Shown: positions 1 through 64,000 of the stretch, piece by piece | How positions within the stretch are numbered: the stretch's first letter is position 1 | How the letters are laid out: every line of letters starts with the position of its first letter | Translations under genes and position numbers: made by a program | Notes under the pieces: model-generated | Databases searched by the model: none | Seen by the model: only the letters and a program-made list of their open reading frames with translations | What the model was told of the DNA's origin: nothing | Source of the DNA: an uncultured delta proteobacterium | GTDB lineage: Bacteria; Desulfobacterota; Desulfobaccia; Desulfobaccales; 0-14-0-80-60-11 | Reading direction: 5' to 3' | DNA length: 64,000 nucleotides | Assembly: GCA_963812655.1 (NCBI GenBank) | Contig: CAWEWX010000039.1 | Span: 159,832 to 223,831 of the forward strand

Positions 1-1383
1 TCTACCATCGGCTTCGGCCAGGGGAGGGAGATCAGCATCCTGCGGGAGCTGCACTTCCCCCATTCCCTGGGGCTGCTCTACTCCGCCTTCACCTATTACT
101 GCGGCTTCAAGGTCAACAGCGGCGAATACAAGCTCATGGGCCTGGCGCCTTATGGTAACCCCGACTCGGATCGGACCCGGCGCTGGCGGGATTTGATCCT
201 GGAGGAGCTGGTGGATCTTAGGTCCGACGGCTCCCTGCTCCTCAACATGGACTATTTCAATTATGCCACCGGCCTCACCATGTGCCACGAGGACAAGTGG
301 ACCTCGCTCTTCGGGCTGCCGCCCCGGCCCCGGGAGGGCCACCTGGACCAGCGGCACATGGACCTGGCCCTGGCCATCCAGCAGGTCACCGAGGAGATAG
401 TCCTGCGCCTGGCGGACACCGCCAAGAGGCTCACCGGCGCCGCCAACCTGGTGATGGCCGGCGGGGTGGCCCTGAATTGCGTGGCCAACGGCAAGCTCCT
501 GCGCCGGGGGACCTTCAAGGACCTCTGGATCCAGCCCGCCGCCGGTGACGCCGGCGGCGCCCTGGGCGCCGCCCTGGCCGCCTGGCACATCGTCCAGGGC
601 CAGGAGCGCTCCCTTCCCAACCCGGCCATGGACCAGATGCAGGGCGCCTATCTGGGACCGGAGTTCGGGGCTGACGAGATCTTGCGGCTGACCCGCAGGC
701 ACCAGGCCCCCTATAAGCGTTACCAAAATTTCGATGACCTCAGCAAAGACGTGGCGGCCTTGCTGGCCCAGGGCCAGGTGGTGGGCTGGTTCCAGGGCCG
801 CATGGAGTTCGGGCCCCGGGCCCTGGGGAACCGCTCCATCCTGGGCGACCCCCGGCATCCGGAGATGCAGAAGCGCCTCAATCTCAAGATCAAATACCGG
901 GAGGGCTTCCGGCCCTTCGCACCTTCGGTGCTGATGGAGGAGTGCAGCCAGTACTTCGAGTTGGAGACCCCTTCCCCCTACATGCTGTTGGTGGCCCCGG
1001 TCCGGGACGAGAAGCGCCGGCCCTTGCCCCCGGACTATGAAAACCTGGACCTTTTCCAGCGCCTCTACCAGCTGCGCTCGGAGGTGCCGGCCATCACTCA
1101 CGTGGATTATTCGGCCCGCATCCAGACAGTGCACCGGGAGACCAACGAGAAGTACTGGCGCCTGATCCGGGCCTTCCAGGAACACACCGGCTGCGGTCTC
1201 ATCGTCAACACCAGCTTCAACGTCCGGGGTGAGCCCATCGTCTGCACCCCGGAGCACGCCTACCAGTGCTTCATGCGCACCGAGATGGACTACCTGGTCC
1301 TGGGGGATTTTTTGTTCGATAAACCGAGTCAGCCCCCCTGGCAGGAAGAGAAGGACTGGCGCAGGGAGTACGAACTGGATTAG
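1..1383 (+). CDS. Carbamoyltransferase (NodU/CmcH family), 5'-truncated by window edge
   Basis: Frame 1 is open from base 1 into the listed ORF 136..1383. The C-terminal carbamoyltransferase-type sequence NTSFNVRGEPIVCTPEHAYQCF and the MGLAPYGNP region are typical of NodU/CmcH O-carbamoyltransferases. Confidence 0.85.
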   Translation, partial: STIGFGQGREISILRELHFPHSLGLLYSAFTYYCGFKVNSGEYKLMGLAPYGNPDSDRTRRWRDLILEELVDLRSDGSLLLNMDYFNYATGLTMCHEDKWTSLFGLPPRPREGHLDQRHMDLALAIQQVTEEIVLRLADTAKRLTGAANLVMAGGVALNCVANGKLLRRGTFKDLWIQPAAGDAGGALGAALAAWHIVQGQERSLPNPAMDQMQGAYLGPEFGADEILRLTRRHQAPYKRYQNFDDLSKDVAALLAQGQVVGWFQGRMEFGPRALGNRSILGDPRHPEMQKRLNLKIKYREGFRPFAPSVLMEECSQYFELETPSPYMLLVAPVRDEKRRPLPPDYENLDLFQRLYQLRSEVPAITHVDYSARIQTVHRETNEKYWRLIRAFQEHTGCGLIVNTSFNVRGEPIVCTPEHAYQCFMRTEMDYLVLGDFLFDKPSQPPWQEEKDWRREYELD

Positions 1384-1456
1384 CAGCTTTCAGCAAGTCA
1401 TTCAGCTTTTGGCAAAAATCAATATACTTCATGACGAGATGCACGGGGACGTGGTC

Positions 1457-3100
1457 ATGAAAGTCACCCTGGCCCAGCTAAATCCCATCGTGGGGGACGT
1501 CGCCGGCAATCTCCGGAAAGTCATGGAGACCCTGGCTCAACACGCCGGCGCCACCGACCTCATCGTCTTCTCGGAGCTGTTTCTGGTGGGCTACCCCCCC
1601 CGGGACCTGCTGGAGAACTCCTCCCTCATCCGGCAGGTGCAGCAGGCCCTGACCCATCTGGTGGAAGCCTCCGCGCGCCATCCCGGAACCGCATTGCTGG
1701 TGGGCGCCCCTTTGCCCAGCGGCCGGGATACCGGTAAGGGGCTGAGCAACGCCGCGGTGCTGATCGGCGGCGGCAAGATCTTGTTTGAGCAGCACAAATC
1801 GCTGCTGCCCGCCTACGACGTCTTCGATGAAAGCCGCCACTTCGATCCGGCCGCAGAGGTGCGGGTGGTGGCGCTGGCGCGGGAATCCCTGGGGATCTCC
1901 GTATGCGAAGACGCCTGGTACGAACCGGAGCTTTGGTTTCGCCAGCTCTATCCCCTGGATCCCATCAAGGTGCTGGCGGAACAAGGCGCCTCGGTATTGA
2001 TCAATATCTCGGGGTCACCCTTCCAGGTGGGCAAACCGGAGCAGAGGTACCGGCTCATCCGCAATCACGCCCGGCGCTACCACCTGCCTTTCGTCTACCT
2101 CAACCAGGTGGGGGGCAATGACGAACTCATCTTTGACGGCGCCAGCATGGTCCTGGACGGGGCCGGGGAGGCCATCGCGGTCCTGCCCTCCTTTGAGGAG
2201 GCGGTGGTCACCGTGGATCTGGGGCAACCGGGCGCCCCGGGCCTCTATGTGCCCCTGGAACCCATCGCCGCGGTGCGCCAGGCCCTGGTTTTGGGTCTGC
2301 GGGACTACCTCGGGAAGTGCGGCTTTAGCAAGGCAGTGGTGGGGCTCTCCGGCGGGGTGGACTCGGCGGTCACCTGCTGCCTGGCGGTCCAGGCCCTGGG
2401 TCCGGAAAACGTCCTGGGGGTCCTGATGCCCTCTCCCTACACCTCCCGGGAAAGCATCGTGGACTCCCGCAAACTGGCGGCCAACCTCGGGGTGGAAGTG
2501 CGGCTGATCTCCATCACTCCCGTGTACCAGTGCTACCGGGAATCTCTGCAAGAGCTGCTGCAGTTGGAAGAAATTGAGGTGACCCTGGAAAACATCCAGG
2601 CCCGCATCCGGGGCAACCTCCTCATGGCCATCTCCAACAAGTTCGGGCACATGGTGCTGTCCACCGGCAATAAGAGCGAACTGGCGGTGGGCTACTGCAC
2701 CCTTTACGGCGACATGAGCGGCGGTCTGAGCGTCCTGGCCGACGTCCCCAAGACCATGGTCTACGAGTTGGCGCACCACCTTAACCGGGAGCGGCCGCTG
2801 ATCCCCGGAGAGATCCTCCGGCGGGCTCCCTCGGCGGAGCTGCGTCCCGACCAGAAGGACCAGGATACCCTGCCGCCGTATGAAATCCTGGACCGGATCA
2901 TGGATCATTACCTGGTGGAGCGCTGTTCCTACCAGGATATTGTCGACCGGGGCTTCCAGCCCGACACGGTGCGTTGGGTGATCCGGGCCATTGACCGCAG
3001 TGAGTACAAACGGCGGCAGGCGGCCCCGGGCCTGAAGGTCACCTCCAAGGCCTTCGGCATGGGACGGCGTATCCCCATTGCCGCCAAATTCGATATCTGA
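1457..3100 (+). CDS. nadE: Glutamine-dependent NAD+ synthetase (CN-hydrolase domain + NAD synthase domain)
   Basis: The N-terminal nitrilase-like domain begins MKVTLAQLNPIVGD. The C-terminal PP-loop motif is GLSGGVDSAV. The ORF-track start at 1229 overlaps the upstream gene; I chose ATG 1457 (ATG 1439 also possible). Confidence 0.9.
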   Translation: MKVTLAQLNPIVGDVAGNLRKVMETLAQHAGATDLIVFSELFLVGYPPRDLLENSSLIRQVQQALTHLVEASARHPGTALLVGAPLPSGRDTGKGLSNAAVLIGGGKILFEQHKSLLPAYDVFDESRHFDPAAEVRVVALARESLGISVCEDAWYEPELWFRQLYPLDPIKVLAEQGASVLINISGSPFQVGKPEQRYRLIRNHARRYHLPFVYLNQVGGNDELIFDGASMVLDGAGEAIAVLPSFEEAVVTVDLGQPGAPGLYVPLEPIAAVRQALVLGLRDYLGKCGFSKAVVGLSGGVDSAVTCCLAVQALGPENVLGVLMPSPYTSRESIVDSRKLAANLGVEVRLISITPVYQCYRESLQELLQLEEIEVTLENIQARIRGNLLMAISNKFGHMVLSTGNKSELAVGYCTLYGDMSGGLSVLADVPKTMVYELAHHLNRERPLIPGEILRRAPSAELRPDQKDQDTLPPYEILDRIMDHYLVERCSYQDIVDRGFQPDTVRWVIRAIDRSEYKRRQAAPGLKVTSKAFGMGRRIPIAAKFDI

Positions 3101-3187
3101 GGCGCTCTCCCCCCGTCTTCCGTTTTCCGTCCCTGCTTTAACTTTCCGGACGGCCGCCGCTGCCCCCCCGAGGATGCTGTCCTGCCC

Positions 3188-3652
3188 TCACATCACCTTG
3201 GGGAGATTGGGGGCCTCTGGGGGAGGCGAGGGGGCTTCCGCCGGGGGAGGAGGCAAGGGCGTGGCCGGGGGGAGCGCCTCCGGGGGCGCGGGCCCCGGGC
3301 CCGGGGGCGCGGCTGACCCGGCCGGCGGCCCGGTCTTCATCGTCTTAAAATAGGTCGGGTCGATTGCCGAGAACCAGCCGGGAGGCTGGCTGACGATCTT
3401 CCAAGGGCCGCTGGGCTTGCTCCCCTGGAAGAGATTGCCCTCCCAATAAAAGTAATATCTGGTCCCGTGGCGGAAGACATCGGTGGGGAGGTTGGGGGCC
3501 CAATCGACCCCGGGGGCGTTGGGCACCGGGGTCCATTGGGGCTGGACTTGGGGCGGCACCGGGTTGATGCGGATGTCCGTGGCCGCCCGCGGCGCCCCGG
3601 CAAAGGCCAGCACCAGGGCGGCGGCTGCCAAGAGCCTGCCAGGTCCAGTCAT
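3188..3652 (-). CDS. Secreted proline-rich hypothetical protein
   Basis: The internal ATG at 3652 is preceded by GGAGGG. A signal-peptide-like N-terminus (MTGPGRLLAAAALVLAFAGAPRA) is followed by a compact domain and a PxP-rich tail. No family recognised. Confidence 0.5.
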   Translation of the reverse strand: MTGPGRLLAAAALVLAFAGAPRAATDIRINPVPPQVQPQWTPVPNAPGVDWAPNLPTDVFRHGTRYYFYWEGNLFQGSKPSGPWKIVSQPPGWFSAIDPTYFKTMKTGPPAGSAAPPGPGPAPPEALPPATPLPPPPAEAPSPPPEAPNLPKVM

Positions 3653-4045
3653 CGGCTCATACCCTCCTGCAGGATTGGGGGAAGGATCCGGCGGTGAGGC
3701 CGCTCTCGGGCCCATGACCGCCGTAGATAATAGTAATACCTCTGGTTGAAGAGGAAAAGGCCCCCGGGGAGATTGGGGACCTAAAAATCCTTGGGGACCT
3801 CTCAGGCCGCCAGGAAGGTTAGCGAAGTAATGGCGCCCCGGACGAGCTCTTGTGGCGCTCTCTGGCTTTCTGACGCTGTCCGGAAATCCGCAAACCGCCA
3901 AAGAGATCAGGCTGAACCGTCACCGGCGGCGCGGGAACCGGCTGCCAGAGGGTGGGTATCCCACATACTCAGGAACTTTTCAAGACAGAAAACAGAGCCT
4001 CTTGCAAAAGTCATATTCAATAGCGAAATTAACGTTATTGACCTA

Positions 4046-4168
4046 TTCCCTCCCCCTTGAGGGGGCGACACGGGGAGGGGGTGGCGAAAGTAGTTACGCA
4101 TTACCCAATAGTTACCAACGACTGACGCCCCCCTCCCCCTAACCCCCTCCCCCCGTGGGGAGGGGGAA
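4046..4168. repeat. Composite G/C-run inverted-repeat element (MITE/REP-like), copy 1
   Basis: Left arm TCCCTCCCCCTTGAGGGGG..GGGGAGGGGGTGGCG, right arm C-rich CCCTCCCCCTAACCCCCTCCCC..GGGGAGGGGGA. Each arm is itself a hairpin. A near-identical architecture occurs at 15710..15817. Confidence 0.8.
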
Positions 4169-4232
4169 AAGACGCCTTAACCGGTTTAACCTGACTTTTG
4201 CAAGACCCTCAACAGAAAACAGAAAACTGCCT

Positions 4233-4952
4233 CTAGTCCTCCGGAATATTGCGTTGCCGGCCTACTGCCAGGTCGTGCAGCGGAATGAGGATGTCCGCCA
4301 TCTCCCTGACCCGCCGGGCGCTTTCATAGGCGTCGATCACGTTGAGATGCACTCCCGAGGGCACCACCGGACCCTTGGCGGGAAAGTTCTGCTCGTTGCA
4401 GCAAAACCCGGTGATCACCGCCTTGCCCCGGCGGGTGTTCACCACCACCGATTGTCCACCCACGGTGTGTCCTGGGGTGAGGAGCACCTGGATACCCTCG
4501 ACGATCTCGGCATCCCCCTCCACCGGCACGATCTCCAGGCCATCCAGCAGGTCCGGGAAGTAGCGGTGGTCAATGGGGTGGGGATTTAAAAAGAAGTCGT
4601 ACTCCTTTTTCTGTACGTAAATTCTGGCGTTCCTGCACTTGTAGTCATTTTCGCAGTGGTCGTTGTGCAGGTGGGTGTGGATGATGATGTCGATATCCTC
4701 GGGCTTGAGGCCGTAGCTGCCCAGGGCCGCCTCGAACTCCTGGATCTTCAGGCCGTATTGCTCCGCTACCGCCGGCGGCACCATGAACTGCTCCAGGCCG
4801 GTATCCACCAGGATTTTTTCCGGACCCCCTTCCAGGTAAAAGACGTAGATGGGTATCCAGATCCTTTTGCCATAGCCCTTCAAATAGGTCATGACGCCCT
4901 GGTCGGTTTCGTTGGCCCCCACCACCAGGGGATGGATGACATATTGGCGCAT
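4233..4952 (-). CDS. MBL-fold metallo-hydrolase (lactonase-like)
   Basis: HxHxDH motif HTHLHNDH and downstream TPGHT. Start ATG 4952 is preceded by GGAGAGGAG. Confidence 0.8.
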   Translation of the reverse strand: MRQYVIHPLVVGANETDQGVMTYLKGYGKRIWIPIYVFYLEGGPEKILVDTGLEQFMVPPAVAEQYGLKIQEFEAALGSYGLKPEDIDIIIHTHLHNDHCENDYKCRNARIYVQKKEYDFFLNPHPIDHRYFPDLLDGLEIVPVEGDAEIVEGIQVLLTPGHTVGGQSVVVNTRRGKAVITGFCCNEQNFPAKGPVVPSGVHLNVIDAYESARRVREMADILIPLHDLAVGRQRNIPED

Positions 4953-5140
4953 GCTCCTCTCCTCTCGCTGGTTCATCGGGGAAAACGATCTTTATTATAC
5001 GCCTGGACAGAAAAAATATTAAGGCTGAACGGTGAGGGCGGAACCTGCTTCGCTCCAGGGCGCACCCCGGAAAAATTCAGGGGAGCGGCTTAGACCGCGC
5101 CCCCCATAGTCGCAGGTTCAGAGCCGCGGCTGGCCCGGCC

Positions 5141-5929
5141 TCATCTCATCCGGCCGGCAATGACCCGACGGGCCACGTTGATGGGGATGGCAAAACTGAT
5201 GCCCTGGGCCCCCTGGGCCATCATGGTATTGATGCCGACCACCTGGCCGTCGATGTCCAGCAAGGGTCCGCCGCTGTTGCCGGGGTTGATGGAGGCATCC
5301 GTCTGGATGAAGTCGCTGTATTGGCCAGTGCCCAGACCCCGGCGGCCGGTGGCGCTGATAATACCCACGGTCATGGTGTGCTCCAGCCCGTAGGGGCTGC
5401 CGATGGCGATGGCCCACTGGCCCACCTGCAATCTGTCGGAGTCCCCCATAGTCACGGCCTTCAACCCCTGGGCCTGCACCTGGACCAGGGCCACGTCAAA
5501 TTTTTTGTCGTAGCCTACTAACCGGCCCCGGAGTTCGCGGCCATCATAGAGTTTCACCTGAATCTCCTGGGACCCGGCCACCACGTGGCTGTTGGTCAGG
5601 ATATAGCCCCTGGGATCGATGATAATCCCGGAGCCCTGCCCCACCTGGCGGACGGTGCGGCCCCCGCCGTATTCCCGGAAAGTCCCTTCATAGGGGGTCC
5701 CCCGCCAGAAATCCTGCGGGGACCCATTGGGTTCAGTCTGGATCACTTTGACGGCCTTCAGGCTAACCACCGAAGGCATCACCTCTTGGGCCACCCGGAC
5801 AAAGTCGGATTGCAGCCCCGTGGCCGCGGAGGCGGCTGCCGCCGGGCCGGGCCCTGGCGGCCCCATCCCCGCGGGCACGGTTAGGGCCAGTCCCAGGGAG
5901 AGCAAGATCAAGGAGCAACGCTGGCGCAT
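5141..5929 (-). CDS. Trypsin-like serine protease (S1C/HtrA-like catalytic domain, no PDZ domain evident)
   Basis: Signal peptide MRQRCSLILLSLGLALTVPAG. Catalytic-triad contexts TNSHVV, DVALVQV and GNSGGPLL. The 262-aa length leaves no room for a PDZ domain. Confidence 0.8.
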   Translation of the reverse strand: MRQRCSLILLSLGLALTVPAGMGPPGPGPAAAASAATGLQSDFVRVAQEVMPSVVSLKAVKVIQTEPNGSPQDFWRGTPYEGTFREYGGGRTVRQVGQGSGIIIDPRGYILTNSHVVAGSQEIQVKLYDGRELRGRLVGYDKKFDVALVQVQAQGLKAVTMGDSDRLQVGQWAIAIGSPYGLEHTMTVGIISATGRRGLGTGQYSDFIQTDASINPGNSGGPLLDIDGQVVGINTMMAQGAQGISFAIPINVARRVIAGRMR

Positions 5930-6089
5930 GTAAGTCTCCGATTAGTGGAAGAATTTCCAATAGCTTGGCAACAATATTATCATAACTCTAGTCCCCGGGA
6001 GCGTCAAGTTCAGGGAATTGCTGGACCGCGCCAGCTATCCGCCTTGGCGGCTTTCTTTGCTTTCCCCCCCCCGTTTTTTCCTTTTTTTG

Positions 6090-6455
6090 TTAGGGCAGCA
6101 GCAAAGGCGGCGCCTCCGGCCGCGGGCCGATGACCTCCAAGACCTGCCGGGGGATCAGACTAGCCGCCAGAGCCAGGAAGGGCAAACCCTGGCCGCTGGT
6201 GGCGTTGCGCAGGCCCGCGTCCCCGCCGATGGCCAGGCAGACGGCCGGCGCACCTGGCCGCTGGCGGGTCCAGAAGACCCTAAGGGGGCAGGGGCCGCCG
6301 CCACCGGGGCCTTGCCAGCCAATTAGGGTGTGGCTCTCTCCGTCGGGGTAATCCAGGACCAGGGTCACCCCCCGCCAGATGGGGGAGAGCACCTCCAACC
6401 CCAACCGGGGCAGGCCTTCGGCCACGTTGCCGCCCGGAGTCACTTCATATTTCAA
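6090..6455 (-). CDS. Hypothetical protein
   Basis: 121-aa ORF with backbone-like codon usage. No motif recognised. Confidence 0.4.
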   Translation of the reverse strand: MKYEVTPGGNVAEGLPRLGLEVLSPIWRGVTLVLDYPDGESHTLIGWQGPGGGGPCPLRVFWTRQRPGAPAVCLAIGGDAGLRNATSGQGLPFLALAASLIPRQVLEVIGPRPEAPPLLLP

Positions 6456-6513
6456 GATAAAACCCCGGGTTCCGATAATGGACTTCTTCTAGTTAGAGAG
6501 GAACCCGCCCCAT

Positions 6514-6704
6514 TTATTATTACTCAGGGCGAAAAATTGGATTATGAGGTTTTTGACTTTGATTTGCCTTGCCTTTCAGGGAAAACGGTAAACGGGAAAC
6601 GGGTCCAGTTTAACTATGGAGGTTTCATTTAATCCCCTCTCCCCCGATGGGGGAGAGGGTTAGGGTGAGGGGTAATTTAATCTCTTTTCCGCTCCCATTA
6701 ATAA
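6514..6704. repeat. Composite intergenic element (TTATTACTCAGGGCGAAAAATTG ... CCCTCTCCCCC-loop-GGGGGAGAGGGTTAGGGTGAGGGG ... TCTCTTTTCCGCTCCC), copy with internal heptamer insertion
   Basis: Shares both ends with 27134..27254. The central hairpin core recurs at 33303..33372 and 54753..54808 (opposite orientation), and in reduced form at 8655..8703, 18200..18232 and 48096..48134. Confidence 0.8.
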
Positions 6705-6802
6705 ATCTAACTTTTCGTACTTCGAGGTGCCTGGCTGGGGTGAACCCTCGTATCCCCTGGAGTCGGGGGGCGGCTGGCTGAAATTGGCACTGGATTAGGC
6801 AA

Positions 6803-7948
6803 TCATGGTCTGCTTGGGGCCGCGGCCTCCTCCAGCACCGACAGGGTCTGAGTTACCGTGGCCTCCCAGCTCAGGTGCGCCACCGCACCGGCCGCGGCCC
6901 GGCGCACCTCCGGGGCCTCGCCCCGGGAGAGATATTCCTCCAGAGCCCGGGTCAAGCCGGGGACGTCATTGGCGCGCGCCAGGACCTCCCCGTGGCCATC
7001 GGGGCGCAGGAATTCGGCGGCGCCGTTGGCCCCGGTGGTGACCACCGGAAGGCCGCAACCCAGGGCCTCCAGGACCACGTTGCTGCAAGGATCGTAGATG
7101 GTGGGCAGGGCCAGCACCGTGGCGGCCTGGTAAAAGGGCGCTAGGTCGGCCTGGGGTCCCCAAAACTTGACCCTCGCCGCCACTCCCAGCCGCCGCGCCT
7201 GTCGCTGATAGGAGGCGGGCTCGCCTTTGCCCACCACCCAGAGGACCGCTTCTTGATGCCGCAGACCGCCAAAGGCCTCGAGGAGATAGGTCAAACCTTT
7301 GCGGCCAAACCCGGAACCGGCGAATAACACGAGGGGGCCGGCTGGCGCCCCCAGCCCGGCCCGCAGGGCTGCTCGCTGCGGCGCTTCCAGGGGCCGGAAT
7401 CTCCGCCGGTCCAGGCCGTTGTAAATCACCGCCACCCGTTGCGGGTCCAGGCGGTAATGGCGGATGATCTCCTCCTTCACCTGCTGGGAATTGGCGATGA
7501 CCCGGCGGAGGCCGGGGTCGGCAAAGAGGCGCTCCTCCAGGGCCAGCATCACCCGGTGGAACAGGCTGAGGCCCTGGAAGGCCCGGGCGGCGGGGGAGAG
7601 AAAAGGGGTGCGCAGCTTGAGCCACTCCCGGTGGCAGCCGTCCCCGGCCCGATAAACCTGGGGGGACAGGGTGCGTTCCAGGCTGAAAACCACCTGGGGG
7701 CCGGCCTTTTCCAGGAGCCGGCGGGCGCCCAGCACGTAAGAGAGGAGACGGCCGGTCTTGCCGGGCCACACCGGCACCGGCACATAACCCACCTGCGGGC
7801 CCAGGGCGGCCCGGGCGGTGTCTTCAGCCTCGTTGCCGTAAACCGCCACCTGGTGGCCCGCCGCCGCCAGCCCCTGGGCCAGGTGTTGCACGGTGGTCTC
7901 GGCCCCGCCGGGGCCCCCCACCCTCTGCCTCAACATGGCGATTTTCAT
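6803..7948 (-). CDS. Glycosyltransferase family 4 (LPS core glycosyltransferase-like)
   Basis: GT-B fold hallmarks: N-terminal GGAETTV..LA..L...GH.V and a C-terminal E..G..VVE-type region (NVVLEALGCGLPVV). Sits in an LPS cluster. Confidence 0.85.
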   Translation of the reverse strand: MKIAMLRQRVGGPGGAETTVQHLAQGLAAAGHQVAVYGNEAEDTARAALGPQVGYVPVPVWPGKTGRLLSYVLGARRLLEKAGPQVVFSLERTLSPQVYRAGDGCHREWLKLRTPFLSPAARAFQGLSLFHRVMLALEERLFADPGLRRVIANSQQVKEEIIRHYRLDPQRVAVIYNGLDRRRFRPLEAPQRAALRAGLGAPAGPLVLFAGSGFGRKGLTYLLEAFGGLRHQEAVLWVVGKGEPASYQRQARRLGVAARVKFWGPQADLAPFYQAATVLALPTIYDPCSNVVLEALGCGLPVVTTGANGAAEFLRPDGHGEVLARANDVPGLTRALEEYLSRGEAPEVRRAAAGAVAHLSWEATVTQTLSVLEEAAAPSRP

Positions 7949-8128
7949 GGATTTCCGGTAGCGCCGGCGTCTCGCCCGGGCCGGTATTTGGGTGTCCCCG
8001 GCTTTCCAGCCCGGGGAGCTGCAGGGGCGTTGCTTGCTGCGCCATGACCAGATATTGGGGCACGGCCAGCTCCGCCCCGACGGGAGATTCGCTTGGCCGC
8101 CCCTAAGCCGCCGCTGCCTGTTAAAGGC

Positions 8129-8638
8129 TCAGGTGGTGGCGCCTCTGGCCGCGGCCATGAGTTCGGCCATGGCAGCCTGCTCAAATTCCCCGGCCTTCTC
8201 CGAGCGGGGCAGGGAGGCGGCGCCCTGGATGACCCGCTGGGCCGGGGAGGTGTCCTGTTTGACCTTCTCCACCCTAAGCTCCCACATAGCCATGGCGTCG
8301 CTCATGGCCATGGACTCCTTGAGGAGCCGCACGCTGCCCTGGATGCCCATCACCAGATCCTCGGCGCCCACGATTTCCAGGGAAACCCGGCCGTCCCGGC
8401 GCAGATTGGCGGTGGTGGTGCTGCTCCTCAGGGTGCCCAACAACAGGGTGCGCTCGTCCTTGGCGTAGATGAGGGTAACGGGACAGGTGTTGGGCGCCCC
8501 GTCGGCCCCCACCGTGCCGGCCACCGCGATGATCCGGTTGGGGTTGCGGTTGAAAAGCTGCATCAGATCGATGATCTGCTCTTCCCCGGGTTTCCGGGCC
8601 ACATTGACCAACAGGCGGTCACCCACTATGCGGGCCAT
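8129..8638 (-). CDS. Pyridoxamine 5'-phosphate oxidase-like (split-barrel flavin-binding) family protein
   Basis: The sequence pattern (IIAVAGTVGADGAPNTCPVTL..., LRRDGRVSLEIV) resembles PNPOx-like split-barrel proteins. Start ATG 8638 is preceded by GAGGAG. Confidence 0.6.
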   Translation of the reverse strand: MARIVGDRLLVNVARKPGEEQIIDLMQLFNRNPNRIIAVAGTVGADGAPNTCPVTLIYAKDERTLLLGTLRSSTTTANLRRDGRVSLEIVGAEDLVMGIQGSVRLLKESMAMSDAMAMWELRVEKVKQDTSPAQRVIQGAASLPRSEKAGEFEQAAMAELMAAARGATT

Positions 8639-8844
8639 GGTTTCATCTCCTCTATCCCCCCTCACTCCAGCCCTCTCCCCCGCAAAGCGGCGGGAGAGAG
8701 GCTATGAATGTGAGAAGGTCTGGTTAAATTTGGGGGTCAGTATCCAGGGCGGCCCCTGGCCGCCGTGATCTCAGGAAGCCCCTGCCGGGGCGCCTGTGCC
8801 ACCGGAATGCTTAACCGAAAACCAAAAACCGAAAACCACCGTCT

Positions 8845-9909
8845 TCAAGGCTGGGTAGGGCGACCCCGCGGGTCGCCCCTACCGAAGTGCCGGGCCATGG
8901 CCTCCAGAACCTCCTCCGGCTCGATTTCCGTGAGACAACGGCTGATCTTGGAGCCCTCACAGCCGTCCCTCCCACAGGGGACGCACTGCCAATCCTTCTG
9001 GAGCACCAGGTGGCCTTCGCCCCAGGGCCCCCAGTTAAACGCGCCGCTGGGGCCGAAGAGGGCCACCGCCGGGGTGTCCACCGCCGCGGCCAGGTGCATG
9101 GGGGCGCTGTCCACGCCGAAGAAAAACCGGGCCCGCTGGATGAGGGCCCCCAGTTCCTTGAGGGTGAGGCGGCCGGCCAGGTTGATGGGGGCCAGCCGGC
9201 TCTCCCGGAGGATGGCGGCTAACAGCTCCTGCTCGTGCGCCGCCCGGCTGCCGGTAAGGACCACCGGCAGGCCCCACTCGCCTTGCAGGGCCTCCAAAAC
9301 CCGGGCGTATCCCCGGGGGGTCCAGCACTTGAAGCGCCAGCCGGCCCCGGGGTGCATCACCACAAAGGCGCGGGGGGCCAACCCATGGGAAGCCAGCAGC
9401 TCCTGGGTGCGCTCTTCCACCTGCCGATCCCAATAAAACTGCAGCCGCGGCCCCGAAGGCGAGAGGCCCAAGGCCCGCAAGGCCTCCAGGTTCTGGTCCA
9501 TCAGGTGCATCCTGACCGCGGGCCGGGGCAGGAGGCGGGTAAAGCAGCCGCGGCGCTGCCAGAAAGGCCGGCGGGGGTGGTCGAAGCCCAGCCGTTCCGG
9601 GGCCCCGGAGAGCCGGGCATAGATGGCCCCCCGGTCGCCGCCGGAGAGTTCCAGGACCAGATCGAAGCGGCGGCGGCGCAGTTCCCGGACCAGGCCCAGG
9701 GCCTCCCCCCAGGATTCCTGGCGCCGCTCCACCACCAGGAGGTCGTCCAGCCCCGGGTGCCCGGCCACCATCTCTTCGGTCCCCTTAGGGACCAGGTAGG
9801 TCAGGTGGCAGTGGGGCCAGGCCTCTTTGAGGGCGGCGATCACCGGGGTGGACACCAGCACGTCCCCGGGCTGCTTCAACTTGATCACCAGGATGCGTTT
9901 AGAACTCAT
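8845..9909 (-). CDS. Glycosyltransferase family 9 (LPS heptosyltransferase-like)
   Basis: N-terminal ILVIKLKQPGDVLVSTPVIAAL and C-terminal GVDSAPMHLAAA are GT9 hallmarks. The last ~13 codons run through a palindromic REP (8854..8883). Confidence 0.85.
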   Translation of the reverse strand: MSSKRILVIKLKQPGDVLVSTPVIAALKEAWPHCHLTYLVPKGTEEMVAGHPGLDDLLVVERRQESWGEALGLVRELRRRRFDLVLELSGGDRGAIYARLSGAPERLGFDHPRRPFWQRRGCFTRLLPRPAVRMHLMDQNLEALRALGLSPSGPRLQFYWDRQVEERTQELLASHGLAPRAFVVMHPGAGWRFKCWTPRGYARVLEALQGEWGLPVVLTGSRAAHEQELLAAILRESRLAPINLAGRLTLKELGALIQRARFFFGVDSAPMHLAAAVDTPAVALFGPSGAFNWGPWGEGHLVLQKDWQCVPCGRDGCEGSKISRCLTEIEPEEVLEAMARHFGRGDPRGRPTQP

Positions 9910-10699
9910 CGTCCTTCCGGACCTGGCGGCGGCCCATGGCCACCCCCCGTTTGGAGGCGCGGATGAAGGCCAGCAGGTGGGCCACCTCCGGAGTCTGGGG
10001 CACCTCGGCTTCCACCTGCTCCAGGGCCCTGCCCAGGTTGGTGCGGCGTCCGAAAAGGATCAGGAAGGCCTGGCGCAGGGGGGCGATTTGGGCCGCGGTA
10101 AACCCGGCCCGGCGCAACCCCACCAGGTTGAGGCCTTTGACCGTGTTGAGATTGTCGATGTTGCTGTAGGGGGGCAAATCCCGGGTGGCTCGGGCCCCGC
10201 CCCGCATCATCACCAGGGTCCCCACCCGGATAAACTGGTGCAGCAGGCAGTTGCCGGAGATGATGGCCCGGTCGGCCACCTCCACGTAGCCGCCCAGCAG
10301 GGCGCCGTTGACCAGGACGACGTGGTTCCCCAGGGAGGAGTTGTGCCCCATGTGGCTCATGGCCATGAGGAAATTGTGGTCTCCCACCCGGGTGGTGCTC
10401 CCGGGCTTGGTGCCCCGGTGGATGGTGACGTACTCCCGGATGAGGTTATGGTCCCCGATAACGGTGTAGCTTTCCGCGCCCGTGAAGGCGTAGTCCTGGG
10501 GCTCGTAGCCGATGATGGCCCCGAAGGCGATGAGGTTGTCCTGGCCGATGGAGGTATGGGGACCGATATAGGCGTGGGCCAGGATGCGGGTGCCGGCCCC
10601 GATGCGGCTGGGGCCGTCGATGGTGACCCCGGGACCCACCGTAACGTCGGGGGCCAGTTCCACGTTGGCGGCGATGTGGGCGCTGGGATCAATGGGCAT
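9899..10699 (-). CDS. lpxA: Acyl-ACP--UDP-N-acetylglucosamine O-acyltransferase
   Basis: Hexapeptide-repeat left-handed beta-helix throughout, and an LpxA-type C-terminal helical domain (KGLNLVGLRRAGF...). Confidence 0.9.
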   Translation of the reverse strand: MPIDPSAHIAANVELAPDVTVGPGVTIDGPSRIGAGTRILAHAYIGPHTSIGQDNLIAFGAIIGYEPQDYAFTGAESYTVIGDHNLIREYVTIHRGTKPGSTTRVGDHNFLMAMSHMGHNSSLGNHVVLVNGALLGGYVEVADRAIISGNCLLHQFIRVGTLVMMRGGARATRDLPPYSNIDNLNTVKGLNLVGLRRAGFTAAQIAPLRQAFLILFGRRTNLGRALEQVEAEVPQTPEVAHLLAFIRASKRGVAMGRRQVRKDDEF

Positions 10700-11453
10700 C
10701 GAGATCCTTCCCCCGGGTCAGTTCCAGCAGATAGTGATATTTCAAGAAATTGTAGCGGCTGCCCTGGATGGCCAAGGACATCCCCAGAGAGCCTTCCAAA
10801 AACCCGGCCTTCAGGAAATAGAGCTTCCAGAAGGTTAAAAACGGACGCCAGCACCGCTCCCCCGGGAGGGGGCGGCGGCCGCGGCCGGCCATCTCCCGGG
10901 CGGCCAGCCGGGCGTAGCGCTCCTGGCGCGCCGCGTATTCCCGGAGATCGTTATAGGAATAGTGATCCAGGGGGGTACGCAAGGTCCCCCGCGGCCCGGC
11001 CATTTCCACCTCTTCGTGGACCTCCCGCTCCCGAAAGCGGCCCCGGCCCCGGCGGAACAGCCGCAAGGTGTAGTCGGGATACCAGCCCAGGCGCCTGATC
11101 CAACGACCGCCCAGGTAATTCTTCCGGGGCACCCGGTAGCCGTCCCGGGGGCCGTCGGCCCGGACCACCGCCAGGATTTCCTGCCGCAGGGCCGGCGGCA
11201 CCCGTTCGTCCGTGTCCAGAGAAAAGACCCAGTCCATCCGGGCCTGATCCAGGGCGAAATTTTTGGTGCCGGCAAAACCCTGCCAGGGGGCGGTAATCAC
11301 CCGGTCCGTATACTCCCGGGCCCACTCCACGGTGCGGTCGGCGCTGCCGCCGTCCACCACCACAATCTCATCGGCAAAGCTCACCGATTGCAGGCAGTCG
11401 CGGATATTGGCCTCCTGGTTCAGGGCGATGATGGTGACGGAAAGGGATGGCAT
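10689..11453 (-). CDS. Glycosyltransferase family 2 (LPS core-type)
   Basis: VTIIALNQEANIRDCLQSV..ADEIVVVDGGSADRT and a DTDE(R) motif, typical of GT2. Confidence 0.85.
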   Translation of the reverse strand: MPSLSVTIIALNQEANIRDCLQSVSFADEIVVVDGGSADRTVEWAREYTDRVITAPWQGFAGTKNFALDQARMDWVFSLDTDERVPPALRQEILAVVRADGPRDGYRVPRKNYLGGRWIRRLGWYPDYTLRLFRRGRGRFREREVHEEVEMAGPRGTLRTPLDHYSYNDLREYAARQERYARLAAREMAGRGRRPLPGERCWRPFLTFWKLYFLKAGFLEGSLGMSLAIQGSRYNFLKYHYLLELTRGKDLDAH

Positions 11454-11508
11454 AAATAGTTTTCCGTTTTCGGGATGGTTCTTATCAGTTAGCGAAAACC
11501 GAAAACTG

Positions 11509-11679
11509 TCATTTCAACGGTTTGGCCTCTTCGATGAGCATGATGGGGATGTCGTCCTTGATTTCATAAAGGAGGCGGCATTTATCGCAGATGAGGCCGT
11601 CTTCCTTCTCCGTCAGCTTAAGGTCGCCCTTACACTGGGGGCAGGCCAGGATCTCCAGCAATTCTTGGTTGATGGGCAT
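11509..11679 (-). CDS. Trm112/YcaR-family small zinc-ribbon protein
   Basis: LLEILACPQCKGDL...LICDKC...Y.I.D.IPIML. Start ATG 11679 is preceded by GGAGG. ycaR lies next to lpxK/kdsB in E. coli, which fits this context. Confidence 0.8.
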   Translation of the reverse strand: MPINQELLEILACPQCKGDLKLTEKEDGLICDKCRLLYEIKDDIPIMLIEEAKPLK

Positions 11680-11771
11680 GAGACCTCCATTTTTTGGTGG
11701 GGGCGGGGCCCACCCAACATAAATCATTTTCGCCAAAGCCGAAAGCTGATGGCTGCAGGCTCACGGCTTGA

Positions 11772-12506
11772 TCAACTCATGTACCAGCCGCCGTTGACGT
11801 TGATGGTCTGGCCGGTGATATAGCCGTCCCGGGCCAACAGCACTACCACGGCGGCCACTTCCTCCGGCGTCCCGAAGCGGCCTACCGGGATCATCATGGG
11901 GGTGACGTTCAAGTGCCCGGTGACCATCTCGGTCTCAATCAAGGCCGGGGCGATGGCGTTCACCGTGATCCCCTCTTTGAACAACTGGCGGGCGTAAGAG
12001 TGGGTCAGCCCCAGCAGCCCCGCCTTGGAGGCGGCGTAGTGCGGCCCGGTGACCCCGCCGGTCTGGGCCGCCGCGGAAGAGAGATTGATGATCCGCCCCC
12101 AACGCCGGGCCCGCATGCCCGGCAGCACCCTTTGGATCACCAGGAAGGCGGACTTGAGGTTCACCGCCAGCATCTCGTCCCAGTCAGCCTCGCTGATCTC
12201 CGGAAGTGGTTTGGCGCTGACGATGCCGGCATTGTTCACCAGGATATCCACCTGGCCCAGGTCCGCTTCGATCAGCGCCATCATGTCGGCCACCTCCGTG
12301 CCCAGGGAGACGTCGGCGCGAACCGGAATGGCCCGGCGCCCCAGGCGTTCGATGCTCCTGACGGTTTCCAGGGCCTGAGCCTCCCGGTGGCGGTAATTCA
12401 CGGCGATATCGGCGCCGGCCTCCGCCAGGGCGAAGGCCGCGGCCTGGCCGATGCCCCGGGAGGCCCCGGTGACCAGAGCTACCTTGCCGGTGAGGTCGTC
12501 GAGCAT
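11772..12506 (-). CDS. SDR-family oxidoreductase (FabG-like)
   Basis: TGASRGIG cofactor motif, NNAG, and the catalytic YAASKAG motif. Confidence 0.85.
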   Translation of the reverse strand: MLDDLTGKVALVTGASRGIGQAAAFALAEAGADIAVNYRHREAQALETVRSIERLGRRAIPVRADVSLGTEVADMMALIEADLGQVDILVNNAGIVSAKPLPEISEADWDEMLAVNLKSAFLVIQRVLPGMRARRWGRIINLSSAAAQTGGVTGPHYAASKAGLLGLTHSYARQLFKEGITVNAIAPALIETEMVTGHLNVTPMMIPVGRFGTPEEVAAVVVLLARDGYITGQTINVNGGWYMS

Positions 12507-12572
12507 CTTTTCTCCGTGAATGGGGCCAACGATTCGCAGTTTAAACGCCTGGGCTGCCAATGCTTCATAATA

Positions 12573-13652
12573 TCAATTCTTTACCCTTGCGGACAAGATT
12601 TTCTCGCAGGCCGCCAGCACCGTCTCCGGGGCCAGGTCCGTCAGACAGCGGGGCGCCGGGCAGCGGCGCTTAAAGCAGGGGCTGCAATCCAGGTCCAGCC
12701 GCACCACCGCGTGGCCCTCGCCGCAGGGCCCGGTGCGCCAGGGCGCGGTGGGGCCGAAGAGGGCCACAACCCTGGTTCCCAGGGCGGTGGCCAGGTGCAT
12801 GGCGCCGGTGTCGGGCGTCACCAACAGAGAGGCCTGGCGCAGCAAGGCGGCCAGTTCCGCCAGGGAAGTGCGCCCGGCCAGATTTATGGCCGGCTTCCCA
12901 ACCTGCTGCAAAATTTCTTCGGCCAGCCCCCGATCCGCGGCGCTGCCGGTGATAGCCACCCGCAGTCCCAGAGTCCGGTTAGAACTGAGCCGGTCCGCCA
13001 GGCGGGCCCAAGCCGCGGCGGGCCACTGTTTGCTGGGCCAGCGGGCCCCGGGGTGCAACACCACCAAGGGGCACCGGCCCTCACCATAAACTTCCGGCAA
13101 CAGATGAGAGACCGCCGTCCCGGCGCCCAGGCCCAGCCGGAGGCGGGGCGGATTTGCCGGAGCCCCCAGGTGGTGGGCCAGGTGCAGGTAGCGGAAAACG
13201 GCATGGGCCTCGGGATCGAAGGGGGCCAGACGCTCGTTCAGGGCCAGATAGCTCAACTCCCGGGTACGGTCATAGCCCAGCTTGCGAGGACTCCGGGCCA
13301 GGGCCACCCACACGGCGCTTTTCAAGAGGCCTTGCAAGTCGATGACCACATCGAAATGGCTGGTCCGCAGACGGCCCAGCAGCCTCCCCAGCAGGGCCGG
13401 ATTGGCCCCGGAGAAGATTTCCCCCGGCCGCAGCCGGGGCGCCACCCAGACCTGGTCCAGGGCCGGATGCTTATCAAGCAGCGGGGCATAGGCGGCCTCC
13501 ACCAGCCAGGTGATCCGGGCCAGGGGATGGGCCGCGCGCAACGCCTCCAGGGTGGGCAGGGCGTGGAGCACGTCCCCCAAGGAGCTGAGCTTTACCAGGA
13601 GGATACGCGGATGCTCTTCCGACAAGTGACGATCCCCAAAAATTCGCGGCAA
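12573..13652 (-). CDS. waaC: LPS heptosyltransferase I-like (GT9)
   Basis: ILLVKLSSLGDVLHALPTLEAL closely parallels the E. coli RfaC N-terminus (IVKTSSMGDVLHTLPAL). C-terminal TPDTGAMHLATALG. Confidence 0.75.
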   Translation of the reverse strand: MPRIFGDRHLSEEHPRILLVKLSSLGDVLHALPTLEALRAAHPLARITWLVEAAYAPLLDKHPALDQVWVAPRLRPGEIFSGANPALLGRLLGRLRTSHFDVVIDLQGLLKSAVWVALARSPRKLGYDRTRELSYLALNERLAPFDPEAHAVFRYLHLAHHLGAPANPPRLRLGLGAGTAVSHLLPEVYGEGRCPLVVLHPGARWPSKQWPAAAWARLADRLSSNRTLGLRVAITGSAADRGLAEEILQQVGKPAINLAGRTSLAELAALLRQASLLVTPDTGAMHLATALGTRVVALFGPTAPWRTGPCGEGHAVVRLDLDCSPCFKRRCPAPRCLTDLAPETVLAACEKILSARVKN

Positions 13653-13771
13653 AGATGTGGGCCTCCGCCGGCGCAGGTTTTATAAGATAGTTCTGGGACG
13701 CAATTCCAGGCCTAGGGCGCGTCTGGCGCGCCATTATGGGTGCGTGAGACGCCGCGCCCCCCTGGCGCAGT

Positions 13772-14332
13772 TCAACCCTTCTTTAAATCTTCCAAAATCC
13801 AGGCGGCGGCGTCCTCCAGGTCCTGGGCCACATAGACCGGCTGCACTGGGGACTGGCTACGGATAAATTCAAATTCCCCCCGGCCGTAGCCGGTGAGGAC
13901 CATGACCCCCTTCACTCCCACGTTGGCCGCGGTCTGGACGTCGGTATAACGATCCCCCACCAGGTAGGAACGCTTCAGGTCCAGGTCCAGGTCGCGGGCG
14001 GCCCGGAAAATCAGTTCCGGATTGGGTTTGCGACAGGAGCAGCCGGCGCTCGGATGGTGGGTGCAGACGTAGAGGCCGTCCAGTCGGGCCCCCCCCTCGG
14101 CCAGGAGTTGACTGAGATGGCGCTGCACCTCTTCCATGAATGCCAGGGGGAAATAACCCCGGGCTGCCCCGGACTGGTTGCTGATGACCACCACCTTCAG
14201 GCCCGCCTCATTGAGGCGGCGGATGGCAGGGGCCGCCTGGGGAAAGACCCGGAAGCGGCTCAGATGGTTGATATAGCCCATCTCTTCGTTGATGGTGCCG
14301 TCCCGATCCAGAAATACCGCGGGGTTGCTCAT
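13772..14332 (-). CDS. gmhB: D-glycero-beta-D-manno-heptose 1,7-bisphosphate 7-phosphatase (HAD-IIIA)
   Basis: FLDRDGTIN (DxDGT nucleophile motif), the Zn-binding C..H...C.CRKP segment, and GDR..D. Confidence 0.85.
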   Translation of the reverse strand: MSNPAVFLDRDGTINEEMGYINHLSRFRVFPQAAPAIRRLNEAGLKVVVISNQSGAARGYFPLAFMEEVQRHLSQLLAEGGARLDGLYVCTHHPSAGCSCRKPNPELIFRAARDLDLDLKRSYLVGDRYTDVQTAANVGVKGVMVLTGYGRGEFEFIRSQSPVQPVYVAQDLEDAAAWILEDLKKG

Positions 14333-14392
14333 TTTTTCCGTTTTCCGTTTTCCGTTTTCTGCTTACTGCTTACTGCTTACTGCTCACTGGCT
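14333..14392. repeat. Tandem heptanucleotide arrays (TTTTCCG)n then (CTTACTG/CTCACTG)n
   Basis: Read directly: ttttccgttttccgttttccgttttctgcttactgcttactgcttactgctcactgg. Fills the gmhB/waaF spacer and overlaps the waaF stop. Confidence 0.9.
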
Positions 14393-15488
14393 CCGTGAGC
14401 CAGGGCCGGGCCGCGGACAAAACCTCTTCCACGCCGATGGCCGTCAGGCAGGCGTATCCCAGGCTGCAGGTGCGCCGCCAGCAAGGGCTGCAGGGCAGGG
14501 GCTGGCGCAGCACCGTGGCCCGGGGAGTAAAAGGCCCGGTGGCCGCCGGGTCGGTGGAGCCGAACAGGGCCACCAGGGGCACCCCCAGAGCGGCGGCGGC
14601 GTGCATCAGGCCCGAGTCGTTGGTGACCAGCAAGTTTAAGTGGCTCAAGACCGCCAGGGCCTGGCGCAAGTCGGTTTTGCCCGCCAGGTCTAGAACCGGC
14701 AGGCCCAACTGCGCCTTTACCAGGTTGGCCACCGGGGCCTCTCCCGGCCCGCCCAGCAGCACCAGGCGGGCCCCGAATTCTCGGGCCAATTCCCTTCCCA
14801 AGGCGGCGAACCGCTCCGGCGGCCAGCGTTTGGCCGGGCCGTAGGCCGCGCCGGGGCTCAAGCCCACCCAGGGGCCGGAGCCGGAGCCGGTGGCTGCAAG
14901 CAACTTCGCCGCGGCCGCGGTCTCCTCTTCCCGCAGGAAAAGGGCGGGGGGCGTGAAGGCCTCCACCTCGCCCAGGGTCTGCAGCAGGCCCAAATAATAG
15001 AAGACCGTGTGCAGCCCGGCCAGGCGCCGCCGCCCGGAGACCGCCGGGTTAAGGAGAGGACTCCGGCCGTCGGCGGCATAGCCCAGCCGCACCGGAGCTC
15101 GCAGCAACCAGAGCCCCAGGGCCGATTCCAGGGAATTGGCCAGGGTTACGGCCAGGTGAAAACGCCCTCGCAGGCCCCAGAGAACCCGCCATTTTTCCCG
15201 GTCGGCGGGGTACGTGATGACCTGCGCCACCCCGGGCAGCCCCAGGAACAGGGGGGATACCCGCCGGGCCGCCAATACCGTGATCTCCGCCTGGGGAAAG
15301 AGGCTGCTTAACCCGGAGAGCACCGGCAGGCTCATGACCGCGTCCCCCACCCAGTTGGGGGTGCGCACCAGGAGGCGGGGCGCCGGCCCCGGGACCGGGG
15401 GAAATTTCCGCACCGGCCGCAGCCGTTGAAAGCGCTGCTTCACCTCCGGGGGCAGGGGCTGTTCTTTAGACTGATAAGGATAATTCAT
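14370..15488 (-). CDS. waaF: LPS heptosyltransferase II-like (GT9)
   Basis: LLVRTPNWVGDAVMSLPVL matches the WaaF-type N-terminus (SWVGDMMMS in E. coli). C-terminal TNDSGLMHAAAALG. I chose ATG 15488 (MNYPYQ) over the longer ORF start at 15557; the start is uncertain. Confidence 0.8.
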   Translation of the reverse strand: MNYPYQSKEQPLPPEVKQRFQRLRPVRKFPPVPGPAPRLLVRTPNWVGDAVMSLPVLSGLSSLFPQAEITVLAARRVSPLFLGLPGVAQVITYPADREKWRVLWGLRGRFHLAVTLANSLESALGLWLLRAPVRLGYAADGRSPLLNPAVSGRRRLAGLHTVFYYLGLLQTLGEVEAFTPPALFLREEETAAAAKLLAATGSGSGPWVGLSPGAAYGPAKRWPPERFAALGRELAREFGARLVLLGGPGEAPVANLVKAQLGLPVLDLAGKTDLRQALAVLSHLNLLVTNDSGLMHAAAALGVPLVALFGSTDPAATGPFTPRATVLRQPLPCSPCWRRTCSLGYACLTAIGVEEVLSAARPWLTEPVSSKQ

Positions 15489-15709
15489 TATTCCTGAGGC
15501 AGGCCCGGCCCGCCCGGTCGGGGGTGGAGGCCCCCGCCGGAAGCACGGCCGGGGCATCGGGCCCAGCGGTAATCGAGGGCGTGCCGGTCACCCCGAATAT
15601 TTTGTTATTTTTGTTATATCGATTATTTACTTAAACCTAACAAACAATGGATTACTATGGTTGATTAAAATGCAATCAATGCCCATTTGCAAACAGGGGC
15701 CCGACTTAA

Positions 15710-15817
15710 CTCCCTCCCCCTGGAGGGGGGAGGGTCGGGGAGGGGGTGGCGTGATCTTGATCTGCAGCGGATATTCGCCACCCTCCCCCTAACCCCCTCC
15801 CCTCAAGGGAGGGGGAA
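15710..15817. repeat. Composite G/C-run inverted-repeat element, copy 2
   Basis: CTCCCTCCCCCTGGAGGGGGGAGGGTCGGGGAGGGGGTGGCG ...spacer... CGCCACCCTCCCCCTAACCCCCTCCCCTCAAGGGAGGGGGA. Same architecture as 4046..4168. Confidence 0.8.
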
Positions 15818-16080
15818 CTTTAATGCCTCGGTCCGGGTGCATTTTTCATCGTTTTGCTTTTACCCTTTTTAGGGGCGGCCATCTGCGGCCTTTAACTGGT
15901 TTCCAGGTTGACCTTGGGAACCGGGTGCCTTGCCCCGCCAGGTAACCGCCGCGGATCGCGATAACCGGGCTATTTCAGAGTACCGATTATTATCGCTCCA
16001 GGGTGTAGGGGCGCCCCGCTGGGTCGCCCTTATTCCAGCTATTTTTAGGTTTCTCTAATCATTATCGCATGAGGGGCAGG

Positions 16081-17187
16081 TTAAAGGAACTCCAGTAGCT
16101 CCATAATTCTCTCCGGCTGGCTGATTTGGGCCTCCACCTCCAGGACCCATAAGGGCATGGTCTGATCCCAGCGTTCAGCCAGGCGGGCCCAATCCTTGGC
16201 GGTGGTGACCAGGGCCGAGGCCCCGGCGGTTTCCGCCTCCCGCGCCAGGGCCGCCAATTCCGCGGGCTGGAAGGGGTGATGGTCCGGAAAGACCCGGAAG
16301 CCCCGGAGCCGCACCCCCAACTCTTCCAGGGTTCGGCGGAAGACCTGCGGCCGGGCCAGGGCGGCGAAGGCCAGCAGGGCTTGATTTTTCAGGACGGTGG
16401 GAGGCTCCGGCGGGCCGGCGGGCGCGAGGCGGACCGCGGCGGGGGTGATGCTGGCCGTCAGCACGGTTTTCTCGGGAAAGCCGCGTTGCAGGTCCGCCAG
16501 GGTGCGGCGGTCCCGGTCCTCCTGAAAGCGGGTGAGGATGAGCACCTGGGCCGCGGTTTTTTTGGTAAGCGCGGCCCGGGGCTCCCGCAGACTGCCCCGG
16601 GGCAGCAGCCAGCCGTTGCCGAAGGGGGCGGCCGCGTCCAGCAGCACGATGTCCAGGTCCCGGTGTAGCTGAAAATGCTGGAAGCCGTCGTCCAGCAGGA
16701 ACAGGTCCGGCCGGACCTGTTCCCAGGCGGCCAGGCCCGCGGCATAACGGGAGGCCCCGGTGTAGACCGCGGCCCCGGGGAGGGTCAGGGCCAGCCAGTA
16801 GGCCTCTTCGCCCGCCTGCGGCGGTTTTTGGTAAATCTGCCGGCCGTCGGAGATGCAGGCGACCCCCTGGTTTTGGCCGCCGTAACCCCGGCTGAGAATG
16901 GCCACCTTGCGGCCCTGAGCCTGAAACAGACGGGTCAGGCAGGCGGTTACCGGGGTCTTGCCGGTGCCGCCCACGGTGAGGTTGCCGACGCTCACCACCG
17001 GGGCCGGCAGACGCCTGGCCCGGAGAATGGACCCGGCATAGAGAGCCCGCCGCATCCGGGCCCCCAGGCCATAGAGCGCGGCCAGCCCCCCGGCCATCGC
17101 GGCCAGGGAACACCTGGGCGCCGGGGCCTCCTCCCCTGCCTGGAGACTATCGAAGAGGCGGTGGAAGTAAGGGTGCATGGTCGGCAC
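16081..17187 (-). CDS. lpxK: Tetraacyldisaccharide 4'-kinase
   Basis: P-loop context VVSVGNLTVGGTGKTPV is diagnostic of LpxK. Length and context fit. Confidence 0.9.
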   Translation of the reverse strand: MPTMHPYFHRLFDSLQAGEEAPAPRCSLAAMAGGLAALYGLGARMRRALYAGSILRARRLPAPVVSVGNLTVGGTGKTPVTACLTRLFQAQGRKVAILSRGYGGQNQGVACISDGRQIYQKPPQAGEEAYWLALTLPGAAVYTGASRYAAGLAAWEQVRPDLFLLDDGFQHFQLHRDLDIVLLDAAAPFGNGWLLPRGSLREPRAALTKKTAAQVLILTRFQEDRDRRTLADLQRGFPEKTVLTASITPAAVRLAPAGPPEPPTVLKNQALLAFAALARPQVFRRTLEELGVRLRGFRVFPDHHPFQPAELAALAREAETAGASALVTTAKDWARLAERWDQTMPLWVLEVEAQISQPERIMELLEFL

Positions 17188-17217
17188 TACTTGTGATTAT
17201 TCACGATTATTACTAAT

Positions 17218-18147
17218 TTAAATTGTTAACTTCGCAATATACGGCTTAATCGCATTTTCAAAACGTATCATCGCATCAACCATTTGTTCAATAATTTTCG
17301 ACCATTTGTTTTCATCACGATATCCACCAATCATGATTTGTTTTCTAATACGTGAAGCTCTCTTAGTATCTAATCGTTGCCAATCTAAGGGTTCTCCAAA
17401 CGCAGATTCAATCTCAGGCTTATGTTTAATAAGCTGATCAAATATCTGCTTATTCTCTTCGTCCTTATCTTTTCCACGATCAATATATAATTCTACCTGT
17501 GCTTCATTCTTTCGTATTGCATAATTAAAGTTCAACCCATATTTTCCCGCACCAGTTCCTATCCAGCCATATTGACCAGGCGTAATACCTGCGTGAAGTT
17601 TAGTTTTCAACTTGGCATAATTTAGTAATTCAGCCCAAAATTTTTGACGAATTGAGTATCTTTCTGCTATTTCCTTCTTAGTAGTGCCTATCTCTTTTCC
17701 CTCTTCGCTTGGGCCGACAATCAGCGTCAGCAAGGGAGCAGGAGGTGACTCTCCAATTTTTATAGCCTCAAGTTTTACTAAGTAGAAATTTGCCGATGAG
17801 GATTCATTGAGCCATGTGATCGCACTGATATGTTCCGGTCTTGGATCAGAAATAATCCAAATAGCCGCTTTGGCACTGAGACCGACCAGATATGTTATAA
17901 GCTTGCCAAGGTGGTCATGATCACTTTTCCCAAGCTGGTTTTCGATTATGACAGAATTGCCGCTTCCATCTTCAGCTATTAAATCAACATTGAAATTCCC
18001 AACCGATTGTTCTCTTTCCACATTTTCTAAACTAAGATCAATGACATCGTTGAGGACATCAATATTTTCTTGAAGCCACTTGGTAAAATCCAAGGCTTCA
18101 TGTTTCCAAACCTCTCGAAGATGGACCCTTTCTATTTTTCCAATCAT
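17218..18147 (-). CDS. PD-(D/E)xK-like nuclease domain fused to a DUF4268-like C-terminal domain (AT-rich islet gene)
   Basis: The N-terminal segment NVDLIAED...SVIIENQLGKSDHDHLGKLITY reads as a D...E-x-Q/K restriction-endonuclease-like core. The C-terminal half (RQKFWAELL...GWIGTGAG..., ELYID...) looks like DUF4268 as I recall it. Composition is strongly AT-rich versus the flanks. Confidence 0.7.
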   Translation of the reverse strand: MIGKIERVHLREVWKHEALDFTKWLQENIDVLNDVIDLSLENVEREQSVGNFNVDLIAEDGSGNSVIIENQLGKSDHDHLGKLITYLVGLSAKAAIWIISDPRPEHISAITWLNESSSANFYLVKLEAIKIGESPPAPLLTLIVGPSEEGKEIGTTKKEIAERYSIRQKFWAELLNYAKLKTKLHAGITPGQYGWIGTGAGKYGLNFNYAIRKNEAQVELYIDRGKDKDEENKQIFDQLIKHKPEIESAFGEPLDWQRLDTKRASRIRKQIMIGGYRDENKWSKIIEQMVDAMIRFENAIKPYIAKLTI

Positions 18148-18250
18148 ATTTAATTCCTTTTTACCCGGAATAAAAAATTGATTAATTTTGATCTCCCTTA
18201 AATTCCCTCTCCCTCAAGGGAGAGGGTTAGGCTGTGTATGGAAAGTCAAC

Positions 18251-18421
18251 CTAGTTCACCTTCCCACCAACAGAAATTTTGGTTTGACCTCCGATGATCA
18301 CGGTGTCCTGGTCTTGGTCATGCAGCGAGGTGTCGGTTTGCCTGGTCTCCGCCACCCCACATGCTGATACTGAGGCGGCCATGATCAAAAATAACAGTGC
18401 GAAAATTAGCTTTCTTATCAT
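18251..18421 (-). CDS. Small putative lipoprotein
   Basis: MIRKLIFALLFLIMAASVSAC has a lipobox-like VSAC. ATG 18421 is preceded by GGAGG. Lies in the same AT-rich islet. Confidence 0.45.
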   Translation of the reverse strand: MIRKLIFALLFLIMAASVSACGVAETRQTDTSLHDQDQDTVIIGGQTKISVGGKVN

Positions 18422-18651
18422 TATCTTAACCTCCAAAACTTTGATCTGACGGCAACTCAAAGTATTGGGCAATAGCTGAGATCATGCGGCTAACCTTGAC
18501 CGCCGCAGTCCCCCAAAGGTTTTTGGGCTCATTGGCCCGGGAAAACCCCCTAAAACATATTGAATATTAATAACTCAAGTTTCGCACCCCTGAATTTAGT
18601 ACACAGGCGGGACGCCTAGGCTACCTGCTGTGTAGTCAGTAAGTTTCTGCA

Positions 18652-20472
18652 TCACTGCGCGGAGCCCTGCATCCCGGGGTGGGCGCCGCCCACCAATAGG
18701 GCCGGCTCCTTATCCTCCTCCCGGGCGAACTGAATTTCGTAGAGGCGGCGGTAGAGGCCGCCGGCGGCCAGGAGGTCGGCGTGCCGGCCGCTCTCCACCA
18801 CCCGGCCCTCTTCCAGGACCACGATGCGCTGGGCATTCCTGACCGTGGACAGGCGGTGGGCGATGACCAGGGTAGTGCGCCCCGCGATCAGCCGGTCCAG
18901 GGCCTGCTGCACCTCCCGCTCGGATTCGGAGTCCAGCGACGAGGTGGCCTCGTCCAGGATAAGGATGGGCGGGTCTTTGAGGAGGGCCCGGGCGATGGCC
19001 AGGCGCTGGCGTTCGCCGCCGGAGAGGCGCACCCCTTGCTCGCCGATGACCGTATCCAGGCCCCGGGGCAGGGCCGCCACAAAATCATAGGCGTGGGCGG
19101 ATTTCAGGGCCGCCAGGATTTCTTCTTCCCCGGCCGCCAGCGCGCCGTAGGCCACGTTGTAGCGCACCGTGTCGTTGAATAAAATGGTCTGCTGGGTGAC
19201 CACCCCGATCTGGGCCCGCAGGGACGCAAGGGTCACTTCCCGGAGGTCCCGGCCGTCGATGAGGATGGCTCCCCCGGTTACCTCGTAGAACCGGGGCAAC
19301 AGGTTCAGCAGGGTGGATTTGCCGGCCCCGGAGGGACCCACCAGGGCCACGATTTCGCCCCGGCCCACCGTGAGGTTAACGTCGTGCAAGACCGGGCGGC
19401 CCTGGTCATAGGCGAAGCTGACCCCCTGAAAGACGATTTCTCCTTGCAGGGGGGTAAGGGCCGCGGCCCCCGGGCGGTCCTGGATCTCCGGCACCCGGTC
19501 CATCAGGCCGAAGACCCGCGTGGCGGCGGCCAGACCCTCCTGGACAATGTTCTGCACCGCGCTCAGGCTCTTGATGGGCTGGTAGAGCATGAGCAGGGCC
19601 GCCAGGAAGGAAAAGAAGGTGCCCGGGGTGGAGGTCCCCCGGATGACCGCGTAACCGCCGTAAAAGATGATGCCCGCCATCCCCAGGGAGCCCAGGAACT
19701 CCATGGTGGGGGGAGAGAGCTCCCGGACCGCGTTGAGGCGCATGCGGGTACGGAAATAGTCCCAGTTGGCCCCCCAAAAGCGGCGCTCCTCGAAGTCCTC
19801 CCGGGCGAAGGCCTTGACGATCCTCTGTCCCGCCAGGCTCTCCTGGAGCACCGTGTAGAGGCGGGCGTTGACTACCTGGGTGTCATGGGAGACGAGGCGG
19901 GTGCGTTTCCCCAGCCAGAGGATGAGCGCCACGGCCAGGGGAAAGACCGCCATGGCCAGCAGGGCCAGGCGCCAATCCCGGTAGAAGATCACCGCGCTCA
20001 GCCCCAGGACGGTGAAGGAATCCTTGAAGAAACTGGTCACCACCCGGGTCATGGCGTCCTGCAGCAGGTTGACGTCGTAGGTGAGGCGGCTCATCAGGGT
20101 GCCGGTGGCCTCGCCGTCGAAGAAGGACAGGGGCTGACGCTGCAAGGAGGCAAAGAGCTGGTCCCTGAGGGTGGTGACGGTGGCGTTGCCGATGTAGCTC
20201 ATCTGGTAGTTGTGGGTGTAGGACAGGAAGCCCTTGACGGCGTAAAGCAGGACGATCAGGGGCGGCAGCAGGTAGAGCATCCGTTCTTTGTGCCCGAAGA
20301 AGACGTCGTCCAGGACCGGTTTTACCAGATAGGCCAAAGCCGCGGTGAGCGCCGAGACCCCCAGCATGGCCAGGATCGCCGCGATCATCCGGAATTTGTG
20401 GGGCTTCAGATAAGCTAAGAGGCGCCAATATAAGCGCAGGTCGTCTCTGTACATGGCCGGCCGGATCACCAA
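18652..20472 (-). CDS. msbA: Lipid A export ABC transporter (fused permease/ATPase)
   Basis: Six-TM exporter domain followed by Walker A GPSGAGKST, signature LSGGERQR and Walker B ILILDEATS. Position next to lpxK fits msbA. An alternative start is ATG 20454. Confidence 0.85.
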   Translation of the reverse strand: MVIRPAMYRDDLRLYWRLLAYLKPHKFRMIAAILAMLGVSALTAALAYLVKPVLDDVFFGHKERMLYLLPPLIVLLYAVKGFLSYTHNYQMSYIGNATVTTLRDQLFASLQRQPLSFFDGEATGTLMSRLTYDVNLLQDAMTRVVTSFFKDSFTVLGLSAVIFYRDWRLALLAMAVFPLAVALILWLGKRTRLVSHDTQVVNARLYTVLQESLAGQRIVKAFAREDFEERRFWGANWDYFRTRMRLNAVRELSPPTMEFLGSLGMAGIIFYGGYAVIRGTSTPGTFFSFLAALLMLYQPIKSLSAVQNIVQEGLAAATRVFGLMDRVPEIQDRPGAAALTPLQGEIVFQGVSFAYDQGRPVLHDVNLTVGRGEIVALVGPSGAGKSTLLNLLPRFYEVTGGAILIDGRDLREVTLASLRAQIGVVTQQTILFNDTVRYNVAYGALAAGEEEILAALKSAHAYDFVAALPRGLDTVIGEQGVRLSGGERQRLAIARALLKDPPILILDEATSSLDSESEREVQQALDRLIAGRTTLVIAHRLSTVRNAQRIVVLEEGRVVESGRHADLLAAGGLYRRLYEIQFAREEDKEPALLVGGAHPGMQGSAQ

Positions 20473-20659
20473 CCCTTTTTGAGTTTTGAGTTGCAGGGGC
20501 AGATCCAGGTGTCCGCCCTGAGCTTTTTCTAGTTTCCCAAATTGGAACTTGGGAACGCGGTAATGGGAAAACCTGTGCTTAGAAACCTTTTGTTTCTCAA
20601 AATATATCTTATAAATGGGGATTTTTCCAGCAAAAACCCGGAAGAGGAAGGGCAGGATA

Positions 20660-20880
20660 GGTGCGGCGCAGTAGGGGCGACTGTTAGTGTAGGGTGGGCA
20701 CTGCCACCTTTTCCTTAAAGTGGCACAGGCTTCCAGCCTGTGATGGGTCGCCCAGCTTAACAGGGGCCGGGGCTGGCGGGGTAATCACCAGGATTATATG
20801 AAAACGGGGCGACACGATCACAGGCGGAAGCTGTGCCACTGTCGCCCCTGCGACCCAGCGGTTCGCCCCTTCCTGTAGCC
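20660..20880. repeat. Cluster of palindromic REP units (GGCACAGGCTTCCAGCCTGTG family, GTAGGGGCGAC family, GGTGGGCACTGCC family)
   Basis: Units read directly. The same families recur at 22027..22100, 28611..28632, 32810..32960, 54690..54740 and 57598..57655. Confidence 0.8.
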
Positions 20881-20958
20881 ATCCGCCATCCCGGTTGACA
20901 GGGACGCCCGGGTTTGGGATAACTAGCTTAACAAGCCAACGGCTCAGGATTCTCTCCC

Positions 20959-21903
20959 ATGGTAATGGTCATTTTTTCCTTGCTGATGGCCCTGTGGCTC
21001 TGGCCCGGGGGACTGGGGGCCGGCCTGGTGGCGGCCCCGCCCCCGGCGCCACCCGGCGACACGGTGCGCTTTCCCTACTTCCGGGTGCCGGAAGGCGTCT
21101 ATCTCTGCGGTGAGCCCGTGCCTCTGGACGATCCCGCAGTCAGAGAGGACCTGGACCGGGAATTGACCATCGACATCTGGAGCCGGGCCCAGACCACCAT
21201 GTGGATCAAGCGGGCCCACCGCTACCTGCCGGAGGTGGAAGAGAAGCTCCGGTCCCGGCGGCTGCCCCTGGACCTGCAATACGTGGCCATCATCGAAAGC
21301 GACCTGCGCCCCACGGCCAGGTCCTCCGTGGGCGCCACGGGTCCCTGGCAGTTCATGGCTCCCACCGCCCAGCGCTTTCAGTTGACTTGCAACCAGGCCG
21401 TGGACGAACGCCTCGATTTTGGCGCGGCCACCGACGCGGCGCTCTCCTATTTGCAGCGCCTTTACCAGATCTTCCACGACTGGCCCCTGGCCCTGGCGGC
21501 CTATAACTGCGGGGAAGCCCGGGTGCAGAAAGAGATGGCCATCCAGGGGGTGAACTCCTTTTACCGCCTGAGCCTGCCGGAGGAGACGGAGCGCTACGTC
21601 CACCGCCTGCTGGCGGCCAAGATCGTCCTGGAGGACCCGGCCCGCTACGGTTACGATATTCCCGCGGACCAGCTCTACCCGCCCCTGGCCTCTGACGAGG
21701 TCAGCATCACCCTGGCGAAGGCCCTTACGGTGCGGCGCCTGGCAGAGGCCTGCGGCAGTTATTACAAGGCCCTCAAGACCCTGAACCCCTGGATCAAAGG
21801 GGCGGAGCTGCCGCCCGGGAGCTACCGCCTCAATCTCCCCAAGGGTTCGGCGAGCCGCTTCCAGGAGGCCTGGCGGCGCGGATTGGTTAGCAGTGAGCAG
21901 TGA
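20959..21903 (+). CDS. Lytic transglycosylase (SLT domain)
   Basis: AIIESDLRP (catalytic Glu-Ser), GATGPWQFM, and AAYNCGEARV are SLT motifs. Hydrophobic N-terminus. Confidence 0.8.
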   Translation: MVMVIFSLLMALWLWPGGLGAGLVAAPPPAPPGDTVRFPYFRVPEGVYLCGEPVPLDDPAVREDLDRELTIDIWSRAQTTMWIKRAHRYLPEVEEKLRSRRLPLDLQYVAIIESDLRPTARSSVGATGPWQFMAPTAQRFQLTCNQAVDERLDFGAATDAALSYLQRLYQIFHDWPLALAAYNCGEARVQKEMAIQGVNSFYRLSLPEETERYVHRLLAAKIVLEDPARYGYDIPADQLYPPLASDEVSITLAKALTVRRLAEACGSYYKALKTLNPWIKGAELPPGSYRLNLPKGSASRFQEAWRRGLVSSEQ

Positions 21904-21927
21904 GCAGTAAGCAGTGAGCAGTGAGCG
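21888..21927. repeat. Tandem heptanucleotide array (CAGTGAG/CAGTAAG)n
   Basis: ttagcagtgagcagtgagcagtaagcagtgagcagtgagc. Overlaps the stop codon of the transglycosylase gene. Confidence 0.9.
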
Positions 21928-22107
21928 GCGGGGCGGGGCTCCGGGAACGATTCTCGCTCGCCAGGCCAGGTCGGTGCGGCGGCTGCAATTCCGGCGGCCA
22001 CAGGCCGCCCTAGATGGGCTATGATTTGGTGGGCAGTGCCCACCCTACACGGGGGACCCGATCACAGGCTGGAAGCCTGTGCCACTGTCGCCCCTACAGG
22101 GGAGAGG

Positions 22108-23445
22108 ATGGCCCAGGCAGTAAAAGAAAAGGCTTCCTTGCTGATCACCGGGGCCTGGGTGCTGACCCAGAATGAGGCCCGGGAGGTCGTGGCCCCCGGG
22201 GCGGTGGCCATCCGGGGCGCGGAGATCGCCGCGGTGGGGCCGAAGGCGGCGCTCCTGGCCCGCTTCGCCCCGGAGCGGGTGCTCGATTATCCCCAGGGAC
22301 TGATCATCCCGGGCTTGATCAACGCCCACACCCACGCGGCCATGTCCCTGTTCCGGGGCCTGGCGGACGACCTGCCCCTGGAGACCTGGCTTAACTCTTA
22401 CATCTTCCCGGCGGAATCTCTGCTTACCGGCGAGTTCGTCTATTGGGGCGCCAGGCTGGCCATCGCCGAGATGCTGCTCTCCGGCACCACCACCTTCTGC
22501 GACATGTACCTGTTCGCGGATGCGGTGGCCCGGGCCGCGGCGGAAACCGGCATCCGGGCGGTGGTGGGGGAGGTGCTCTACGACTTTCCCTCGCCCAACT
22601 ACGGGCCGGCGGCCGCGGGCCTAGCCTTCAGCGAGGAGCTGTGCCGCGCCTGGCGCGATCACCCCCGGGTGAGCGTGGCCATCCAGCCCCATGCGGTCTA
22701 TACCTGCTCCCCGGAGTTGCTGCAGCAATGCGGCCAACTGGCGGCGAGCTATGATCGCCGTTTGATTATCCACCTGGCTGAGACTGAGCGGGAGGTTAAG
22801 GACTGCCTGGCGCGGTACGGCGCTACCCCGGTGGCCCACCTGCACCGCCTGGGTTTGCTCAGCCCGCGGTTGCTGGCGGACCACGCGGTGGTCTTGACCG
22901 AGGCGGATCAGGAACTGCTGGCCGCGGCCGGCGCCGGGGTGGCCCATTGCCCGGAAAGCAACATGAAGCTGGCCTCGGGCCTCGCCCCGGTGGTGGACCT
23001 CTTAAGGCGCGGGGTGCCCGTGGGCCTGGGGACCGACGGCTGCGCCTCCAACAACAACCTGGACCTGATCCAGGAGATGGACGCGGCGGCCAAGCTCCAG
23101 AAGCTGCGCTACCTGGACCCCACCGTGCTGCCGGCCACCACCGCCCTGGATCTGGCCACCCGGGGCAGCGCCCGGGTCCTGGGTCTGGAAGGCCGGGTGG
23201 GGGCCCTCAGCCCCGGGATGATGGCGGACCTGGTGGTCCTGGACCTGGATCAGCCCCACCTGACGCCGCTGTACGACCCCTATTCCCATCTGGTCTATGC
23301 GGCGGGCGGGGGCGATGTCCAGACTGTGGTGGTCCATGGCCAGGTGGTGGTCCAGGACCGCCGGCTCCTCACCTTCGACCTTAAGGAGACCCTGGCCCGG
23401 ACCCGGGAACTGGCCCGGGCCCTGGGGGCCGGACCGGCGCGCTAG
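22108..23445 (+). CDS. mtaD: Amidohydrolase, 5-methylthioadenosine/S-adenosylhomocysteine deaminase-like
   Basis: GLINAHTHAAMSLFRGLADDLPLETWL and the downstream HLAET...H and GTDG motifs. ATG 22108 follows GGAGAGG. The longer ORF-track start (22021) lies inside REP sequence. Confidence 0.85.
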   Translation: MAQAVKEKASLLITGAWVLTQNEAREVVAPGAVAIRGAEIAAVGPKAALLARFAPERVLDYPQGLIIPGLINAHTHAAMSLFRGLADDLPLETWLNSYIFPAESLLTGEFVYWGARLAIAEMLLSGTTTFCDMYLFADAVARAAAETGIRAVVGEVLYDFPSPNYGPAAAGLAFSEELCRAWRDHPRVSVAIQPHAVYTCSPELLQQCGQLAASYDRRLIIHLAETEREVKDCLARYGATPVAHLHRLGLLSPRLLADHAVVLTEADQELLAAAGAGVAHCPESNMKLASGLAPVVDLLRRGVPVGLGTDGCASNNNLDLIQEMDAAAKLQKLRYLDPTVLPATTALDLATRGSARVLGLEGRVGALSPGMMADLVVLDLDQPHLTPLYDPYSHLVYAAGGGDVQTVVVHGQVVVQDRRLLTFDLKETLARTRELARALGAGPAR

Positions 23446-23575
23446 AGGCGGTTTGCTGTTTTCTGTAAAGTCAAAGGCAAAATCAAAGTCATAGGCGTTT
23501 TAGCAGAGACAGAAAACAGAAGACAGAAGACAGGTCTAATATGGGGCGGGAGCGGCCGATTAGCCGTTGGCGGCC

Positions 23576-23953
23576 TCAACTGCGGGCCACTAGAAAGACG
23601 CCCAGGCAGATGACCAGGATGCCGGCCATGCGGCTGAGGGTCACCGCTTCTCCGATGAGCACCCGGGCCAGGATGGCGGTGAAGACATAACCCAGGCTGA
23701 TGAGGGGGTAAGCGTAACTCACCTCCGCCTTGGCCAGGACCACCAGCCAGACCAGGAAGCCCAGACCGTAGCATACCACGCCGAGGAGGATATAGGGGTT
23801 GAAGGCCGCCCGGACAAACACCGGCGGCAGGGCGCTCAAAGACACGGCAAAGTTGCCCATCTTGGACATGCCAAATTTCAAAGAGAGCTGCCCTAAGACA
23901 TTGAGCCCCACGTCCAGCAGGATCAAGGCCAGCACCAGTTGGTTAACCATCAA
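23576..23953 (-). CDS. Small EamA/ArnE-like 4-TM membrane protein
   Basis: 125 aa with four hydrophobic segments and an SMR/EamA-like pattern (YAYPLISLGYVFTAILARVLIGE). Confidence 0.65.
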   Translation of the reverse strand: MMVNQLVLALILLDVGLNVLGQLSLKFGMSKMGNFAVSLSALPPVFVRAAFNPYILLGVVCYGLGFLVWLVVLAKAEVSYAYPLISLGYVFTAILARVLIGEAVTLSRMAGILVICLGVFLVARS

Positions 23954-24147
23954 GCGTTTCCTTGGGAAAAGGTTTGGTATAATGCCAGATTAAAAATGTA
24001 TTCTCGGAAAAGTAAGACCACGATGCAAGGAAATAATGCAGCCGCCATCGCCCCCGGCCGGCTCATCCGGCGTCTGGATCCCCGGACCAAGCTGGCCCTG
24101 CTGCCGCACGGGCTCGGTATGAGCCTCCCCGAACATATCCATATTTA

Positions 24148-25245
24148 ATGGCTAACATTAACGGATTCCTGAAAAACTCTCTCCTGGTGCTCCTGGGGCT
24201 GTTCTTCTCCTTGATCCTCCTGGAAGTCGCCCTGCGGATTCATCCGCCCTTTGAGATGCGGTTCAAGCCGGATCGGATCGTCCTGCCGGTGAATAAAAGA
24301 TATATTATTGACAACACTGAGAAGTTCCCCACCAAACTGCCCAAGACCACGGTACACACCAAAAATTCCCTGGGCTTCCGGGGAGCGCCACCGCCTGCCA
24401 ACTTTGCCGATTACCTCACCATCCTCACCATCGGCGGCAGCACCACCGAGTGCTTCTATCTCTCCGACGGCAAGACCTGGACCGATCTCCTGGGCCAGCA
24501 ACTGGCCCGGGATTTCCCCAGGCTCTGGATCAACAATGCCGGGCTGGACGGCGCCACCACTTACCGCCACCTCATCTTGATGGAAGATTACGTGGCCCAC
24601 TTAAAGCCCAAGGTGGTCTTGTTTCTGGTGGGGATCAACGACGTGGGGGTGGGAGACCTCAATTACCGGCCCCGAGCCGGATTCGGCGGCTGGATAAGAT
24701 CCCTGGCCAATAAGAGCGAGGTCTATTCCCTGGGATTGAACCTCTATCGCTATTCGGTGGCCCAAAGAAGGGGCCTGCTGCATCGGGAAGTGGACCTGAA
24801 AAAGCAGGGGGAAATTGAGGTGCCCGTAGAAATCCAACAGGAGACGCTGCGGAAATACCGGCAGGAATTCCTGCCCTATTACCGGGCCCGGCTGGAGAAG
24901 CTCATCCGGGTCAGCCGGATTAATGGCATCGTGCCGGTCTTCATCACCCAACCCACCCTCTACGGCCCGGGGATCGACCCGGCCACCGGGGTGGACCTGG
25001 GGAAGATCAGGCTGGGGGAGAACCTCAATGGCGCCCTGATGTTCGCGGTGGTGGAACTCTACAACGACACCTTGCGGCAAGTGGGGGCCGCAGAACAGGT
25101 CCCGGTCATCGACCTGGCCCGGCAGATGCCGCGCTCGTCGGTCTATTATTACGACTTCCTGCACTACACCGAGCCCGGGGCCCGGAAAGTGGCGGAGATC
25201 ATCTACCGGGATCTAAAGCCGTTTTTGGCCGAACGATTTGAATAA
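24148..25245 (+). CDS. SGNH/GDSL-family hydrolase with N-terminal membrane anchor
   Basis: Block I-like ILTIGGSTTE, GINDV block, and C-terminal D..H..(HYTEPG). N-terminal TM LLVLLGLFFSLILL. Confidence 0.65.
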   Translation: MANINGFLKNSLLVLLGLFFSLILLEVALRIHPPFEMRFKPDRIVLPVNKRYIIDNTEKFPTKLPKTTVHTKNSLGFRGAPPPANFADYLTILTIGGSTTECFYLSDGKTWTDLLGQQLARDFPRLWINNAGLDGATTYRHLILMEDYVAHLKPKVVLFLVGINDVGVGDLNYRPRAGFGGWIRSLANKSEVYSLGLNLYRYSVAQRRGLLHREVDLKKQGEIEVPVEIQQETLRKYRQEFLPYYRARLEKLIRVSRINGIVPVFITQPTLYGPGIDPATGVDLGKIRLGENLNGALMFAVVELYNDTLRQVGAAEQVPVIDLARQMPRSSVYYYDFLHYTEPGARKVAEIIYRDLKPFLAERFE

Positions 25246-25379
25246 ACAGAATCTCACGCCGAGGCGCCAGGGATAAGAGTTCAAAGTCCAAAAGCTCAAA
25301 GATGGGGATGTTGTCAACCTTAAACCTTGAATCTTGAACTTCTGTTCATCCCCCCATTTTTCCCTTGCTGTCAGCTTCC

Positions 25380-26960
25380 TCACTTTGGACTGGCCGCCAG
25401 GATGGCCTGGTCCACGCTGCCCTCATACTGGGTGAAATTTTCCCGAAACCGTCCCGCCAGCTCCAGGGCCACCTTCTCGTAGGCACCGCGGTCGGCCCAG
25501 ACCTTCTCGGGGAAGAGGATGTCATCCGGCACCCCCGGGCAGCGGCTGGGCACCATCAGGCCGAAGAAGGGCTCATGGTAGGTCTCCATCTGGTCCAGTT
25601 TCCCGGACATGGCGGCCCGCAACAGGGCGCGGGAGTGGGCGATTTCGATGCGATGGCCCACCCCGAAGGGGCCCCGGGTCCAGCCGGTGTTTACCAGCCA
25701 GCAGGTGGGCCGGTGCAGGGTCACCATCTCCCGGAACAGATGGGCATAGACTGCGGGTGGCATGGGCAGGAAGGGCGCTCCAAAGCAAGTGCTGAAGGTC
25801 GCCTGGGGTTCCTTGCCCAGGCCCCGCTCCGTACCCGCCACCTTGGCGGTGTAGCCGGAGAGGAAATGGTAGGTGGCCTGCTCCGGGGTCAGGCGGGCGA
25901 TGGGAGGCAGCACCCCGAAGGCGTCGCAGGCCAGCATGAAGATGTGCTGCGGATGGACCCCCACCCCGGCCCGGACGATGTTGCGCAGATGGGTGATGGG
26001 ATAGGCGGCCCGGGTGTTCTCCGTCAGGCTGGCGTCGTCCAGGTCCAGGCGGCGGCTGGCCAGGTCGATGCCGACGTTTTCCAGAATGGTCCCGAATTTT
26101 CGGGTGCACTCGTAGATCTCCGGCTCGGCCGTGTGGCTCAGGCGGATCGCCTTGGCGTAGCAGCCCCCCTCGAAATTGAAGATGCCGCCATGGCCCCAGC
26201 CGTGTTCGTCGTCGCCGATGAGCTTCCGCTCCGGGTCGGCGGACAGGCTGGTCTTACCGGTGCCCGAGAGGCCGAAGAACAGGGCGGTGTCCCCGTGTTT
26301 GCCCTGGTTGGCGGAACAGTGCATGGACAGCACTTCCTTCTGGGGCAGGTAGTAATTGAGGATGCTAAACACCGATTTCTTGATCTCCCCGGCATAGGAA
26401 GTGCCACCGATCAAGACCAGCTTCTGGGCGAAGTTTACCAGAATGAAGGCCTCGGAATTGGTGCCGTCGAGCTCCGGGACCGCGTGGAAGCCCGGGGCGG
26501 CGATAATGGTGAAATCCGGGCCGAGATGTTGATGGTCCTGGTGATCCCCCGGGGCCAGGAACATGTTGCGGGCAAACAGGTTTTGCCAGGCGGTGGCGGT
26601 GATCAGGCGGATGTTCATCTGGTAGTTCAGATCGGCGCCGGCATGGCGGTCCTGGACAAAGATCTCCCTGCCCTGGAGGTAGGCCAACAGCCGGTAATGG
26701 ATGAGATCGAATTTTTCCGGGGTGAATGCCTGGTTTTCCCCGCCCCAATGGATCTTGGAGGCGCTGCTAGGCTCCTGGACGATGAACTTATCCTTGGGAG
26801 AGCGGCCGGTATAGGCCCCGGTGCGCACCACCACCGGCCCCAGGTGGGCGATGAGGCCCTCCTGCCGGGAAACGATCTTCTCATACAAGGCCGAAGTGGG
26901 CAGGTTCCAGTGAACCGCGGCCACGTTTCTGATGCCGTGATGCGTCAGATCTTTCTTCAT
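25380..26960 (-). CDS. pckA: Phosphoenolpyruvate carboxykinase (ATP)
   Basis: Kinase-1a motif GLSGTGKTSLS followed by LIGDDEHGW. Length is typical. Confidence 0.95.
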   Translation of the reverse strand: MKKDLTHHGIRNVAAVHWNLPTSALYEKIVSRQEGLIAHLGPVVVRTGAYTGRSPKDKFIVQEPSSASKIHWGGENQAFTPEKFDLIHYRLLAYLQGREIFVQDRHAGADLNYQMNIRLITATAWQNLFARNMFLAPGDHQDHQHLGPDFTIIAAPGFHAVPELDGTNSEAFILVNFAQKLVLIGGTSYAGEIKKSVFSILNYYLPQKEVLSMHCSANQGKHGDTALFFGLSGTGKTSLSADPERKLIGDDEHGWGHGGIFNFEGGCYAKAIRLSHTAEPEIYECTRKFGTILENVGIDLASRRLDLDDASLTENTRAAYPITHLRNIVRAGVGVHPQHIFMLACDAFGVLPPIARLTPEQATYHFLSGYTAKVAGTERGLGKEPQATFSTCFGAPFLPMPPAVYAHLFREMVTLHRPTCWLVNTGWTRGPFGVGHRIEIAHSRALLRAAMSGKLDQMETYHEPFFGLMVPSRCPGVPDDILFPEKVWADRGAYEKVALELAGRFRENFTQYEGSVDQAILAASPK

Positions 26961-26979
26961 TTAGCGCCCCCTGCTTTGA

Positions 26980-27142
26980 TGCCCCAATCCTGAAATTTTT
27001 TGAGTATACTTCAAATTATTTAATCAGCCTATCACGAAAAATCAACTTGGGTTTTTACTATGCGCCAATCCTGAAATTTTCTGAGTATACCTCAGATTAT
27101 TTAATCAGCCCTATCACGAAAAATCAAGTTAGGCTTTTATTA
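26980..27142. repeat. Two tandem copies of an ~81-bp unit directly upstream of pckA, each with a short palindrome
   Basis: Copy 1 is 26980..27060 and copy 2 is 27061..27142, aligned by eye with few mismatches. Palindromes are TTGAGTATACTTCAA (27000..27014) and CTGAGTATACCTCAG (27081..27095). Confidence 0.85.
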
Positions 27143-27254
27143 CTCAGGGCGAAAAATTGATTACCTAGGGAGGTTTTATTTAATCCCCTCTCACCTGACG
27201 GAGGAGAGGCTTAGGGTGAGGGGAAGTTTAATCTCTTTTCCGCTCCCTTAATAA
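27134..27254. repeat. Composite intergenic element, copy 2 (same family as 6514..6704)
   Basis: TTATTACTCAGGGCGAAAAATTGATTACC..GGAGGTTTTATTTAATCCCCTCTCACC..GAGAGGCTTAGGGTGAGGGGAAGTTTAATCTCTTTTCCGCTCCCTTAATAA. Contains the stop codon and last codons of the methyltransferase ORF. Confidence 0.8.
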
Positions 27255-28503
27255 TTTCAGTTTTTTCAGTAAGGCTTCTCTCTTTCCAGATTCTTAGGAA
27301 TTTCTCTTTAAATTTGTGATGGACCGCTAAATCAGGATAGCCCAGTCCGGATTTAATCAAATAGGTATTAATGAATATCTTATTTTTTAGATAGATATAA
27401 GCCGGTATAATATTACCATTGCTTTGAGCATCGGTCTTAATTATAATCGATTTTCCCAGCAACCGGTCGTTTAAATAATTGACGGTTTCCTCTTCCTTAT
27501 CAATAGTTATCCCCAGAAACTTAATAACCTTGCCGTTATTTAATTTAATTTTATTGCCACTGATGATTTGCACTACTTTAACCAGATGATCTTTTTCAGG
27601 TTCCTGGGGCCGGGGGATAGGCTCAGCCTCCTGGATCGCGGGAACATAATCGATTTCCGGCAATCCCCCCAGGTTGCTGCTTCTCCTGATAATTTGCACC
27701 TCCGGGGTAAAGATAGGTAATTTATCCTTAATGCCCAGCTTTTCTTCCAGGATTTCCAGAAAATTTTCATTAATCTCATAACCCAGGGCGTCTCGCCCCG
27801 ATTCCAGGGCCGCCTTGACGGTGGTGCCGCTGCCCAGAAAGGGGTCGAGCACCGTGTCGCCCTGAAAAGAGAACATCCGGATGAGACGCCGGGGCAGCTC
27901 CTCGGGGAACATGGCCTCGTGGCCCAGTTGCCGGGCGCCGCCGAAACGCCAGTGGCCGGAAAAATACTCCTTCCATTCCTCCTTGGTCAACCTGGAGGCT
28001 TCTTTCACCTCTTTCGAGACCTTCCTGCTGGCCCCAGGTTTTTTGAAGATGAGGATGAATTCATAGTCGATCTCCACCAGGCCGTTGGGGGGATACGGGT
28101 AGGAGCCCATGACGTTGGCCCCGCCGCTGGTATTCAGGGTGGTCTTTTTTTGCCAGATAATGGCGCCCAGGTAATCGAAGCCGAGGCGCTCGCATTGGCC
28201 GATGAACTCGGCGTGCAGCGGGATGACCTTATAGCGGCCATAAACCGCGGCCCGGGCGAATTGATCGCCGATGTTGAGGCACAAGCGGCTGCCGGGCCGC
28301 AGGACCCGGAAACATTCGCTCCAGATATGAAACAGGTCGGTGAGGTATGGGTGCAGGCCCTGGCCATGGCCAATCTGGCCCGGCGCCCCATAATCCTTGA
28401 TTTGCCAGTAAGGCGGGGAGGTGACCACGAGGTCAATGGTCGCGGTTTCGATCTCCGGCATGGCTCGGCTGTCGCCGATGATGATTTTGGCCCGGTTATC
28501 CAT
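27211..28503 (-). CDS. DNA methyltransferase (beta-class N4-C/N6-A, SPPY) fused to a degenerate SNase-like OB-fold domain
   Basis: Motif IV DLVVTSPPYW precedes motif I VLDPFLGSGTT (beta order). The C-terminal ~110 aa align by eye with staphylococcal nuclease (VVQIISGNKIKL / FLGITIDKE / IPAYIYL..INTYLIKSGLG / FLRIWKE), but the catalytic positions are substituted. Confidence 0.85.
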   Translation of the reverse strand: MDNRAKIIIGDSRAMPEIETATIDLVVTSPPYWQIKDYGAPGQIGHGQGLHPYLTDLFHIWSECFRVLRPGSRLCLNIGDQFARAAVYGRYKVIPLHAEFIGQCERLGFDYLGAIIWQKKTTLNTSGGANVMGSYPYPPNGLVEIDYEFILIFKKPGASRKVSKEVKEASRLTKEEWKEYFSGHWRFGGARQLGHEAMFPEELPRRLIRMFSFQGDTVLDPFLGSGTTVKAALESGRDALGYEINENFLEILEEKLGIKDKLPIFTPEVQIIRRSSNLGGLPEIDYVPAIQEAEPIPRPQEPEKDHLVKVVQIISGNKIKLNNGKVIKFLGITIDKEEETVNYLNDRLLGKSIIIKTDAQSNGNIIPAYIYLKNKIFINTYLIKSGLGYPDLAVHHKFKEKFLRIWKERSLTEKTEIIKGAEKRLNFPSP

Positions 28504-28640
28504 AGAAAGATGTTGGTAGGGCGGGCCTCCGTGCCCGCCTTTCTAGCCTAAGACCGCACAGGCTGGAAAGCCTGGGCTGCCAGATACCTTTGAGAAGCAG
28601 GCGGAAGATGGTGGGCACTGCCCACCCTACAGGTTTTACT

Positions 28641-28683
28641 CAAAACTCGAAACTTGAAACTCGAAACTCGAAGCTTGAAACTC
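28641..28683. repeat. Tandem heptanucleotide array (AAACTCG/AAACTTG)n
   Basis: caaaactcgaaacttgaaactcgaaactcgaagcttgaaactca, abutting the ruvA stop. Confidence 0.85.
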
Positions 28684-29266
28684 ACTTGGCCAGCCATTTT
28701 AGGCCCTGGCGCAGCAACTCCTCCAGGGTCGAGGCCCCCTGGCCCCGGGCCGCCTCCAGGGCCTTCTCCGCCAGGTTCTTGGAGTAGCCCAGGTTGAGCA
28801 GGGCGCTCAGGGCGTCTTGTATGGGGCCCTGGCCGGAAGCCGCGGCCAGCCGGGGGGCCCCGGCGGCGAGCTGCTTGTCCTTGAGTTCCAGGACGATGCG
28901 CTCGGCGGATTTCTTGCCAATGCCGGGGATGCCGGACAGGCGGCGGATATCCCGCTGGGCCAGGGCCTGGCCGAACTCCCCCGGGCTGATGCCGCTCAGG
29001 ATGTTCAGGGCCATGCGGGCCCCGATGCGGGGGATGCCCAGCAATTGGAGAAACAGCTCCTTTTCCTCCGGGGTCCCAAAGCCGTAGAGATTCAGGGCGT
29101 CTTCCTGCAAGCGGGTGTGGATCAAGAGCGAGATGCGGGCCGGAGGCTCCGGCAGGGCGTAAAAGGTGGACAGAGGGATGTGGACCCGGTAGCCCACCCC
29201 GCCCACCCTGATAACCACCTGGCCCGGGCCTTTGCTGATGATTTCCCCTTCCAGTAAACCGATCAT
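28682..29266 (-). CDS. ruvA: Holliday junction branch-migration complex subunit RuvA
   Basis: MIGLLEGEI...V.VGGVGY.V..P, HhH motifs (IPGIGKKSAERI), C-terminal domain III. Confidence 0.9.
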   Translation of the reverse strand: MIGLLEGEIISKGPGQVVIRVGGVGYRVHIPLSTFYALPEPPARISLLIHTRLQEDALNLYGFGTPEEKELFLQLLGIPRIGARMALNILSGISPGEFGQALAQRDIRRLSGIPGIGKKSAERIVLELKDKQLAAGAPRLAAASGQGPIQDALSALLNLGYSKNLAEKALEAARGQGASTLEELLRQGLKWLAK

Positions 29267-29751
29267 GCGGTCCTCCCCGGCCAGCGCTGGTGGAAGAAGT
29301 GGCAGAGCCCCACCGCCAGGGCGTCGGCGGCATGCTCGTCGGCCACCTTCTCCCCCAAGAGTTGCTCCACCATGAGCTGCACCTGGGCCTTGGATGCCTG
29401 GCCGTAGCCCACCACCGCCTTTTTGACCAGCAGGGGGGGATAATGCCAGACGGGCAGGCTTCTCTGGGCCGCCAGCAGCAGCACCACCCCCCGCACCTGG
29501 CCCAGGGTGAAGGCGGTCTTGACGTTGGCGGCCAGGAAGATCTCCTCCAGGGCCAGGACCTGGGGCTGGTGCAGGCGGATCACTTCCGCCAGGCCGTCAT
29601 AAATCCGGCAGAGGCGGTCGGCCAGGGGGGGCCGGGAGCCGGCCTTGATGCTGCCGGAGGCCAGATGGAGCAGGCGGTCGCCCTCCCCCTGTAAGACCCC
29701 GAAGCCGGTGTGATGGGAACCCGGGTCCACCCCCAAAATAACGGCTCTCAA
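29263..29751 (-). CDS. ruvC: Crossover junction endodeoxyribonuclease RuvC
   Basis: ILGVDPGSHHTGFGVL, and later EE.F.. and ADA.A.. motifs. 4-nt overlap with ruvA. Confidence 0.9.
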   Translation of the reverse strand: MRAVILGVDPGSHHTGFGVLQGEGDRLLHLASGSIKAGSRPPLADRLCRIYDGLAEVIRLHQPQVLALEEIFLAANVKTAFTLGQVRGVVLLLAAQRSLPVWHYPPLLVKKAVVGYGQASKAQVQLMVEQLLGEKVADEHAADALAVGLCHFFHQRWPGRTA

Positions 29752-30497
29752 ATCAAGGCCTCGAGTAATTGATCCGGGATGTCGAAATTGGCGAAGACGT
29801 CGCTGACGTCGTCGTGCTCTTCCAGGAGTTCCACCAGCCTCAGGAGTTGCTGGGCGGATTTCTCTTCATCGATCTTCACCGTGGTCTTGGGGCGCATCTG
29901 GACCTCGGCCAGAGCCGGCGTGAAACCCCGGGCCTCCAGGGCCTCCTTGATCTCCAGGAAGGCGTTGGGGTCGGTGAGCACCTCGAACTGGCTCTCATCG
30001 CTTTGCAGGTCCTCGGCGCCGCATTCCAGGGCGGCCTCCAGGAGTTGGTCCTCAGTGACCTCGACGCGGTCGAAGACGATGACCCCCTTTTTGTCGAACA
30101 TCCAGGCCACGCAGCCGGGCTCTCCCAGACTCCCGCCGTATTTGGTGATTAAATGGCGCACGTCGGAGACGGTGCGGTTCTTGTTGTCGGTGAGGGTCTC
30201 CACCATCAGCGCCACCCCCGCCGGCCCGTAACCTTCCAGGAAGATTTCTTCCAGGACCGCGCCGCCGCCTTCCCCGCTCCCCTTGCGGATGGCCCGGGTG
30301 ATGTTGTCTCCGGGCATATTTTCCGCCTTGGCCGCGGCGATGGCAGCCCGGAGGCGGGGGTTGCCGGTGGGGTCGCCGCCGCCCAGGCGGGCCGCCACAG
30401 CCACCTCTTTCGCCAGCCTGCCGAAGATCCTGCCGCGCTTGGCGTCCACCGCCCCCTTCTTGCGCTTGATGGTGCTCCACTTGGAATGGCCGGACAT
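29748..30497 (-). CDS. YebC/PmpR-family DNA-binding transcriptional regulator
   Basis: MSGHSKWSTIKRKKGAVDAKRG is the canonical YebC N-terminus. ATG 30497 follows GGGAGGAG. Confidence 0.9.
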   Translation of the reverse strand: MSGHSKWSTIKRKKGAVDAKRGRIFGRLAKEVAVAARLGGGDPTGNPRLRAAIAAAKAENMPGDNITRAIRKGSGEGGGAVLEEIFLEGYGPAGVALMVETLTDNKNRTVSDVRHLITKYGGSLGEPGCVAWMFDKKGVIVFDRVEVTEDQLLEAALECGAEDLQSDESQFEVLTDPNAFLEIKEALEARGFTPALAEVQMRPKTTVKIDEEKSAQQLLRLVELLEEHDDVSDVFANFDIPDQLLEALI

Positions 30498-30555
30498 CTG
30501 TTGCTCCTCCCACTGGTTAATCAGAGCATCAAACAAGTCCCTGACGGGAATTTAA

Positions 30556-30600
30556 CTGTAGCCGCAGGCTTTAGCCTGCGCAAGCTAAAGCTTGCGCCAC
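30556..30600. repeat. REP family GTAGCCGCAGGCTTTAGCCTGCG / CGCAAGCTAAAGCTTGCG
   Basis: Two adjacent hairpins. Other copies are at 33072..33141 and 52682..52728. Confidence 0.8.
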
Positions 30601-30635
30601 TCGCTTAAAATGCCTCCCGGTTAATGCTCTGATTA

Positions 30636-31283
30636 TTAACTCTTGGCCCGGCGGCGCCCTGGGACCGGAAGCCGGTGGGGGCCCTCCGGGGCGGGACCGC
30701 GGCGGTTCAGGCCCAGGAGATAAAGTTCCGGGCTGGCCGCCCGGGAGCCCGCGGGTTTCACCCGCCGGCAGACCTCAAATTCCTGGCGCACGGCCGCGGC
30801 CAGGCCGGGAAGGTCTGGTCCGGCAAAGATCTTCACCAGGAAGTGGCCGCCGGGCTTAAGCAGGCGGCGGGCCAACTCCAGGGCCTGCCAGGCCAGCCTC
30901 AGGGAGCGCTGCTGGTCCACCTCCCTCACCCCGGTGGTATTGGCGGCCAGGTCGCTGACCACCACCTCAAAACCCGGACTTACCGCGGCAATCGTCTCTA
31001 AGTCTAGACTTCCCACCACACCCTGGAGGAAGTATAGGGGTGGGGCCACCGGGATGGCCAGAGGGCTGGCATCCACCCCCAGCACCAGGCCCCGGGGTCC
31101 CACCCGGCCGGCGATATATTGCAGCCAGGACCCGGGGCTGCAGCCCAAGTCCAAAACCCGCTGGCCCTGCCGGAACAGGCGGTATTTCTCATCGATTTCC
31201 TTTAATTTGTACACCGCCCGGGCCACATAGCCTTCGGCGAGGGCCCGGGTCCGGAAGGGGTCCGGAATTCCAGGGCGGGGCAT
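30636..31283 (-). CDS. rlmE: 23S rRNA (uridine-2'-O)-methyltransferase RlmE/FtsJ
   Basis: RA.YKL.EID.KY.L...G..VLDLGCSPGSWLQY is the FtsJ SAM-binding region. Confidence 0.85.
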   Translation of the reverse strand: MPRPGIPDPFRTRALAEGYVARAVYKLKEIDEKYRLFRQGQRVLDLGCSPGSWLQYIAGRVGPRGLVLGVDASPLAIPVAPPLYFLQGVVGSLDLETIAAVSPGFEVVVSDLAANTTGVREVDQQRSLRLAWQALELARRLLKPGGHFLVKIFAGPDLPGLAAAVRQEFEVCRRVKPAGSRAASPELYLLGLNRRGPAPEGPHRLPVPGRRRAKS

Positions 31284-31861
31284 GGTTCAAAGCCTATCTA
31301 AGTAAATTAACTCAATTTCTTTTAACACAGGCCCCTGCTTTTGGCAATGAAAAACGGCTGTCAAGATTTTGACGCAGCAGGGGAGGAAAAACGGGGCGAG
31401 ACGCTTTTGCGGTCATCCGAGTTCTTCACCCGGCTCGCCTGATGCCTCGGCTGCAGAGCGCCAGGACGGCACCGGAACCTCGAAATCTTCCCTTTATTTC
31501 AAGGACTTGACTAGCAGGGGCGCCATAACCGGAAACCAGTTCCCGGGGCTGGCGGTCCAGGTCCCCTTCTGGCATAAACCTTGCTCAACCCCAAGGCAGG
31601 CGACGCCAGCGGCGCCGCCCGGGAAGTTCCGGGGTGCTCGCGGTCCAGGCAGGCCGGCGGTTTTTCTTAGGACCCGGCCGGCCCAGGCCGGCGCCCGGTC
31701 TGGGCCCTGGACCCTTCCGGGCCCCGGCCAGCAAGTCTTTTACCAGGATTGCCGCCGGGCTGCCAGCCTCGCCCCGCCGCCGGGGGAGAGGGGCGGGCTC
31801 CAGTCCTTTTGGCCTCGTGGCTCGGCCATCAATAATAAAAAAGACGCGGGGAACGGCTATC

Positions 31862-32659
31862 ATGGATGAACGGTCGTTGGTCGGGGATGAATCGGCCCCA
31901 GGCCCCGGAGCGGTCCCAGGCAACCCGGACCTGGCCCGGCAGCAACGGATGGTGCTGCAATATGCGCCGCTGATCAGGTATATCGCCGCCCGCCTGGCTT
32001 TACGCCTGCCCTCCCATATCTCTCAGGAGGACCTGTTCAGTTCCGGCATTATCGGCCTTATCGATGCCATCCGGAAATATGACCTGGGCAAGCATATCAA
32101 CTTCAAGACCTATGCCGAGTTCCGCATCAAGGGGGCCATGCTGGATGAACTGCGCAGCCTGGACTGGATCCCCCGTTCGGTGCGCAAGAAATTCCACCTC
32201 CTCGAGAAGGCTTACGCCCATTTGCAGAAGAGTCTGGGGCGGCCGGCGGAGACTGAGGAAGTGGCCGCCTTCCTGGGGTTGAAGCTGGAAGATTTCCATC
32301 AGCTCCTGGAGGAAACCAGGTCCGTTTGCCTGCTGCCCCTGCACGCCCCCTCGCGCCGACTCGCGGGCTGCCCGGGCGGGGGTAAGGAGCCCGCGGAATT
32401 CCTCCAGGATGAGAATCTGCGGGATGCCCTCCAGGCAGCCCACCTGTCCCAATTGCGGGAGATCGTCATTAAGGCCCTGGAGGTCCTGCCCGACAAGGAG
32501 AATTTATTGATTTACCTGTATTATTACGAAGAGCTCACCATGAAGGAAATCGGCCAGATCATGGGTTACACCGAGTCCCGCATCTCCCAGTTGCACACCC
32601 AGGCAATGTCCCGTCTCCGGCACCGGCTCCGGGAATACGCCCGGGAACTGGAGAATTGA
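31862..32659 (+). CDS. fliA: RNA polymerase sigma factor, FliA/WhiG (sigma-28) type
   Basis: Region 2 (DLFSSGIIGLIDAIRKYD..FKTYAEFRIKGAMLDELR), region 3, and the region 4 HTH (LTMKEIGQIMGYTESRISQLH). ATG 31862 was chosen; the upstream in-frame extension is low-complexity. Confidence 0.85.
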   Translation: MDERSLVGDESAPGPGAVPGNPDLARQQRMVLQYAPLIRYIAARLALRLPSHISQEDLFSSGIIGLIDAIRKYDLGKHINFKTYAEFRIKGAMLDELRSLDWIPRSVRKKFHLLEKAYAHLQKSLGRPAETEEVAAFLGLKLEDFHQLLEETRSVCLLPLHAPSRRLAGCPGGGKEPAEFLQDENLRDALQAAHLSQLREIVIKALEVLPDKENLLIYLYYYEELTMKEIGQIMGYTESRISQLHTQAMSRLRHRLREYARELEN

Positions 32660-32723
32660 GCCGGAGAGGCGCTTAGGGATAACTAATGAGGTCTTAGGCC
32701 AGATCATATTTGATACGGAAAAA

Positions 32724-33000
32724 TTCTAAAGGCGGGATGCGCTTCGCTTTCCCGCCCTACGGGCTGGAGAATTGAGCGGGAAAAGTGCGCCTCTGCGAGC
32801 CAATAAACATTTTTCTGGTGGCACAGGCGTCTCGCCTGTGCGGCGCAGACTAAGGCATTAGATAACAGGGCTTTTAGTGGCACAGGCTTCCAGCCTGTGT
32901 CCCTAACTTATAGGGCGGGCTGTGCCCGCCGGATATCGGCGGCCACAAGCCGCCCTATTTCTAAAGGCGGGATGCGCTTCGCTTTCCCGCCCTACGGGCT
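32724..33000. repeat. Nest of REP units bracketed by a perfect 42-bp direct repeat
   Basis: TTCTAAAGGCGGGATGCGCTTCGCTTTCCCGCCCTACGGGCT occurs at 32724..32765 and again at 32959..33000. GGCACAGGC-type and GGGCGGGCTGTGCCCGCC-type hairpins lie between. Confidence 0.85.
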
Positions 33001-33385
33001 CAGGGACTATCCTGCCGCGATCAGTCCTGGTGTCTTGTTTCAGAAATATCTTAAAAAATATCTGGGGTTTATGTAGCCGCAGGCTTTAGCCTGCGCTCTC
33101 ATTTTTCCCAATTATTTCGCAAGCTAAAGCTTGCGGCTACATTTTAAATGCCTATGAATGCAACCTAGTCCAGAAATTCGTGGGTCAGGCAAACTCATGG
33201 TTGCGCTGGCCTCGCTTTTTAACTAAACTGGCCTCACTGCCAGGCGTCAAAGGGGTTTTGGGGAGCGGTGGCGGGGTTTTCCCGGCGTACCGGCCTGGTA
33301 ATGGGAGCGGAAAAGAGATTAAATTCCCCCTCACCCTAACCCTCTCCCCCATCGGGGGAGAGGGGATAAAGCTGGAACCCCTTTC

Positions 33386-35140
33386 ATGCTTTCCACCAAC
33401 CGGAAGGGAAAAGTTTTGGTCAGACCCGAGGGGAGGCTGGCGCGGCGGCTGCGAGTAGCCCGGGGGGAGGCCCCGGCGGACCTGGTGCTGGCCGGGGGGC
33501 AGGTTGCCGACCTCTACCGCGGCTGCTGGCAAAGAATTGACGTGGCCCTGTTCGACGGGATCATCGCGGGGCTGGGCGATTACGACGGCCCCAGAATGGA
33601 GGTCCGGGGCAGCTATATCCTGCCCGGGCTCATCGACGGCCACCTCCACCCGGAAAGCAGCATGCTCACCCCCCGGGAACTGACCCGGGCCCTGCTGCCC
33701 CTGGGAACCACCACGGTGGTGGCGGACCCCCATGAAATCGCCAACGTCTGGGGCACCGCGGGCCTGGACTACCTGCTGGCCGCCAGCCGGGGGCTGCCCC
33801 TGGATTTCTTCTTCATGCTGCCGTCCTGCGTCCCCGCCTCCCCCCTGGAAACCGCCGGGGCGGTGCTTACCGCCGACCTCCTGGGTGCTTACCGCCGGCA
33901 CCCCCGGGTCTTGGGCCTGGCCGAGGTCATGAATTTTCCCGGGGTGGTGAGCGGCGAGGCCGACCTGCTCAAGAAGCTGGCCCTCTTCCCCCGGGGTCCG
34001 GTGGACGGCCATGCGCCGCTGCTGTCCGGCAAGGCTCTCTCGGCCTATCGGCTGGCCGGGATCGGCTCCGACCACGAATGCACCCAACTCGACGAGGCCC
34101 GGGAAAAGCTAAGTCTCGGTTTCTACCTGATGCTGCGGGAAGGGAGCCTGGCCAAAAATCTGCAGGACCTGTTGCCCGCGGTGACTGCCGCCAGCCTGCG
34201 CCGCGCCATGCTGGTCACCGATGACTGCCACCCGGAGGACCTGCTTAAGGGCCATCTGAACGCCCTGCTGGAAAAGGCGGTGTCTCTGGGGTGCGATCCC
34301 CTCCAGGCGGTCACTATGGCCACCTTGAACCCGGCGGAATACTTCCGCCTGGGGGACCGGGGGGGGCTGGCCCCGGGGTTGCAGGGCGATCTGCTGGTGG
34401 TGGGGGACCTCCAAGGGTTTCAGATCCAAAAGGTCTTTAAGAACGGCCGGCTGGTGGCGGAGGGCGGCGAGCTGCTGGCCGACCTGCCCTTTCAAGAGAC
34501 CGCGGTTCCCGCCAGCCCCTTTCGGGTGCGGGAGTTCCCCCTGGAGGCCTTGTCTCCCCGGGCGGCCGGCGACCTGGTCAAGGTCATCGGCCTCATTCCC
34601 GGCCAGCTCCTGACGGAGAAAAGGGTCCTGCCGGCCCCGGTGCAGGGAGGGCGGCTGGCGGCGGACCCCGGACCCGGACGAGACCTCCTGAAACTGGCGG
34701 TGGTGGAGCGCCACCACGGCAGCGGCAACCTGGGGTTGGGCCTGGTGCAGGGTTTCGGTATGCGCCGGGGCGCCCTGGCTTCCTCGGTGGCTCATGATTC
34801 CCATAATATCGTGGTGGTGGGGGCCCTGGAGAGCGACATGCTCCTGGCGGTGCGGCACCTCACGGCCCTGGGGGGCGGCCTGGTGGTGGTGGCCGCGGGC
34901 CAGGTGCTGGCGGAGCTGCCGCTCCCCATCGCCGGGTTGATGAGCCCCAGGCCTTTGGGGGAGGTGGCCGCGGCTTACAGTCGCCTAAAAACGGCCTATC
35001 GCGGCCTGGGCGGAATCCTGCCAGACCCCTTCATGGCCTTGTCCTTCCTGGCCCTGCCGGTGATCCCGGAACTGAAGCTCACCGACCTAGGCCTGGTGGA
35101 TGTCCAGCGTTTTCAGGTGGTGCCGCTCTTTGGAGAGTGA
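33386..35140 (+). CDS. ade: Adenine deaminase
   Basis: PGLIDGHLHPESSML, the downstream DGHAP and SDHE motifs, and a ~580-aa length fit Ade-type amidohydrolases. Confidence 0.85.
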   Translation: MLSTNRKGKVLVRPEGRLARRLRVARGEAPADLVLAGGQVADLYRGCWQRIDVALFDGIIAGLGDYDGPRMEVRGSYILPGLIDGHLHPESSMLTPRELTRALLPLGTTTVVADPHEIANVWGTAGLDYLLAASRGLPLDFFFMLPSCVPASPLETAGAVLTADLLGAYRRHPRVLGLAEVMNFPGVVSGEADLLKKLALFPRGPVDGHAPLLSGKALSAYRLAGIGSDHECTQLDEAREKLSLGFYLMLREGSLAKNLQDLLPAVTAASLRRAMLVTDDCHPEDLLKGHLNALLEKAVSLGCDPLQAVTMATLNPAEYFRLGDRGGLAPGLQGDLLVVGDLQGFQIQKVFKNGRLVAEGGELLADLPFQETAVPASPFRVREFPLEALSPRAAGDLVKVIGLIPGQLLTEKRVLPAPVQGGRLAADPGPGRDLLKLAVVERHHGSGNLGLGLVQGFGMRRGALASSVAHDSHNIVVVGALESDMLLAVRHLTALGGGLVVVAAGQVLAELPLPIAGLMSPRPLGEVAAAYSRLKTAYRGLGGILPDPFMALSFLALPVIPELKLTDLGLVDVQRFQVVPLFGE

Positions 35141-35175
35141 GCAGTGAGCAGTAGCCAGTAGCCAGTAGCCAGTAA
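35137..35175. repeat. Tandem heptanucleotide array (CAGTGAG then CAGTAGC)n
   Basis: tgagcagtgagcagtagccagtagccagtagccagtaa, starting at the ade stop codon. Confidence 0.9.
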
Positions 35176-35257
35176 ATCTTTTAATATTATCAATAATATT
35201 GCCTTGGTACGGGCAATGCTATTAAACTGCTTGCTGCTCACTTTTATCGGAGGCAAC

Positions 35258-36241
35258 ATGAGCTTAGTGCTGACCGCATCCGAGGTGATGCAGGTGTTGG
35301 ATATGGACCTGGCGCTGGCCGCGGCGGCGGAGGCCTTCCGGGCCTACGGCGAAGGGAGGGTGAACATGCCCCCCAAGTCGTATCTGACCCTGGCCCAGGG
35401 CGACTTCCGGGCCATGTACGGGGAAATCCATTTGCCTCAGGGCCACATCTGCGGCCTCAAATGGGTCAATGTGCATCCGGGCAATCCGGTCAAGGGCTTG
35501 CTCACGGTGATGGCCAAGATACTGCTCAATCATCCGGATACCGGGCTGGAGTTTGCCGACCTGGACGGCACCCGCATCACCGATTTCCGCACCGGGGCCG
35601 TCGGCGGCCTGGCGGCTAAGTACCTGGCCCGCCCCGGGGCGTCCCGGCTGGGGGTGATCGGCTGCGGGGCCCAGGCCCGCAGCCAGGTGGCCGCCATCCT
35701 GAAGGTCAGGCCCATTCAGGAGATTGTGGTCTTCAACCGCCATCTGGAGCACGCCCGGTCCTTTGCCGAGAAGATCACGGCCGCCCATGGGGTCCCGGCC
35801 CGGCCGGTGGCCACCGCCCAGGCGGCGGTACAGGGGATGGATATCGTGGTCACCACTACCCCCAGCCGCACCCCGGTGGTCCAACGAGAGTGGCTGGCGC
35901 CCGGCGTCCATATCAACGCCATCGGCGCCGACGCCGCCGGCAAGCAGGAACTGGCCCCGGCCATCCTGCAGGCCGCCAAGGTGGTGGTGGACGATTGGGC
36001 CCAGGCGTCCCACTCCGGGGAGATCAACGTGCCCCTGGCCCAAGGCGAGTTCTCTCCGGAGCAGGTTTACGGCTCCCTGGGGGAGGTGGTGGCAGGCAAG
36101 AAACCGGGCCGCCTGGGTCCTGAGGAGATCACGGTCTTCGATTCCACCGGCCTGATCATCCAGGACCTGGCCCTGGGCTACGTCGTCTATCTCCGGGCCC
36201 GGGAACGGGGTCTGGGGGAGGAGAAGGATTTTTTGAAGTAA
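35258..36241 (+). CDS. Ornithine cyclodeaminase/mu-crystallin family protein (alanine dehydrogenase-like)
   Basis: Family-typical layout with Rossmann motif GVIGCGAQA. ATG 35258 follows GGAGG. Confidence 0.75.
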   Translation: MSLVLTASEVMQVLDMDLALAAAAEAFRAYGEGRVNMPPKSYLTLAQGDFRAMYGEIHLPQGHICGLKWVNVHPGNPVKGLLTVMAKILLNHPDTGLEFADLDGTRITDFRTGAVGGLAAKYLARPGASRLGVIGCGAQARSQVAAILKVRPIQEIVVFNRHLEHARSFAEKITAAHGVPARPVATAQAAVQGMDIVVTTTPSRTPVVQREWLAPGVHINAIGADAAGKQELAPAILQAAKVVVDDWAQASHSGEINVPLAQGEFSPEQVYGSLGEVVAGKKPGRLGPEEITVFDSTGLIIQDLALGYVVYLRARERGLGEEKDFLK

Positions 36242-36381
36242 GATTTGGCAGAGGGAACATCACCCGGTGCGTAAACCGGTGAATTGGTCGTGGACCTGGC
36301 GGAAAGTCTGAATGGACAAGTCCTGGGGGCCATGACTTCTTCCCTCCCTGCGGCGCCGGGAGGGGCGTCTGGGCTACTAAT

Positions 36382-36735
36382 TTATAGCAGGCCCAAAAAG
36401 GCCTTGACCTTCTCCAGGATTTCCGGGCGGCTGGCCGGGTCGAACTCCCACAGGGTGGACTGTTGGGGGGCGTCCTTGTCATCGTCCATGCAGTCCCCGA
36501 AGCCGCAGACCGCCGGAGGGGAGCTGGGCGGCCCCAGGAGCCGGGCCAGGCGCTCCGCCACCCCGGCCATCTCGCCCCGTACCGGCCAGAGGTTCAAAAC
36601 CAGGTGGTCCCGGGCCAGCCGTAAGTGGAGGTTGAGGGCCCCCTCCGGGTCCTGGCGTCCGGCTTCAAGGCCTTCAAATGAGGTGCCGCGCCGGTCTTCC
36701 CGCACCGTGAAATCGAATTTTATCGGCAGCGTCAT
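36382..36735 (-). CDS. Hypothetical protein
   Basis: 117-aa ORF with reasonable composition. No motif recognised. Confidence 0.4.
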   Translation of the reverse strand: MTLPIKFDFTVREDRRGTSFEGLEAGRQDPEGALNLHLRLARDHLVLNLWPVRGEMAGVAERLARLLGPPSSPPAVCGFGDCMDDDKDAPQQSTLWEFDPASRPEILEKVKAFLGLL

Positions 36736-36937
36736 GATCTATCCTCAGGGCTTTGATTAAGGGCTGTCCAGGAGGGCCGCGGCCCGGCCCGAGAACCCCA
36801 CGGAAATGCCAGATAAAGAGATTATAGCAGAGATCCCGGAAATTTCCAGGAATTCCGGGAGCATCCATGGTGCGGCCGCGCCCCGCCTGGGTCCGGCTCG
36901 ACCATAATGCATTTTCCGTTTGAAATTTGTTAAAAGT

Positions 36938-36961
36938 GCATTATATGTAGCATTATATGTA
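36938..36961. promoter_or_regulatory. Tandem 12-bp repeat GCATTATATGTA x2 in the AT-rich ppdK upstream region
   Basis: Read directly. Lies ~65 bp upstream of the ppdK ATG, and a third TGCATT lies at ~36908. Candidate operator or -10 region. Confidence 0.35.
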
Positions 36962-37025
36962 AAAAAATACCCACAGGGTTAAATCCGAAATCGGCTCACT
37001 AGAGACTACCAAGGAGGATGGCGAA

Positions 37026-39851
37026 ATGGCGAAGCAAGCGCTAAAGGCGGCAAGCAAACGTTATTGCTATGCCTTCGAGGAAGGCGACGGCGCCAATAAA
37101 AAGCTGTTGGGGGGTAAGGGCGCCGGCCTGTGCACCATGACCCAGATCGGGTTGCTGGTGCCCCCGGGCTTCTGTATCACCACGGAGGCCAACCTGGATT
37201 ATTTCGGCCAGGGTTCGCATATGCCCGTGGGTTTGATGGATGAAGTGCACGATTATATGGAAGCCCTGGAGAAAAAGACCGGAAAAGGGTTTGGCGACCC
37301 GAAAAACCCCCTGCTGGTTTCGGTGCGTTCCGGTTCCGCCCTCTCCATGCCGGGGATGATGGATACCATCCTCAACCTGGGACTCAATGATGAGACCGCG
37401 CAAGGCATGGTGGCCCTGACCGGGGACGAACGCTTCGTCAACGACGTCTATCGCCGCTTCCTGCAACTCTTCGGCAAGATCGGCCTGGGGGCGCAGGATG
37501 CCGGGTTTGATGAGATATTTGAGGAAGTGAAAAAGGAGCAGGGCGCCACCATGGACACCGAGCTTTCCGCGGAGGCTTTGTCCACGATCCGTGAGCGCTT
37601 TAAGGAATATATCCAAAAGAGCACCAGCCGGCCTTTCCCTCATGACCCCTGGGCCCAGTTGCTGATCGCCATCGAGGGGATCTTCAAATCCTGGATGGGG
37701 AAACGGGCGGTGGATTACCGCCGCCAGTTCAACATCACCCCGGATCTGGCCAACGGCACCGCGGTGAATATCTGCACCATGGTCTTCGGCAATATGGGCA
37801 ACGACTGCGCCACTGGGGTGGGCTTCACCCGGGACCCGGGGACCGGGGAGAACGTCCTTTACGGCGATTATCTGATCAACGCCCAGGGCGAGGACGTGGT
37901 GGCCGGCATCCGCACCCCCCGCCCCCTGAAGGAACTGCGCATCGACATGCCGGCCATCTACCGGGAACTGGAAAAGCTGCGCGCTATCCTGGAGAATCAC
38001 TACCGGGAGGTGCAGGACATTGAATTCACCATCGAGCGGGGCAGGCTCTACATGCTGCAGACCCGCAACGGCAAGATGAACGCCTGGGCCTTGTGCAAAA
38101 CCTCAGTGGACATGGAGAAGGAAGGACTCATTACCGAGGAGGAAGCCCTGCTGCGGATAGAGCCGGACATGCTGGAGCAGTTCCTGCACCGGCGCATCGA
38201 CCCCCATGCCAAGATCGAGCCGCTGGCCGTGGGCATTTCGGCCTCTCCCGGCGCGGCCACCGGAAAGGTGGTTTTTGACGCCGACCGGGCGGAGCGTCTG
38301 GGAAAAGAAGGGGAGAAGATCATCCTGACCCGCATCGAGACCAAACCTGAGGATATTCACGGGTTTTTCGCGGCCCAGGGGATTCTCACCAGCCGGGGCG
38401 GCAAGACCTCCCACGCCGCGGTGGTGGCCCGGGGCATGGGCAAACCCTGCGTCTCCGGGGCAGAAGGTTTGGACATCAATTATGACCTGAAAGAGGCCCG
38501 GGTGGGCAAGGTGGTCATCAAGGAAGGGGACATCGTCACCCTCGACGGCACCAATGGCAGCTTTTTCCTGGGAACGGTGCCCATGCTGGATCCGGAGCTG
38601 CCCAAGGACCTGGCCACCCTGATGCACTGGGCCGACAAGGTGGCCAAACTGGAGGTGTGGGCCAACGCCGACACCCCGGAGATGGCGTCCAAGGCCAGGC
38701 ACCATGGGGCCAAGGGCGTCGGCCTGTGCCGCACCGAGCGCATGTTCAACGATCCTGCGCGCCTGCCCCTGATGCGCAGCATGATCCTGGCCGAAAGCCC
38801 CGAGGAACGGAAGGGCTGGGCGGACAAGCTTATGCCCATGCAGCGCGCCGATTTCCTGGAGATCTTCCGGGCCATGGACGGGCTGCCGGTCACCATCCGG
38901 CTGCTGGACCCGCCGCTGCACGAATTTCTGCCCAGCATTGAAGAGCTTCTCAACGAAACCAACCGGCTCCGGGAGTTCAGCCAGATGATTAACGCCCTGG
39001 AGCAACTGCCCGGCACCGTAACCCTGCTGGGTCCGGATCTTTATCAGCACGTACCCTCCATTGAGGCGGTCACCCGGGAGCTCAGCGAGTTCAAGGCCAA
39101 GGGCATTGACCAAAAAATTCTGAGTGACAAAGAGCACATGCTGCGCCGGGTGCGGGTGCTTTGCGAATACAACCCCATGCTGGGGAACCGGGGGGTGCGC
39201 TGCGGCATCTCCTTTCCGGAAATCTACGACATGCAAATCCAGGCCATCTTCGAGGCCGCGGCCCTGGCCCTGCGGGACAAGATCGACGTCCGGCCGGAGA
39301 TCATGGTGCCCAATGTCTGCACCCTCCAGGAGCTGGTCTGGGTGAAGCCCCGGGTGGAGAAGATCCATCTGGAGGTGGAAAAGCGTTACAATGTCAAGAT
39401 CAAATACAAATTCGGCACCATGGTGGAAATCGCCCGGGCCTGCGTCCGGGCCGGCCAGTTAGCGAAAACCGCGGAGTTCTTCTCTTTCGGCACCAACGAC
39501 CTCACCCAGGGGACCTTCTCCTTCTCCCGGGAAGACGCGGAAAACAAATTCCTGCCCATTTACAACACCGTGGGCATCCTGAGGCACAACCCCTTCGAAA
39601 TCCTGGATGAGTTGGGGGTAGGCTGGCTCATGCAGTACGCGGTGAGCGAAGGGCGCAAGACCCGCCCCGACCTGAAGATCGGCATCTGCGGCGAACACGG
39701 TGGCCAGCCGCAGGCCATCGAGTTTTGCCACCGCATCGGGCTCAACTACGTGTCGTGCTCGCCGATGCGCATCCCCATCGCCCGCATGGCCGCGGCGCAC
39801 GCGGTCATCAAGGAAAAGCGGGGCCAGGCCGCCAGGTCCAAATCCCTGTAA
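37026..39851 (+). CDS. ppdK: Pyruvate, phosphate dikinase
   Basis: N-terminal ATP-grasp (LLGGKGAGLCTM), phosphohistidine region (GGKTSHAAVVARGMG) and C-terminal PEP/pyruvate domain (FFSFGTNDLTQ). RBS is AAGGAGGA. Confidence 0.95.
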   Translation: MAKQALKAASKRYCYAFEEGDGANKKLLGGKGAGLCTMTQIGLLVPPGFCITTEANLDYFGQGSHMPVGLMDEVHDYMEALEKKTGKGFGDPKNPLLVSVRSGSALSMPGMMDTILNLGLNDETAQGMVALTGDERFVNDVYRRFLQLFGKIGLGAQDAGFDEIFEEVKKEQGATMDTELSAEALSTIRERFKEYIQKSTSRPFPHDPWAQLLIAIEGIFKSWMGKRAVDYRRQFNITPDLANGTAVNICTMVFGNMGNDCATGVGFTRDPGTGENVLYGDYLINAQGEDVVAGIRTPRPLKELRIDMPAIYRELEKLRAILENHYREVQDIEFTIERGRLYMLQTRNGKMNAWALCKTSVDMEKEGLITEEEALLRIEPDMLEQFLHRRIDPHAKIEPLAVGISASPGAATGKVVFDADRAERLGKEGEKIILTRIETKPEDIHGFFAAQGILTSRGGKTSHAAVVARGMGKPCVSGAEGLDINYDLKEARVGKVVIKEGDIVTLDGTNGSFFLGTVPMLDPELPKDLATLMHWADKVAKLEVWANADTPEMASKARHHGAKGVGLCRTERMFNDPARLPLMRSMILAESPEERKGWADKLMPMQRADFLEIFRAMDGLPVTIRLLDPPLHEFLPSIEELLNETNRLREFSQMINALEQLPGTVTLLGPDLYQHVPSIEAVTRELSEFKAKGIDQKILSDKEHMLRRVRVLCEYNPMLGNRGVRCGISFPEIYDMQIQAIFEAAALALRDKIDVRPEIMVPNVCTLQELVWVKPRVEKIHLEVEKRYNVKIKYKFGTMVEIARACVRAGQLAKTAEFFSFGTNDLTQGTFSFSREDAENKFLPIYNTVGILRHNPFEILDELGVGWLMQYAVSEGRKTRPDLKIGICGEHGGQPQAIEFCHRIGLNYVSCSPMRIPIARMAAAHAVIKEKRGQAARSKSL

Positions 39852-39962
39852 GTCCATCTTGAAGAAATCAAGGCGGCCGGGGCTGGGTGAAACCCAACCC
39901 CGGTCGCCCGCCCTCCGCCATGGCCCGGTTCGAAACCTTGGAGATCTGTTGGAGGCCGTTCC

Positions 39963-41057
39963 ATGTTCAGGCGCATCCGCCGGATTTGGCTGGAGGAAGG
40001 GGCCCGGGATTACCAGATGGCCCGGCGCATCCTGGCGCGGCTGCGCCACCTGCCGGTGACGGTCATCGAAGATCGCCGGGCCTTGCGGGCCCCGGAGCAT
40101 GAACGGGCCCGCTGGCTCCCGGAGGCCAAGACTACCCTGCTGCTGGCGGTGCAAAAGGGGCCTTTCCGGCGCCCCTGTCCCGGGACCAGGGATTACCTCT
40201 GCTGCGGCTACCAGGTGTTGCAGGTGGCGCTCAACTGCCCCATGGATTGCAGCTACTGCGTCCTCCAGGGTTATGTCAATGTGCCGGCCATCACCATTTT
40301 CGTCAACCTGGAGGATTTGCTGGGGGAGCTGGAGGCTGGCTGGCAAGCCGAGCCCGGGGCCGGCTGGCGCCTGGGCACCGGGGAATTCGGGGACAGCCTG
40401 GCCCTGGATTCCCTCATGGGCCTCCATCAACGGCTGATCCCCTGGTTCAAAGGCCGGCGGGCGGCCCTGGAGATCAAAAGCAAGGCGCAGGACCTGGGAG
40501 AGTTACTGCCCCTGGGTCCTAACCCCCAGGTGGTCTTTGCCTGGTCCCTCTCGCCCGAAGAGGTGGTCCGGGAAGTAGAGAGGTTTACGGCCCCCCTGCA
40601 GGCCCGGCTTCAGGCGGCCGCGGCGGCCGCGGCCGCGGGCTTTCGGGTAGCCTTCCACTTCGACCCCCTGATCTATTTCCCCGGCTGGGAAGCGGCCTAC
40701 CGGCGCACGGTGGAGGCTTTGGGAGAAGCGGCGCCGTCCGGGAGCATCGCCTGGATTAGCCTGGGGGCGCTGCGGTTTCCGCCGGCTTTGCGGCCCCTGA
40801 TCCACCAGCGTTTTCCCGGCAGCCGCTGGGCGGCCCAGGAGATGGTGCGGGCCCCGGACGGCAAGCTCCGCTATTTCAAGGACCTCCGGGTGGAAATGTA
40901 CGGCCGCCTGCGCCAGTGGCTGGAGGAGGCGGCCCCGGGGGCCCAGCTCTATCTCTGCATGGAAAGCCCCCGGGTCTGGCGGGAGGTCTTTGGCTTCGTC
41001 CCGGATGCAGGGGAATTGGCCCGCTGGCTGGATAGCCGGGTCTTTCCCACCGATTAA
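39963..41057 (+). CDS. Radical SAM protein, spore-photoproduct-lyase-like family
   Basis: CxxxCxxC cluster CPMDCSYC preceded by LNCP. Overall layout resembles SplB-like DNA repair lyases. Confidence 0.7.
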   Translation: MFRRIRRIWLEEGARDYQMARRILARLRHLPVTVIEDRRALRAPEHERARWLPEAKTTLLLAVQKGPFRRPCPGTRDYLCCGYQVLQVALNCPMDCSYCVLQGYVNVPAITIFVNLEDLLGELEAGWQAEPGAGWRLGTGEFGDSLALDSLMGLHQRLIPWFKGRRAALEIKSKAQDLGELLPLGPNPQVVFAWSLSPEEVVREVERFTAPLQARLQAAAAAAAAGFRVAFHFDPLIYFPGWEAAYRRTVEALGEAAPSGSIAWISLGALRFPPALRPLIHQRFPGSRWAAQEMVRAPDGKLRYFKDLRVEMYGRLRQWLEEAAPGAQLYLCMESPRVWREVFGFVPDAGELARWLDSRVFPTD

Positions 41058-41398
41058 GGGCGAACCTTCCTCCGGCTCCTCCGGCTCTGGCCAGGCCCCT
41101 CCGGGCGCCTTCCCGGGCGGCGGGGAGGAGTTCCCTCAACCGCGGGCCCACTCCGGTGGCCGTGAGATGCTCTTCCTCCAGGATTCCTGATTCCGGGAAT
41201 GGATGACTGCAGGCGCCTCGCCCATTTTTCTATTCGTAGATACTCCGAGAAATTTTAGAAAAAGGTTCAGGGGTTTTCCCCAATCCTGGCAATCGCTTGG
41301 AAAATCAGGCAGGTTTCATCGGGAAGTCGCCAGGGGACTTTAAAATTGGGGGGCGGTGATTATTATGTTAGAGAATCCATTGGAGGGGAGAGGCTTTA

Positions 41399-42064
41399 GT
41401 GATCCAACTTGAGGGGGTGAGCAAGGTTTACCGGCGAGGGCCCGAGGAGATTCTGGCCCTCCGGGAGGTGGACCTTAAGATCACTTCCGGCGAATTTGTG
41501 GCCATCACCGGCAAGAGCGGCTGCGGCAAGAGCACTCTGCTGCACGTCATCGGCGGTCTGGAGCAGGTTTCCCGGGGCCGGGTGCTCCTGGAGGGCCGGG
41601 ACCTGGCCCAGCTTCGGGAACCTGAACTCACCCGCTTCCGTCGGGATAAAGTGGGGGTGGTTTTTCAGTCCTTTAATCTGCTGCCTTTGCTGACCCTGGC
41701 GGAGAACGTGGCCCTGCCCCGGGCGCTCCAGGGCGTTCCCTATCCCCAGGCCCGGGGAGAGGCGGCCCGCTGGCTGGCGGAAGTAGGACTGGAAGAGCGC
41801 CTGGACCACAAGCCTCACCAGGTTTCCGGGGGCGAGATGCAGCGGGCCGCCATCGCCCGGGCCCTGATCAACTCCCCGGCGGTGATTCTGGCGGACGAAC
41901 CCACCGGCAACCTCGATTCCGCCACCACGGCCCAAATCCTCCGGCTCTTTTCCCAACTTAATCGCCAGTGGCGCAAGACCGTGGTCCTGGTGAGCCACGC
42001 CCCGGAGGCGGGCGCGGCGGCCCAGCGGGTGCTCAAGATGCAGGACGGCCGGCTCCTGCCATGA
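41399..42064 (+). CDS. ABC transporter ATP-binding protein (LolD/MacB-type)
   Basis: GTG start after GGAGGGGAGAGG. Walker A GKSGCGKST, signature VSGGEMQR, Walker B ILADEPTGNLD. Confidence 0.9.
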   Translation: MIQLEGVSKVYRRGPEEILALREVDLKITSGEFVAITGKSGCGKSTLLHVIGGLEQVSRGRVLLEGRDLAQLREPELTRFRRDKVGVVFQSFNLLPLLTLAENVALPRALQGVPYPQARGEAARWLAEVGLEERLDHKPHQVSGGEMQRAAIARALINSPAVILADEPTGNLDSATTAQILRLFSQLNRQWRKTVVLVSHAPEAGAAAQRVLKMQDGRLLP

Positions 42065-44742
42065 CCCCCTGGCTCTTCCGCCTTCCCCTGCGCCATCTGA
42101 GCCAGTATCCCGGGCGCACCTTTTTGGGGATTCTGGGCATCGCCTTGGGCACCGCGGTTTATCTCAGCATCTCCCTGGCCGCGGCCAGCGCCATCCAGAG
42201 CTTTCAGGCCGGGGTCGCCGCGGTGGCCGGCAAGGCCCAATGGCGGATTCAAAGCCCCGGGGCGCCCCTGGATGAAAACCTGTTCGCCAGGCTGCGCCGC
42301 CTGCCCGAGGTCAAGGCGGCGGCCCCGGTGGTGGAAAGCGTCCTGCAGCTCCGCGGCCCTCGCCGGGGGCCGGTGCTCCTGTTGGGGATCGACCCCTTTT
42401 CCGAAAAGGACTTCCGGGACTATGAATTTGAGCAGGATGGCGGCCTGCCGGGGCGCCTGTCGAGGGGAGACTGGGTCGAGTTCCTCACCCGCCCCGATGC
42501 GGTTTTGGTAAGCCAACCGCTGGCGGCCCGACTGGGCCTCAAGATGGGGGACTCCCTGCCGGTTCTGGTGGGTCCGGCCAGAAAGAGTCTCACCGTCAGG
42601 GGAATATTTCGCTCCGCCAGCGGCCTCTACCCCCTGGACGGGGCGGTGCTCCTCATGGATATAGCTGCGGCCCAGGAGCTTTTGGACCGGGTGGGGCTTC
42701 TGGACTATATCGACCTCTCCACCACCGGCGGTGAGGCCCGGCTGCCGGCGTGGCTAAAGAAAGAGCTGCCTCCCGGGGTGGAAGCGGTCAGGCCCGGGGC
42801 CTTGGAGAGCCACACCCAGGGGCTGGTAGCCGCTTATCGCCTCAATCTGGCGGTCCTCAGCGCCATCGCCCTGTTCGTGGGGATGTTCCTCATCTACCAG
42901 TCGGTGACCCTGTCGGTGGTGCGGCGGCGGCGGGAGATCGGGCTGTTGCGCACCCTGGGGGCGACCCCGGGGCAGGTGCTGCGGTTGTTTCTGGCGGAGG
43001 GCCTGGTGAGCGGCCTGGCGGGAGGCGCACTCGGCCTGATCCTGGGGGTCGGCCTGGCGCGGGGGGTCCTGGCGGTGATGACCCGGAACCTCACCTCCCT
43101 GTACACGCCGGTGGCGGCCGCAGAGGTGCGGCTGGCCTGGGGCCTGCTGCTCCAGGCCTGGGGGCTGGCGCTGGCCGCCACCCTGGCGGCCGCGTGGCTT
43201 CCGGCCCGCGAAGCGGCCCGCACCCAACTCCGGGCCGTATGGCAGCGGCAGGAACTCGAAGAGAGAATCGAAAGCAGGGCAGGCAGGATCTTTTTCTGGG
43301 GGGTCGCCGCCCTGATCCTGGCGGGCCTGGGCGCTTCCTTCCGGGTCAACCGCGGTCCCCCCTGGCCCGCCTTCGCGGCGGCCTTCCTCATCCTCTTGGC
43401 CTTCGCGCTGTTCACCCCATTGGCCACCCTGCTTATGGGGCGGGCCTGGCAAAGACCCTTACAAAGATGGCCTGCGGCGGCGCTGGGCTGCCGCTACCTG
43501 GCCGGCTCCCTGAGCCGCACCGCGGTGAGCATCGCCGCCCTGGCCTGCGCCCTGGGAATGCTCATCGCGGTGACCGTGATGATCGGCTCCTTCCGGCAAA
43601 CCGTCAACGACTGGGTGAGCCGGGCCATCAGCGGAGATATCTTCTTCGGGCCCGCGATCTTCTCCACCGCGGCCTACGACCACTACCTGCCCCCGGAAAT
43701 CCTCCCGGAACTCCGGGAGGACCCCGAGATCGCCGACATCTATCTCTACCGCTGCGTGCGCCTGCCCTTCCAGGACCGCCAGATCCTGGTGATCGGCGGC
43801 AGCTTCCAGGTGCTGGCGAAACACGGCGGCCTCTGGTTCCGGCAGGGGAATACCCAGGCGATCATGCAGGAGGTGGCGGGAGAGGGTCAGGGGGTAGGGG
43901 CGGGTTTGAAACCCGCCCCTACGGCCCGAGATATCGCCAAGGATGGTTCTCAAGATTTTCTTGACCGAAACCCGAAAGCAGAGAACCTAAAACCGTCTTT
44001 ACCGGCCGTGGTCATCTCCGAGACCCTGGCCGAGGCCTTTCATTACCGGGAAGGGGACCGCCTCATCCTGCCCACCCCCGCGGGACCCCAGGAGCTCACG
44101 GTCGCCGGGGTTTTTTATGACTACCGCACCGACGGCCCCAGCCTCTGGATGGACATCGGCCTCTTCCGCCGCTTCTGGCGGGACCGCCACCTGAACGCGG
44201 TGCGCCTCTACCTGAAGGACCCCCGGCGGGTGCCCCAGGTGCAGGCCCGGCTGCAGGAGAAATACGGGGTCCCATACCACCTCCTGGCCCTGTCCCACCG
44301 GGATTTGCGCCAGGGAATCCTAAAAATTTTCGATGAAACCTTTGCCTTAACCTACGCCCTGGAAGGGGTGGCGGTGGTGGTGGCGGTCTTCGGCATCATC
44401 ACCACCTTCCTGGTGCTCATCATGGAGCGGGAGCGGGAGCTGGCGCTGCTCCAGGCGGTGGGGGCCTCCCGCCGCCAGATTCTCGCCCTGGTCCTCACCG
44501 AGTCGGGGCTGGCCAGCTTGTTGAGTTTCCTCTTGGGCGCCGCCTGCGGCTCGGTGCTCTCCTTGCTGCTCATCCTGGTGATTAACAAGCAGGCCTTCGG
44601 CTGGACCATCATGCTCCATTGGACCCCGGGCATCTACTGGCAGAGCCTGGCGCTGGTGATGGGCCTGGGGCTGGGCGCCGCGGCCTACCCGGCCTGGCGG
44701 GCCATGCGGCCTAACCTGGCGGCGATTTTGAAGGAGGAATAA
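42061..44742 (+). CDS. ABC transporter permease with duplicated FtsX/MacB-type domains
   Basis: The ATG at 42061 overlaps the ATPase stop (ATGA). Two FtsX-like 4-TM modules, each following a large extracytoplasmic loop. An in-frame repeat-derived insertion lies at ~43870..44000. Confidence 0.85.
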   Translation: MTPWLFRLPLRHLSQYPGRTFLGILGIALGTAVYLSISLAAASAIQSFQAGVAAVAGKAQWRIQSPGAPLDENLFARLRRLPEVKAAAPVVESVLQLRGPRRGPVLLLGIDPFSEKDFRDYEFEQDGGLPGRLSRGDWVEFLTRPDAVLVSQPLAARLGLKMGDSLPVLVGPARKSLTVRGIFRSASGLYPLDGAVLLMDIAAAQELLDRVGLLDYIDLSTTGGEARLPAWLKKELPPGVEAVRPGALESHTQGLVAAYRLNLAVLSAIALFVGMFLIYQSVTLSVVRRRREIGLLRTLGATPGQVLRLFLAEGLVSGLAGGALGLILGVGLARGVLAVMTRNLTSLYTPVAAAEVRLAWGLLLQAWGLALAATLAAAWLPAREAARTQLRAVWQRQELEERIESRAGRIFFWGVAALILAGLGASFRVNRGPPWPAFAAAFLILLAFALFTPLATLLMGRAWQRPLQRWPAAALGCRYLAGSLSRTAVSIAALACALGMLIAVTVMIGSFRQTVNDWVSRAISGDIFFGPAIFSTAAYDHYLPPEILPELREDPEIADIYLYRCVRLPFQDRQILVIGGSFQVLAKHGGLWFRQGNTQAIMQEVAGEGQGVGAGLKPAPTARDIAKDGSQDFLDRNPKAENLKPSLPAVVISETLAEAFHYREGDRLILPTPAGPQELTVAGVFYDYRTDGPSLWMDIGLFRRFWRDRHLNAVRLYLKDPRRVPQVQARLQEKYGVPYHLLALSHRDLRQGILKIFDETFALTYALEGVAVVVAVFGIITTFLVLIMERERELALLQAVGASRRQILALVLTESGLASLLSFLLGAACGSVLSLLLILVINKQAFGWTIMLHWTPGIYWQSLALVMGLGLGAAAYPAWRAMRPNLAAILKEE
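43894..43922. repeat. Perfect 14-bp-stem palindrome GTAGGGGCGGGTTT-g-AAACCCGCCCCTAC inside the permease CDS
   Basis: Read directly. Belongs to the GTAGGGGCG...CGCCCCTAC intergenic REP family (compare 8854..8883 and ~16005..16035). Confidence 0.9.
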
Positions 44743-44797
44743 TTCTCATTGATTAAAATTAAACCTTATTTTATATAATTAAGGGGTAAAATTATTA

Positions 44798-45391
44798 ATG
44801 GGTTTGGCAATGAATGTCACCGAACTGATTCGAGCCTTTCGTGAGGACCTGCCTAACCGATCAGTAATTGAATTGGTTCAGAAACACATTACCTTTGGTA
44901 GCGATTGTTATGCTCTAAAACGAGATGCTCATTTTGAGTTGAAGAACCAAGTTGCCCGAAAGTTTGATATTAATCCAACCGAAGTAGTTGTAGTTGGGTC
45001 CGCTAAACTAGGTTTTAGCATAGTATCTGGAAAAAGGTATCGTTGGTTCGGAGATTCTTCAGATATTGATATTGCACTTTGTTCTAACAAACTTTTTGAT
45101 CAAATATGGATAGATGTTTTCGATTATTGGCGGCGAGGTGATTTTTGGGATGAACTAAACCAATTCCGAAAATATCTATTTAGAGGATGGATGAGACCTG
45201 ATAAATTACCCCCAGCAAAATCCTTTGCAAGAAGCCAAGAATGGTGGGATTTTTTTCGCCAATTAGCATCAACAGGGAATTTTGGAAATTATAAAATATG
45301 TGGGGCTCTTTACAAGAGTTGGCATTTTTTAGAATCTTACCAAGCAAAATGTATGAGTGAATGCAAAGAATTGGAGGAAATAAGTCAATGA
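44798..45391 (+). CDS. Minimal Pol-beta-superfamily nucleotidyltransferase-like protein (AT-rich islet gene 1)
   Basis: hG[GS]-x(n)-DhDh pattern: VVVVGSAKLGFSI followed by SSDIDIAL, then a helical Trp-rich tail. Strongly AT-rich. An alternative start is ATG 44810. Confidence 0.65.
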   Translation: MGLAMNVTELIRAFREDLPNRSVIELVQKHITFGSDCYALKRDAHFELKNQVARKFDINPTEVVVVGSAKLGFSIVSGKRYRWFGDSSDIDIALCSNKLFDQIWIDVFDYWRRGDFWDELNQFRKYLFRGWMRPDKLPPAKSFARSQEWWDFFRQLASTGNFGNYKICGALYKSWHFLESYQAKCMSECKELEEISQ

Positions 45392-46563
45392 AAAATACCG
45401 GGACAAATCGGAAAATTCGTCAACTTATAACAAGTGTTCGCGAAGGCAAGCTATTACCACGGCCAGATTTTCAAAGGCGCCTCGTTTGGAATAATAAAGA
45501 TAAGAGTTCATTTCTTGAGACAGTATTAATGGACTATCCATTTCCAGAAATTTATATAGCAGCTGGAGAAGTTAATGTTGAAACCGGAGAGGGGAAGGAG
45601 TTATTGGTGGATGGGCAACAGAGAGTAACTACTCTTTACCAATATTTTACTGCATCGCCGGACCTAATTCTTTCAAAATCTGTTCGACCATATGCAGAGC
45701 TTACAAAAGATGAAAAAGAAAGGTTTCTCCAATATGATGTTGTTGTTAGAGACCTTGGGCAAGTGGATATTGAAATTATAAGGAATGTCTTTCAAAGAAT
45801 CAATGCCACTCGATACGCTCTGAATGCAATGGAAATACATAATTCAAGATACGAAGGTGCATTTAAAGATTTTGCCGAAGAATATGCAGAAAGGCCTTTC
45901 TTTGACTCACATAGAATTTTCAGCGCATCAGAAATTAGAAGAATGCAAGATATGAGATTTGTTGCCGTTCTGTCAGTAACTATATTAGGGACATATTTCA
46001 ACCGTGATGATGAATTAGAGGAATATTTAAAAAGATATAATGATGAGTTCCCTTTACGAAAAGATCTTGAAAAGGAGATAGATGCCGTTTTCGGTTTTAT
46101 CGATCATATGGACATGCCTGCAACTTCAAGAACATGGAAAAAAGCTGACATGTTTACTTTGATGGTCGAATTACATCGAATATTTTTTAAGCAGGGAATA
46201 TTGATCGATAACAAAGAGTTCGCGGAAAAATTGAAGATATTCTATTCTCTTGTTGATGATTCAGAAAGCCGAAAAGACCCCAAAAAGGATCCTGCAAAAT
46301 ATTATAAAGCGGCTTTGCAGGCCACGAATGATCGCTCCAGCCGTGTAACAAGGGGTGAAATTATTCAAAAAATTATTGAATCCTGTGTTCATATGGGAAA
46401 AATTGCCACCAGCGAGGTTTGTAAAGCATCGGGAATATATAGGGTGATTAATCATATCGAACACCCAAAAGAAATTACAATGGTGGCAGGTAGACCATTT
46501 CCACCTTGCTCCGAATGTAGTAAAAGAGTTGAATACCGGTTGGTACGGAAAACACAGCAGTAA
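45388..46563 (+). CDS. DUF262 (ParB/GmrS-like) domain protein with C-terminal Cys/His cluster (AT-rich islet gene 2)
   Basis: DUF262 hallmarks RPDFQRRLVW and VDGQQRVTTL, plus FQRINATRYALNAMEI. The ATG overlaps the upstream stop (ATGA). The C-terminus is CVH..C....NHIEHP....CSEC. Confidence 0.85.
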   Translation: MKNTGTNRKIRQLITSVREGKLLPRPDFQRRLVWNNKDKSSFLETVLMDYPFPEIYIAAGEVNVETGEGKELLVDGQQRVTTLYQYFTASPDLILSKSVRPYAELTKDEKERFLQYDVVVRDLGQVDIEIIRNVFQRINATRYALNAMEIHNSRYEGAFKDFAEEYAERPFFDSHRIFSASEIRRMQDMRFVAVLSVTILGTYFNRDDELEEYLKRYNDEFPLRKDLEKEIDAVFGFIDHMDMPATSRTWKKADMFTLMVELHRIFFKQGILIDNKEFAEKLKIFYSLVDDSESRKDPKKDPAKYYKAALQATNDRSSRVTRGEIIQKIIESCVHMGKIATSEVCKASGIYRVINHIEHPKEITMVAGRPFPPCSECSKRVEYRLVRKTQQ

Positions 46564-46949
46564 TTCTTAGTATGCAACCACACCAAAGAAAATATGGACG
46601 GAGCCGTTGAACTTGTGCCATCGGTAAAGCTCGGCGCTATTTATGGCCTCCCACATTACTTAGCTTGGTAAATAAGCATCTTATTTCCTGCGCCATTCGT
46701 TAAGCAAACCCGCAGCCTAAAACGCCCTCTAACCTTCCCACATTTCGGAGGTTGGGCTGTTTATCGGTGTTCGCGAGGGGGAATGCACCATTTTTTGAAG
46801 AAGATTAGTCGAATGGCGAGGCACCTGGGGTGGGTGACTGACGGTGTTATGAAGGAAGGATAAATTCTTAATGAAATGGTGGGCTCGTGTCCACCCAACA
46901 GGTCTTTGCCAGGGGTGACAAAAGGCAAAGGCGATGATATGTTAAACGC

Positions 46950-47738
46950 ATGCTGAAGCGCACCTTTATCCACCTCAACGGGGTGGGGCCCCGGGGTGAG
47001 GCCCATTTCTGGAACCAGGGGGTGGGGACCTGGGAGGATTTTCTGGGCGCTTCGCGGCTCTCCGGCCTGTCCTGGGACCGGCTCCGGCGCCTCCAGGAGG
47101 AGTTGCGGGAATCCGTGCGCCAGGTGGATGATCCCGCCTACTTCGGGGCCCGCCTGGCTGCGGCGGAGCATTGGCGCCTGTTCCGCGCCTTTAAGCCCCG
47201 GGTCGGCTACCTGGACATCGAAACCACCGGCGCCTACTGGCCGGGGCTGTCGGTCACCGTGGTGGGCCTCTATAACGGCAGCGGCCTCCTGCAACAATTC
47301 GTCCAGGGCCGGAATCTGCAGCAGTTCCCGCGGGCCCTGGCGGACTTCGACCTGCTGGTCACCTTCAACGGCACCCAATTCGACCTCCCGGTGTTAAGGT
47401 CCTTTTTCCCGGACCTGACCCTGCCGCCCCTGCACGTGGACCTGCGCTTTCTCCTGGCCCGCCTGGGCTACCGGGGGGGCCTCAAGAAGATCGAACCCCG
47501 CTTCGGCATCCGGCGGCCCGGAGAGGTGGACGGCATGGACGGCTACATGGCGGTGATCCTCTGGGAGCGCCACCAGCGGGGCGACCGCACCGCCCTGGAG
47601 CTACTCCTGCAATACAACCGGGAGGACGTCGTCAACCTGGAGGTCCTCATGGAACATGCCTTCCGGATGCAGCAAGAGCGGCTGTTGCCGGCAACCCGGT
47701 TCACCCCCGAGGCCCGGAGGGCGCCAGGCAGAATCTAG
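46950..47738 (+). CDS. RNase H-like fold 3'-5' exonuclease-like protein (YprB/RNase_H_2-like)
   Basis: YLDIETTG (Exo I-like DxE), TFNGTQFDLPVL (Exo II-like) and YNREDVVNL (Exo III-like). Backbone-like GC. Confidence 0.7.
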   Translation: MLKRTFIHLNGVGPRGEAHFWNQGVGTWEDFLGASRLSGLSWDRLRRLQEELRESVRQVDDPAYFGARLAAAEHWRLFRAFKPRVGYLDIETTGAYWPGLSVTVVGLYNGSGLLQQFVQGRNLQQFPRALADFDLLVTFNGTQFDLPVLRSFFPDLTLPPLHVDLRFLLARLGYRGGLKKIEPRFGIRRPGEVDGMDGYMAVILWERHQRGDRTALELLLQYNREDVVNLEVLMEHAFRMQQERLLPATRFTPEARRAPGRI

Positions 47739-47949
47739 GGCGGCCCGGGACCGCCATTAATATTGGCGCGCACCGAGCGCGAGACGCACGGGCGAGAGGC
47801 ACAGGCGGGACGCCTAGGCTACCACAATCAGGGGCACGGCAGGCACGCCGTGCCCTTAAGTTTTTTCGGGGTGGCATTGCCGATGCGGTTATGCTACAAG
47901 AGGCGAACCGGCCGGCTTCCCTAGAAGCTATTGGAAAATCTGATTTCAT

Positions 47950-48021
47950 TGTCATCCTGAACGAAGTTAAGGATCTAAAGTCATTAAAAATACGAGATTC
48001 TTCGCTTCGCTCAGAATGACA
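47950..48021. repeat. Inverted repeat TGTCATCCTGAACGAAG ... CTTCGCTCAGAATGACA
   Basis: 17-nt arms (2 mismatches) separated by ~38 nt. Stand-alone hairpin element in the spacer before proS. Confidence 0.75.
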
Positions 48022-48279
48022 TTTTTGGGCAGCTAGGGGTTTGCAATTGCTTTAGTATCGTGTTTCGGGAATATGTTTAAGATATCTTGGCCCTAAAAAC
48101 TCCCCCTCAAGGGAGGGGGAGAAAAGATCTTAATCCTTAGTTAAGATAATCCTGAGACGTTACACTAGCAAAAAATCCCAGGTTGCCAGGCGAGTCCGCA
48201 AACCGCTCGCAGGGCAGGGCGGGCGGCTGGTATATATCGCCAGCCAGATGTGATAAAATGAAGCTGGTTAGGGGCGTTT

Positions 48280-50007
48280 ATGCAATTTTCCCGGATGCTG
48301 ATTCCCACCTTAAAAGAGACGCCTGCGGAAGCGGAGGCGATTTCCCACCAACTGCTGCTGCGGGCCGGGATGATCCGCAAGGTGGCCTCGGGCATCTACA
48401 ATTACCTGCCTCTGGGCCGGCGGGTTCTCGCCAAGGTGGAGCGGATCGTCCGGGAGGAGATGGACCGGGCCGGGGCCCTGGAGGTCTTGCTGCCCGCGGT
48501 GCAGCCCGCGGAGCTCTGGCAGGAGTCCGGCCGCTGGGCGGTGTATGGTAAGGAGCTGCTGCGCTTCCTGGATCGCCACGAGCGGGACTACTGCTTCGGG
48601 CCCACCCATGAAGAGGTGGTCACCGATCTGGTGCGCCGGGAGGTGCATTCCTACCGGCAGTTGCCCCTCAACCTCTACCAGATCCAGACCAAGTTCCGGG
48701 ACGAGATCCGGCCCCGCTTCGGACTGATCCGCTCCCGGGAATTCATCATGAAGGATGCTTACAGCTTCCACCCGGACGAAGCCGGGGCCGAGGCCTGCTA
48801 CCGGGAGATGTATCAGGCCTATGACCGCATTTTCCGGCGCTGCGGCCTCCGGTTCAAGGTGGTGGAGGCGGACTCCGGCCCCATCGGCGGCAGCTTCTCC
48901 CACGAATTCATGGTCCTGGCGGACACCGGCGAGGACCTGCTGGTCTCCTGCCAGGCCTGCGACTACGCCGCCAACCTGGAGAAGGCCGAGGTGCCCCTGG
49001 AGGCGGCGGCCCCCGGCCCCCCCGCGGGGGACCGGGAGCTGGTGGCCACCCCGGGGGTGCGCCGCGTTGAGGAGGTGGCCGGATTTTTAAAGGTTTCCCC
49101 CCGGGAGATCGTCAAAACCCTGATCTACGAGACTGAGCGGGGCCCGGTGGCGGTCCTCATCCGGGGCGACCACGAAGTCAACGAAGTGAAGGTGAAAAAT
49201 CTCCTGGGGGTCACCGACCTGGCCCTGGCTGGGCTGATCCGGGTTCAGGAGCTTACCGGGGCCGAGGCCGGCTTTGCCGGCCCGGTGGGCCTGACGATCC
49301 CCATCTACGCCGATCAGGCGGTGGCCCGCCTGGATTCCATGGTCACCGGGGCCAATCGGGATAATCACCACCTGCTGCGGGTCCATCCCCGGCGGGACCT
49401 GGAGATCGCCCAGGTGGCGGACCTGCGCCTGGTCACGGCCCAGGACCCCTGCCCCCGCTGCGGGGGGGCGCTGGCCCTAATGCGGGGCATCGAGGTGGGG
49501 CACATCTTTAAGCTGGGGGACAAATATTCCAGGGCCATGAAGGCCGTTTACCTGGACCAGGAAGGGGCCGAGCAGTATCTCTACATGGGCTGCTACGGCA
49601 TCGGGGTGAGCCGCATCGTGGCCGCGGCCATCGAGCAAGGCCACGACGCCCACGGCATCATCTTCCCCATGGCCCTGGCGCCGGTGCAGGTGGGCCTGAT
49701 CCCCATCTCTCTCACCGACGCCGCGGTGCGGGATTGCGCCTTTGAGCTGCACCGGGTGCTGACGGCCGCGGGCCTCGAAGTGCTCCTGGACGACCGGGAT
49801 GAGCGCCCCGGGGTGAAGTTCAAGGACTGCGATCTGCTGGGCATCCCCCTGCGAGTGGTCATCGGCTCCAAGACCCTGGAGAAGGGGCAGGCGGAAGTGA
49901 AGCAACGGGGACCCGAGCGGGAGCCGGAATTTGTCTCGATCCAAGATTTGCCCGATTACCTGAAACAGAGGATTGCCGAGCAGACTGATGGAAGTGAGAG
50001 GCCTTGA
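48280..50007 (+). CDS. proS: Proline--tRNA ligase (bacterial type with INS editing domain)
   Basis: [39 protein letters not shown], class II motifs, 575 aa. Confidence 0.95.
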
Positions 50008-50030
50008 ACCTTGAACTTTGAACTTTGAAC
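50003..50030. repeat. Tandem heptanucleotide array (TTGAACC/TTGAACT)n
   Basis: ttgaaccttgaactttgaactttgaacc occupies the whole proS-relA spacer and contains the proS stop codon. Confidence 0.9.
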
Positions 50031-50031
50031 C

Positions 50032-52188
50032 ATGGCTAACCGCATCATCCGCCTCCAGAACATCATTGAGGAAGTGCTCCAGCACTATCCGCAGGCGGAT
50101 ACCGCCATCATCGAAAAGGCCTACGTCTTTTCGGCCCGGGCCCACGAAGGGCAGTTGCGTCTGAGCGGCGAGCCCTACCTCCTCCACCCCCTGGAAGTGG
50201 CCTACCTTCTGGCCCAGATGGGCCTGGGGGTGGCCACCGTGAGCGCCGGCCTGCTGCACGATACGGTGGAGGATTCCGCCGCCACCCTGGACGATCTGGA
50301 AGAGTATTTCGGCGAGGAAGTGACGGATATCGTCAACGGGGTCACCAAGATCGGCCAGCTCAGCTTCGGCGACCGGCAGACCCAGCAGGCCGAATACATC
50401 CGCAAGATGATCCTCTCCATGTCCTACGACATCCGGGTGCTCTTGGTGAAACTGGCCGACCGGGTCCACAACATGCGCACCCTGGGGTTCATGGAGCCGG
50501 CGGCGCGCAAGCGCGTCGCCCGGGAGACCCAGGAGATCTATGCCCCACTGGCCGGCAGGCTGGGAATTTTCCGGATCAAGGCGGAGCTGGAAGACCTCTC
50601 CTTCTTTTACCTGGAGCCCGAGGCCTACCAGCAGATCCAGGAGGGTCTGTCCCGCAGGCGAGGGGAGCAGGAGAAATACATCCTGGAGGTCTGCCAACTG
50701 CTCCGGGAAAAGCTGGCGGAGCACGGTATCAAGGATGAAGTCAGCGGCCGCCTCAAGAATTACTACAGCATCTACCGCAAACTTCAGGCCCAGCAGATCA
50801 CCCTGGATGAGCTCTACGACCTCCTGGCCTTTCGCATCGTCGTGGAGACGGTGCACGAGTGCTACGAGGCCCTGGGGGTGATCCATGCCCTTTTCCGGCC
50901 GGTGCCCGGGCGCCTCAAAGACTATATCGGCATGCCCAAGGCCAACATGTACCAGTCCATTCACACGACGGTGATCGGCCATTACGGCGAGCGGCTGGAG
51001 ATCCAGATCCGCACCCGGGAGATGCACCGGGTGGCCGAAGAGGGCATCGCCGCCCACTGGAGTTACAAGGAACACCGGGCCTTCAAGGAGCAAGACGCTA
51101 AGCGCTTCACCTGGCTCAAGCAGATGGTGGACCTCCAGAAGGACTTGAAGAGTCCCCAGGAACTCCTGGAAGGGGTGCGCCTAGAGCTCTATCCGGAGGA
51201 GGTTTACGTCTTCACGCCCACCGGCGAGGTCAAGGAACTGCCCCGGGGCGCCACCCTGGTGGACTTTGCCTATGCCATCCATACCGAGGTTGGCAACCGC
51301 TGCAGCGGCGCCAAGGTGAACGGCCGCATGATGCCCCTGCGCACCGAATTGCAGAACGGCGACACGGTGGAGATCATCACCTCGCCGCATCACCAGCCCA
51401 GCCGGGACTGGCTGCAGTTCATCAAGACCACCAAGGCCAGGCACAAGGTCCGCCAGTGGCTCAAGGCCGCGGAGCGGGAGCAGAGTATCACCCTGGGAAA
51501 GGAGCTGCTGGAGCGGGAGCTACGCAAGTCCGGGGCCAGTCTGCAAAAACTGATCAAGGAAGGGGAGGAGCTAAAAAGGGTGACCCAGGAGTTCTCCTTT
51601 GTGGGGGTGGATGACCTCCTGGCCACCATCGGCCACGGCAAGCTCTCCCCGGGGCAGATCACCGGCAAACTCTTCCGGGTGGCCCAGACTCAGCCGGAAG
51701 GGGCGCCCCCGGAGGCGGAGCGCCGGGAAATTAAGCCGGAGGCGGGCGGCAGCCTCAAAATCAAAGACCTGGACGACCTCCTGATGCGCCTGGCCAACTG
51801 CTGCCAGCCCATTCCCGGGGATACCATCATGGGTTACATCACCCGGGGGCAGGGAGTCACCATCCATCGGGCCGACTGCCCCTACCTGGCCAGCACCGAG
51901 GAGGTCCGCCAGATCCCGGCGGAATGGGACGGCGGCGGGGCAGGGAAGGTCTACCCGGTGAAGATCCAGGTGGTCACCGTGGACAAGCCGGGCCTGCTGG
52001 CGGACATTACCAGCGCCCTGAAGAGCGCCGACGTCAACGTCACCCGGGCCTCGGTGGAAACCACCCAGGACCGCAAGGGCATTGCCCGGTTCACCATTCA
52101 GGTGGCGGACCAGCAACACCTGGATAAGGTCTTCGGGTTTCTGAAGCGTTTGAAGGAAGTGATTTCGGTAAGAAGGGTGACGGGGTAG
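50032..52188 (+). CDS. relA: Bifunctional (p)ppGpp synthetase/hydrolase (RelA/SpoT homologue)
   Basis: HD domain (HPLEVA..LHDTVED), synthetase domain (YRSIHT-like YQSIHTTV), TGS and ACT regions. Confidence 0.95.
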   Translation: MANRIIRLQNIIEEVLQHYPQADTAIIEKAYVFSARAHEGQLRLSGEPYLLHPLEVAYLLAQMGLGVATVSAGLLHDTVEDSAATLDDLEEYFGEEVTDIVNGVTKIGQLSFGDRQTQQAEYIRKMILSMSYDIRVLLVKLADRVHNMRTLGFMEPAARKRVARETQEIYAPLAGRLGIFRIKAELEDLSFFYLEPEAYQQIQEGLSRRRGEQEKYILEVCQLLREKLAEHGIKDEVSGRLKNYYSIYRKLQAQQITLDELYDLLAFRIVVETVHECYEALGVIHALFRPVPGRLKDYIGMPKANMYQSIHTTVIGHYGERLEIQIRTREMHRVAEEGIAAHWSYKEHRAFKEQDAKRFTWLKQMVDLQKDLKSPQELLEGVRLELYPEEVYVFTPTGEVKELPRGATLVDFAYAIHTEVGNRCSGAKVNGRMMPLRTELQNGDTVEIITSPHHQPSRDWLQFIKTTKARHKVRQWLKAAEREQSITLGKELLERELRKSGASLQKLIKEGEELKRVTQEFSFVGVDDLLATIGHGKLSPGQITGKLFRVAQTQPEGAPPEAERREIKPEAGGSLKIKDLDDLLMRLANCCQPIPGDTIMGYITRGQGVTIHRADCPYLASTEEVRQIPAEWDGGGAGKVYPVKIQVVTVDKPGLLADITSALKSADVNVTRASVETTQDRKGIARFTIQVADQQHLDKVFGFLKRLKEVISVRRVTG

Positions 52189-52203
52189 AAGAAGCGGTTA
52201 GCT

Positions 52204-52298
52204 ATCAGCTTTCAGCAGTCAGCTAAAAGCAAAAGCAAAGGCAGAAGCAAAACCAAGACGCCAAAACCAAAATCCAAAAGCTGATCGCTGAACGCTGA
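52204..52298. repeat. Inverted pair of heptamer arrays flanking A-rich 6-7-nt repeats between convergent relA and rpmB
   Basis: ATCAGCTTTCAGCAGTCAGCT (52204..52224) against AGCTGATCGCTGAACGCTGA (52279..52298), about 17 of 20 complementary by eye. Between them: aaaagcaaaagcaaaggcagaagcaaaaccaagacgccaaaaccaaaatccaaa. Confidence 0.8.
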
Positions 52299-52306
52299 AA
52301 CCTTTT

Positions 52307-52498
52307 TTAGGCGGGTTTGTTAACCAGCCCCGAGCGCAGGCAGCGGGTGCAAACCCGAAGATAACGCACGCTGCCCTGGCGGACGGCCCGGACCTTGCGC
52401 AGATTGGGCTTCCAGCGGCGTTTGGTGTGGTTGTTGGCGTGGCTGACATTGTTGCCCACCTCGGGGCGCTTGCCGCAGATCTCACAGACGTAGGACAT
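52307..52498 (-). CDS. rpmB: 50S ribosomal protein L28
   Basis: C.ICGK....[17 protein letters not shown] is the L28 signature. 63 aa. Confidence 0.95.
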
Positions 52499-52745
52499 GG
52501 TACAACCCTCCTCAAACTTTTAAACTATATAAAAAATCTCCGGGAAAGCAAGGGGCGAAAAGACGCTTTTCGGGTTGCGGTTTGCGGTTTTCGGTGGAAA
52601 CCTTCGCATAATCAGTACATTAGTAGAGCCTGAAGCAATTTGAATTTTTAATCTGGAACAGGCGCCTTCCCGCTCCTTAAACTGTAGCCGCAGGCTTCAG
52701 CCTGCGTAAGCTAAATATTTGCGGCGGCATTTTAAAAGGAATCTG

Positions 52746-53684
52746 ATGGAGCAAAAGATGAAATCTGCCAGGGCGAGATATTCTCTGGGCCTGGTGCTGA
52801 TCCTGCCGCTGGTTTTGGGACTGGCCGCCGCGGTCCCGGCCTGGAGTATACAAAAAACTTCCCAGGAGGAGGCGGCCCTCTTTTCTTACCGCGACCTGGG
52901 CCCGGTGGACCTGTCTCCCAAGAAGCTGGAGGTGGAGGTCTATGTCTCCCCCAGCCCGGAGTTGGCCGCCTGCCGCCGCATGATCTCCTTAGTGGAGGAC
53001 CAGGTGCAGCAGTTTTTCGCCCGGATGGGGGTGAACCTGGTCTATTGCCCGGCGGGGTCCAAACCCGGGCCGCTGGCCCCGGCCCAGCGGCTGCGGGTGG
53101 AGCTGCTGAGCCAACGGGAATGGCTGGAGGCGAGCTCTAAGGCCTTCGAGGTGGCCCCGCCCTTGCGCCTGCGCTTCCTCCAGGTCTGCCGGGACAAGTT
53201 CGCCTTTGCCCACCTGCCCTTGTCGGTGACCCAGATCTCCTTCAAGCGCTTCGAGGAGGCCCAGTTGAGGGCCGATCCTAAGGATGAGTCCCTGAACCGC
53301 AACTGGCTGGCCAATCTGCTGTGCCACGAACTGGGGCACCTCATGGGCCTCTACCACCCAGAAGAATTCGTCAACCACCCCATCCCGGTGCGCCTGCCGG
53401 ACCAGGACCGGACTCCCAATTTCATGAGCCAGAAGATCGCCTTCCAAAAGGCGCTGGGGTTCGTGGAGTTCCAGCGGTTGCTGGTGCACAGCTACCTGGG
53501 GAAGGGCAAGGTCTATCAGCAATACCAGTACGTGAACTTCGACCCCCTGCGCTACCTGGAGCTGGTGAAGCTCTATAACGGCTACCGGGAGCCGCTGCCC
53601 AGGGCGTCAAAATTGGCCCAGAGACTGAAGCAAGGGAACCCCAGGGCCTTCGACGATAATCATGAGGATGACGAGGGTGATTGA
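52746..53684 (+). CDS. Secreted putative zinc metalloprotease with metzincin-type motif
   Basis: Signal peptide (ARYSLGLVLILPLVLGLAAAVPAWS) and HELGHLMGLYH, which matches HExxHxxGxxH. I chose ATG 52746; ATG 52758 is also possible. Confidence 0.6.
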   Translation: MEQKMKSARARYSLGLVLILPLVLGLAAAVPAWSIQKTSQEEAALFSYRDLGPVDLSPKKLEVEVYVSPSPELAACRRMISLVEDQVQQFFARMGVNLVYCPAGSKPGPLAPAQRLRVELLSQREWLEASSKAFEVAPPLRLRFLQVCRDKFAFAHLPLSVTQISFKRFEEAQLRADPKDESLNRNWLANLLCHELGHLMGLYHPEEFVNHPIPVRLPDQDRTPNFMSQKIAFQKALGFVEFQRLLVHSYLGKGKVYQQYQYVNFDPLRYLELVKLYNGYREPLPRASKLAQRLKQGNPRAFDDNHEDDEGD

Positions 53685-53737
53685 AGGCGGCAGGGAGCAG
53701 TCAGTTTTCAGCAGTCAGGTAAGGCGGCCCGCCATTT

Positions 53738-53850
53738 TTCTTCTCGTTCCCAAGTTGTACTTGGGAACGTCCTTATGGCCCAAGCTGTGCTTGGGCAAAG
53801 CCAAGCTTTGCACCTAATTGGGTTCCCAAGCGCAGCTTGGGAACCAGAAA
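53738..53850. repeat. REP family GTTCCCAAG-loop-CTTGGGAAC (three related hairpins)
   Basis: gttcccaagttgtacttgggaac, gcccaagctgtgcttgggc and gttcccaagcgcagcttgggaac. A related unit lies at ~20536..20565. Confidence 0.8.
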
Positions 53851-53857
53851 AAGCCAT

Positions 53858-54658
53858 CTAGACTCCGATCCTGCCTTTCAAGGCGTCTATTTGAAAATCA
53901 TAGGCATGCAAGCCCTTAGACGCAAAACTTAAACTGCCGGTCCGCACCCCCAAATCCTGGGCCATGTATTCCTGAACCAGCGCCAGGCCTCCCATGTTTT
54001 CAGGCCAGCCTCCATAGCAGTCCCAGGATCTGAAATAGACGTTCATACATAGATAGTTTTCACCATCTTCCTTAACGATCTTGGTGTCCACTATTCTCAG
54101 GCAGGGACTGGTGCCTCGCTCCATCTCATTGCGGTACTCCTGGTCATAGGCAAAGTTTGATTCCGGGTAGCCCACCGCGATGCAGCAATGGTTATTCCCA
54201 AACCCCACCCGCTTATAATGGTCGAGGCACCATTGCACCTGGTCAGGGACTAGCACCGCAGGTACCCGGCCCTCTTGCTTAAGGCCATCTAAGGCGAGTT
54301 GGGGTATGGCGTACCTGCCCCCCCGCAACCAGGTGGAATACCGGTAGTGTTCATTGGGTTTAAGTTCGCTATTCATCAAATATTCGACGAAGTAGTTCTC
54401 GATGGCTTCATCCGAAGTCGGCGCCGGAATTCCCTGGGGTACGCTTACCGCCAGGGGCAGCCTCACCCCGCCCTCGGTGTAGCGGATGGGTTCCAGGATA
54501 GTTCCGCTTACCATGTCAAACTCCAATCTCTCGGCTCCGGCAAAGGAGCCGGCATCGATTTTATATCGGCGCCCGTGGTGATAAAGTTGCCTTAATAATT
54601 CGAACCAGGTCTCATCCAGGTTTTTTCCTTCCACATGGACCGATCTGAAACCTTTCAT
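53858..54658 (-). CDS. Thymidylate synthase (ThyA) superfamily protein, divergent
   Basis: By-eye alignment to E. coli ThyA over the catalytic core: SPCL (for APCH), YFRSWDCYGGWPENMGGLALV (for [21 protein letters not shown]), and GLHAY (for DTHLY). ATG 54658 follows GGAGG. Confidence 0.7.
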   Translation of the reverse strand: MKGFRSVHVEGKNLDETWFELLRQLYHHGRRYKIDAGSFAGAERLEFDMVSGTILEPIRYTEGGVRLPLAVSVPQGIPAPTSDEAIENYFVEYLMNSELKPNEHYRYSTWLRGGRYAIPQLALDGLKQEGRVPAVLVPDQVQWCLDHYKRVGFGNNHCCIAVGYPESNFAYDQEYRNEMERGTSPCLRIVDTKIVKEDGENYLCMNVYFRSWDCYGGWPENMGGLALVQEYMAQDLGVRTGSLSFASKGLHAYDFQIDALKGRIGV

Positions 54659-54820
54659 TCCGGGGCCTCCATTGCCAACGGTTATTAAGGGCGACCCGAG
54701 CACAGGCTGGAAGCCTGTGCCATTGGCGCCCCTATAGCCAAACCGAGTTTTGAGATTAATTCCCCCTCACCCTAGCCCTCTCCCCCATCGGGGGAGAGGG
54801 GATAAAGAAGGAACTTAATG

Positions 54821-54884
54821 GCGGTCAGCTTTTTAGTTTTTAGTTTTCCCCTTAGCTGACTGCTGACCGCTGATAGCTGACCGC
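54821..54884. repeat. Inverted heptamer-array hairpin (GCGGTCAGCT ... AGCTGACCGC with GCTGACY repeats)
   Basis: Read directly in the spacer between the ThyA-like gene and purH. Confidence 0.75.
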
Positions 54885-54887
54885 TAC

Positions 54888-56177
54888 TCAATGCTTAAAA
54901 CAGCGCTGGCCGGTGAAGACCATGGCCACCGGAGGCTCGGCTTCGTTGCAGGCCTCGATGACTTCGTAGTCACGCACTGAGCCGCCGGAGTGGGCCACCG
55001 CGGTGATCCCCTGGCGGATGCCTACGTCCACCCCGTCCCGGAAGGGGAAAAAGGCGTCGGAGATCATCACCGCGCCGCTGAGGCCGCCCTTGTCCTCTTG
55101 GGTGGCCAGGTCGATGACCACCTGGTCCGCGGCGTCCCGTTTGGCCCGGAGGATCTCCAGTTCCAGTTGTTTATAAGGCATGCCGAACTGCTTGAAGCAG
55201 AGGGTGTCGGCGTATTTGGTATAAGCCTTGAAGGCCGCGATCTCCGCCACTCCCACCCGGTCCTGTTCGCCGGTGCCGATGCCCACGGTGCAGCCGTCTT
55301 TCACGAAGATAACCGAGTTGGAAGTGATGCCCTGTTCCACCCACCAGCCGAAGAGGAGGTCGTCGTATTCCCGCTCGCTGGGCTGGCGCCGGCAGCGGTA
55401 TTCCTGGCCCTGGTGCATGGCCGCGGCTGGTTTGAAATCCTCCCGCTTGAGGATGGCGTTCAAGGGCGACTGCTGGACGATGAGGCCGCCGTCGATCAGG
55501 GCCTTGAATTCCACGGTGCGGGCGTGCACCAGGTGTTGCAGCTTGGCGAAATGGGGAACTTTGATGATCCGCAGGTCCCTGGCTTTTTTGAGAATATCCA
55601 GGGCGCCGGCCTCGAAGTCCGGGGCAGCCACCACCTCCAGGTAGTTCCCGGAGATGAGTTCCGCGGTGGTCTTATCCAGGGGCCGGTTGAAGACCGCGGC
55701 GCCCCCGAAGGCGGCGATGCGGTCGGCCAGGTTGGCCCGATCGTAGGCCTCGGCCAGGGAGCCGGCCCAGGCCGCGCCGCAAGGGTTGTTGTGCTTCAGG
55801 ATCACCGCCGCGGGCCTGGCCTGGAGATATTTGATGATATTGAGGCCGTTGTCCAGGTCCGTCAGGTTGGTCTTCCCCGGGTGCTTGCCCGCCTGGAGCA
55901 TGGCCGCCTCGTCGATGGCGCTGGTGAGGCCGTTGCCGGGGTCCAGGAAATGGCAGCCCCCCAGGGTCAGATTTCCCCCCACCAGCTCGTAGAGGGCCGC
56001 CTCCTGGCCGGGGTTCTCCCCGTAACGCAGCCCCATTTCGATGACCTCGCCTTTGGCGTCGGGCAGCTTCCAGGTGCGCTTGCGATAGAGCAGCTTCTGG
56101 TTGCCGAAGCTGATGGTCATCTCCGGGGGGAAATGGTCCGCCATCACGGTGCGGTACATGGCCTTGATCTCACTCAT
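54888..56177 (-). CDS. purH: AICAR formyltransferase domain protein (PurH-like, lacking the IMP cyclohydrolase/MGS domain)
   Basis: LRYGENPGQ near the N-terminus, ILKHNNPCG and GTGEQDRV are AICARFT motifs. Only ~50 aa precede the AICARFT core. Confidence 0.8.
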
Positions 56178-56552
56178 CCGCGGTGCCTCCGAAGAAAGTT
56201 TTCTGTTTTCCGTTTTCTGGGTGGGCGCCGCCAGAGGCCGCTCGGTTAGGGCTATCTGCGAGCGTTCCCTTTAACCACTTTAAAGATTAAAGGCAATTTC
56301 CTCTTGCGCCGGAGCCGACCGCAGGCGGGCAACCTTATTGTGCCATGGGAAGGCCTCCTTGACAAGCGACTTTGGGGCTCCCGGGAGAAATTGACAGGAG
56401 GCGGGAAGAATGCTAATATTTCAAGTGAGTTGTCGGTGAGGAGGCGCCAGCCGCCTCGCCGGCGGGAATCGCCGCGGGTAACGCTTCTGCGTGTTAAGAG
56501 GTCTTAATAGATGGGCGGCTAAGCATGAGAAAAACGTTTTTTGCGCTTACAA

Positions 56553-56586
56553 AAAACCGGAAACCGCAAACCGCAAACCGAAAACT
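56553..56586. repeat. Tandem heptanucleotide array (AAACCGG/AAACCGC/AAACCGA)n
   Basis: aaaaaaccggaaaccgcaaaccgcaaaccgaaaac, immediately 5' of the ATG at 56596. Confidence 0.85.
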
Positions 56587-56595
56587 GCCTTTAAC

Positions 56596-56862
56596 ATGGA
56601 GATCAAGACCTTGGATTTCTTGGTGGGGGTGAGCGTAGGGGCGATTCTGGGCGTGGGCCTGACCCTGGCCATCAGGAGCATTCGGGGCTGGCTGGGCTAC
56701 TCCGAAACCTCCCGGCTCAGGTCCGAAGTCCGCTCCCTGAAACGCCGCCTGGCGGAAAAAGACCGGCACATCGCCCGCATGCTCACCGAGACGGAGCGCC
56801 TGGCGGAGCGGCTGCAGGAGGCCAAGGTCCTGGAGCAGGTGGAAAAGAAGGGGCTGGATTGA
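56596..56862 (+). CDS. Small membrane-anchored coiled-coil protein, hypothetical
   Basis: One TM (FLVGVSVGAILGVGLTLAI), then a charged heptad-like helix. Confidence 0.5.
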   Translation: MEIKTLDFLVGVSVGAILGVGLTLAIRSIRGWLGYSETSRLRSEVRSLKRRLAEKDRHIARMLTETERLAERLQEAKVLEQVEKKGLD

Positions 56863-57013
56863 AGGAAGGTTGTGCCAAGGCTAAGGCGTAGGGCGCGTCT
56901 TCCGCGCCCTGCCGGTGCGGCGGGCGTCTCGCCCGCCACTCAGTCCGCACCGGTTTTTTTCGAGGGACGCTGGCACCACCAATTCTTCACAACTTTTCAA
57001 GGCAGGAGGACAG

Positions 57014-57337
57014 ATGGCCAGCAAGAAATTTTCCGTCAACGGGGCCGCGGTGGGCGGCCTGGCGGGGTGGGTGGCCGAAGTGGCCATTCAGGAGATCACC
57101 GGGCATCACATTACCAGCGGCATCCTGGAGCTGTTGGGCGCGGCGGCGGGGCTTTGCCGCCTGGACCGGCGGCTGGCCGCGGCCTTGCAAGACACCCTAA
57201 ATGAGGCCCGGGGCGAGGACCGGGAAGATTATCGCCAACTGAAGGAGCGTATCCGGGAACTCACCCGGGATCTCCCGGAGTTGCGGGAGATTCTGGACAA
57301 CCTGGTGGACGCCGGGCTCCAGGCCCAGAAGGCCTAA
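57014..57337 (+). CDS. Hypothetical protein
   Basis: ATG 57014 follows AGGAGGA. Glycine-zipper-like N-terminus, then a charged helix. Confidence 0.45.
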   Translation: MASKKFSVNGAAVGGLAGWVAEVAIQEITGHHITSGILELLGAAAGLCRLDRRLAAALQDTLNEARGEDREDYRQLKERIRELTRDLPELREILDNLVDAGLQAQKA

Positions 57338-57338
57338 G

Positions 57339-57770
57339 GTGTTAGGACTGAGCCTGCTGGTGCGCCTGGGCCGCCGGGTCCTGGCGGGCCCGGTAGCCGG
57401 GTCCGGGATTTTGCCCGCCTCCTATTACCGCCACCTGGCGCTGGCGGCCATGGAAGGAGAGGATTTTCCCGGGGCCCTGGATTATCTGCAATGGGTGAAG
57501 GACCCCCTGCTGGCCCAGCTCCTGGTGTTGCGCCTGCGCCTGCTGGCTGACCGCCACGGCCGCCGCCGCCAGGTCCTCTCGGAGCTGCTGCAGGAGGCCA
57601 GTGGCACAGGCTTCCAGCCTGTGTCTTGCACAGGCCAGAGGCCTGTGCCACTAGAGAAATATCAGGCCCTGCTGCTGGCGGAGGAGCGGGCCCTTAAGCT
57701 CCTCAGGGCATACGAAGCCCGGGCCCTGGGCCTGTTGAGCAAAGAAGCTAATCTTGCCAGGGCGGGGTGA
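57339..57770 (+). CDS. Hypothetical protein carrying in-frame REP units
   Basis: The GTG start lies 1 nt after the upstream stop. The helical sequence is interrupted by peptide GTGFQPVSCTGQRPVP, encoded by GGCACAGGC-type repeats (57598..57655). Confidence 0.35.
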   Translation: MLGLSLLVRLGRRVLAGPVAGSGILPASYYRHLALAAMEGEDFPGALDYLQWVKDPLLAQLLVLRLRLLADRHGRRRQVLSELLQEASGTGFQPVSCTGQRPVPLEKYQALLLAEERALKLLRAYEARALGLLSKEANLARAG

Positions 57771-58327
57771 CCCACCCCCGACCACCCCTGCTGCCGCCTG
57801 GGCGGCGGGTCAAGGGCATCTCCCGTTTGAGCCGATCTCTCCTGCCATCTCCGTCCAGGCAAACCGAGGCGCGGTTGGAAACAGATGATTATTACATGGG
57901 CCAGGCCCTGGACGCGGCAAGGCTCGCCCTGGCCGCGGGAGAGGTGCCGGTGGGCGCGGTGGTGGTGGGGGAGGGGGGTAAGATTCTGGGCCGGGCCTGC
58001 AACCAACCCATTGGGCTCCACGACCCCACGGGCCATGCCGAAGTGCTGGCGTTGCGGCAGGCCGCGGCCGCGGCCGGGAATTACCGATTGCCCGGGATGA
58101 CCCTTTATGTTACCATTGAGCCCTGCATCATGTGTCTGGGGGCCTTGTTACAGGCCCGGGTGGCCAGGGTGGTCTTTGGCGCCACGGACCCCAAGGGTGG
58201 GGCCTGCGTCTCCCTGTTCCGCTTGCCGGAAGATGAACGTTTAAACCATCGGATTGAGGTAACCGGCGGGGTGCGGGAGGCGGAGTGCCGGGAGCTGCTG
58301 CAGGAGTTTTTCCGGGCCCGGCGCTAG
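57767..58327 (+). CDS. tadA: tRNA adenosine(34) deaminase
   Basis: HAE (TGHAEVLAL) and PCxxC (EPCIMCLGAL) CDA zinc motifs. The true start may be internal (TTG 57875 or ATG 57896), since the first ~36 codons are low-complexity. Confidence 0.85.
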   Translation: MTHPRPPLLPPGRRVKGISRLSRSLLPSPSRQTEARLETDDYYMGQALDAARLALAAGEVPVGAVVVGEGGKILGRACNQPIGLHDPTGHAEVLALRQAAAAAGNYRLPGMTLYVTIEPCIMCLGALLQARVARVVFGATDPKGGACVSLFRLPEDERLNHRIEVTGGVREAECRELLQEFFRARR

Positions 58328-58408
58328 GTTTGCGCTTCAGATTTTCGTTTAATAGAATAATAAATTCTGCTCTTATAGTAGAACCGAAAACCGAAAACCG
58401 TCTTTTCA

Positions 58409-58502
58409 GGAGGGGTACCGAAGAGGCCGTAACGGGGTCGACTCGAAATCGACTTGGGGGCTAATCACTCCCACGTGGGTTCGAATCCCACCCCCTCCGC
58501 CA
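58409..58502 (+). tRNA. tRNA-Ser (anticodon CGA), CCA encoded
   Basis: Hand-folded. Acceptor GGAGGGG/CCCCTCC, anticodon stem GTCGA/TCGAC with loop CTCGAAA, long variable arm, T-arm GTGGG-TTCGAAT-CCCAC, then G-CCA. Confidence 0.9.
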
Positions 58503-58635
58503 GTAGTATAGTTGCCAGTGGTCAGTTGTCAGTAGTCAGTAGGATGGGTGGGCCTGGCCCGCCATTTAGGCTCACCACTTGCACAGCGCTTTTTATAACA
58601 GTTATACTTATAATAATACAGTATAGAATCTCTAG

Positions 58636-59319
58636 ATGGACGATGTTACTTTAAAAAGAAAAGCTCTATCCGGACTCGCCAAATTTCTGGTGATTTTGTG
58701 TATCCTGATATTTTTGCCCGCCTGGTCATTGGCATATTGGCAGGGGTGGGTTTTCTTTCTTACTTTTTCTATTTTCATGACTGTCTCCGGTCTTTACTTT
58801 CTTAAAAATGATCCGAAACTCGTGGAGACGCGGCTGAAGGCCGGACCGGCGGCTGAAAAAGAGAAGAGCCAAAAAATCATCATGGCATTCATGTATTTAT
58901 TCTTTATTACTCTAATGGTTTTCCCCGGATTAGACCATCATTTCGGCTGGTCGGAAGTACCGCCATATCTCGTTATCCTCGGGGACATCCTGGTGGTCTT
59001 GGGACTGTTCATATATTGTCTCGCCTTTAGAGAAAACAGCTATGCATCAGCCATTATTGAGGTAGGCAAAGAACAGCGGGTTATCTCAACCGGCCCCTAC
59101 GCGGTTATCCGTCATCCGGTTTACTCCGGAGCAATCATTATGCTATGGGGGATTCCGTTGGCGCTGGGTTCGTGGGGGGCATTTTATTTCGTCTTTCTGC
59201 TCCTAGCCGCAATCGTGTGGAGGCTGTTGGCTGAAGAAAAATTTTTAATAAAAAATTTGCCCGGCTATCAAAGCTACTGTCAGAAGATGCGTTATCGGTT
59301 AATTCCTTTAATTTGGTAA
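58636..59319 (+). CDS. Isoprenylcysteine carboxyl methyltransferase (ICMT/PEMT-like) family membrane protein
   Basis: Multi-TM, with the ICMT-type C-terminal motif ISTGPYAVIRHPVYSGAII...E..L. AT-richer than the backbone. Confidence 0.75.
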   Translation: MDDVTLKRKALSGLAKFLVILCILIFLPAWSLAYWQGWVFFLTFSIFMTVSGLYFLKNDPKLVETRLKAGPAAEKEKSQKIIMAFMYLFFITLMVFPGLDHHFGWSEVPPYLVILGDILVVLGLFIYCLAFRENSYASAIIEVGKEQRVISTGPYAVIRHPVYSGAIIMLWGIPLALGSWGAFYFVFLLLAAIVWRLLAEEKFLIKNLPGYQSYCQKMRYRLIPLIW

Positions 59320-59418
59320 AGATAAGGAAAAAATTGCCGCGCCAGAGCCAAAAGCAGTAGGATTTTATAAGTACCTGACGCGGTTAACTATTTGGCAACC
59401 AGGCGCCCAAAATTCACC

Positions 59419-59509
59419 GGAGAGATGCCCGAGAGGCTGAAGGGGCACGATTGGAAATCGTGTGAGCGCCTAAAACGCTCCGAGGGTTCGAATCCCTCTC
59501 TCTCCGCCA
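59419..59509 (+). tRNA. tRNA-Ser (anticodon GGA), CCA encoded
   Basis: Hand-folded. Acceptor GGAGAGA/TCTCTCC, anticodon stem CACGA/TCGTG with loop TTGGAAA, long variable arm, T-arm GAGGG-TTCGAAT-CCCTC, then G-CCA. Confidence 0.9.
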
Positions 59510-59519
59510 TTAAATACAG

Positions 59520-59673
59520 TTTTCGGTTTCCGGTTTCCGGTTTTCGGTAAGAGATCCTATTCTGTGGCTCTCTTGTGCCTGGAAAATCCTCTTATTGACA
59601 CAACTTATAAAAAAAGAGAAAAAGGTCCTAAACGGGTTTTTAACCGAAAACCGCTAACTGAAAACCGGAAACC
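59520..59673. repeat. Inverted pair of (TTTCGGT/TTTCCGG)n and (AAACCGN)n heptamer arrays bracketing the dnaX upstream region
   Basis: ttttcggtttccggtttccggttttcgg (59520..59547) against ccgaaaaccgctaactgaaaaccggaaacc (59644..59673). Confidence 0.8.
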
Positions 59674-59681
59674 CTCCTCTC

Positions 59682-61313
59682 ATGGCTTACCAGGTCCTGG
59701 CCCGGAAGTGGCGTCCCCAGACGTTTGAAGAGGTGGTGGGTCAGGAGCCCATCACCCGCACCCTGCAAAATGCCCTGGCGCAAGGCCGGGTGGCCCACGC
59801 CTTCCTGTTCAGCGGCCCCCGGGGGGTGGGCAAGACCTCGGTGGCCCGCATCCTGGCCAAGGCCCTTAACTGCGTGGCCGGCCCCACCCCGCACCCCGAC
59901 AACACCTGCGACATCTGCCGGGAGATCACCCTGGGCTCCTCCCTGGACGTGCTGGAAATCGACGGCGCTTCCAACCGGGGCATCGACGAGGTTCGGGATC
60001 TGCGGGAGAAGATCAAATATATGCCGGCCCGCGGCCAGTATAGGGTTTACATTATCGATGAAGTTCACATGCTCACCGATCCGGCCTTCAACGCCCTGTT
60101 GAAGACCCTGGAGGAGCCTCCGGCCCACGCGGTCTTCATCCTGGCCACCACCCACCCCCACAAGGTGCCAGCGACCATCCTCTCCCGCTGCCAGCGCTAC
60201 GATTTTCGCCGGCTGCCCACCGGGGTGATCCAGGCGCAGTTGGGGAAGCTGGCCGGCCAGGAAGGCTGGCGCATCGATCCCGAGGGCCTGGCCCTGTTGG
60301 CCCGGGCCGCGGAGGGAAGCCTCCGGGACGCCCAGGGTTTTCTGGACCAGGTGGTGACCTTTGGGGGCGAGGGGGTCACGGCCGCGGAAATCGCCCGCAT
60401 CCTGGGGGTGACGGACCGGGGGGCGCTGCTGGCCGCCCTGGGGGCCATTATTGACCGCAACGGGCCGCAGTTGCTGGCCCTGATTGACGAGCTCTACAAT
60501 CAAGGGCACGACCTGCGGCGTTTTTATGAAGACCTGGTGCTCTACGCCCGGCACTTGCTGCTGGCGGGGCTGCACCACGAGTCCCGGCACCTGGCCGCGG
60601 TGGCCGACTCGGAATGGGAGGCGCTCACCACCCTGGCCCGGCGGACCCCCGAGATTCATCTGCACAATCTGCTTACGGTGCTGCTCCAGGGTGAAGAAGA
60701 GCTGAAAAGGGCGGCCCAGCCCCGGCTCGTCTTGGAGGTGCTGCTCCTCAAGCTGATCCACCTGGAGCCGGTAATGCCACTGGCCTCCTGGCTGGCCCGG
60801 CTGGAGTCCCTGGAACAACGTCTGGAGGGCCGCGGCCCGGCGGCCCCGGAATCGCCGGACCGCCTGGAGGGCAGGGGGGTATCCGGGCCGGTCAGCGCGG
60901 CGCCACCGCCGCCTGAGGCGGCCGCCGCGCCGGCCCCGGAAGTCCCGGAGGCGGCGCCCCCGGCGGAGAACTGGCAGGCCTTCCTGCAATACGTCCGGGA
61001 GACGGAAGGCGGACCCCTGTATGGCAAGCTCTCCCAATGCCGCCTGTTGGGGATCGAGGATCATCGCCTCAAGGTGGCCCCGGGGCGCACCTGGAACGCG
61101 GTGGGCCGGGCCCATGAGGCCCGCTTGCAGGAGCTGGCCCGGGCCTTTTTCGGGGACCGCTGCGTCCTGGAAATCATGGCCCCCGAGGCCAGGACCCCGG
61201 GGAATAAGGCGGTGGCCGCCAGTGAAACCTTCAATATGACGGAACTCAAACAACAGGCCCTGGAAATCTTCGGGGGCGCCTTCATCTCCCCGGGGAAGGA
61301 GAAACCTGAGTAA
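59682..61313 (+). CDS. dnaX: DNA polymerase III subunits gamma/tau
   Basis: LARKWRPQTFEEVVGQE, Walker A GPRGVGKTS, Zn module C..C..C..C-like (NCV...CDIC) and SRC motif (ILSRCQ). Confidence 0.95.
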   Translation: MAYQVLARKWRPQTFEEVVGQEPITRTLQNALAQGRVAHAFLFSGPRGVGKTSVARILAKALNCVAGPTPHPDNTCDICREITLGSSLDVLEIDGASNRGIDEVRDLREKIKYMPARGQYRVYIIDEVHMLTDPAFNALLKTLEEPPAHAVFILATTHPHKVPATILSRCQRYDFRRLPTGVIQAQLGKLAGQEGWRIDPEGLALLARAAEGSLRDAQGFLDQVVTFGGEGVTAAEIARILGVTDRGALLAALGAIIDRNGPQLLALIDELYNQGHDLRRFYEDLVLYARHLLLAGLHHESRHLAAVADSEWEALTTLARRTPEIHLHNLLTVLLQGEEELKRAAQPRLVLEVLLLKLIHLEPVMPLASWLARLESLEQRLEGRGPAAPESPDRLEGRGVSGPVSAAPPPPEAAAAPAPEVPEAAPPAENWQAFLQYVRETEGGPLYGKLSQCRLLGIEDHRLKVAPGRTWNAVGRAHEARLQELARAFFGDRCVLEIMAPEARTPGNKAVAASETFNMTELKQQALEIFGGAFISPGKEKPE

Positions 61314-61621
61314 TGAATATTATGTCCATGATGAAGCAGGCCCAGAAACTGCAGGCCAAGATGGCGGAGATGCAGGCGGAGTTGGGCAACCGCACGGCCA
61401 CCGCCCAGGCCGGCGGCGGCATGGTGGAGGCCACGGTCAACGGCCGCCAGGAACTGCTGAGTCTGCGCATCGACCCGGAGGTGGCGAGCCCCGACGACGT
61501 GGAGATGCTCCAAGACCTGATCCTGGCCGCGGTGAACGAGGCCCTGAACCGCTCCCGGGAGATGATGGCCCAGGAGATGAGTAAGCTCACCGGGGGCATG
61601 CAGATACCGGGAATGTTTTGA
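61313..61621 (+). CDS. ybaB: YbaB/EbfC-family nucleoid-associated protein
   Basis: MMKQAQKLQAKM.EMQ.EL......A.AGGGMVEATVNG. Canonical dnaX-ybaB-recR synteny. Confidence 0.9.
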   Translation: MNIMSMMKQAQKLQAKMAEMQAELGNRTATAQAGGGMVEATVNGRQELLSLRIDPEVASPDDVEMLQDLILAAVNEALNRSREMMAQEMSKLTGGMQIPGMF

Positions 61622-61690
61622 GAGTGAGCAGCGAACAGTGAGCAGTGAGCAGTAAGCAGTAACCAGTAAGCTTTTCTGCTCACTGCTCAC
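61622..61690. repeat. Heptamer array (CAGTGAG/CAGTAAG)n folding back on CTGCTCACTGCTCAC (terminator-like hairpin)
   Basis: gagtgagcagcgaacagtgagcagtgagcagtaagcagtaaccagtaagcttttctgctcactgctcac. The 3' segment is the reverse complement of array units. Confidence 0.8.
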
Positions 61691-61700
61691 AGGAGTAAAA

Positions 61701-62306
61701 ATGTCAGGAAACGCTTATCCCGCAGCCTTGCGGCGGGTGATCCAGGCAATCGGCAAGTGGCCGGGGGTGGGGGAGAAGACCGCGGCCCGCATGGCCCTGC
61801 ACCTGCTGCGGGTCCCCCGGGCGGAGGTTCTGGAGTTGGCCCAGGCCCTGTTGGAGCTCAAGGAGAAGATCCAGCTCTGCCGGCGGTGTTATGCCTTCGC
61901 GGACCAGGAGCTTTGTCCCATCTGCGCTGATCCGGCCCGCCGCCCCGGGCAGCTTTTGGTGGTGGCCGAGCCCGGCGATCTGCTGGCCATCGAGAAGGTG
62001 GGCTGGTACCAGGGGAGCTATCATGTCCTGGGCGGCCTCATCACTCCCCTGGAAGGGGTGGCCCCTGATGACTTGCGGATCCGGGAGCTGCTGGCGCGGA
62101 TCCGGGCCGAAGCGGTGCAGGAGGTGATCCTGGCCCTCAACCCCTCTCTCGAAGGAGAGACCACCACCGCCTACCTGGCCATGGAACTGAAGCCCTTGGG
62201 CGTCAAGGTGACTCGCATCGCCTACGGTTTGCCCATGGGCGGTGAGATCAAGTACGCCGACCGGCAGACCCTGAAGGAGTCCCTGAGCCATCGGGTGGAG
62301 GCCTGA
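61701..62306 (+). CDS. recR: Recombination protein RecR
   Basis: LPGVG.K.A.R.A..LL (HhH), C4 zinc finger C..C....C.IC, and Toprim domain. Confidence 0.95.
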   Translation: MSGNAYPAALRRVIQAIGKWPGVGEKTAARMALHLLRVPRAEVLELAQALLELKEKIQLCRRCYAFADQELCPICADPARRPGQLLVVAEPGDLLAIEKVGWYQGSYHVLGGLITPLEGVAPDDLRIRELLARIRAEAVQEVILALNPSLEGETTTAYLAMELKPLGVKVTRIAYGLPMGGEIKYADRQTLKESLSHRVEA

Positions 62307-62308
62307 GG

Positions 62309-62345
62309 AGTAGTCAGTAGTCAGTAGTCAGTTGTCAGTTAGCCA
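62309..62345. repeat. Tandem heptanucleotide array (CAGTAGT/CAGTTGT)n
   Basis: gtagtcagtagtcagtagtcagttgtcagttagcc, directly after the recR stop. Confidence 0.9.
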
Positions 62346-62580
62346 ACAGGTTAGCTCACCTTTATTTCTTAAGGGAAAAAATACATAAGGCAGCCTATTT
62401 GGTTTTCTATATTTTGTTGACGATCCAACTCATATCCCTACTTCCCAGGAAGCCTGGAATTCCGCCCTGGAACTTCAAAAGAAACGGATGGGACGTTCTG
62501 CCGGAAGTCTAAGGCACTGGGTGAGCATTGATCTTTTCATCAATACTTCCGACATAATTGAACTCTCTGAAACCTCTTAC

Positions 62581-62618
62581 CTCTTACTGGCTACTGGCTA
62601 CTGACTACTGGCTACTAA
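62581..62618. repeat. Tandem heptanucleotide array (CTACTGG/CTACTGA)n, inverse orientation to 62309..62345
   Basis: ctcttactggctactggctactgactactggctactaa, ending 3 nt before the rodA ATG. Confidence 0.9.
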
Positions 62619-62621
62619 CCC

Positions 62622-63722
62622 ATGTTCGACCGCCGCTTAGTGCAAAACTTTGATTACCTGGTCTTGGGGCTGGTGCTGGGCATCGCCGCCATGGGCGTCG
62701 TCAATCTTTATAGCGCCGGATACAACCGGGGCGGGGGGACGCCCCTTTATATCAAGCAGTGCTACTGGCTGGCGGTGGGCCTGGCCCTGATGTTCCTGAC
62801 CCTGTTTTATGACTACCGGCACCTGGAGAAGCTCGGCTATCCCCTTTATCTCCTCAGTATCCTGACCCTGGTGGGGGTGATGGTGGGCGGCAAGATGGTG
62901 GCCGGCTCCCGGCGCTGGCTGCCCCTGGGGCCCTTTTCCTTTCAGCCGGCGGAGCTGGCCAAGATCGCGGTGATTCTGGCCCTGGCCACTTATTTCAACC
63001 GCCGCCCGCGGCTGGAGGCCATGCGCTTCAAGGATCTGGCGGTCCCGGGGTTGCTGGTTTTGGTCCCGGTGGCGCTGATCATCAAGCAGCCGGACCTGGG
63101 CTCCGGCATCCTGGTGGCCCTGGTGGCGGGCAGCATGATCCTCTTCGTCGGGGTCCGCTGGCGCACCCTGGCGGGCCTGGCCCTGAGCATGGCGCTGTGC
63201 TCCCCGGTGGTCTGGATCCTTCTCAAGGACTACCAGCGCCAGCGGGTGCTCACCCTCTTCAATCCGGGAAAGGACCCTTTGGGGGCGGGCTACCACATCC
63301 TCCAGTCCATGATTGCCGTGGGCTCCGGCCAGTTCTGGGGCAAGGGTTTCCTGCAAGGGACCCAGAGCCAGCTCTATTTTTTGCCGGAACAGCACACCGA
63401 TTTCGTCTTTTCGGTCTTCGCGGAGGAGTGGGGCTTCGTGGGCTCGACGGCGCTCTTGCTGCTGTTCGCCGGCCTGGCCCTGTGGGGCTTGGGGGTGGCC
63501 CGGGACTGCAAGGATCGCTTCGGCCATTTCCTGGCCCTGGGGGTGACCGCCCTGATCTTCTGGCAGATATTTATCAATCTCTGTATGGTTACCGGGATGC
63601 TGCCAGTGGTGGGCATTCCCCTGCCTCTTTTCAGTTACGGCGGCTCCTCCCTGGTCACCACCCTCCTGGGACTGGGATTTCTCTTTAATATCCGCATGCG
63701 CCGCTATCTCTTCGGGGCTTAA
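62622..63722 (+). CDS. rodA: Rod shape-determining protein RodA (SEDS family)
   Basis: FDYLVLGLVL..., QPSE-like FQPAELAKI, PEQHTDF(V)FS, and LPLFSYGGSS are SEDS motifs. Confidence 0.9.
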   Translation: MFDRRLVQNFDYLVLGLVLGIAAMGVVNLYSAGYNRGGGTPLYIKQCYWLAVGLALMFLTLFYDYRHLEKLGYPLYLLSILTLVGVMVGGKMVAGSRRWLPLGPFSFQPAELAKIAVILALATYFNRRPRLEAMRFKDLAVPGLLVLVPVALIIKQPDLGSGILVALVAGSMILFVGVRWRTLAGLALSMALCSPVVWILLKDYQRQRVLTLFNPGKDPLGAGYHILQSMIAVGSGQFWGKGFLQGTQSQLYFLPEQHTDFVFSVFAEEWGFVGSTALLLLFAGLALWGLGVARDCKDRFGHFLALGVTALIFWQIFINLCMVTGMLPVVGIPLPLFSYGGSSLVTTLLGLGFLFNIRMRRYLFGA

Positions 63723-63872
63723 AAATTTTTTGAAAAAAATTTTGACAGCCCGGGAAAAATAGGCTAAAAAAGGGTTCGTGAAAAGTTACACATGGGCTCA
63801 CCCGCGAGACCTTTCCCTCTAGGCAGGTAAGTCTTTGTTTTAAGAGAATAAAATACGAGGTGGCAGCCAGGC

Positions 63873-64000
63873 ATGATTCAGATCGATTGGAGCGTAGGCG
63901 CACAACTGGTCACTTTTTTGGTCCTGGTCTTTCTCCTCAATAAGGTGCTGTTCCGGCCCATCCGGGAGGCCCTGAAGGCGCGCCAGGCCAGAATGGATGC
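63873..64000 (+). CDS. atpF: F0F1 ATP synthase subunit b/b' (3'-truncated by window edge)
   Basis: MIQIDWSVGAQLVTFLVLVFLLNKVLFRPIREALKARQ matches the subunit b N-terminal TM plus L..P....L..R pattern. Confidence 0.65.
   Translation, partial: MIQIDWSVGAQLVTFLVLVFLLNKVLFRPIREALKARQARMD

Follow-up and report, generated by a model that had tools for sequence, protein, structure and literature searches.

The window, a stretch of 64,000 nucleotides from an uncultured delta proteobacterium of the Desulfobacterota, related to sulfate reducers (contig CAWEWX010000039.1), carries short tandem arrays of heptanucleotides in about 22 of its 50 intergenic spacers. An earlier note had placed such arrays in almost every spacer, which is too many (genome-wide, they occupy 10.3% of 2698 spacers); period-7 arrays are nevertheless present at every coordinate that it gave. 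TRF recovered with period 7 the strong cases at 14334-14389, 21889-21926, 28638-28683, 35136-35174, 50002-50031, 56554-56585, 58382-58400, 59642-59673, 61619-61671, 62309-62339 and 62585-62616, and most of those called looser (4211, 8813, 23507, 25316, 52567 and 56198); a mini pair at 11461-11505 was spotted by eye.

Several arrays lie at stop codons. On the plus strand, (CCGTCTT)x2.7 (3113-3131), of outward GT type, begins 12 nt past the stop of the 1409-3100 gene, (AGCAGTG)x5.4 (21889-21926; 7.3 copies in genome G008) overlaps the last codons and the stop (21903) of an SLT transglycosylase gene, and (AGTGAGC)x2.4 followed by (CAGTAGC)x3.7 (35136-35174) begins within the stop codon that ends the adenine deaminase gene (33386-35140). 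Those on the minus strand include (AACAGAA)x2.4 (4211-4227; GT-type on that strand), 5 nt from the stop of the minus-strand gene 4233-4976, (AACCAAA)x3.7 (8813-8838), 6 nt from the stop of the heptosyltransferase gene 8845-9909(-), and (CTGCTTA)x4.4 (14359-14389), in minus-strand reading (CAGTAAG)n, which overlaps the end of the GT9 heptosyltransferase gene 14370-15557(-) and provides its stop. Also on the minus strand, (ACTCGAA)x6.6 (28638-28683) abuts the stop of ruvA (28682-29266, minus), (CCTTGAA)x4.3 (50002-50031) occupies the entire 24-nt proS/relA spacer and overlaps the proS stop, and (GCTGACC)x4.4 (54855-54885), preceded by (TTTTTAG)x2.6 at 54830-54847, is separated by 2 nt from the purH stop (gene at 54888-56177, minus).

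Starts and tRNA ends are likewise occupied. On the plus strand, (TTTTCCG)x3.7 (14334-14359) abuts the HAD-family phosphatase gene 13772-14332(-), annotated earlier as gmhB, at its start, and (GTTTTCT)x3.1 (56198-56219) stands 20 nt from the purH start, at the left edge of a divergent spacer. The minus-strand array (AAACCGC)x4.6 (56554-56585) ends 10 nt upstream of the 56596 gene and, since it is downstream of a promoter-like site at 56391-56419, is probably part of the 5' UTR. The tRNA-Ser(cga) gene is flanked by (AACCGAA)x2.7 (58382-58400, minus strand) 8 nt on its 5' side and by (AGTTGTC)x4.4 (58510-58540, plus strand) 7 nt on its 3' side.

In other spacers two arrays face each other. The mini pair at 11461-11505 consists of 2+2 units (GTTTTCC GTTTTCG ... 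CGAAAAC CGAAAAC), and the G008 version of the spacer reads CTGTTTT x5.4 ... ACAGAAA x3.6. A convergent spacer (23455-23533) has CTGTTTT x~2 on the left and (AGACAGA)x3.9 on the right (23507-23533), while minus-strand (AACCTTG)x3.4 (25316-25339) has a degenerate GTTCAAA-type partner upstream, at about 25275-25300, and corresponds in G008 to a full pair, GTTCAAA x7.4 ... AACTTTG x3.7. The convergent relA/rpmB spacer holds the inverted pair (AGCTATC)x3.7 ... (GCTGAAC)x2.9 (52200-52299) with a period-6 loop, (AAAAGC)x9. Between tRNA-Ser(gga) and dnaX lies a matched inverted pair (59519-59673), with (GTTTCCG)x4.3 (59519-59548) starting 9 nt 3' of the tRNA and (AACCGAA)x4.6 (59642-59673) ending 8 nt before dnaX. 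The hairpin (TGAGCAG)x7.7-TTTT-(CTGCTCA)x2.1 (61619-61690) lies between the ybaB stop and the recR ribosome-binding site, with 3.6 + 8.1 units in G008, and the inverted arrays (AGTAGTC)x4.4 (62309-62339) and (TACTGGC)x4.6 (62585-62616) bracket an AT-rich recR/rodA core (62309-62616); across genera, the arrays at these gene ends are retained and the core between them is replaced.

Throughout the genome, TRF at a score of at least 40 reports 255 arrays of period 7, whereas periods 6 and 8 give 18 and 29. Spacers contain 77 exact period-7 arrays of at least three copies, against none in dinucleotide shuffles and at most two for periods 5, 6 and 8-11, an excess well above chance. Non-coding DNA, about 15% of the genome, holds 281 of 339 arrays. 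Instead of the two flavours first described, 69 canonical units form a continuum with the outward consensus C-A/G-G-T-T/A-N-N. A separate family of REP-like palindromes coexists in the same genome.

Polarity and arm order

The strand polarity noticed earlier is real, but neither transcription nor translation determines it by its direction. When units are read 5' to 3' outward from the closest end of a gene or tRNA, the GT type outnumbers the AC type 220 to 42, and this outward-GT rule is valid at starts, at stops and in all spacer types; every unit family flips orientation between start-adjacent and stop-adjacent positions. The array at 8813-8838, formerly listed as an exception (8811..8842), obeys the corrected rule.

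Host-selected RNA signals, the idea put forward in the earlier note, would make AC-type arrays unstructured leaders, standby sites or translational enhancers upstream of ribosome-binding sites, and GT-type arrays 3'-UTR stabilisers, fail-safe stops or terminators, with paired arms coupling neighbouring cistrons. Placement is in keeping with this: arrays next to a start end 6-14 nt upstream of it, those next to a stop begin between -3 and +8 relative to it and in about a quarter of cases overlap the ORF end, CAGTRAG units provide stops in all three frames, co-directional spacers are enriched in arrays, and one array is probably part of a 5' UTR. Similar proposals exist for the TAACTGA repeats (PMC4679880), and Nostoc heptamers gave reporter effects (bioRxiv 10.1101/2022.06.06.494920). 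Polarity and edge hugging (26% of arrays within 3 nt of a gene edge versus 6% with random placement) are, however, identical at both ends of tRNA genes, where the outward-GT rule is followed in 7 of 7 cases; moreover, arrays occur in just 10% of spacers, close relatives differ in unit, copy number and even presence at housekeeping genes, and several unit families have, whichever way they are read, neither stops nor features relevant to starts. Terminator-like sites are not enriched (7 versus 8.6 expected), which lends no support to intrinsic termination, and no strand-specific G.U signal for RNA structure was found. Selection for RNA signals appears improbable as the reason for the arrays.

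The polarity has a counterpart that is independent of gene calls: among arrays less than 350 nt apart, a GT-type arm is followed by an AC-type arm in 59 cases and the opposite order occurs in 4 (34 versus 0 among pairs with matched units), and the order reverses at gene-length distances. Partners are found on the predicted side only (33-35% versus 0-3%), and the units of the two arms match in 44% of pairs compared with 13% after permutation. In the tRNA-Ser/dnaX spacer the arms co-vary across relatives (CGGTTTC/GAAACCG, GAGTTTC/GAAACTC, TTGGTTT/AAACCAA, GGTCAGC/GCTGAC). The arrays are best read as the two arms of hairpin-like intergenic insertions, and because these would occupy formerly very short gaps, their outer ends abut gene ends; the abutment would create the apparent polarity, in which CAGTRAG or CGGTTTT follows stops and ACTGNNN or AAAACCG precedes starts. 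Two observations count against reading the arrays as hairpin elements: about two thirds of them have no detectable partner, and the cores of ORF-less pairs form no conserved family. No target-site duplication or conserved terminal sequence was identified for the elements.

PF05635 genes and change between relatives

Full-size copies of the hairpins carry in their loop a gene of the PF05635 family (23S-rRNA-IVS protein / Avd-like four-helix bundle), whose closest solved structure is XCC0516 of X. campestris, and arm flavour goes with protein subfamily. Four of the six PF05635 genes of this genome lie inside hairpins, compared with 14 of 3529 ORFs (p=2e-9). On the opposing side, only three further fragments in it show remnants of the family. 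Among 19 PF05635 genes of four other lineages, 10 are inside hairpins and none shows a normal-gene arrangement; two metagenome cases agree. In 19 of 22 gene-bearing elements the arms match with at most one mismatch, and PF05635 proteins that are at least 60% identical have the same unit in 67% of pairs, versus 2-7% for more distant ones. A gene-bearing element recurs with identical arms in unrelated neighbourhoods, and PF05635 is the sole recurring cargo. With array counts limited to the CAGT- and TGAC-phased flavours and related genomes not being independent, the family is present in 44 of 47 array-rich genomes and in 127 of 254 others; the array-rich genomes G151, G270 and G262 gave no PF05635 match. 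The association could also have arisen the other way round, with PF05635 genes inserting into, or surviving best in, pre-existing hairpins.

Comparison of relatives shows that the arms grow and shrink by 7-base steps, drift in unit and remain mutually complementary, and that from species to species complete elements appear, disappear, are replaced or become inverted internally. Array-bearing spacers are shared more often than expected (20 versus ~6), with position kept while copy number and unit differ, which supports the slippage-type length variation suggested in the earlier note. A clean empty site for the element is seen in four genomes (G005, G019, G021 and G022), and one site holds, depending on the species, the element, a form with the gene inverted, a hairpin without an ORF and with different arms, a REP-like palindrome or nothing at all. 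One ORF-less insertion occupies 145 nt compared with a 29-nt empty site, and the bin contains two alleles. Many ORF-less arrays stay at the ends of orthologous genes and evolve there; most are therefore not recently mobile.

Such variation also suits a mutational origin, in which 7-base-favouring replication slippage would produce and keep the arrays, intrastrand template switching (quasi-palindrome correction) would generate the inverted partners, selection would only purge arrays harming genes or promoters, and PF05635 genes would be unrelated small selfish genes that by chance enter, or survive in, hairpin loops. Orthologous arrays varying freely in copy number at fixed positions, the mutational continuum of unit flavours, lengths that fall off roughly geometrically above about 4.6 units, the depletion of arrays in divergent, promoter-bearing spacers, the lack of an energy difference between sense and antisense stems and the array-rich genomes devoid of a PF05635 match all fit this, and slippage had already been proposed (Mrazek 2007, as cited in PMC4679880). 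It leaves unexplained, however, the invariant arm order and the outward-GT rule, the recurrence of a gene-bearing unit with its own arms in unrelated neighbourhoods, the tracking of protein similarity by arm flavour and the restriction of recurring cargo to PF05635; we consider it possible, though rather doubtful.

The omega repressor (omega protein of pSM19035) binds plasmid heptad arrays with one heptad per subunit, and the strict 7-bp period and the orientation about a dyad resemble such operator arrays. A double-stranded DNA scaffold for a host protein, marking gene boundaries or organising the nucleoid, is nonetheless very unlikely given 69 unit flavours in one genome, their fast replacement between relatives and the depletion of arrays in promoter-rich divergent spacers; no candidate protein was identified.

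Known repeats and a proposed explanation

Dispersed intergenic tandem heptamers of several flavours are known from cyanobacteria as short tandemly repeated repetitive (STRR) sequences, with units such as CCCCAGT and CAACAGT. The arrays described here share with them the CAGT core, the multiple flavours and the intergenic tandem arrangement, and differ in phylum and units. Further similar repeats have been published (Rehm et al. 2015, PMC4692102; MacGregor 2015, PMC4679880), so, although the earlier note was not aware of a described function for them, arrays of this kind are already on record. In Xanthomonas (GGGAATC) and Nostoc (GGGGA[C/T]T), the G-rich heptameric SSRs are about 90% intergenic, have the nearest ORF 5' of the G-rich strand whatever its orientation, sometimes overlap stop codons, form convergent inverted pairs, are under-represented between divergent genes and keep their positions between relatives while length and sequence vary; their function is unknown (PMC4692102). 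Intergenic bias, outward polarity, stop overlap, inverted pairing, divergent depletion and conserved positions all recur here, whereas many flavours coexist in one genome and most units (CAGTNNN, CGGTTTT, AGTTCAA) cannot form G-quadruplexes, and the shared polarity therefore does not stem from G4 formation. The link to a PF05635 gene is absent from that report (PMC4692102).

The TAACTGA direct repeats of marine Beggiatoaceae, cyanobacteria and Bacteroidetes have an ACTG core and 2-6 copies, mostly a few nucleotides upstream of start codons in forward orientation and often without a canonical ribosome-binding site (PMC4679880). AC-type arrays share this orientation, and TAACTGA itself occurs in a distant genome of this phylum (G209), but only one unit was reported there and inverted partners are all but absent ("one indirect repeat"), in contrast to the many units, the use of both gene ends and the frequent inverted pairing seen here. 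Judged by their description, the multicopy elements of Geobacter metallireducens (PMC2700814), from a lineage then classed as related deltaproteobacterial, are also similar, with four to five tandem heptanucleotides and some hairpin-like pairs; their units (GGACCGG, MTYCTGA) differ, they also lie within genes, and their annotation was as putative regulator sites or RNA elements. The arrays thus add a new member to a class of bacterial repeats that is known but unexplained.

Small PF05635 genes within inverted repeats that form a long stem are also typical of 23S rRNA intervening sequences (family description in PMC10053308), which likewise behave as insertions with presence/absence polymorphism; the present elements lie between protein or tRNA genes instead of in 23S rRNA helices, and their arms are heptamer arrays. 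A further parallel is visible in L216, where a classical RAYT gene is flanked by REP-like palindromes. REP/REPIN sequences are hundreds of short intergenic repeats, often arranged as inverted doublets that form hairpins near gene ends, and RAYT (Y1 transposase) genes are flanked by inverted REPs, each subfamily having its own repeat flavour. Intergenic hairpin doublets, a repeat-flanked cognate gene and subfamily-specific flavour are thus common to both systems; here, however, tandem heptamer arrays take the place of single imperfect palindromes as arms, and the enclosed gene encodes, instead of a Y1 transposase, a four-helix-bundle protein without known catalytic activity.

On balance, with odds slightly better than even, we favour an explanation in which the arrays form the arms of intergenic elements of hairpin type that belong to the STRR / long-SSR class, with PF05635 in the gene-bearing copies and ORF-less relatives. 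An element would consist of a GT-type 5' arm (C-A/G-G-T-T/A-N-N), a loop or core and a complementary AC-type 3' arm, a layout that reads identically on either strand, and would sit in a formerly tiny gap, with a stop codon or the end of a tRNA on one side and the ribosome-binding site of the following gene on the other. Arrays without an ORF, of which there are several hundred, may be miniature or decayed kin of the gene-bearing elements, whose PF05635 protein may recognise or help maintain its cognate heptamer arms, as in REP with its RAYT gene. In transcripts, paired arms would form long stems beside stop codons and ribosome-binding sites, which, by analogy with 23S rRNA intervening sequences, are probably cut by RNase III or tolerated; effects on host gene expression would then be side effects, not the reason why the arrays exist. 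We found no paper linking PF05635 to heptamer hairpins, and the gene for a small Avd-like protein in the full-size copies offers a testable lead on the heptamer repeat class.

Heptamer arrays in the genome and across the phylum

The metagenome-assembled genome that contains the window (3.58 Mb, 59% GC) belongs to the order Desulfobaccales (Thermodesulfobacteriota) by its pyruvate phosphate dikinase gene, with 91-94% identity to several Desulfobaccales MAGs. In this genome, Tandem Repeats Finder detects 255 arrays of period 7 at a score of at least 40, compared with 18 of period 6 and 29 of period 8, and periods 14 and 21 show up as multiples of 7. The enrichment of such arrays in spacers, which the earlier note had left to a genome-wide scan, is substantial: there are 77 exact arrays with three or more copies, against none in dinucleotide-preserving shuffles and no more than two for periods 5, 6 and 8-11. 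The autocorrelation of spacer DNA peaks at 7, 14, 21 and 28, and non-coding DNA, about 15% of the genome on a crude ORF map, holds 281 of the 339 arrays scoring at least 36. Within the window, all the strong arrays first seen by eye were recovered as period-7 arrays by Tandem Repeats Finder, as were most of the looser ones, although the array near 11461, an inverted mini pair of 2+2 units visible by eye, was missed. The initial impression that arrays occupy almost every spacer and come in two flavours has to be revised, since they are found in about 22 of 50 window spacers and in 278 (10.3%) of the 2698 spacers of the genome, and 69 canonical units were counted. Among the major ones, AAAACCG, AAAGTTC, ACTGCTC, ACTGGCT and ACTACTG, none has G-tracts; G-tract units (AGGGGTT, AGGGATT) form minor families only.

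The genes flanking the arrays are housekeeping genes (dnaX, recR, rodA, proS, relA, purH, ruvA, tRNAs), with the arrays outside the ORFs. Phase-variation (contingency) repeats, for comparison, are those in promoters or ORFs of surface or variable genes, where slippage switches expression. No Rfam family was found in the window besides two tRNA-Ser genes, and exact-protein look-ups of RecR and of the HAD phosphatase initially labelled gmhB gave no match. Among the few spacer arrays with a period other than 7 is (AAAAGC)x9 at 52225-52281, a period-6 repeat that forms the loop between inverted heptamer arms in the relA|rpmB spacer. Tandem 7-nt units beyond chance, dispersed intergenic loci and length variation by whole units place the arrays in the heptanucleotide LSSR/STRR class, and they are a new member of this known, unexplained class of repeats.

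Of 301 genomes sampled from the phylum, 70 contain CAGT-phased arrays of 3.5 units or more, with a chance expectation of about 0.002 per genome. Some lineages carry 80-200 of them, and in others the reversed (TGAC-phased) pattern is abundant. In loci sampled from these lineages, close pairs have the arm with GT-containing units (GT-arm) first and outward-read GT prevails by 23 to 8, one genome, G289, being the exception. In another genome (G159), the multi-unit sequence GTCATTAGTCAATAGTCATTTGTCA and a fixed partner about 35 nt away recur at many loci; these pairs look as though one small hairpin element had dispersed, not as though arrays had grown locally.

Orientation of the arrays and order of the arms

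According to the earlier note, CAGTRAG units follow stop codons and A-rich units precede start codons, both in the sense orientation. These patterns stand, but not their tie to the direction of transcription, as every major family flips its orientation between start- and stop-adjacent sites; for AAAACCG, sense and antisense arrays number 12 and 0 at starts and 2 and 13 at stops. The two patterns are two faces of one rule that is unrelated to transcription direction: a unit read 5' to 3' away from the nearest gene or tRNA end contains GT, not AC. Read in this way, 220 arrays are of the GT type and 42 of the AC type (p=3e-30), CAGT outnumbers ACTG by 95 to 10 and GTTT outnumbers AAAC by 85 to 14, and the phase-aligned consensus of the units is C-A/G-G-T-T/A-N-N. 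The rule holds at starts (64:3) and at stops (82:17), in tandem, convergent and divergent spacers, and for 25 of the 29 non-coding arrays of the window; the array at 8813-8838, previously taken for an exception, also obeys it. At both ends of tRNA genes it is followed in 7 of 7 cases, so translation is not the general cause of the polarity. Stop codons in three frames were considered as such a cause and, upon sequence inspection, hold for the CAGT families only.

Polarity at tRNA genes also weakens a regulatory role of the arrays for the host, as do the turnover of arrays at housekeeping genes (see below) and the lack of terminator features, and we consider such a role quite improbable. Intrinsic (Rho-independent) terminators were rejected, with 7 terminator-like sites against 8.6 expected at 56100-62700 of the window and no T-run after the 3' arm (A/C-type). 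Strand-specific RNA stems stabilized through G.U wobble were likewise rejected: stems do not differ in stability between sense and antisense (21 versus 17, p=0.47), so the G.U pairs are no evidence for strand-specific RNA selection. Pairing of 5' and 3' UTRs of one mRNA through arrays that bracket a gene fails as well, since the exact family recurs on both sides of just 2 of the 17 genes that have arrays at each end, and none of the analogies with integron attC sites, telomerase-like end addition, Rho rut sites, RNase E sites or Csp binding fits all unit families.

The polarity is accompanied by a fixed order of arms. Without gene calls, arrays less than 350 nt apart run from the GT-arm to the arm with AC-containing units (AC-arm) in 59 cases versus 4 (34 versus 0 with matched units), while at gene-length distances the order is reversed, 39 versus 16. 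A significant duplex partner lies downstream of 33% and upstream of 0% of GT-type arrays, and upstream of 35% and downstream of 3% of AC-type arrays. In spacers with two arms, the left unit is the reverse complement of the right one, with at most one mismatch, in 44%, compared with 13% of permuted spacers.

The arrays also hug gene ends, 26% of them lying within 3 nt of one versus 6% under random placement. Arrays next to a stop begin between -3 and +8 relative to it, those next to a start end 6-14 nt upstream of it with the ACTG type read in sense, and divergent spacers hold 6% of the arrays versus 22% of the spacer length (p=2e-14). About a quarter of the stop-adjacent arrays genome-wide (46 of approximately 184) overlap the end of the ORF, in the window at 21889-21926, 14359-14389, 35136-35152 and 50002-50007, and so provide the gene with its final codons and its stop.

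PF05635 genes between the arms

Genes of the PF05635 family (23S-rRNA-IVS protein or Avd-like four-helix bundle) are set into the arrays in a distinctive manner. The genome has six full-length copies, none of them in the window and three of them at C43:32810-33166, C12:13007-13384 and C35:137017-137439; the four that were scanned are confident members (E-values of 1e-22 to 1e-41), two with weak bAvd-like matches, and the closest solved structure is that of XCC0516 from Xanthomonas campestris. Whereas usual genes are bracketed in the order AC-arm, gene, GT-arm, PF05635 genes lie inside a GT-arm...AC-arm pair in 4 of 6 cases, an enclosure observed for 14 of the 3529 ORFs of the genome (p=2e-9), and PF05635 is the only recurring cargo of such pairs. 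Other ORFs in well-matched pairs encode a 94-aa Mrr_N-domain protein and proteins of 1056, 330 and 65 aa (contig coordinates C44:12638-12922, C86:2240-5410, C39:70344-71336 and C66:81208-81405), which may represent an alternative cargo carried now and then, or genes trapped between two elements. In four other lineages, heptamer arrays are found within 300 nt of 18 of 19 PF05635 genes, of which 10 are clearly inside a pair and none has the arrangement of usual genes, on either gene strand, and two metagenome cases with the gene inside a pair were also identified. The arms of gene-bearing elements match with at most one mismatch in 19 of 22 cases.

The unit of the arms tracks the protein. Across genomes, the unit is the same in 67% of pairs of PF05635 proteins with an identity of 60% or more, compared with 2-7% of more distant pairs. 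Two copies within the genome under study that are 98% identical have the same arms in unrelated neighbourhoods, and so do two from different families of the phylum with 73.5% identity; other similar pairs are at orthologous loci. PF05635 is present in 44 of 47 array-rich genomes versus 127 of 254 others in the phylum sample (21 of 23 at the family level), a comparison that counts two array phases and in which related genomes are not independent.

At one PF05635 locus, the whole arm-gene-arm unit lies between the stop codon and the Shine-Dalgarno sequence in five genomes, and the site is empty in the closest relative and in three genomes of another family, with at most about 20 nt from the stop to the next ATG (TGAATAGGACAGTGGAGGAAACATG); the empty site shows no recognisable target-site duplication. 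A second locus differs among species: some have the element or a form with the gene inverted, others a hairpin that lacks an ORF and is of a different flavour, or a REP-like palindrome, and in yet others the position is empty. The inverted form, seen in two species (loci L237 and L238 of G002 and G004, compared with L231-L233), has unchanged arms, an outcome that recombination between inverted arrays would produce. Outside the window, at C43:32372-33261, a 200-nt unit of (CCAGTAG)n and the 3' part of PF05635 stands twice in tandem ahead of a full-length gene, which suggests recombination at arrays.

PF05635 resembles Avd (PMC10053308); Avd and 2GSC are pentameric. The genome encodes a single reverse transcriptase, on contig C10 and near none of the PF05635 genes, which are therefore not part of a diversity-generating retroelement, in which an Avd-like gene adjoins a reverse transcriptase with template and variable repeats. 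As in the intervening sequences of 23S rRNA, which reside within an rRNA helix and are cut out by RNase III, the PF05635 ORF of the gene-bearing copies, which lie outside the window, is placed within stem-forming inverted repeats; unlike them, the PF05635 elements examined here are all between protein-coding genes. No paper linking PF05635 to heptamer repeats was found in the searchable literature.

Array turnover and a possible origin from hairpin elements

The genome was compared with 400 kb of a complete chromosome of the same genus, covering 154 orthologous spacers with flanking proteins about 88% identical. Arrays are common to both genomes in 20 spacers, against about 6 expected (p=1e-9), with units at most one mismatch apart in 14 of the 20. 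Copy-number variation of the slippage type, which the earlier note proposed to look for, is found between relatives: orthologous arrays differ by -4 to +2.3 units, and the ybaB|recR hairpin has 7+2 units in the genome under study and 3.6+8 in the relative. Clean ORF-less insertions exist, as in a spacer of 145 nt with a 29-nt empty site. One site is present on two contigs of the genome as alleles of 4.6 and 7.1 units with different cores. Contig regions C8:7435-7579 and C10:50345-50433, and contigs C11, C71 and C72, represent the same locus of the complete relative with different array alleles, which fits the 9.4% contamination figure and implies a strain mixture in the bin.

In the recR|rodA spacer, (CAGTNNN)n right after recR and (ACTGNNN)n right before rodA are kept in the genus and in three other genera, and the core between them is replaced among relatives, ranging from 170 to 1095 nt. 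Several relatives (L093, L097-L100) have 750-1100 nt with inserted ORFs between these arrays, and in L098 a second pair, GGTTTTC...GAAAACC, is nested inside the CAGT...ACTG pair. The two arms of the tRNA-Ser|dnaX spacer change together in relatives (CGGTTTC/GAAACCG, GAGTTTC/GAAACTC, TTGGTTT/AAACCAA, GGTCAGC/GCTGAC).

The data do not support the cores as a MITE family: their matches to other spacers are no more specific than those of spacers without arrays (48% versus 38%) and arise through an unrelated REP-like repeat, so that neither the conserved internal sequence of MITEs nor, at the empty site of the PF05635 locus above, their target-site duplication was recognised. A separate family of REP-like palindromes (e.g. 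GCACAGGCTGGAAGCCTGTGC, GTAGCCGCAGGCTTCAGCCTGCG) occupies well over 100 spacers of the genome, including 54690-54730 and 52719-52745 of the window. REP/REPIN-RAYT systems differ in that their repeats are imperfect palindromes associated with a Y1 (HUH) transposase, while the arms here are tandem arrays with PF05635 as cargo. A Y1 transposase was rejected as the partner of the arrays, as Y1_Tnp matches in the genome are weak and located elsewhere, and the RAYT of a related metagenome contig (L216) has its own REP-like palindromes, which flank the Y1 transposase (RAYT-like) gene at 810-835 and 1331-1355.

On balance, we lean slightly towards reading the arrays as arms of hairpin-type insertion elements made of heptamer simple sequence repeats, or as what is left of such arms. 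A fixed arm order and tiny ancestral spacers would then produce the apparent polarity and the hugging of gene ends, and slippage with arm-to-arm homogenisation would drive the array dynamics. Gene-bearing copies encode PF05635, whose product would recognise its arms, and the ORF-less arrays would descend from such copies. The main rival explanation has the arrays originate neutrally, by slippage and template switching, with PF05635 as a passenger; we regard it as rather unlikely. For the hairpin-element reading, the PF05635 genes within hairpins, the flavour that tracks the subfamily and the empty sites provide a concrete candidate partner.

Related arrays have been described elsewhere. Rehm et al. 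(2015, PMC4692102) reported heptamer repeats, GGGAATC in Xanthomonas and GGGGA[C/T]T in Nostoc, that are about 90% intergenic, have the nearest ORF on their 5' side whatever its orientation, sometimes overlap stop codons, form convergent inverted pairs and are depleted between divergent genes; their positions are conserved, their length and sequence vary, and no function was found. The arrays described here share the ORF on the 5' side irrespective of orientation, the convergent pairs and the divergent depletion. They differ from the G-tract units of those repeats, which are suited to G-quadruplexes, in that the major units lack G-tracts, and the polarity common to both is therefore not due to G-quadruplexes. 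TAACTGA repeats just upstream of start codons were described by MacGregor (2015, PMC4679880), and that paper, as far as its account of Mrazek (2007) goes, states that heptanucleotides dominate long simple sequence repeats, with polymerase slippage proposed. A forward orientation a few nt upstream of starts is also seen for the ACTG-type arrays here; TAACTGA itself is absent among the families of this genome, in which related CAGTTAN units are present. In a distant member of Thermodesulfobacteriota (G209, loci L158 and L138), TAACTGA and TAACTGG arrays occur, the unit known from marine Beggiatoaceae. Heptamer elements are also recorded in Geobacter metallireducens (PMC2700814) and in promoters and leaders of Nostoc.

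In several bacterial phyla, cyanobacteria, Xanthomonas, Beggiatoaceae and Bacteroidota among them, few unexplained repeats are as abundant as heptanucleotide arrays. To our knowledge, those of the STRR type have lacked an explanation since about 1990. The "ORF on the 5' side" polarity known for G-rich units holds for non-quadruplex units and at tRNA genes too, so that neither G-quadruplex formation nor translation serves as a general explanation; the polarity is recast as the fixed arm order of inserted hairpin elements. For annotation, this accounts for genes whose C-terminal residues and stop codon come from an array. More broadly, and only tentatively, STRR-type arrays may be the cis-elements of a widespread hairpin-shaped family, selfish or domesticated, with PF05635/Avd-like master copies, subfamily-specific recognition of flavours and ORF-less arrays as non-autonomous offspring, a relationship that would parallel that between REP and RAYT, except that the nucleic-acid-binding partner protein would not be a transposase.

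Follow-up and report, generated by a model that had tools for sequence, protein, structure and literature searches.

The restriction-modification (R-M) systems MjaI, MthZI and BfaI are CTAG systems with methylases that produce m4C (PMC5867850; PMC7708080). The methylases M.MjaI, M.MthZI and M.BfaI and the haloarchaeal enzyme HVO_0794 are short proteins of 303 to 364 residues (PMC5867850). Solitary MthZI-like m4C CTAG methylases have also been described, LomA in pathogenic Leptospira (PMC7708080) and HVO_0794/HG1 in Halobacteria (PMC10609329). These orphans with global roles are derived from R-M systems and conserved in their respective clades, and their target sites are incompletely methylated. 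In Desulfobacca acetoxidans DSM 11109, M.Dac11109III (Desac_2401) is recorded as an active Type II m4C methylase of specificity CtaG, with 54.6% of the CTAG sites scored as methylated by SMRT sequencing and no listed REase (Blow et al. 2016, PMC4752239, supplementary file 4).

We analyzed a 64,000-nucleotide stretch of DNA (hereafter, the window) from an uncultured member of the Desulfobaccales, which encodes a 430-residue methylase of the MjaI/MthZI family. Like the methylases of the MjaI, MthZI and BfaI systems it is a beta-class enzyme with an SPPY motif, and genes of their endonuclease family (PF09568) adjoin its homologues, including some of the same genus, but the endonuclease is absent here. 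The short methylases of those systems probably have no room for the whole linker and staphylococcal nuclease (SNase)-like domain that we describe below. The absence of a cognate endonuclease and the conservation across a clade are shared with LomA and HG1; however, no striking CTAG clusters were found here (at most 5 sites per cluster). The D. acetoxidans homologue that is very likely M.Dac11109III comes from the same order, is also solitary, and has the same three-part architecture with an SNase-like C-domain, 49% identity over the full length, and a similar switch in GC content at third codon positions (GC3; 0.78 to 0.30). In contrast, the D. acetoxidans gene has ligA and an enoyl-CoA hydratase-like gene as its neighbors instead of ruvA and pckA, and its C-domain is of a different subtype.

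A solitary methylase gene between ruvA and pckA

The coordinates of the gene, its parts and its surroundings are collected in Table 1. The original prediction, made from the sequence by eye, had described a solitary SPPY methyltransferase ORF that ends inside a repeat and is flanked by pckA and ruvA with no endonuclease gene next to it. All of this was borne out. The ORF starts with ATG, its motifs are found in the order expected, its last codons and stop codon are provided by the repeat, and annotation of the ORFs at the locus revealed no adjoining endonuclease gene. The gene order FtsJ-YebC-RuvC-RuvA-methylase-PckA is maintained within the genus, and a second genus of the family has it as well.

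Table 1. Features of the methylase locus (positions in the window)
Feature	Position	Strand	Evidence or remark
Whole ORF, 430 aa, MjaI/MthZI-family beta-class methyltransferase with SNase-like C-terminal domain	27211..28503	-	ORF list, Pfam, homologues
Methyltransferase core, residues 1-255, GC3 ~0.76	27739..28503	-	Pfam, GC3, closest structure 2zie
Motif IV TSPPY, residues 28-32	28408..28422	-	Invariant in family
Motif I FLGSGTT, residues 222-228, AdoMet-binding	27820..27840	-	After motif IV, beta-class order
Linker, residues 256-305, acidic, Pro-rich, low confidence in model, pI 4.7	27589..27738	-	
Nuclease-dead SNase-fold domain, residues 306-410, pI 9.8, net charge +9, GC3 0.39	27274..27588	-	
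REP-like dispersed repeat, provides last ~12 codons and stop of ORF; CTAG at 27165	27161..27247	.	
AT-rich methylase-pckA spacer with 81-bp tandem duplication; place of the R.MjaI-like gene in G009/G012	26961..27210	.	
ruvA, upstream syntenic flank, dS 0.16-0.19 to G009/G012	28682..29266	-	
pckA, downstream syntenic flank, dS 0.13-0.14 to G009/G012	25380..26960	-	

The repeat at the 3′ end of the gene is 89% identical to positions 6610-6696 of the window, and an inverted copy is present at 33303-33370. As the end of the ORF and its stop codon are located in this dispersed element, the length of the protein varies at the C terminus among close homologues, from 430 to 458 residues. Consensus scans for promoters and terminators yielded weak promoters, and terminators that scored no better than shuffled sequences.

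The core is most likely an m4C methyltransferase of CTAG

Residues 23 to 253 matched the Pfam family N6_N4_Mtase (PF01555) with an E value of 8e-42 and a score of 144.1 bits, for a gathering cut-off of 26.7. The TSPPY and FLGSGTT motifs are both invariant among 45 homologues, and the location of motif IV ahead of motif I places the enzyme in the beta class. The nearest solved structure for the core is that of a putative methylase from Thermus thermophilus (2zie; residues 7 to 266, E=3.5e-61).

The D. acetoxidans homologue AEB10222.1 is 49% identical over its full length, C-domain included (E=2e-145). It is very likely Desac_2401, i.e., M.Dac11109III, a correspondence deduced from gene position and stated in no table. 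Given this homologue, and since the partner endonucleases in relatives belong to the MjaI family, the product is most likely a methylase that uses AdoMet to convert CTAG to m4CTAG. The proposal of a beta-class, possibly m4C, enzyme thus held, its class by motif order and m4C as a probable activity by homology.

No palindromic tetramer is as depleted as CTAG, which has an observed/expected ratio of 0.48. We scanned for CTAG clusters as possible signs of an origin or a regulon and found only 16, with 4 or 5 sites each. The sole CTAG cluster in the window lies within repeat-rich spacer DNA.

The C-terminal domain is an SNase fold that has lost its active site

We compared the C-domain with known families at the levels of sequence and structure. 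By itself, the sequence had a subthreshold match to PF00565 (E=0.025 to 0.25, 15.5 bits for a gathering cut-off of 21) and no match among PDB sequences. The family as a whole gave stronger signals, since 68 of its 72 C-domains matched PF00565 at E values of 1 or below (best, 2e-10), and a profile of the family C-domains retrieved a thermonuclease from the PDB at E=0.002. A phmmer search of 1.8 billion representatives with the C-domain returned chiefly fragments of the same methylase family, and the genuine SNase-repeat proteins among the matches had E values of only about 1e-5 to 1e-6.

The AF2 model of the domain has a mean pLDDT of 90. Using this model as a Foldseek query, we found that the top 50 matches were all SNases or SND1, with TM scores of 0.63 to 0.79. 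The best ones, to staphylococcal nuclease and the SN domains of Tudor-SN (SND1), reached a TM score of about 0.76 with a probability of 1.0, confirming the likeness to SNase first proposed by eye. The domain shares with these proteins an OB-fold with three helices and the structural residues Y91, Y93 and N100 of SNase, which correspond to Y369, Y371 and N379 and are invariant or nearly so among the 72 members.

In contrast, the Ca ligands and catalytic residues of staphylococcal nuclease are gone. The HMM alignment pairs R35 with K328, D40 with T333, T41 with I334, E43 with K336 and R87 with I365, and a motif alignment checked by eye pairs D21 with N317, in line with the replacements noted in the original prediction. 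The Ca-ligand columns (D21, D40 and T41) and the catalytic columns (R35, E43 and R87) are unconserved across the family: Lys or Arg occupies that of D40 in 47/72 members, that of E43 in 35/72 and that of R35 in 58/72. The median pI of the C-domains is 9.5. The domain has therefore kept the SNase fold and lost the residues for Ca binding and catalysis.

A retained fold in which an acidic metal site has become basic supports a noncatalytic role in nucleic acid binding. Like the SND1 SN domains, the C-domain presumably serves for binding and not as a nuclease. From its fold and charge, we infer that it may act as a sequence-nonspecific clamp that holds the enzyme on DNA. It is probably dispensable for CTAG methylation itself, because the characterized enzymes M.MjaI, M.MthZI, M.BfaI and HVO_0794 are so short. 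Our literature search found no paper describing a dead SNase domain in the MjaI family. In one source, automated annotation already gives a homologue the name [quoted passage not shown]

The fusion is shared by the whole family and is often paired with an endonuclease

More than 8000 homologues are at least 64% identical over about 95% of the length. Full-length relatives with 46 to 65% identity are found in many bacterial and archaeal phyla, with hosts in Thermotogota, Aquificota-like bacteria, Dictyoglomota, Acidobacteriota, Armatimonadota, CPR, Bacteroidota, Archaeoglobi, Thermoplasmata and Methanococci. The fusion of a methyltransferase with a dead SNase domain is the architecture of the whole family. 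Plasmid and phage collections yielded only core-only relatives with 33 to 45% identity, and the C-domain was present in none of them.

We clustered the neighboring ORFs of 80 loci and counted potential partners over the 79 loci from other phyla. In 49 of these, a gene for a protein of about 210 residues immediately follows the methylase gene, usually overlapping its stop codon. This partner belongs to the Pfam family RE_MjaI (PF09568; E=8e-49 and 9e-52). Wherever the endonuclease is present in the family, it is invariably encoded directly downstream of the methylase.

Among 41 relatives of the present genome, the methylase is found in 40 (f1, 24/24; f2, 14/14) and RE_MjaI in five, intact in three of them. 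Two genomes of the same genus, G009 and G012, harbor an intact RE_MjaI gene (E of about 1e-93 against the neighbor profile) in the order ruvA-methylase-endonuclease-pckA; the methylase and endonuclease genes overlap, and the stop codon of the latter overlaps the pckA start as ATGA. Genuine methylase-endonuclease operons also have this fusion, including at the same locus in the same genus, so the C-domain is older than the orphan state and not peculiar to orphans.

We found no RE_MjaI homologue by tblastn or HMM searches of the present genome, a 99%-complete assembly of 98 contigs with 9% contamination; in the control search, PF09568 matched only in M. jannaschii. No endonuclease remnant was detected in the 250-bp spacer between the methylase gene and pckA using a profile HMM and short-word blastn. 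With no MjaI-type endonuclease in this genome, the methylase is the widow of an MjaI-type R-M pair; the fusion did not evolve separately. The orphan state is young or reversible, since intact endonuclease genes persist in some genomes of the genus.

The locus is not static. In G008, a genome of the same genus, the methylase has been lost except for its first 31 codons, its place having been taken by another methylase and further small genes. The gene is therefore not essential. With an endonuclease gene in G009 and G012 and other genes in G008, the gap between ruvA and pckA is a site of cassette turnover. Several of the 41 relatives have methylase fragments or copies with internal stop codons, and at the scale of the phylum the distribution is patchy (13/121 genomes).

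A compositional switch points to a mosaic gene

The AT-richer 3′ part that had been predicted was also found by codon analysis. GC3 is 0.755 for residues 1 to 290 and 0.39 for residues 306 to 430; pckA and ruvA have values of 0.85 and 0.87, and the overall GC content of the genome is 0.594. Orthologues with as little as 69% identity show the same switch, which recurs at different loci in several Desulfobaccales lineages, including D. acetoxidans. Along the G009 locus, GC3 is 0.7-0.9 up to about residue 240 and 0.23-0.37 beyond it, remains at 0.25 in the endonuclease gene and is 0.81 in pckA.

Comparison of the present genome (G000) with G009 and G012 gave dS values of 0.13 to 0.19 for ruvA and pckA and 0.47 to 0.67 for the methylase core, and saturation for the linker and C-domain. 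Nucleotide identity is 88 to 99% in the flanks and 51 to 70% in an island from about residue 240 to 12 nucleotides before the pckA start. With respect to the R-M alleles of the same genus, divergence sets in at about residues 235 to 250 (window positions ~27750-27800). G011 carries a third divergent allele. In the clade of orphan methylases (G000, G013, G007, G005 and G014), dS is similar in both halves of the gene.

The simplest reading of these patterns is that the switch would be a mosaic junction between a vertically inherited 5′ part and a 3′ block that is AT-rich and may or may not include the endonuclease gene, and that this block has probably been exchanged at least two times within the genus. 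No donor lineage was identified for it.

It is unlikely, albeit conceivable, that the switch arose in place, the C-domain having drifted toward AT under local mutation bias or relaxed selection, or rare codons or AT-rich 3′ DNA having been selected for. The recurrence of the switch in several lineages and at different loci would fit this scenario, and the intergenic DNA of the genome is AT-rich as well. In all the pairs compared, moreover, protein evolution of the C-domain outpaces that of the core by a factor of 2 to 4.5, so that part of the divergent island could result from fast evolution. However, such a process does not account for a saturated dS toward the 3′ end of the gene in pairs of genomes that are close in the 5′ part and in the flanks on both sides. 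Nor does it explain that the divergent block includes an additional gene in G009 and G012 and stops sharply before pckA, or that the two halves have similar dS values within the orphan clade. AT-richness as an intrinsic property of the C-domain was ruled out by the GC-rich C-domains of Anaerolineae, Armatimonadota and other high-GC hosts.

Origin and status of the orphan methylase

In the original prediction, an orphan methylase had recruited the dead SNase OB-fold for DNA binding or targeting and might be a regulatory or anti-restriction enzyme. The gene is indeed an orphan in this genome, and its retention in nearly all the relatives, of which only 5/41 have the endonuclease, is in keeping with an epigenetic or orphan role. 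Conserved synteny next to ruvCA and the precedents of LomA (PMC7708080) and haloarchaeal HG1 (PMC10609329) also speak for a dedicated orphan. In contrast, the recruitment part of the proposal is largely refuted: the fusion is common to the whole family, its thousands of homologues include methylase-endonuclease operons in many phyla and at the same locus in the same genus, and a cognate endonuclease gene lies beside the homologues at the majority of the loci surveyed. We thus regard a dedicated orphan with a self-acquired targeting module as quite improbable.

We give similarly little credence to the idea that the linker, the dead SNase domain and the MjaI-type endonuclease make up one exchangeable module, in which the hypervariable C-domain would be partner specific or driven by conflict rather than a generic clamp. 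It might, for instance, dock or restrain the cognate endonuclease, or present a decoy surface to anti-restriction proteins in an arms race. If so, orphans would retain the C-domain because it would neutralize incoming MjaI-type endonucleases too.

It is very unlikely that the methylase is half of a working R-M system whose endonuclease is unlinked or of an unrecognized family. Type II REases are hard to spot by sequence, the assembly is fragmented into 98 contigs with some contamination, and CTAG is markedly depleted. However, CTAG depletion is widespread in bacteria whether or not they have R-M systems. The endonuclease of this family is always directly downstream of the methylase when present, and none was found in the genome. 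For D. acetoxidans, the sites scored as methylated amount to only 54.6% of CTAG, and the list gives no REase (PMC4752239). Finally, a decaying remnant devoid of current function is scarcely credible: the endonuclease has been lost, a repeat has overrun the 3′ end and supplied a new stop codon, G008 has lost the gene and several relatives have damaged copies, but the frame is intact, the motifs are all invariant, dN/dS within the orphan clade is 0.13 to 0.25 for the core and 0.03 to 0.43 for the C-domain, and the D. acetoxidans homologue, as mapped by gene position, is active in vivo (PMC4752239).

Proposed model and its significance

We favor, with a probability of roughly 75%, the explanation that the gene encodes a widowed CTAG m4C methylase of the MjaI/MthZI family, with a dead SNase tail and a mosaic 3′ block. 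Three parts make up the protein, a conserved core for catalysis and recognition (residues 1 to 255), a flexible acidic linker and a basic, dead SNase/OB-fold domain. Its family is normally paired with an MjaI-type PD-(D/E)xK endonuclease encoded directly downstream. The Desulfobaccales lineage studied here lacks this endonuclease, and the methylase persists on its own, flanked by ruvA and pckA and maintained by purifying selection. With the endonuclease gone and the methylase persisting, the latter now works as an orphan; its present role may be to provide an epigenetic mark, immunity to re-invading MjaI-type R-M cassettes, or both. The 3′ third of the methylase gene, together with the endonuclease gene where present, would represent an AT-rich, horizontally exchanged block that recombined onto the GC-rich, vertically inherited 5′ part.

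The identity of the methylase is fairly ordinary, and what deserves attention is the dead nuclease tail of the whole family and the mosaic block made up of the methylase tail and the endonuclease gene. These results do not overturn the current understanding of R-M biology. They assign a likely specificity, m4C at CTAG, to the methylase of nearly every sampled Desulfobaccales genome, and they bring to light a nuclease-dead SNase domain that is common to thousands of MjaI-family methylases. The sharp intragenic switch in GC3 offers a clean natural case of a mosaic methylase gene, in which it is an accessory domain that varies, along with any endonuclease gene, and not the recognition domain. "Persistent orphans" can thus arise from mobile R-M cassettes, and swap parts with them, at a fixed chromosomal site.

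Turnover of the methylase locus

The gap between ruvA and pckA is a hotspot of cassette turnover, as indicated by the complete genome G008 of the same genus. Only the first 31 codons of the CTAG methylase are left there, and the gap is filled by another SPPY methylase of 376 aa, distinct from it, together with two ORFs, one PIN-like (202 aa) and one of 126 aa. The two copies of the methylase-endonuclease pair in G038, a genome of the sister family, look like restriction-modification pairs in the course of decay: the reading frame of one of the methylases is broken by four internal stops, and an in-frame TGA is present in one of the endonucleases.

In the window, the methylase occupies the position that ruvB holds in many bacteria; the best RuvB_N match of this genome is located on another contig (G000:C44:15334-15810). 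The tandem duplication listed in the table is specific to the window genome, a single unit being present in the close relatives G013, G007 and G005. On the other side of the methylase, the heptamer array is followed by GC-rich hairpins that reach the methylase start, and the ATG at 28503 has no clear Shine-Dalgarno sequence before it.

CTAG sites

Over the whole genome, no palindromic tetramer is more depleted than CTAG, which occurs at 1806 sites (observed/expected ratio 0.48). The cluster of five sites in the window ties for the densest in the genome.

Features of the window and of related loci
Feature	Location	Remarks
yebC-ruvC-ruvA	window 28682-30536	no ruvB after ruvA
81-bp tandem duplication	window 26979-27110	upstream of pckA
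(TTTCGAG/TTTCAAG)n array	window 28640-28685	directly 3' of ruvA stop
CTAG	window 28543	40 bp upstream of methylase start codon
CTAG	window 27165	in repeat just beyond methylase stop
Five CTAG sites within 430 bp	window 47735-48165	repeat-rich intergenic DNA
Altered ruvA-pckA gap	L094 (G008:C1:2840000-2856000) 7084-9902	
Methylase-endonuclease pairs	G038:C54:18236-19780; C55:22582-24386	
Second beta-class methylase, short (~320 aa)	G000:C35:84908-85606	outside window; 38% identity to methylase core
RE_MjaI gene and adjoining short-form methylase paralogue	G004:C2:102540-104201	same-genus genome

Short-form methylases

The short methylase encoded elsewhere in the window genome has a counterpart in nearly all relatives. 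M.Dac11109II (Desac_0610), an orphan GTAC m4C enzyme among the listed D. acetoxidans methylases (Blow et al. 2016, PMC4752239, supplementary file 4), may be of the same kind. In G004, the short-form paralogue (41% identity to the methylase core) adjoins an RE_MjaI gene. The partners of MjaI-type endonucleases thus also include short methylases, in which the SNase-like tail may be absent.

Follow-up and report, generated by a model that had tools for sequence, protein, structure and literature searches.

Two small genes stand in an AT-rich islet among the housekeeping genes of an uncultured delta proteobacterium, and the question raised by this locus is whether they form an undescribed conflict module and, if so, which of the two products would control the other. 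The islet lies in a stretch of 64,000 nucleotides that was analysed as a whole and is called the window here. The initial annotation had proposed that the pair, a nucleotidyltransferase (NTase) coupled to a DUF262 protein that lacks a nuclease, was acquired horizontally and belongs to no named system.

The islet and its two genes

The two genes occupy an islet of ~2 kb with a GC content of 36-39%, set in chromosome flanks of about 65% GC. The abrupt switch in composition that had been described after the stop of the upstream permease gene is plain in the GC profile, which drops from 0.60-0.73 upstream to 0.35-0.39 over 44800-46600 and is back at 0.61-0.68 by 46800-47000. The 5' neighbour is an ABC-transporter permease gene, the 3' neighbour encodes a protein of the RNase_H_2 family and is the first host gene on that side (start at 46950), and the surroundings in the window are housekeeping genes (ABC transporter, proS, relA) with no defence island. 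The islet begins with an AT-rich leader (44743-44797, forward strand) in which a candidate sigma-70 promoter can be read, TTGATT (44749-44754) and TATATA (44772-44777) separated by a 17-nt spacer, which the promoter scan left unlisted, its -10 hexamer ending in A, and this is followed by a ribosome-binding site, AAGGGG (44782-44787), also read from the sequence. At its other end is a non-coding trailing edge (46564-46800) over which GC rises from about 0.45 to the host level. No integrase, tRNA, att or flanking direct repeats or Rfam RNAs were found when the borders were searched for them.

Both genes are on the forward strand, their products have 197 and 391 aa as had been described, and they overlap by ATGA at 45388-45391, where the stop of gene 1 and the start of gene 2 read ...AGT CAA TGA / ATG AAA.... 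All of the motifs picked out in the initial annotation, VVVVGSAKLGFSI, SSDIDIAL, RPDFQRRLVW and VDGQQRVTTL, are present. As each of the two ORFs has hundreds to thousands of homologues they are beyond chance.

Gene 2 (45388-46563) is securely a ParB-DUF262 protein with an NsnA-like helical C-domain. Its ORF could open at 45361 or at 45388, and the latter is taken as the start, giving 391 aa, because the homologues begin with MK(T/N)T. The protein matches Pfam GmrSD_N (PF03235) with 79.7 bits (E 4e-22; cut-off 33.2 bits) and the PADLOC model of NsnA with E 1.2e-30, residues 6-333 aligning to positions 49-382 of the 385 in the profile. The DUF262 domain, a ParB/Srx-type NTP-binding domain, covers residues 11-155 (45418-45852) and carries motif I FQRRLVW, motif II VDGQQR and motif III FQRIN, all of them invariant among 42 homologues and corresponding to the published definitions QRxxxW, DGxQR and FxxxN (PMC12065111). 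It is followed by a helical C-domain (residues ~160-335, 45865-46392) equivalent to the C-domain of NsnA, for which the concept of a ParBDB DNA-binding domain has been put forward (PMC12065111); the block ALQATNDRSSR.TRGE is invariant within it, and the AF2 model is all-helical here, with pLDDT of 87-96 over most of residues 220-330. The Pfam search returned no DUF1524 or other His-Me nuclease, the C-terminal region being all-helical and then disordered, which bears out the earlier description of a DUF262 protein without a nuclease. The term nuclease-less refers here to the His-Me domain, as ParB/Srx domains are capable of nicking DNA on their own (PMC5512222). The last 55 residues (337-391, 46396-46560) are a predicted disordered extension that is unique to the window copy, the 1808 homologues having a typical length of about 335 aa and ending at about residue 335. 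Long C-terminal tails that appeared at other loci were rejected, they are tblastn read-through past stop codons.

Gene 1 (44798-45391, 197 aa), defined by its ORF and a conserved core, is currently annotated as 'hypothetical protein' only, and belongs to a family of at least 1,498 clusters at 50% identity. It could start at 44798 or 44810, the former being preferred because of the AAGGGG that precedes it. The core consists of a first beta strand leading into G67-S68, a family-specific insert of ~13 aa, and then S88-D89-I-D91 on the second strand. Across 80 members G67, S68, G72, D91 and G130 are invariant, and S88 and D89 are kept in 79. The hG[GS] motif of the NTase fold is thus present as VVVVG67-S68 (invariant in 80/80), with strand 63-66 of the AF2 model preceding a helix at 68-71, and the [DE]h[DE]h carboxylate pair is present as D89-I-D91-I on strand 89-95. 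In classical Pol-beta NTases the distance from GS to the carboxylate pair is 9-13 residues; in gene 1 it is 20, which is longer because of the family-specific insert. Candidates for a third carboxylate are D135 (71/80 members) and D101 (54/80), neither of which is invariant. The C-terminal half of the protein is conserved and aromatic-rich and includes GW.RPD.LPP, and the model as a whole has a pLDDT of 92.9.

The assignment of gene 1 to the NTases stood in part. The invariant GS...DxD core argues for it, as do weak but recurrent profile matches: NTP_transf_2/Polbeta are the only Pfam matches that recur in the family (7/39 close and 15/42 divergent members), the best having an E-value of 3.3e-4, a natural fusion protein (P0266) 0.0022 and the window protein 0.22, all of them sub-threshold against the Pfam cut-off of 21 bits for NTP_transf_2. 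An hhalign comparison with three MNT proteins from the PDB gave 42% probability and paired the VGS of the family with FGS and its SDIDVA with SDLDLA. What was not obtained is a significant match to any profile or structure, be it in Pfam, NCBIfam, PADLOC or PDB sequences, and sequence and profile searches against PDB chains gave noise only. Foldseek of the gene 1 model against PDB and BFVD returned nothing with E < 1, the top match being TbTUT4, which was not significant; this is a weak null that says little, because the same set-up retrieved neither BrxU nor SspE for gene 2, which served as the control. Gene 1 is probably a very divergent Pol-beta/MNT-like NTase, judged from the core together with the profile matches, its catalytic core looks intact and it may well be capable of nucleotidyl transfer.

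Coupling, spread and mobility of the pair

The coupling of gene 1 to gene 2 is obligate. Gene 2 adjoins gene 1 at 77/80 reference-genome loci, the loci where the two do not abut being IS-transposase insertions or a contig that is too short; of the loci that can be tested all are paired (79/79). In the reciprocal direction, gene 1 was upstream at 64/64 metagenome loci that had been retrieved through gene 2, and both genes are on 7/7 viral contigs at identities down to 27%, thus the two families co-occur well beyond the genome of the window as had been expected. The overlap of stop and start codons is a conserved feature, and the spacing between the genes is nearly always within -35 to +30 nt, with -4 (19 loci), -23 (14), -1 (12) and -20 (5) recurring, and natural fusions of the two genes occur (P0138, P0266, L053). 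A mirror-tree comparison of the two genes gave r = 0.76, where shuffled labels reached at most 0.09. Across the 80 loci no further gene, for a modification enzyme for example, was found to be conserved alongside the two. Counts of which gene is the more often disrupted, taken as a guide to toxin/antitoxin polarity, gave few events, roughly symmetric between the two. The two proteins would be co-translated and in all likelihood form a complex.

Relatives are found in 316 species-representative genomes of many phyla. The foreign composition that had been taken as a sign of horizontal acquisition is general, with the pair AT-richer than its flanks at 70/77 loci and never more than 3 points GC-richer. 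The module is mobile and occupies prophage hotspots. It is carried by a 6.2-kb non-mobilizable Rop-type (ColE1-like) plasmid of Cronobacter with little other cargo; at two loci (L088, L089) it stands between the P2-type gpA and the portal/terminase genes, a site that is a validated old/tin hotspot (PMC9122126); it is also found in the accessory part of a lambdoid E. coli prophage and between the integrase and cI of a Pseudomonas-type prophage. Two loci (L083, L084) were at first taken as P4-like satellites. For L084 this was rejected in view of the adjoining genes, for a phage dNMP kinase and a cI/LexA repressor, which mark the locus as a temperate prophage that carries the pair between integrase and cI. 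A PADLOC scan of 223 dereplicated neighbours found Type III R-M, LmuA, MkoB/C and SoFic at some loci, with counts made per family and not per protein; enrichment of defence genes is not claimed because of this manner of counting and because housekeeping ORFs of the window, used as a background control, also matched at 1e-8.

The family of gene 1 has a further, homologous branch that is coupled to a gene for a Transgly-domain protein, which is upstream and overlapping. In an Aliarcobacter relative a downstream DUF4365/REase-like gene was considered as the partner and rejected, since the partner throughout the branch is the upstream, overlapping Transgly gene. As one branch is paired with a Transgly-domain protein, the family of gene 1 is not tied to DNA or NTP sensors.

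Possible roles of the pair

The reading towards which we lean, if by a small measure, is that of a widespread, mobile and unnamed module that likely acts in anti-phage or inter-element conflict, with the NTase controlling its ParB-type partner by way of NTPs. The co-occurrence of the genes, their composition and their place in prophage defence hotspots all support the earlier proposal of an undescribed conflict module, and a role in defence or conflict would be in keeping with them. In such a module gene 2, with its NsnA-type ParB-DUF262 NTP-binding domain and ParBDB-like DNA-binding domain, would be a DNA sensor and NTPase as in GmrSD, SspE and Menshen, and gene 1 would consume NTPs to control this NTPase and DNA-binding partner. 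It might do so by synthesising a nucleotide that the DGQQR pocket binds as a ligand, comparable to CloB in Clover and HalB in Hailong, or by covalently nucleotidylylating gene 2, as MntA does to HepT, a pair that is reportedly a precedent for a regulatory NTase that leaves a covalent mark on its partner. Phage infection would then perturb the control by gene 1, freeing the DUF262 protein to act on DNA or NTPs and so to block phage replication. The direction of regulation from gene 1 to gene 2 is presumed here, and the opposite polarity has to be weighed against it.

It is possible, though we think it somewhat unlikely, that the DUF262-ParBDB protein senses phage DNA, be it modified or marked in some other way, by NTP hydrolysis, which has been proposed for NsnA, GmrS and SspE too, and activates gene 1 as a toxic NTase. 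The targets of nucleotidylylation would be tRNA, another RNA or a protein, in the manner of MenT/AbiEii-type toxins, with abortive infection as the result. Among the DUF262 systems that have been characterised it is always the DUF262 unit that acts as sensor and NTPase, the effector being another domain (PMC12065111, PMC10952713), and the fusions of NTase to DUF262 look like a GmrSD in which the nuclease has been exchanged for an NTase. The invariance of the catalytic core fits a toxic enzyme too, and the C-terminal half of gene 1, which is large, conserved and aromatic, might accommodate a macromolecule as substrate. Against this, the one affinity that can be detected for gene 1 is to NTases of the MNT/NTP_transf_2 type, which are regulators, and it matched no Abi or other toxin-type NTase model in PADLOC. 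In toxin-antitoxin (TA) operons the antitoxin gene is usually first, and it is the NTase gene that comes first and overlaps its partner here. The family of gene 1 is also paired, in its other branch, with a Transgly enzyme, for which a role in sensing DNA is improbable.

A further candidate role is primarily that of a toxin-antitoxin or addiction cassette, in which a type VII-like enzyme antitoxin and a ParB-type toxin stabilise plasmids, prophages and islands, and defence is at most a side effect. The presence of this small bicistron of overlapping genes on a 6.2-kb plasmid with little cargo, and as isolated islets amid housekeeping genes, the window included, is consistent with such a cassette, and there is a precedent for an enzyme antitoxin and a toxin in one protein in the fused MNT-HEPN forms (PMC13000451). 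The P2 gpA-Q hotspot and the integrase-proximal slots in prophages are, though, typical of cargo for exclusion or defence. No nuclease-less DUF262 protein is known to act as a toxin. We regard the cassette as distinctly unlikely, and it also overlaps with the explanation that we prefer, TA and defence roles being compatible. More improbable again is a role outside conflict, either in housekeeping or DNA transactions, for instance with a DndB/DpdB-like ParB ATPase whose nucleotide-transferring partner would modify DNA or control a pathway that does so, or, in this genome, as a decaying insert without function. DndB and DpdB are ParB-like ATPases that do work in DNA-modification pathways (PMC12839542), the window copy of gene 2 has its odd disordered extension of 55 aa, and this copy is without defence neighbours. 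However, the module is self-contained, with no third conserved gene in 80 loci, it is patchy across many phyla, below its hosts in GC and carried on plasmids and prophages, and in the window both ORFs and all of the catalytic motifs are intact.

A wider reading of the two branches, which we hold to be doubtful, is that gene 1 founds a new superfamily of small regulatory NTases whose branches are locked to either a ParB-DUF262 NTPase or a GT51/Transgly-like enzyme as two-gene immune modules. If true, a nucleotide made by the NTase, or covalent nucleotidylylation, would gate a DNA-directed or a cell-wall-directed effector depending on the branch, and the superfamily would be a new relative of the Clover/Hailong logic. 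Once gene 1 is defined, the proteins of at least 1,498 clusters (50% identity) could be named, those of the sister branch with Transgly-domain partners among them. For the pair itself, if it acts in defence as in the reading we prefer, it would offer, in just two proteins, a simple model of the switching of ParB/DUF262 NTP-binding sensors.

Relation to known systems

None of the named systems in PADLOC v2 (2023, which is without Clover and Hailong) matches the pair, and no paper describing it was found in the searchable literature, in agreement with what the initial annotation had supposed. Recent papers on Vibrio that mention DUF262 concern different systems (WonAB, GrwAB and TgvAB). The module is none of Menshen, GmrSD, PD-T4-2 or Dazbog, although it shares features with each. 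If it is a defence system it would be a compact (~1.6 kb) and phylogenetically broad addition to the DUF262 group (GmrSD, SspE, Menshen, PD-T4-2, Dazbog), in which an NTase-like enzyme replaces the usual nuclease or ATPase partners of DUF262.

Menshen (NsnABC) provides the closest PADLOC relative of gene 2, NsnA, which other members of the gene 2 family match with E-values of 1e-27 to 1e-41, and the two share a ParB-DUF262 domain and a helical ParBDB-type C-domain (PMC12065111). Its other components, the ABC-ATPase NsnB (AAA_15 + DUF3696) and the inPIN-effector NsnC, are absent from the window and from the 80 loci, and Menshen is in turn without the NTase-like gene that overlaps gene 2 from upstream in the module. 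GmrSD, BrxU and SspE have the same N-terminal DUF262 NTPase with QR, DGQQR and FxxxN motifs and then a helical middle domain, but their DUF1524 His-Me nuclease is absent from gene 2 and gene 1 falls in no nuclease family. PD-T4-2 and Dazbog are also two-gene systems with a DUF262 protein that lacks DUF1524. PD-T4-2_A matches gene 2 partially with E 1.5e-14, much weaker than NsnA, whereas neither gene 1 nor five diverse relatives of it (from E. coli, a P2-like phage, a Cronobacter plasmid and viral contigs) matched PD-T4-2_B or DzbB, and the pair matched no Dazbog model in PADLOC.

Among systems known for their NTases, CBASS, which couples a CD-NTase of the two-lobed cGAS/DncV-type fold with an effector activated by a cyclic nucleotide, differs in that gene 1 matches no PADLOC cyclase model; a distant member of the Transgly branch had a marginal match to one (E 0.0054) that was limited to the GS...DxD region. 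HepT-MntA, the HEPN/MNT type VII TA system, is similar in having a minimal Pol-beta NTase upstream of, and overlapping, its partner, fused forms exist, and the catalytic strand of gene 1, SDIDxA, has SDLDLA as its counterpart in alignments with the MNT proteins HI0073 and MntA. The partner there is a HEPN RNase (Rx4-6H) and here a ParB-DUF262 protein, with no HEPN match in Pfam or PADLOC, and in comparison to typical MNTs gene 1 is ~60-90 aa longer, has 13 additional residues between GS and DxD, and carries an aromatic C-terminal half of its own. Clover (CloAB) and Hailong (HalAB) have an HD dNTPase or an ion channel as the partner, and gene 2 is clearly of neither type. They are two-gene defence systems in which a nucleotide or oligonucleotide made by a small Pol-beta NTase restrains a partner effector (PMC12265719), and gene 2, as the partner in the module, has a dedicated NTP pocket. 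If it acts in defence, the module would extend the principle of small Pol-beta NTases that restrain immune effectors, by a nucleotide as in Clover and Hailong or by a covalent mark as with MntA.

Layout of the islet and its surroundings

Both genes of the islet (window 44743-46563) lie on the same strand, with gene 1 (44798-45391) encoding a nucleotidyltransferase (NTase)-like protein of 197 aa and gene 2 (45388-46563) a DUF262 protein of 391 aa, and the ATGA at 45388-45391 is common to the stop of the first and the start of the second (...CAA TGA / ATG AAA...). An upstream ATG at 45361 is an alternative start for gene 2 that would give a 400-aa ORF, the N-terminus of all gene 2 homologues is MK(T/N)T and corresponds to the start at 45388. 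GC content is 0.60-0.73 in the upstream ABC-transporter genes, 0.35-0.39 over both genes and again 0.61-0.68 by ~46800-47000. The overlap and the abrupt AT-rich switch described in the initial annotation are therefore borne out, and the four motifs it quoted are all present in the window proteins. The flanks are housekeeping in nature, with an ABC ATPase and permease upstream and an RNase_H_2-family protein, ProS and RelA/SpoT downstream. Among the window ORFs this copy of the module stands alone, without defence neighbours, and a search of the islet borders for tRNA and integrase genes, flanking direct repeats and Rfam RNAs gave no match.

Elsewhere in the window a second AT-rich islet of a single gene occurs at 17200-18600 (GC 0.36-0.47 against ~0.70 in its flanks), where a minus-strand ORF of 309 aa (17218-18147) has a PD-(D/E)xK-like signature, VDLIAED...VIIENQLGKSDHDHLGK, as judged by eye, and is possibly a further nuclease-type gene gained by horizontal transfer. 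A PADLOC scan of the window gave one strong PDC-S11 match (1e-141) and a single strong MTase_II match (2e-131), the latter probably due to an N4/N6 DNA methyltransferase encoded by the minus-strand ORF 27211-28503 (430 aa, N-terminal SPPY motif, below-average GC of 0.51). At 58409-59509 an ORF of lower GC (0.45; 58636-59319) encoding a polytopic membrane protein lies between two tRNA-Ser genes. The AT-richer gap upstream of proS holds a sub-threshold Rfam anti-hemB sRNA match (48093-48193, minus strand) that scores 26.5 bits, where the gathering score is 49.5, with E 0.0033, and is probably due to chance.

Coupling and mobility of the two genes

When sought in one genome per species (185,579 genomes), relatives of gene 1 were present in 316, spread over Poribacteria, Chloroflexota, Acidobacteriota, Bacteroidota, Cyanobacteriota, Planctomycetota, Gammaproteobacteria, Actinomycetota and Bacillota. 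Eighty of the loci were fetched and in 77 a gene 2 relative is immediately downstream; two of the other three have IS transposases between the genes and the third is on a contig that is too short. The reciprocal search by way of gene 2 found gene 1 upstream in 64/64 testable metagenome loci; the tight coupling proposed from the window alone is near-absolute in these loci in both directions. The spacing from stop to start is -4, -1, -23 or -20 in most loci, and natural fusions of the two genes are found in the relatives P0138 (536 aa) and P0266 and, in frame, at locus L053. Pairwise identities of gene 1 and gene 2 proteins correlate (r = 0.76, against 0.09 or less with shuffled labels). Clustering of neighbouring ORFs across the 80 loci left gene 1 and gene 2 as the sole conserved families, with other recurring clusters being Poribacteria synteny, therefore the module consists of two genes. 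The two proteins are co-produced and co-inherited, in some cases as a fusion, and each has invariant catalytic or ligand-binding motifs.

DDE transposases of IS elements lie between the genes or inside gene 2 at L020 (10566-13544), L031 (10718-12241) and L061 (10767-11936), which are the only genome loci where gene 1 does not directly adjoin an intact gene 2; L061, where gene 2 itself is broken, is among the 77.

The foreign composition recurs beyond the window, with the GC of the pair more than 3 points under that of its flanks in 70/77 loci and never more than 3 points over (medians 0.38 and 0.50). A distant version is carried on a 6.2-kb Rop-type (ColE1-like) Cronobacter plasmid, and the pair is found on seven IMG/VR contigs and between the integrase and cI repressor of a temperate phage (L084). 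In three E. coli genomes a lambdoid prophage has it in its accessory region. In two further loci (L088, L089) a P2-type gpA gene is on one side of the pair and the portal and terminase genes are on the other; this position is the cos-proximal old/tin locus, known by experiment to be an anti-phage hotspot (PMC9122126). The module is real, intact, strictly coupled and mobile. In a PADLOC scan, genes of Type III and Type II R-M, Lamassu, Mokosh and SoFic were among the neighbours at other loci, but as bare PADLOC matches are also common among the housekeeping ORFs of the window, no enrichment of defence genes is claimed.

The nature of the two proteins

Gene 2 is the more readily placed, with Pfam GmrSD_N (DUF262) matched over its gathering score (E 4e-22) and no DUF1524 His-Me nuclease present, as the initial annotation had it. 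In PADLOC it is most similar to the Menshen protein NsnA, with E 1.2e-30 and an alignment that spans positions 49-382 of the 385 in the profile, the match to PD-T4-2_A being partial and weaker (1.5e-14). The DUF262 motifs FQRRLVW, VDGQQR and F..IN are invariant in 42 homologues, as is an ALQATNDRSSR.TRGE block near the C-terminus. The AF2 model is of moderate confidence overall (pLDDT 70) and confident over most of an all-helical region (220-330), which agrees with the DNA-binding ParBDB (NsnA-C) domain reported from NsnA, DndB, GmrSD and SspE (PMC12065111). Homologues are usually ~335 aa, and residues 337-391 (window 46396-46560) form a 55-aa C-terminal extension, predicted to be disordered and with CxH...C...CxxC, that is absent from all of them and may have originated in the loss of an ancestral stop codon.

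Gene 1 belongs to a large, conserved family (413 matches in a word-indexed search; 1,498 clusters at 50% identity, E<=1e-3, in an exhaustive profile search) whose members PGAP labels 'hypothetical protein', and it matched no Pfam, NCBIfam or PADLOC family at significance. Its AF2 model is confident (pLDDT 92.9), yet Foldseek against PDB and BFVD returned nothing below E 1, the top PDB match being TbTUT4, a Pol-beta NTase (E 1.7); this null weighs little because the same procedure missed BrxU and SspE with gene 2. In 80 members, with identities as low as 27%, there is little or no variation in G67-S68, which closes beta1, or in S88-D89-x-D91 of beta2. NTP_transf_2/Polbeta are the only recurring Pfam families when members are scanned singly (7/39 close, 15/42 divergent, best E 3.3e-4). 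In an hhalign comparison of the family with three PDB-verified MNT proteins (probability 42%, pairwise P 2.7e-4), VGS lies opposite FGS, and SDIDVA opposite SDLDLA; KNTase falls in register once a 13-residue family-specific insert is allowed. Because of the conserved GS...SDxD core, the recurring sub-threshold matches and the MNT alignment, gene 1 is a probable minimal NTase, highly divergent and presumably catalytically intact, with a putative Pol-beta/MNT-like fold, in agreement with the initial annotation. Candidates for its third catalytic carboxylate are D135, present in 71/80 members, and D101, present in 54/80.

In Klebsiella, Serratia, Sulfurovum and Arcobacteraceae there is a divergent branch whose proteins (~219 aa) are full-length homologues of gene 1 (hhalign 99.5%, E 2.7e-22). 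This branch keeps the GS...SDxD core and has as its conserved partner an upstream, overlapping PF00912 'Transgly' gene. In this sister module, found in Klebsiella, Sulfurovum, Aliarcobacter and metagenomes (L171/L172 4409-5660; L173 4439-5654; L175 4358-5672; L082 8226-9480), the gene for the small Transgly protein (~190-219 aa) shares 14-17 nt with that for the gene 1 homologue (217-223 aa). At L082 (Aliarcobacter plasmid pM830MA 121880-140320) the pair adjoins a defence-like cluster of DUF4365/REase-like (647 aa), PLD-like nuclease, TIR-domain, DUF4917 and AAA ATPase genes; the DUF4365/REase protein was considered as the partner of this branch and rejected in favour of Transgly. The NTase-like protein is therefore common to at least two different two-gene modules.

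Possible function and relation to known systems

The favoured reading is that the NTase acts on or for its gene 2 partner, with its product possibly occupying the dedicated NTP pocket of gene 2. It is preferred because the sole detectable kinship of gene 1 is with MNT-type regulatory NTases, because gene 1 precedes and overlaps gene 2, in the antitoxin-first order usual in TA operons, and because gene 2 has such a pocket. In the main rival the roles are exchanged, and the DUF262 protein would be a DNA sensor and the NTase a toxic effector like MenT or AbiEii. Disruptions of one gene or the other were few and fell about equally on both, favouring neither polarity; the sharing of the NTase across modules fits a regulator somewhat better than a dedicated effector. 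An addiction cassette is a further explanation that overlaps both the regulatory reading and this reversal. Direct precedents for a regulatory NTase are Clover, in which CloB makes p3diT that restrains CloA, and Hailong (PMC12265719), the likeness being an NTase product that controls a partner, which is established for them and proposed here.

The module combines a known type of sensor (NsnA-like DUF262) with a new and very divergent NTase-like family. The initial annotation's undescribed, horizontally acquired conflict module holds as to mobility, coupling and lack of a name in PADLOC v2, with a defence or conflict function being likely. Within the PADLOC v2 (2023) models and the literature searched the pair is unnamed, and full-text searches for DUF262 or ParB with nucleotidyltransferase gave no description of it; CBASS, WonAB and GrwAB were considered and rejected, the last two being different systems. 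Menshen has NsnB and NsnC, GmrSD/BrxU/SspE have DUF1524 and HEPN/MNT has a HEPN partner, all of which are absent here, and neither gene 1 nor five diverse relatives matched a B-subunit or Dzb model, so that the module is none of these, nor PD-T4-2 or Dazbog. The Menshen survey describes DUF262-centred systems as 'not limited to' the named ones. The pair is a probable member of the DUF262-based or NTase-regulated defence modules.
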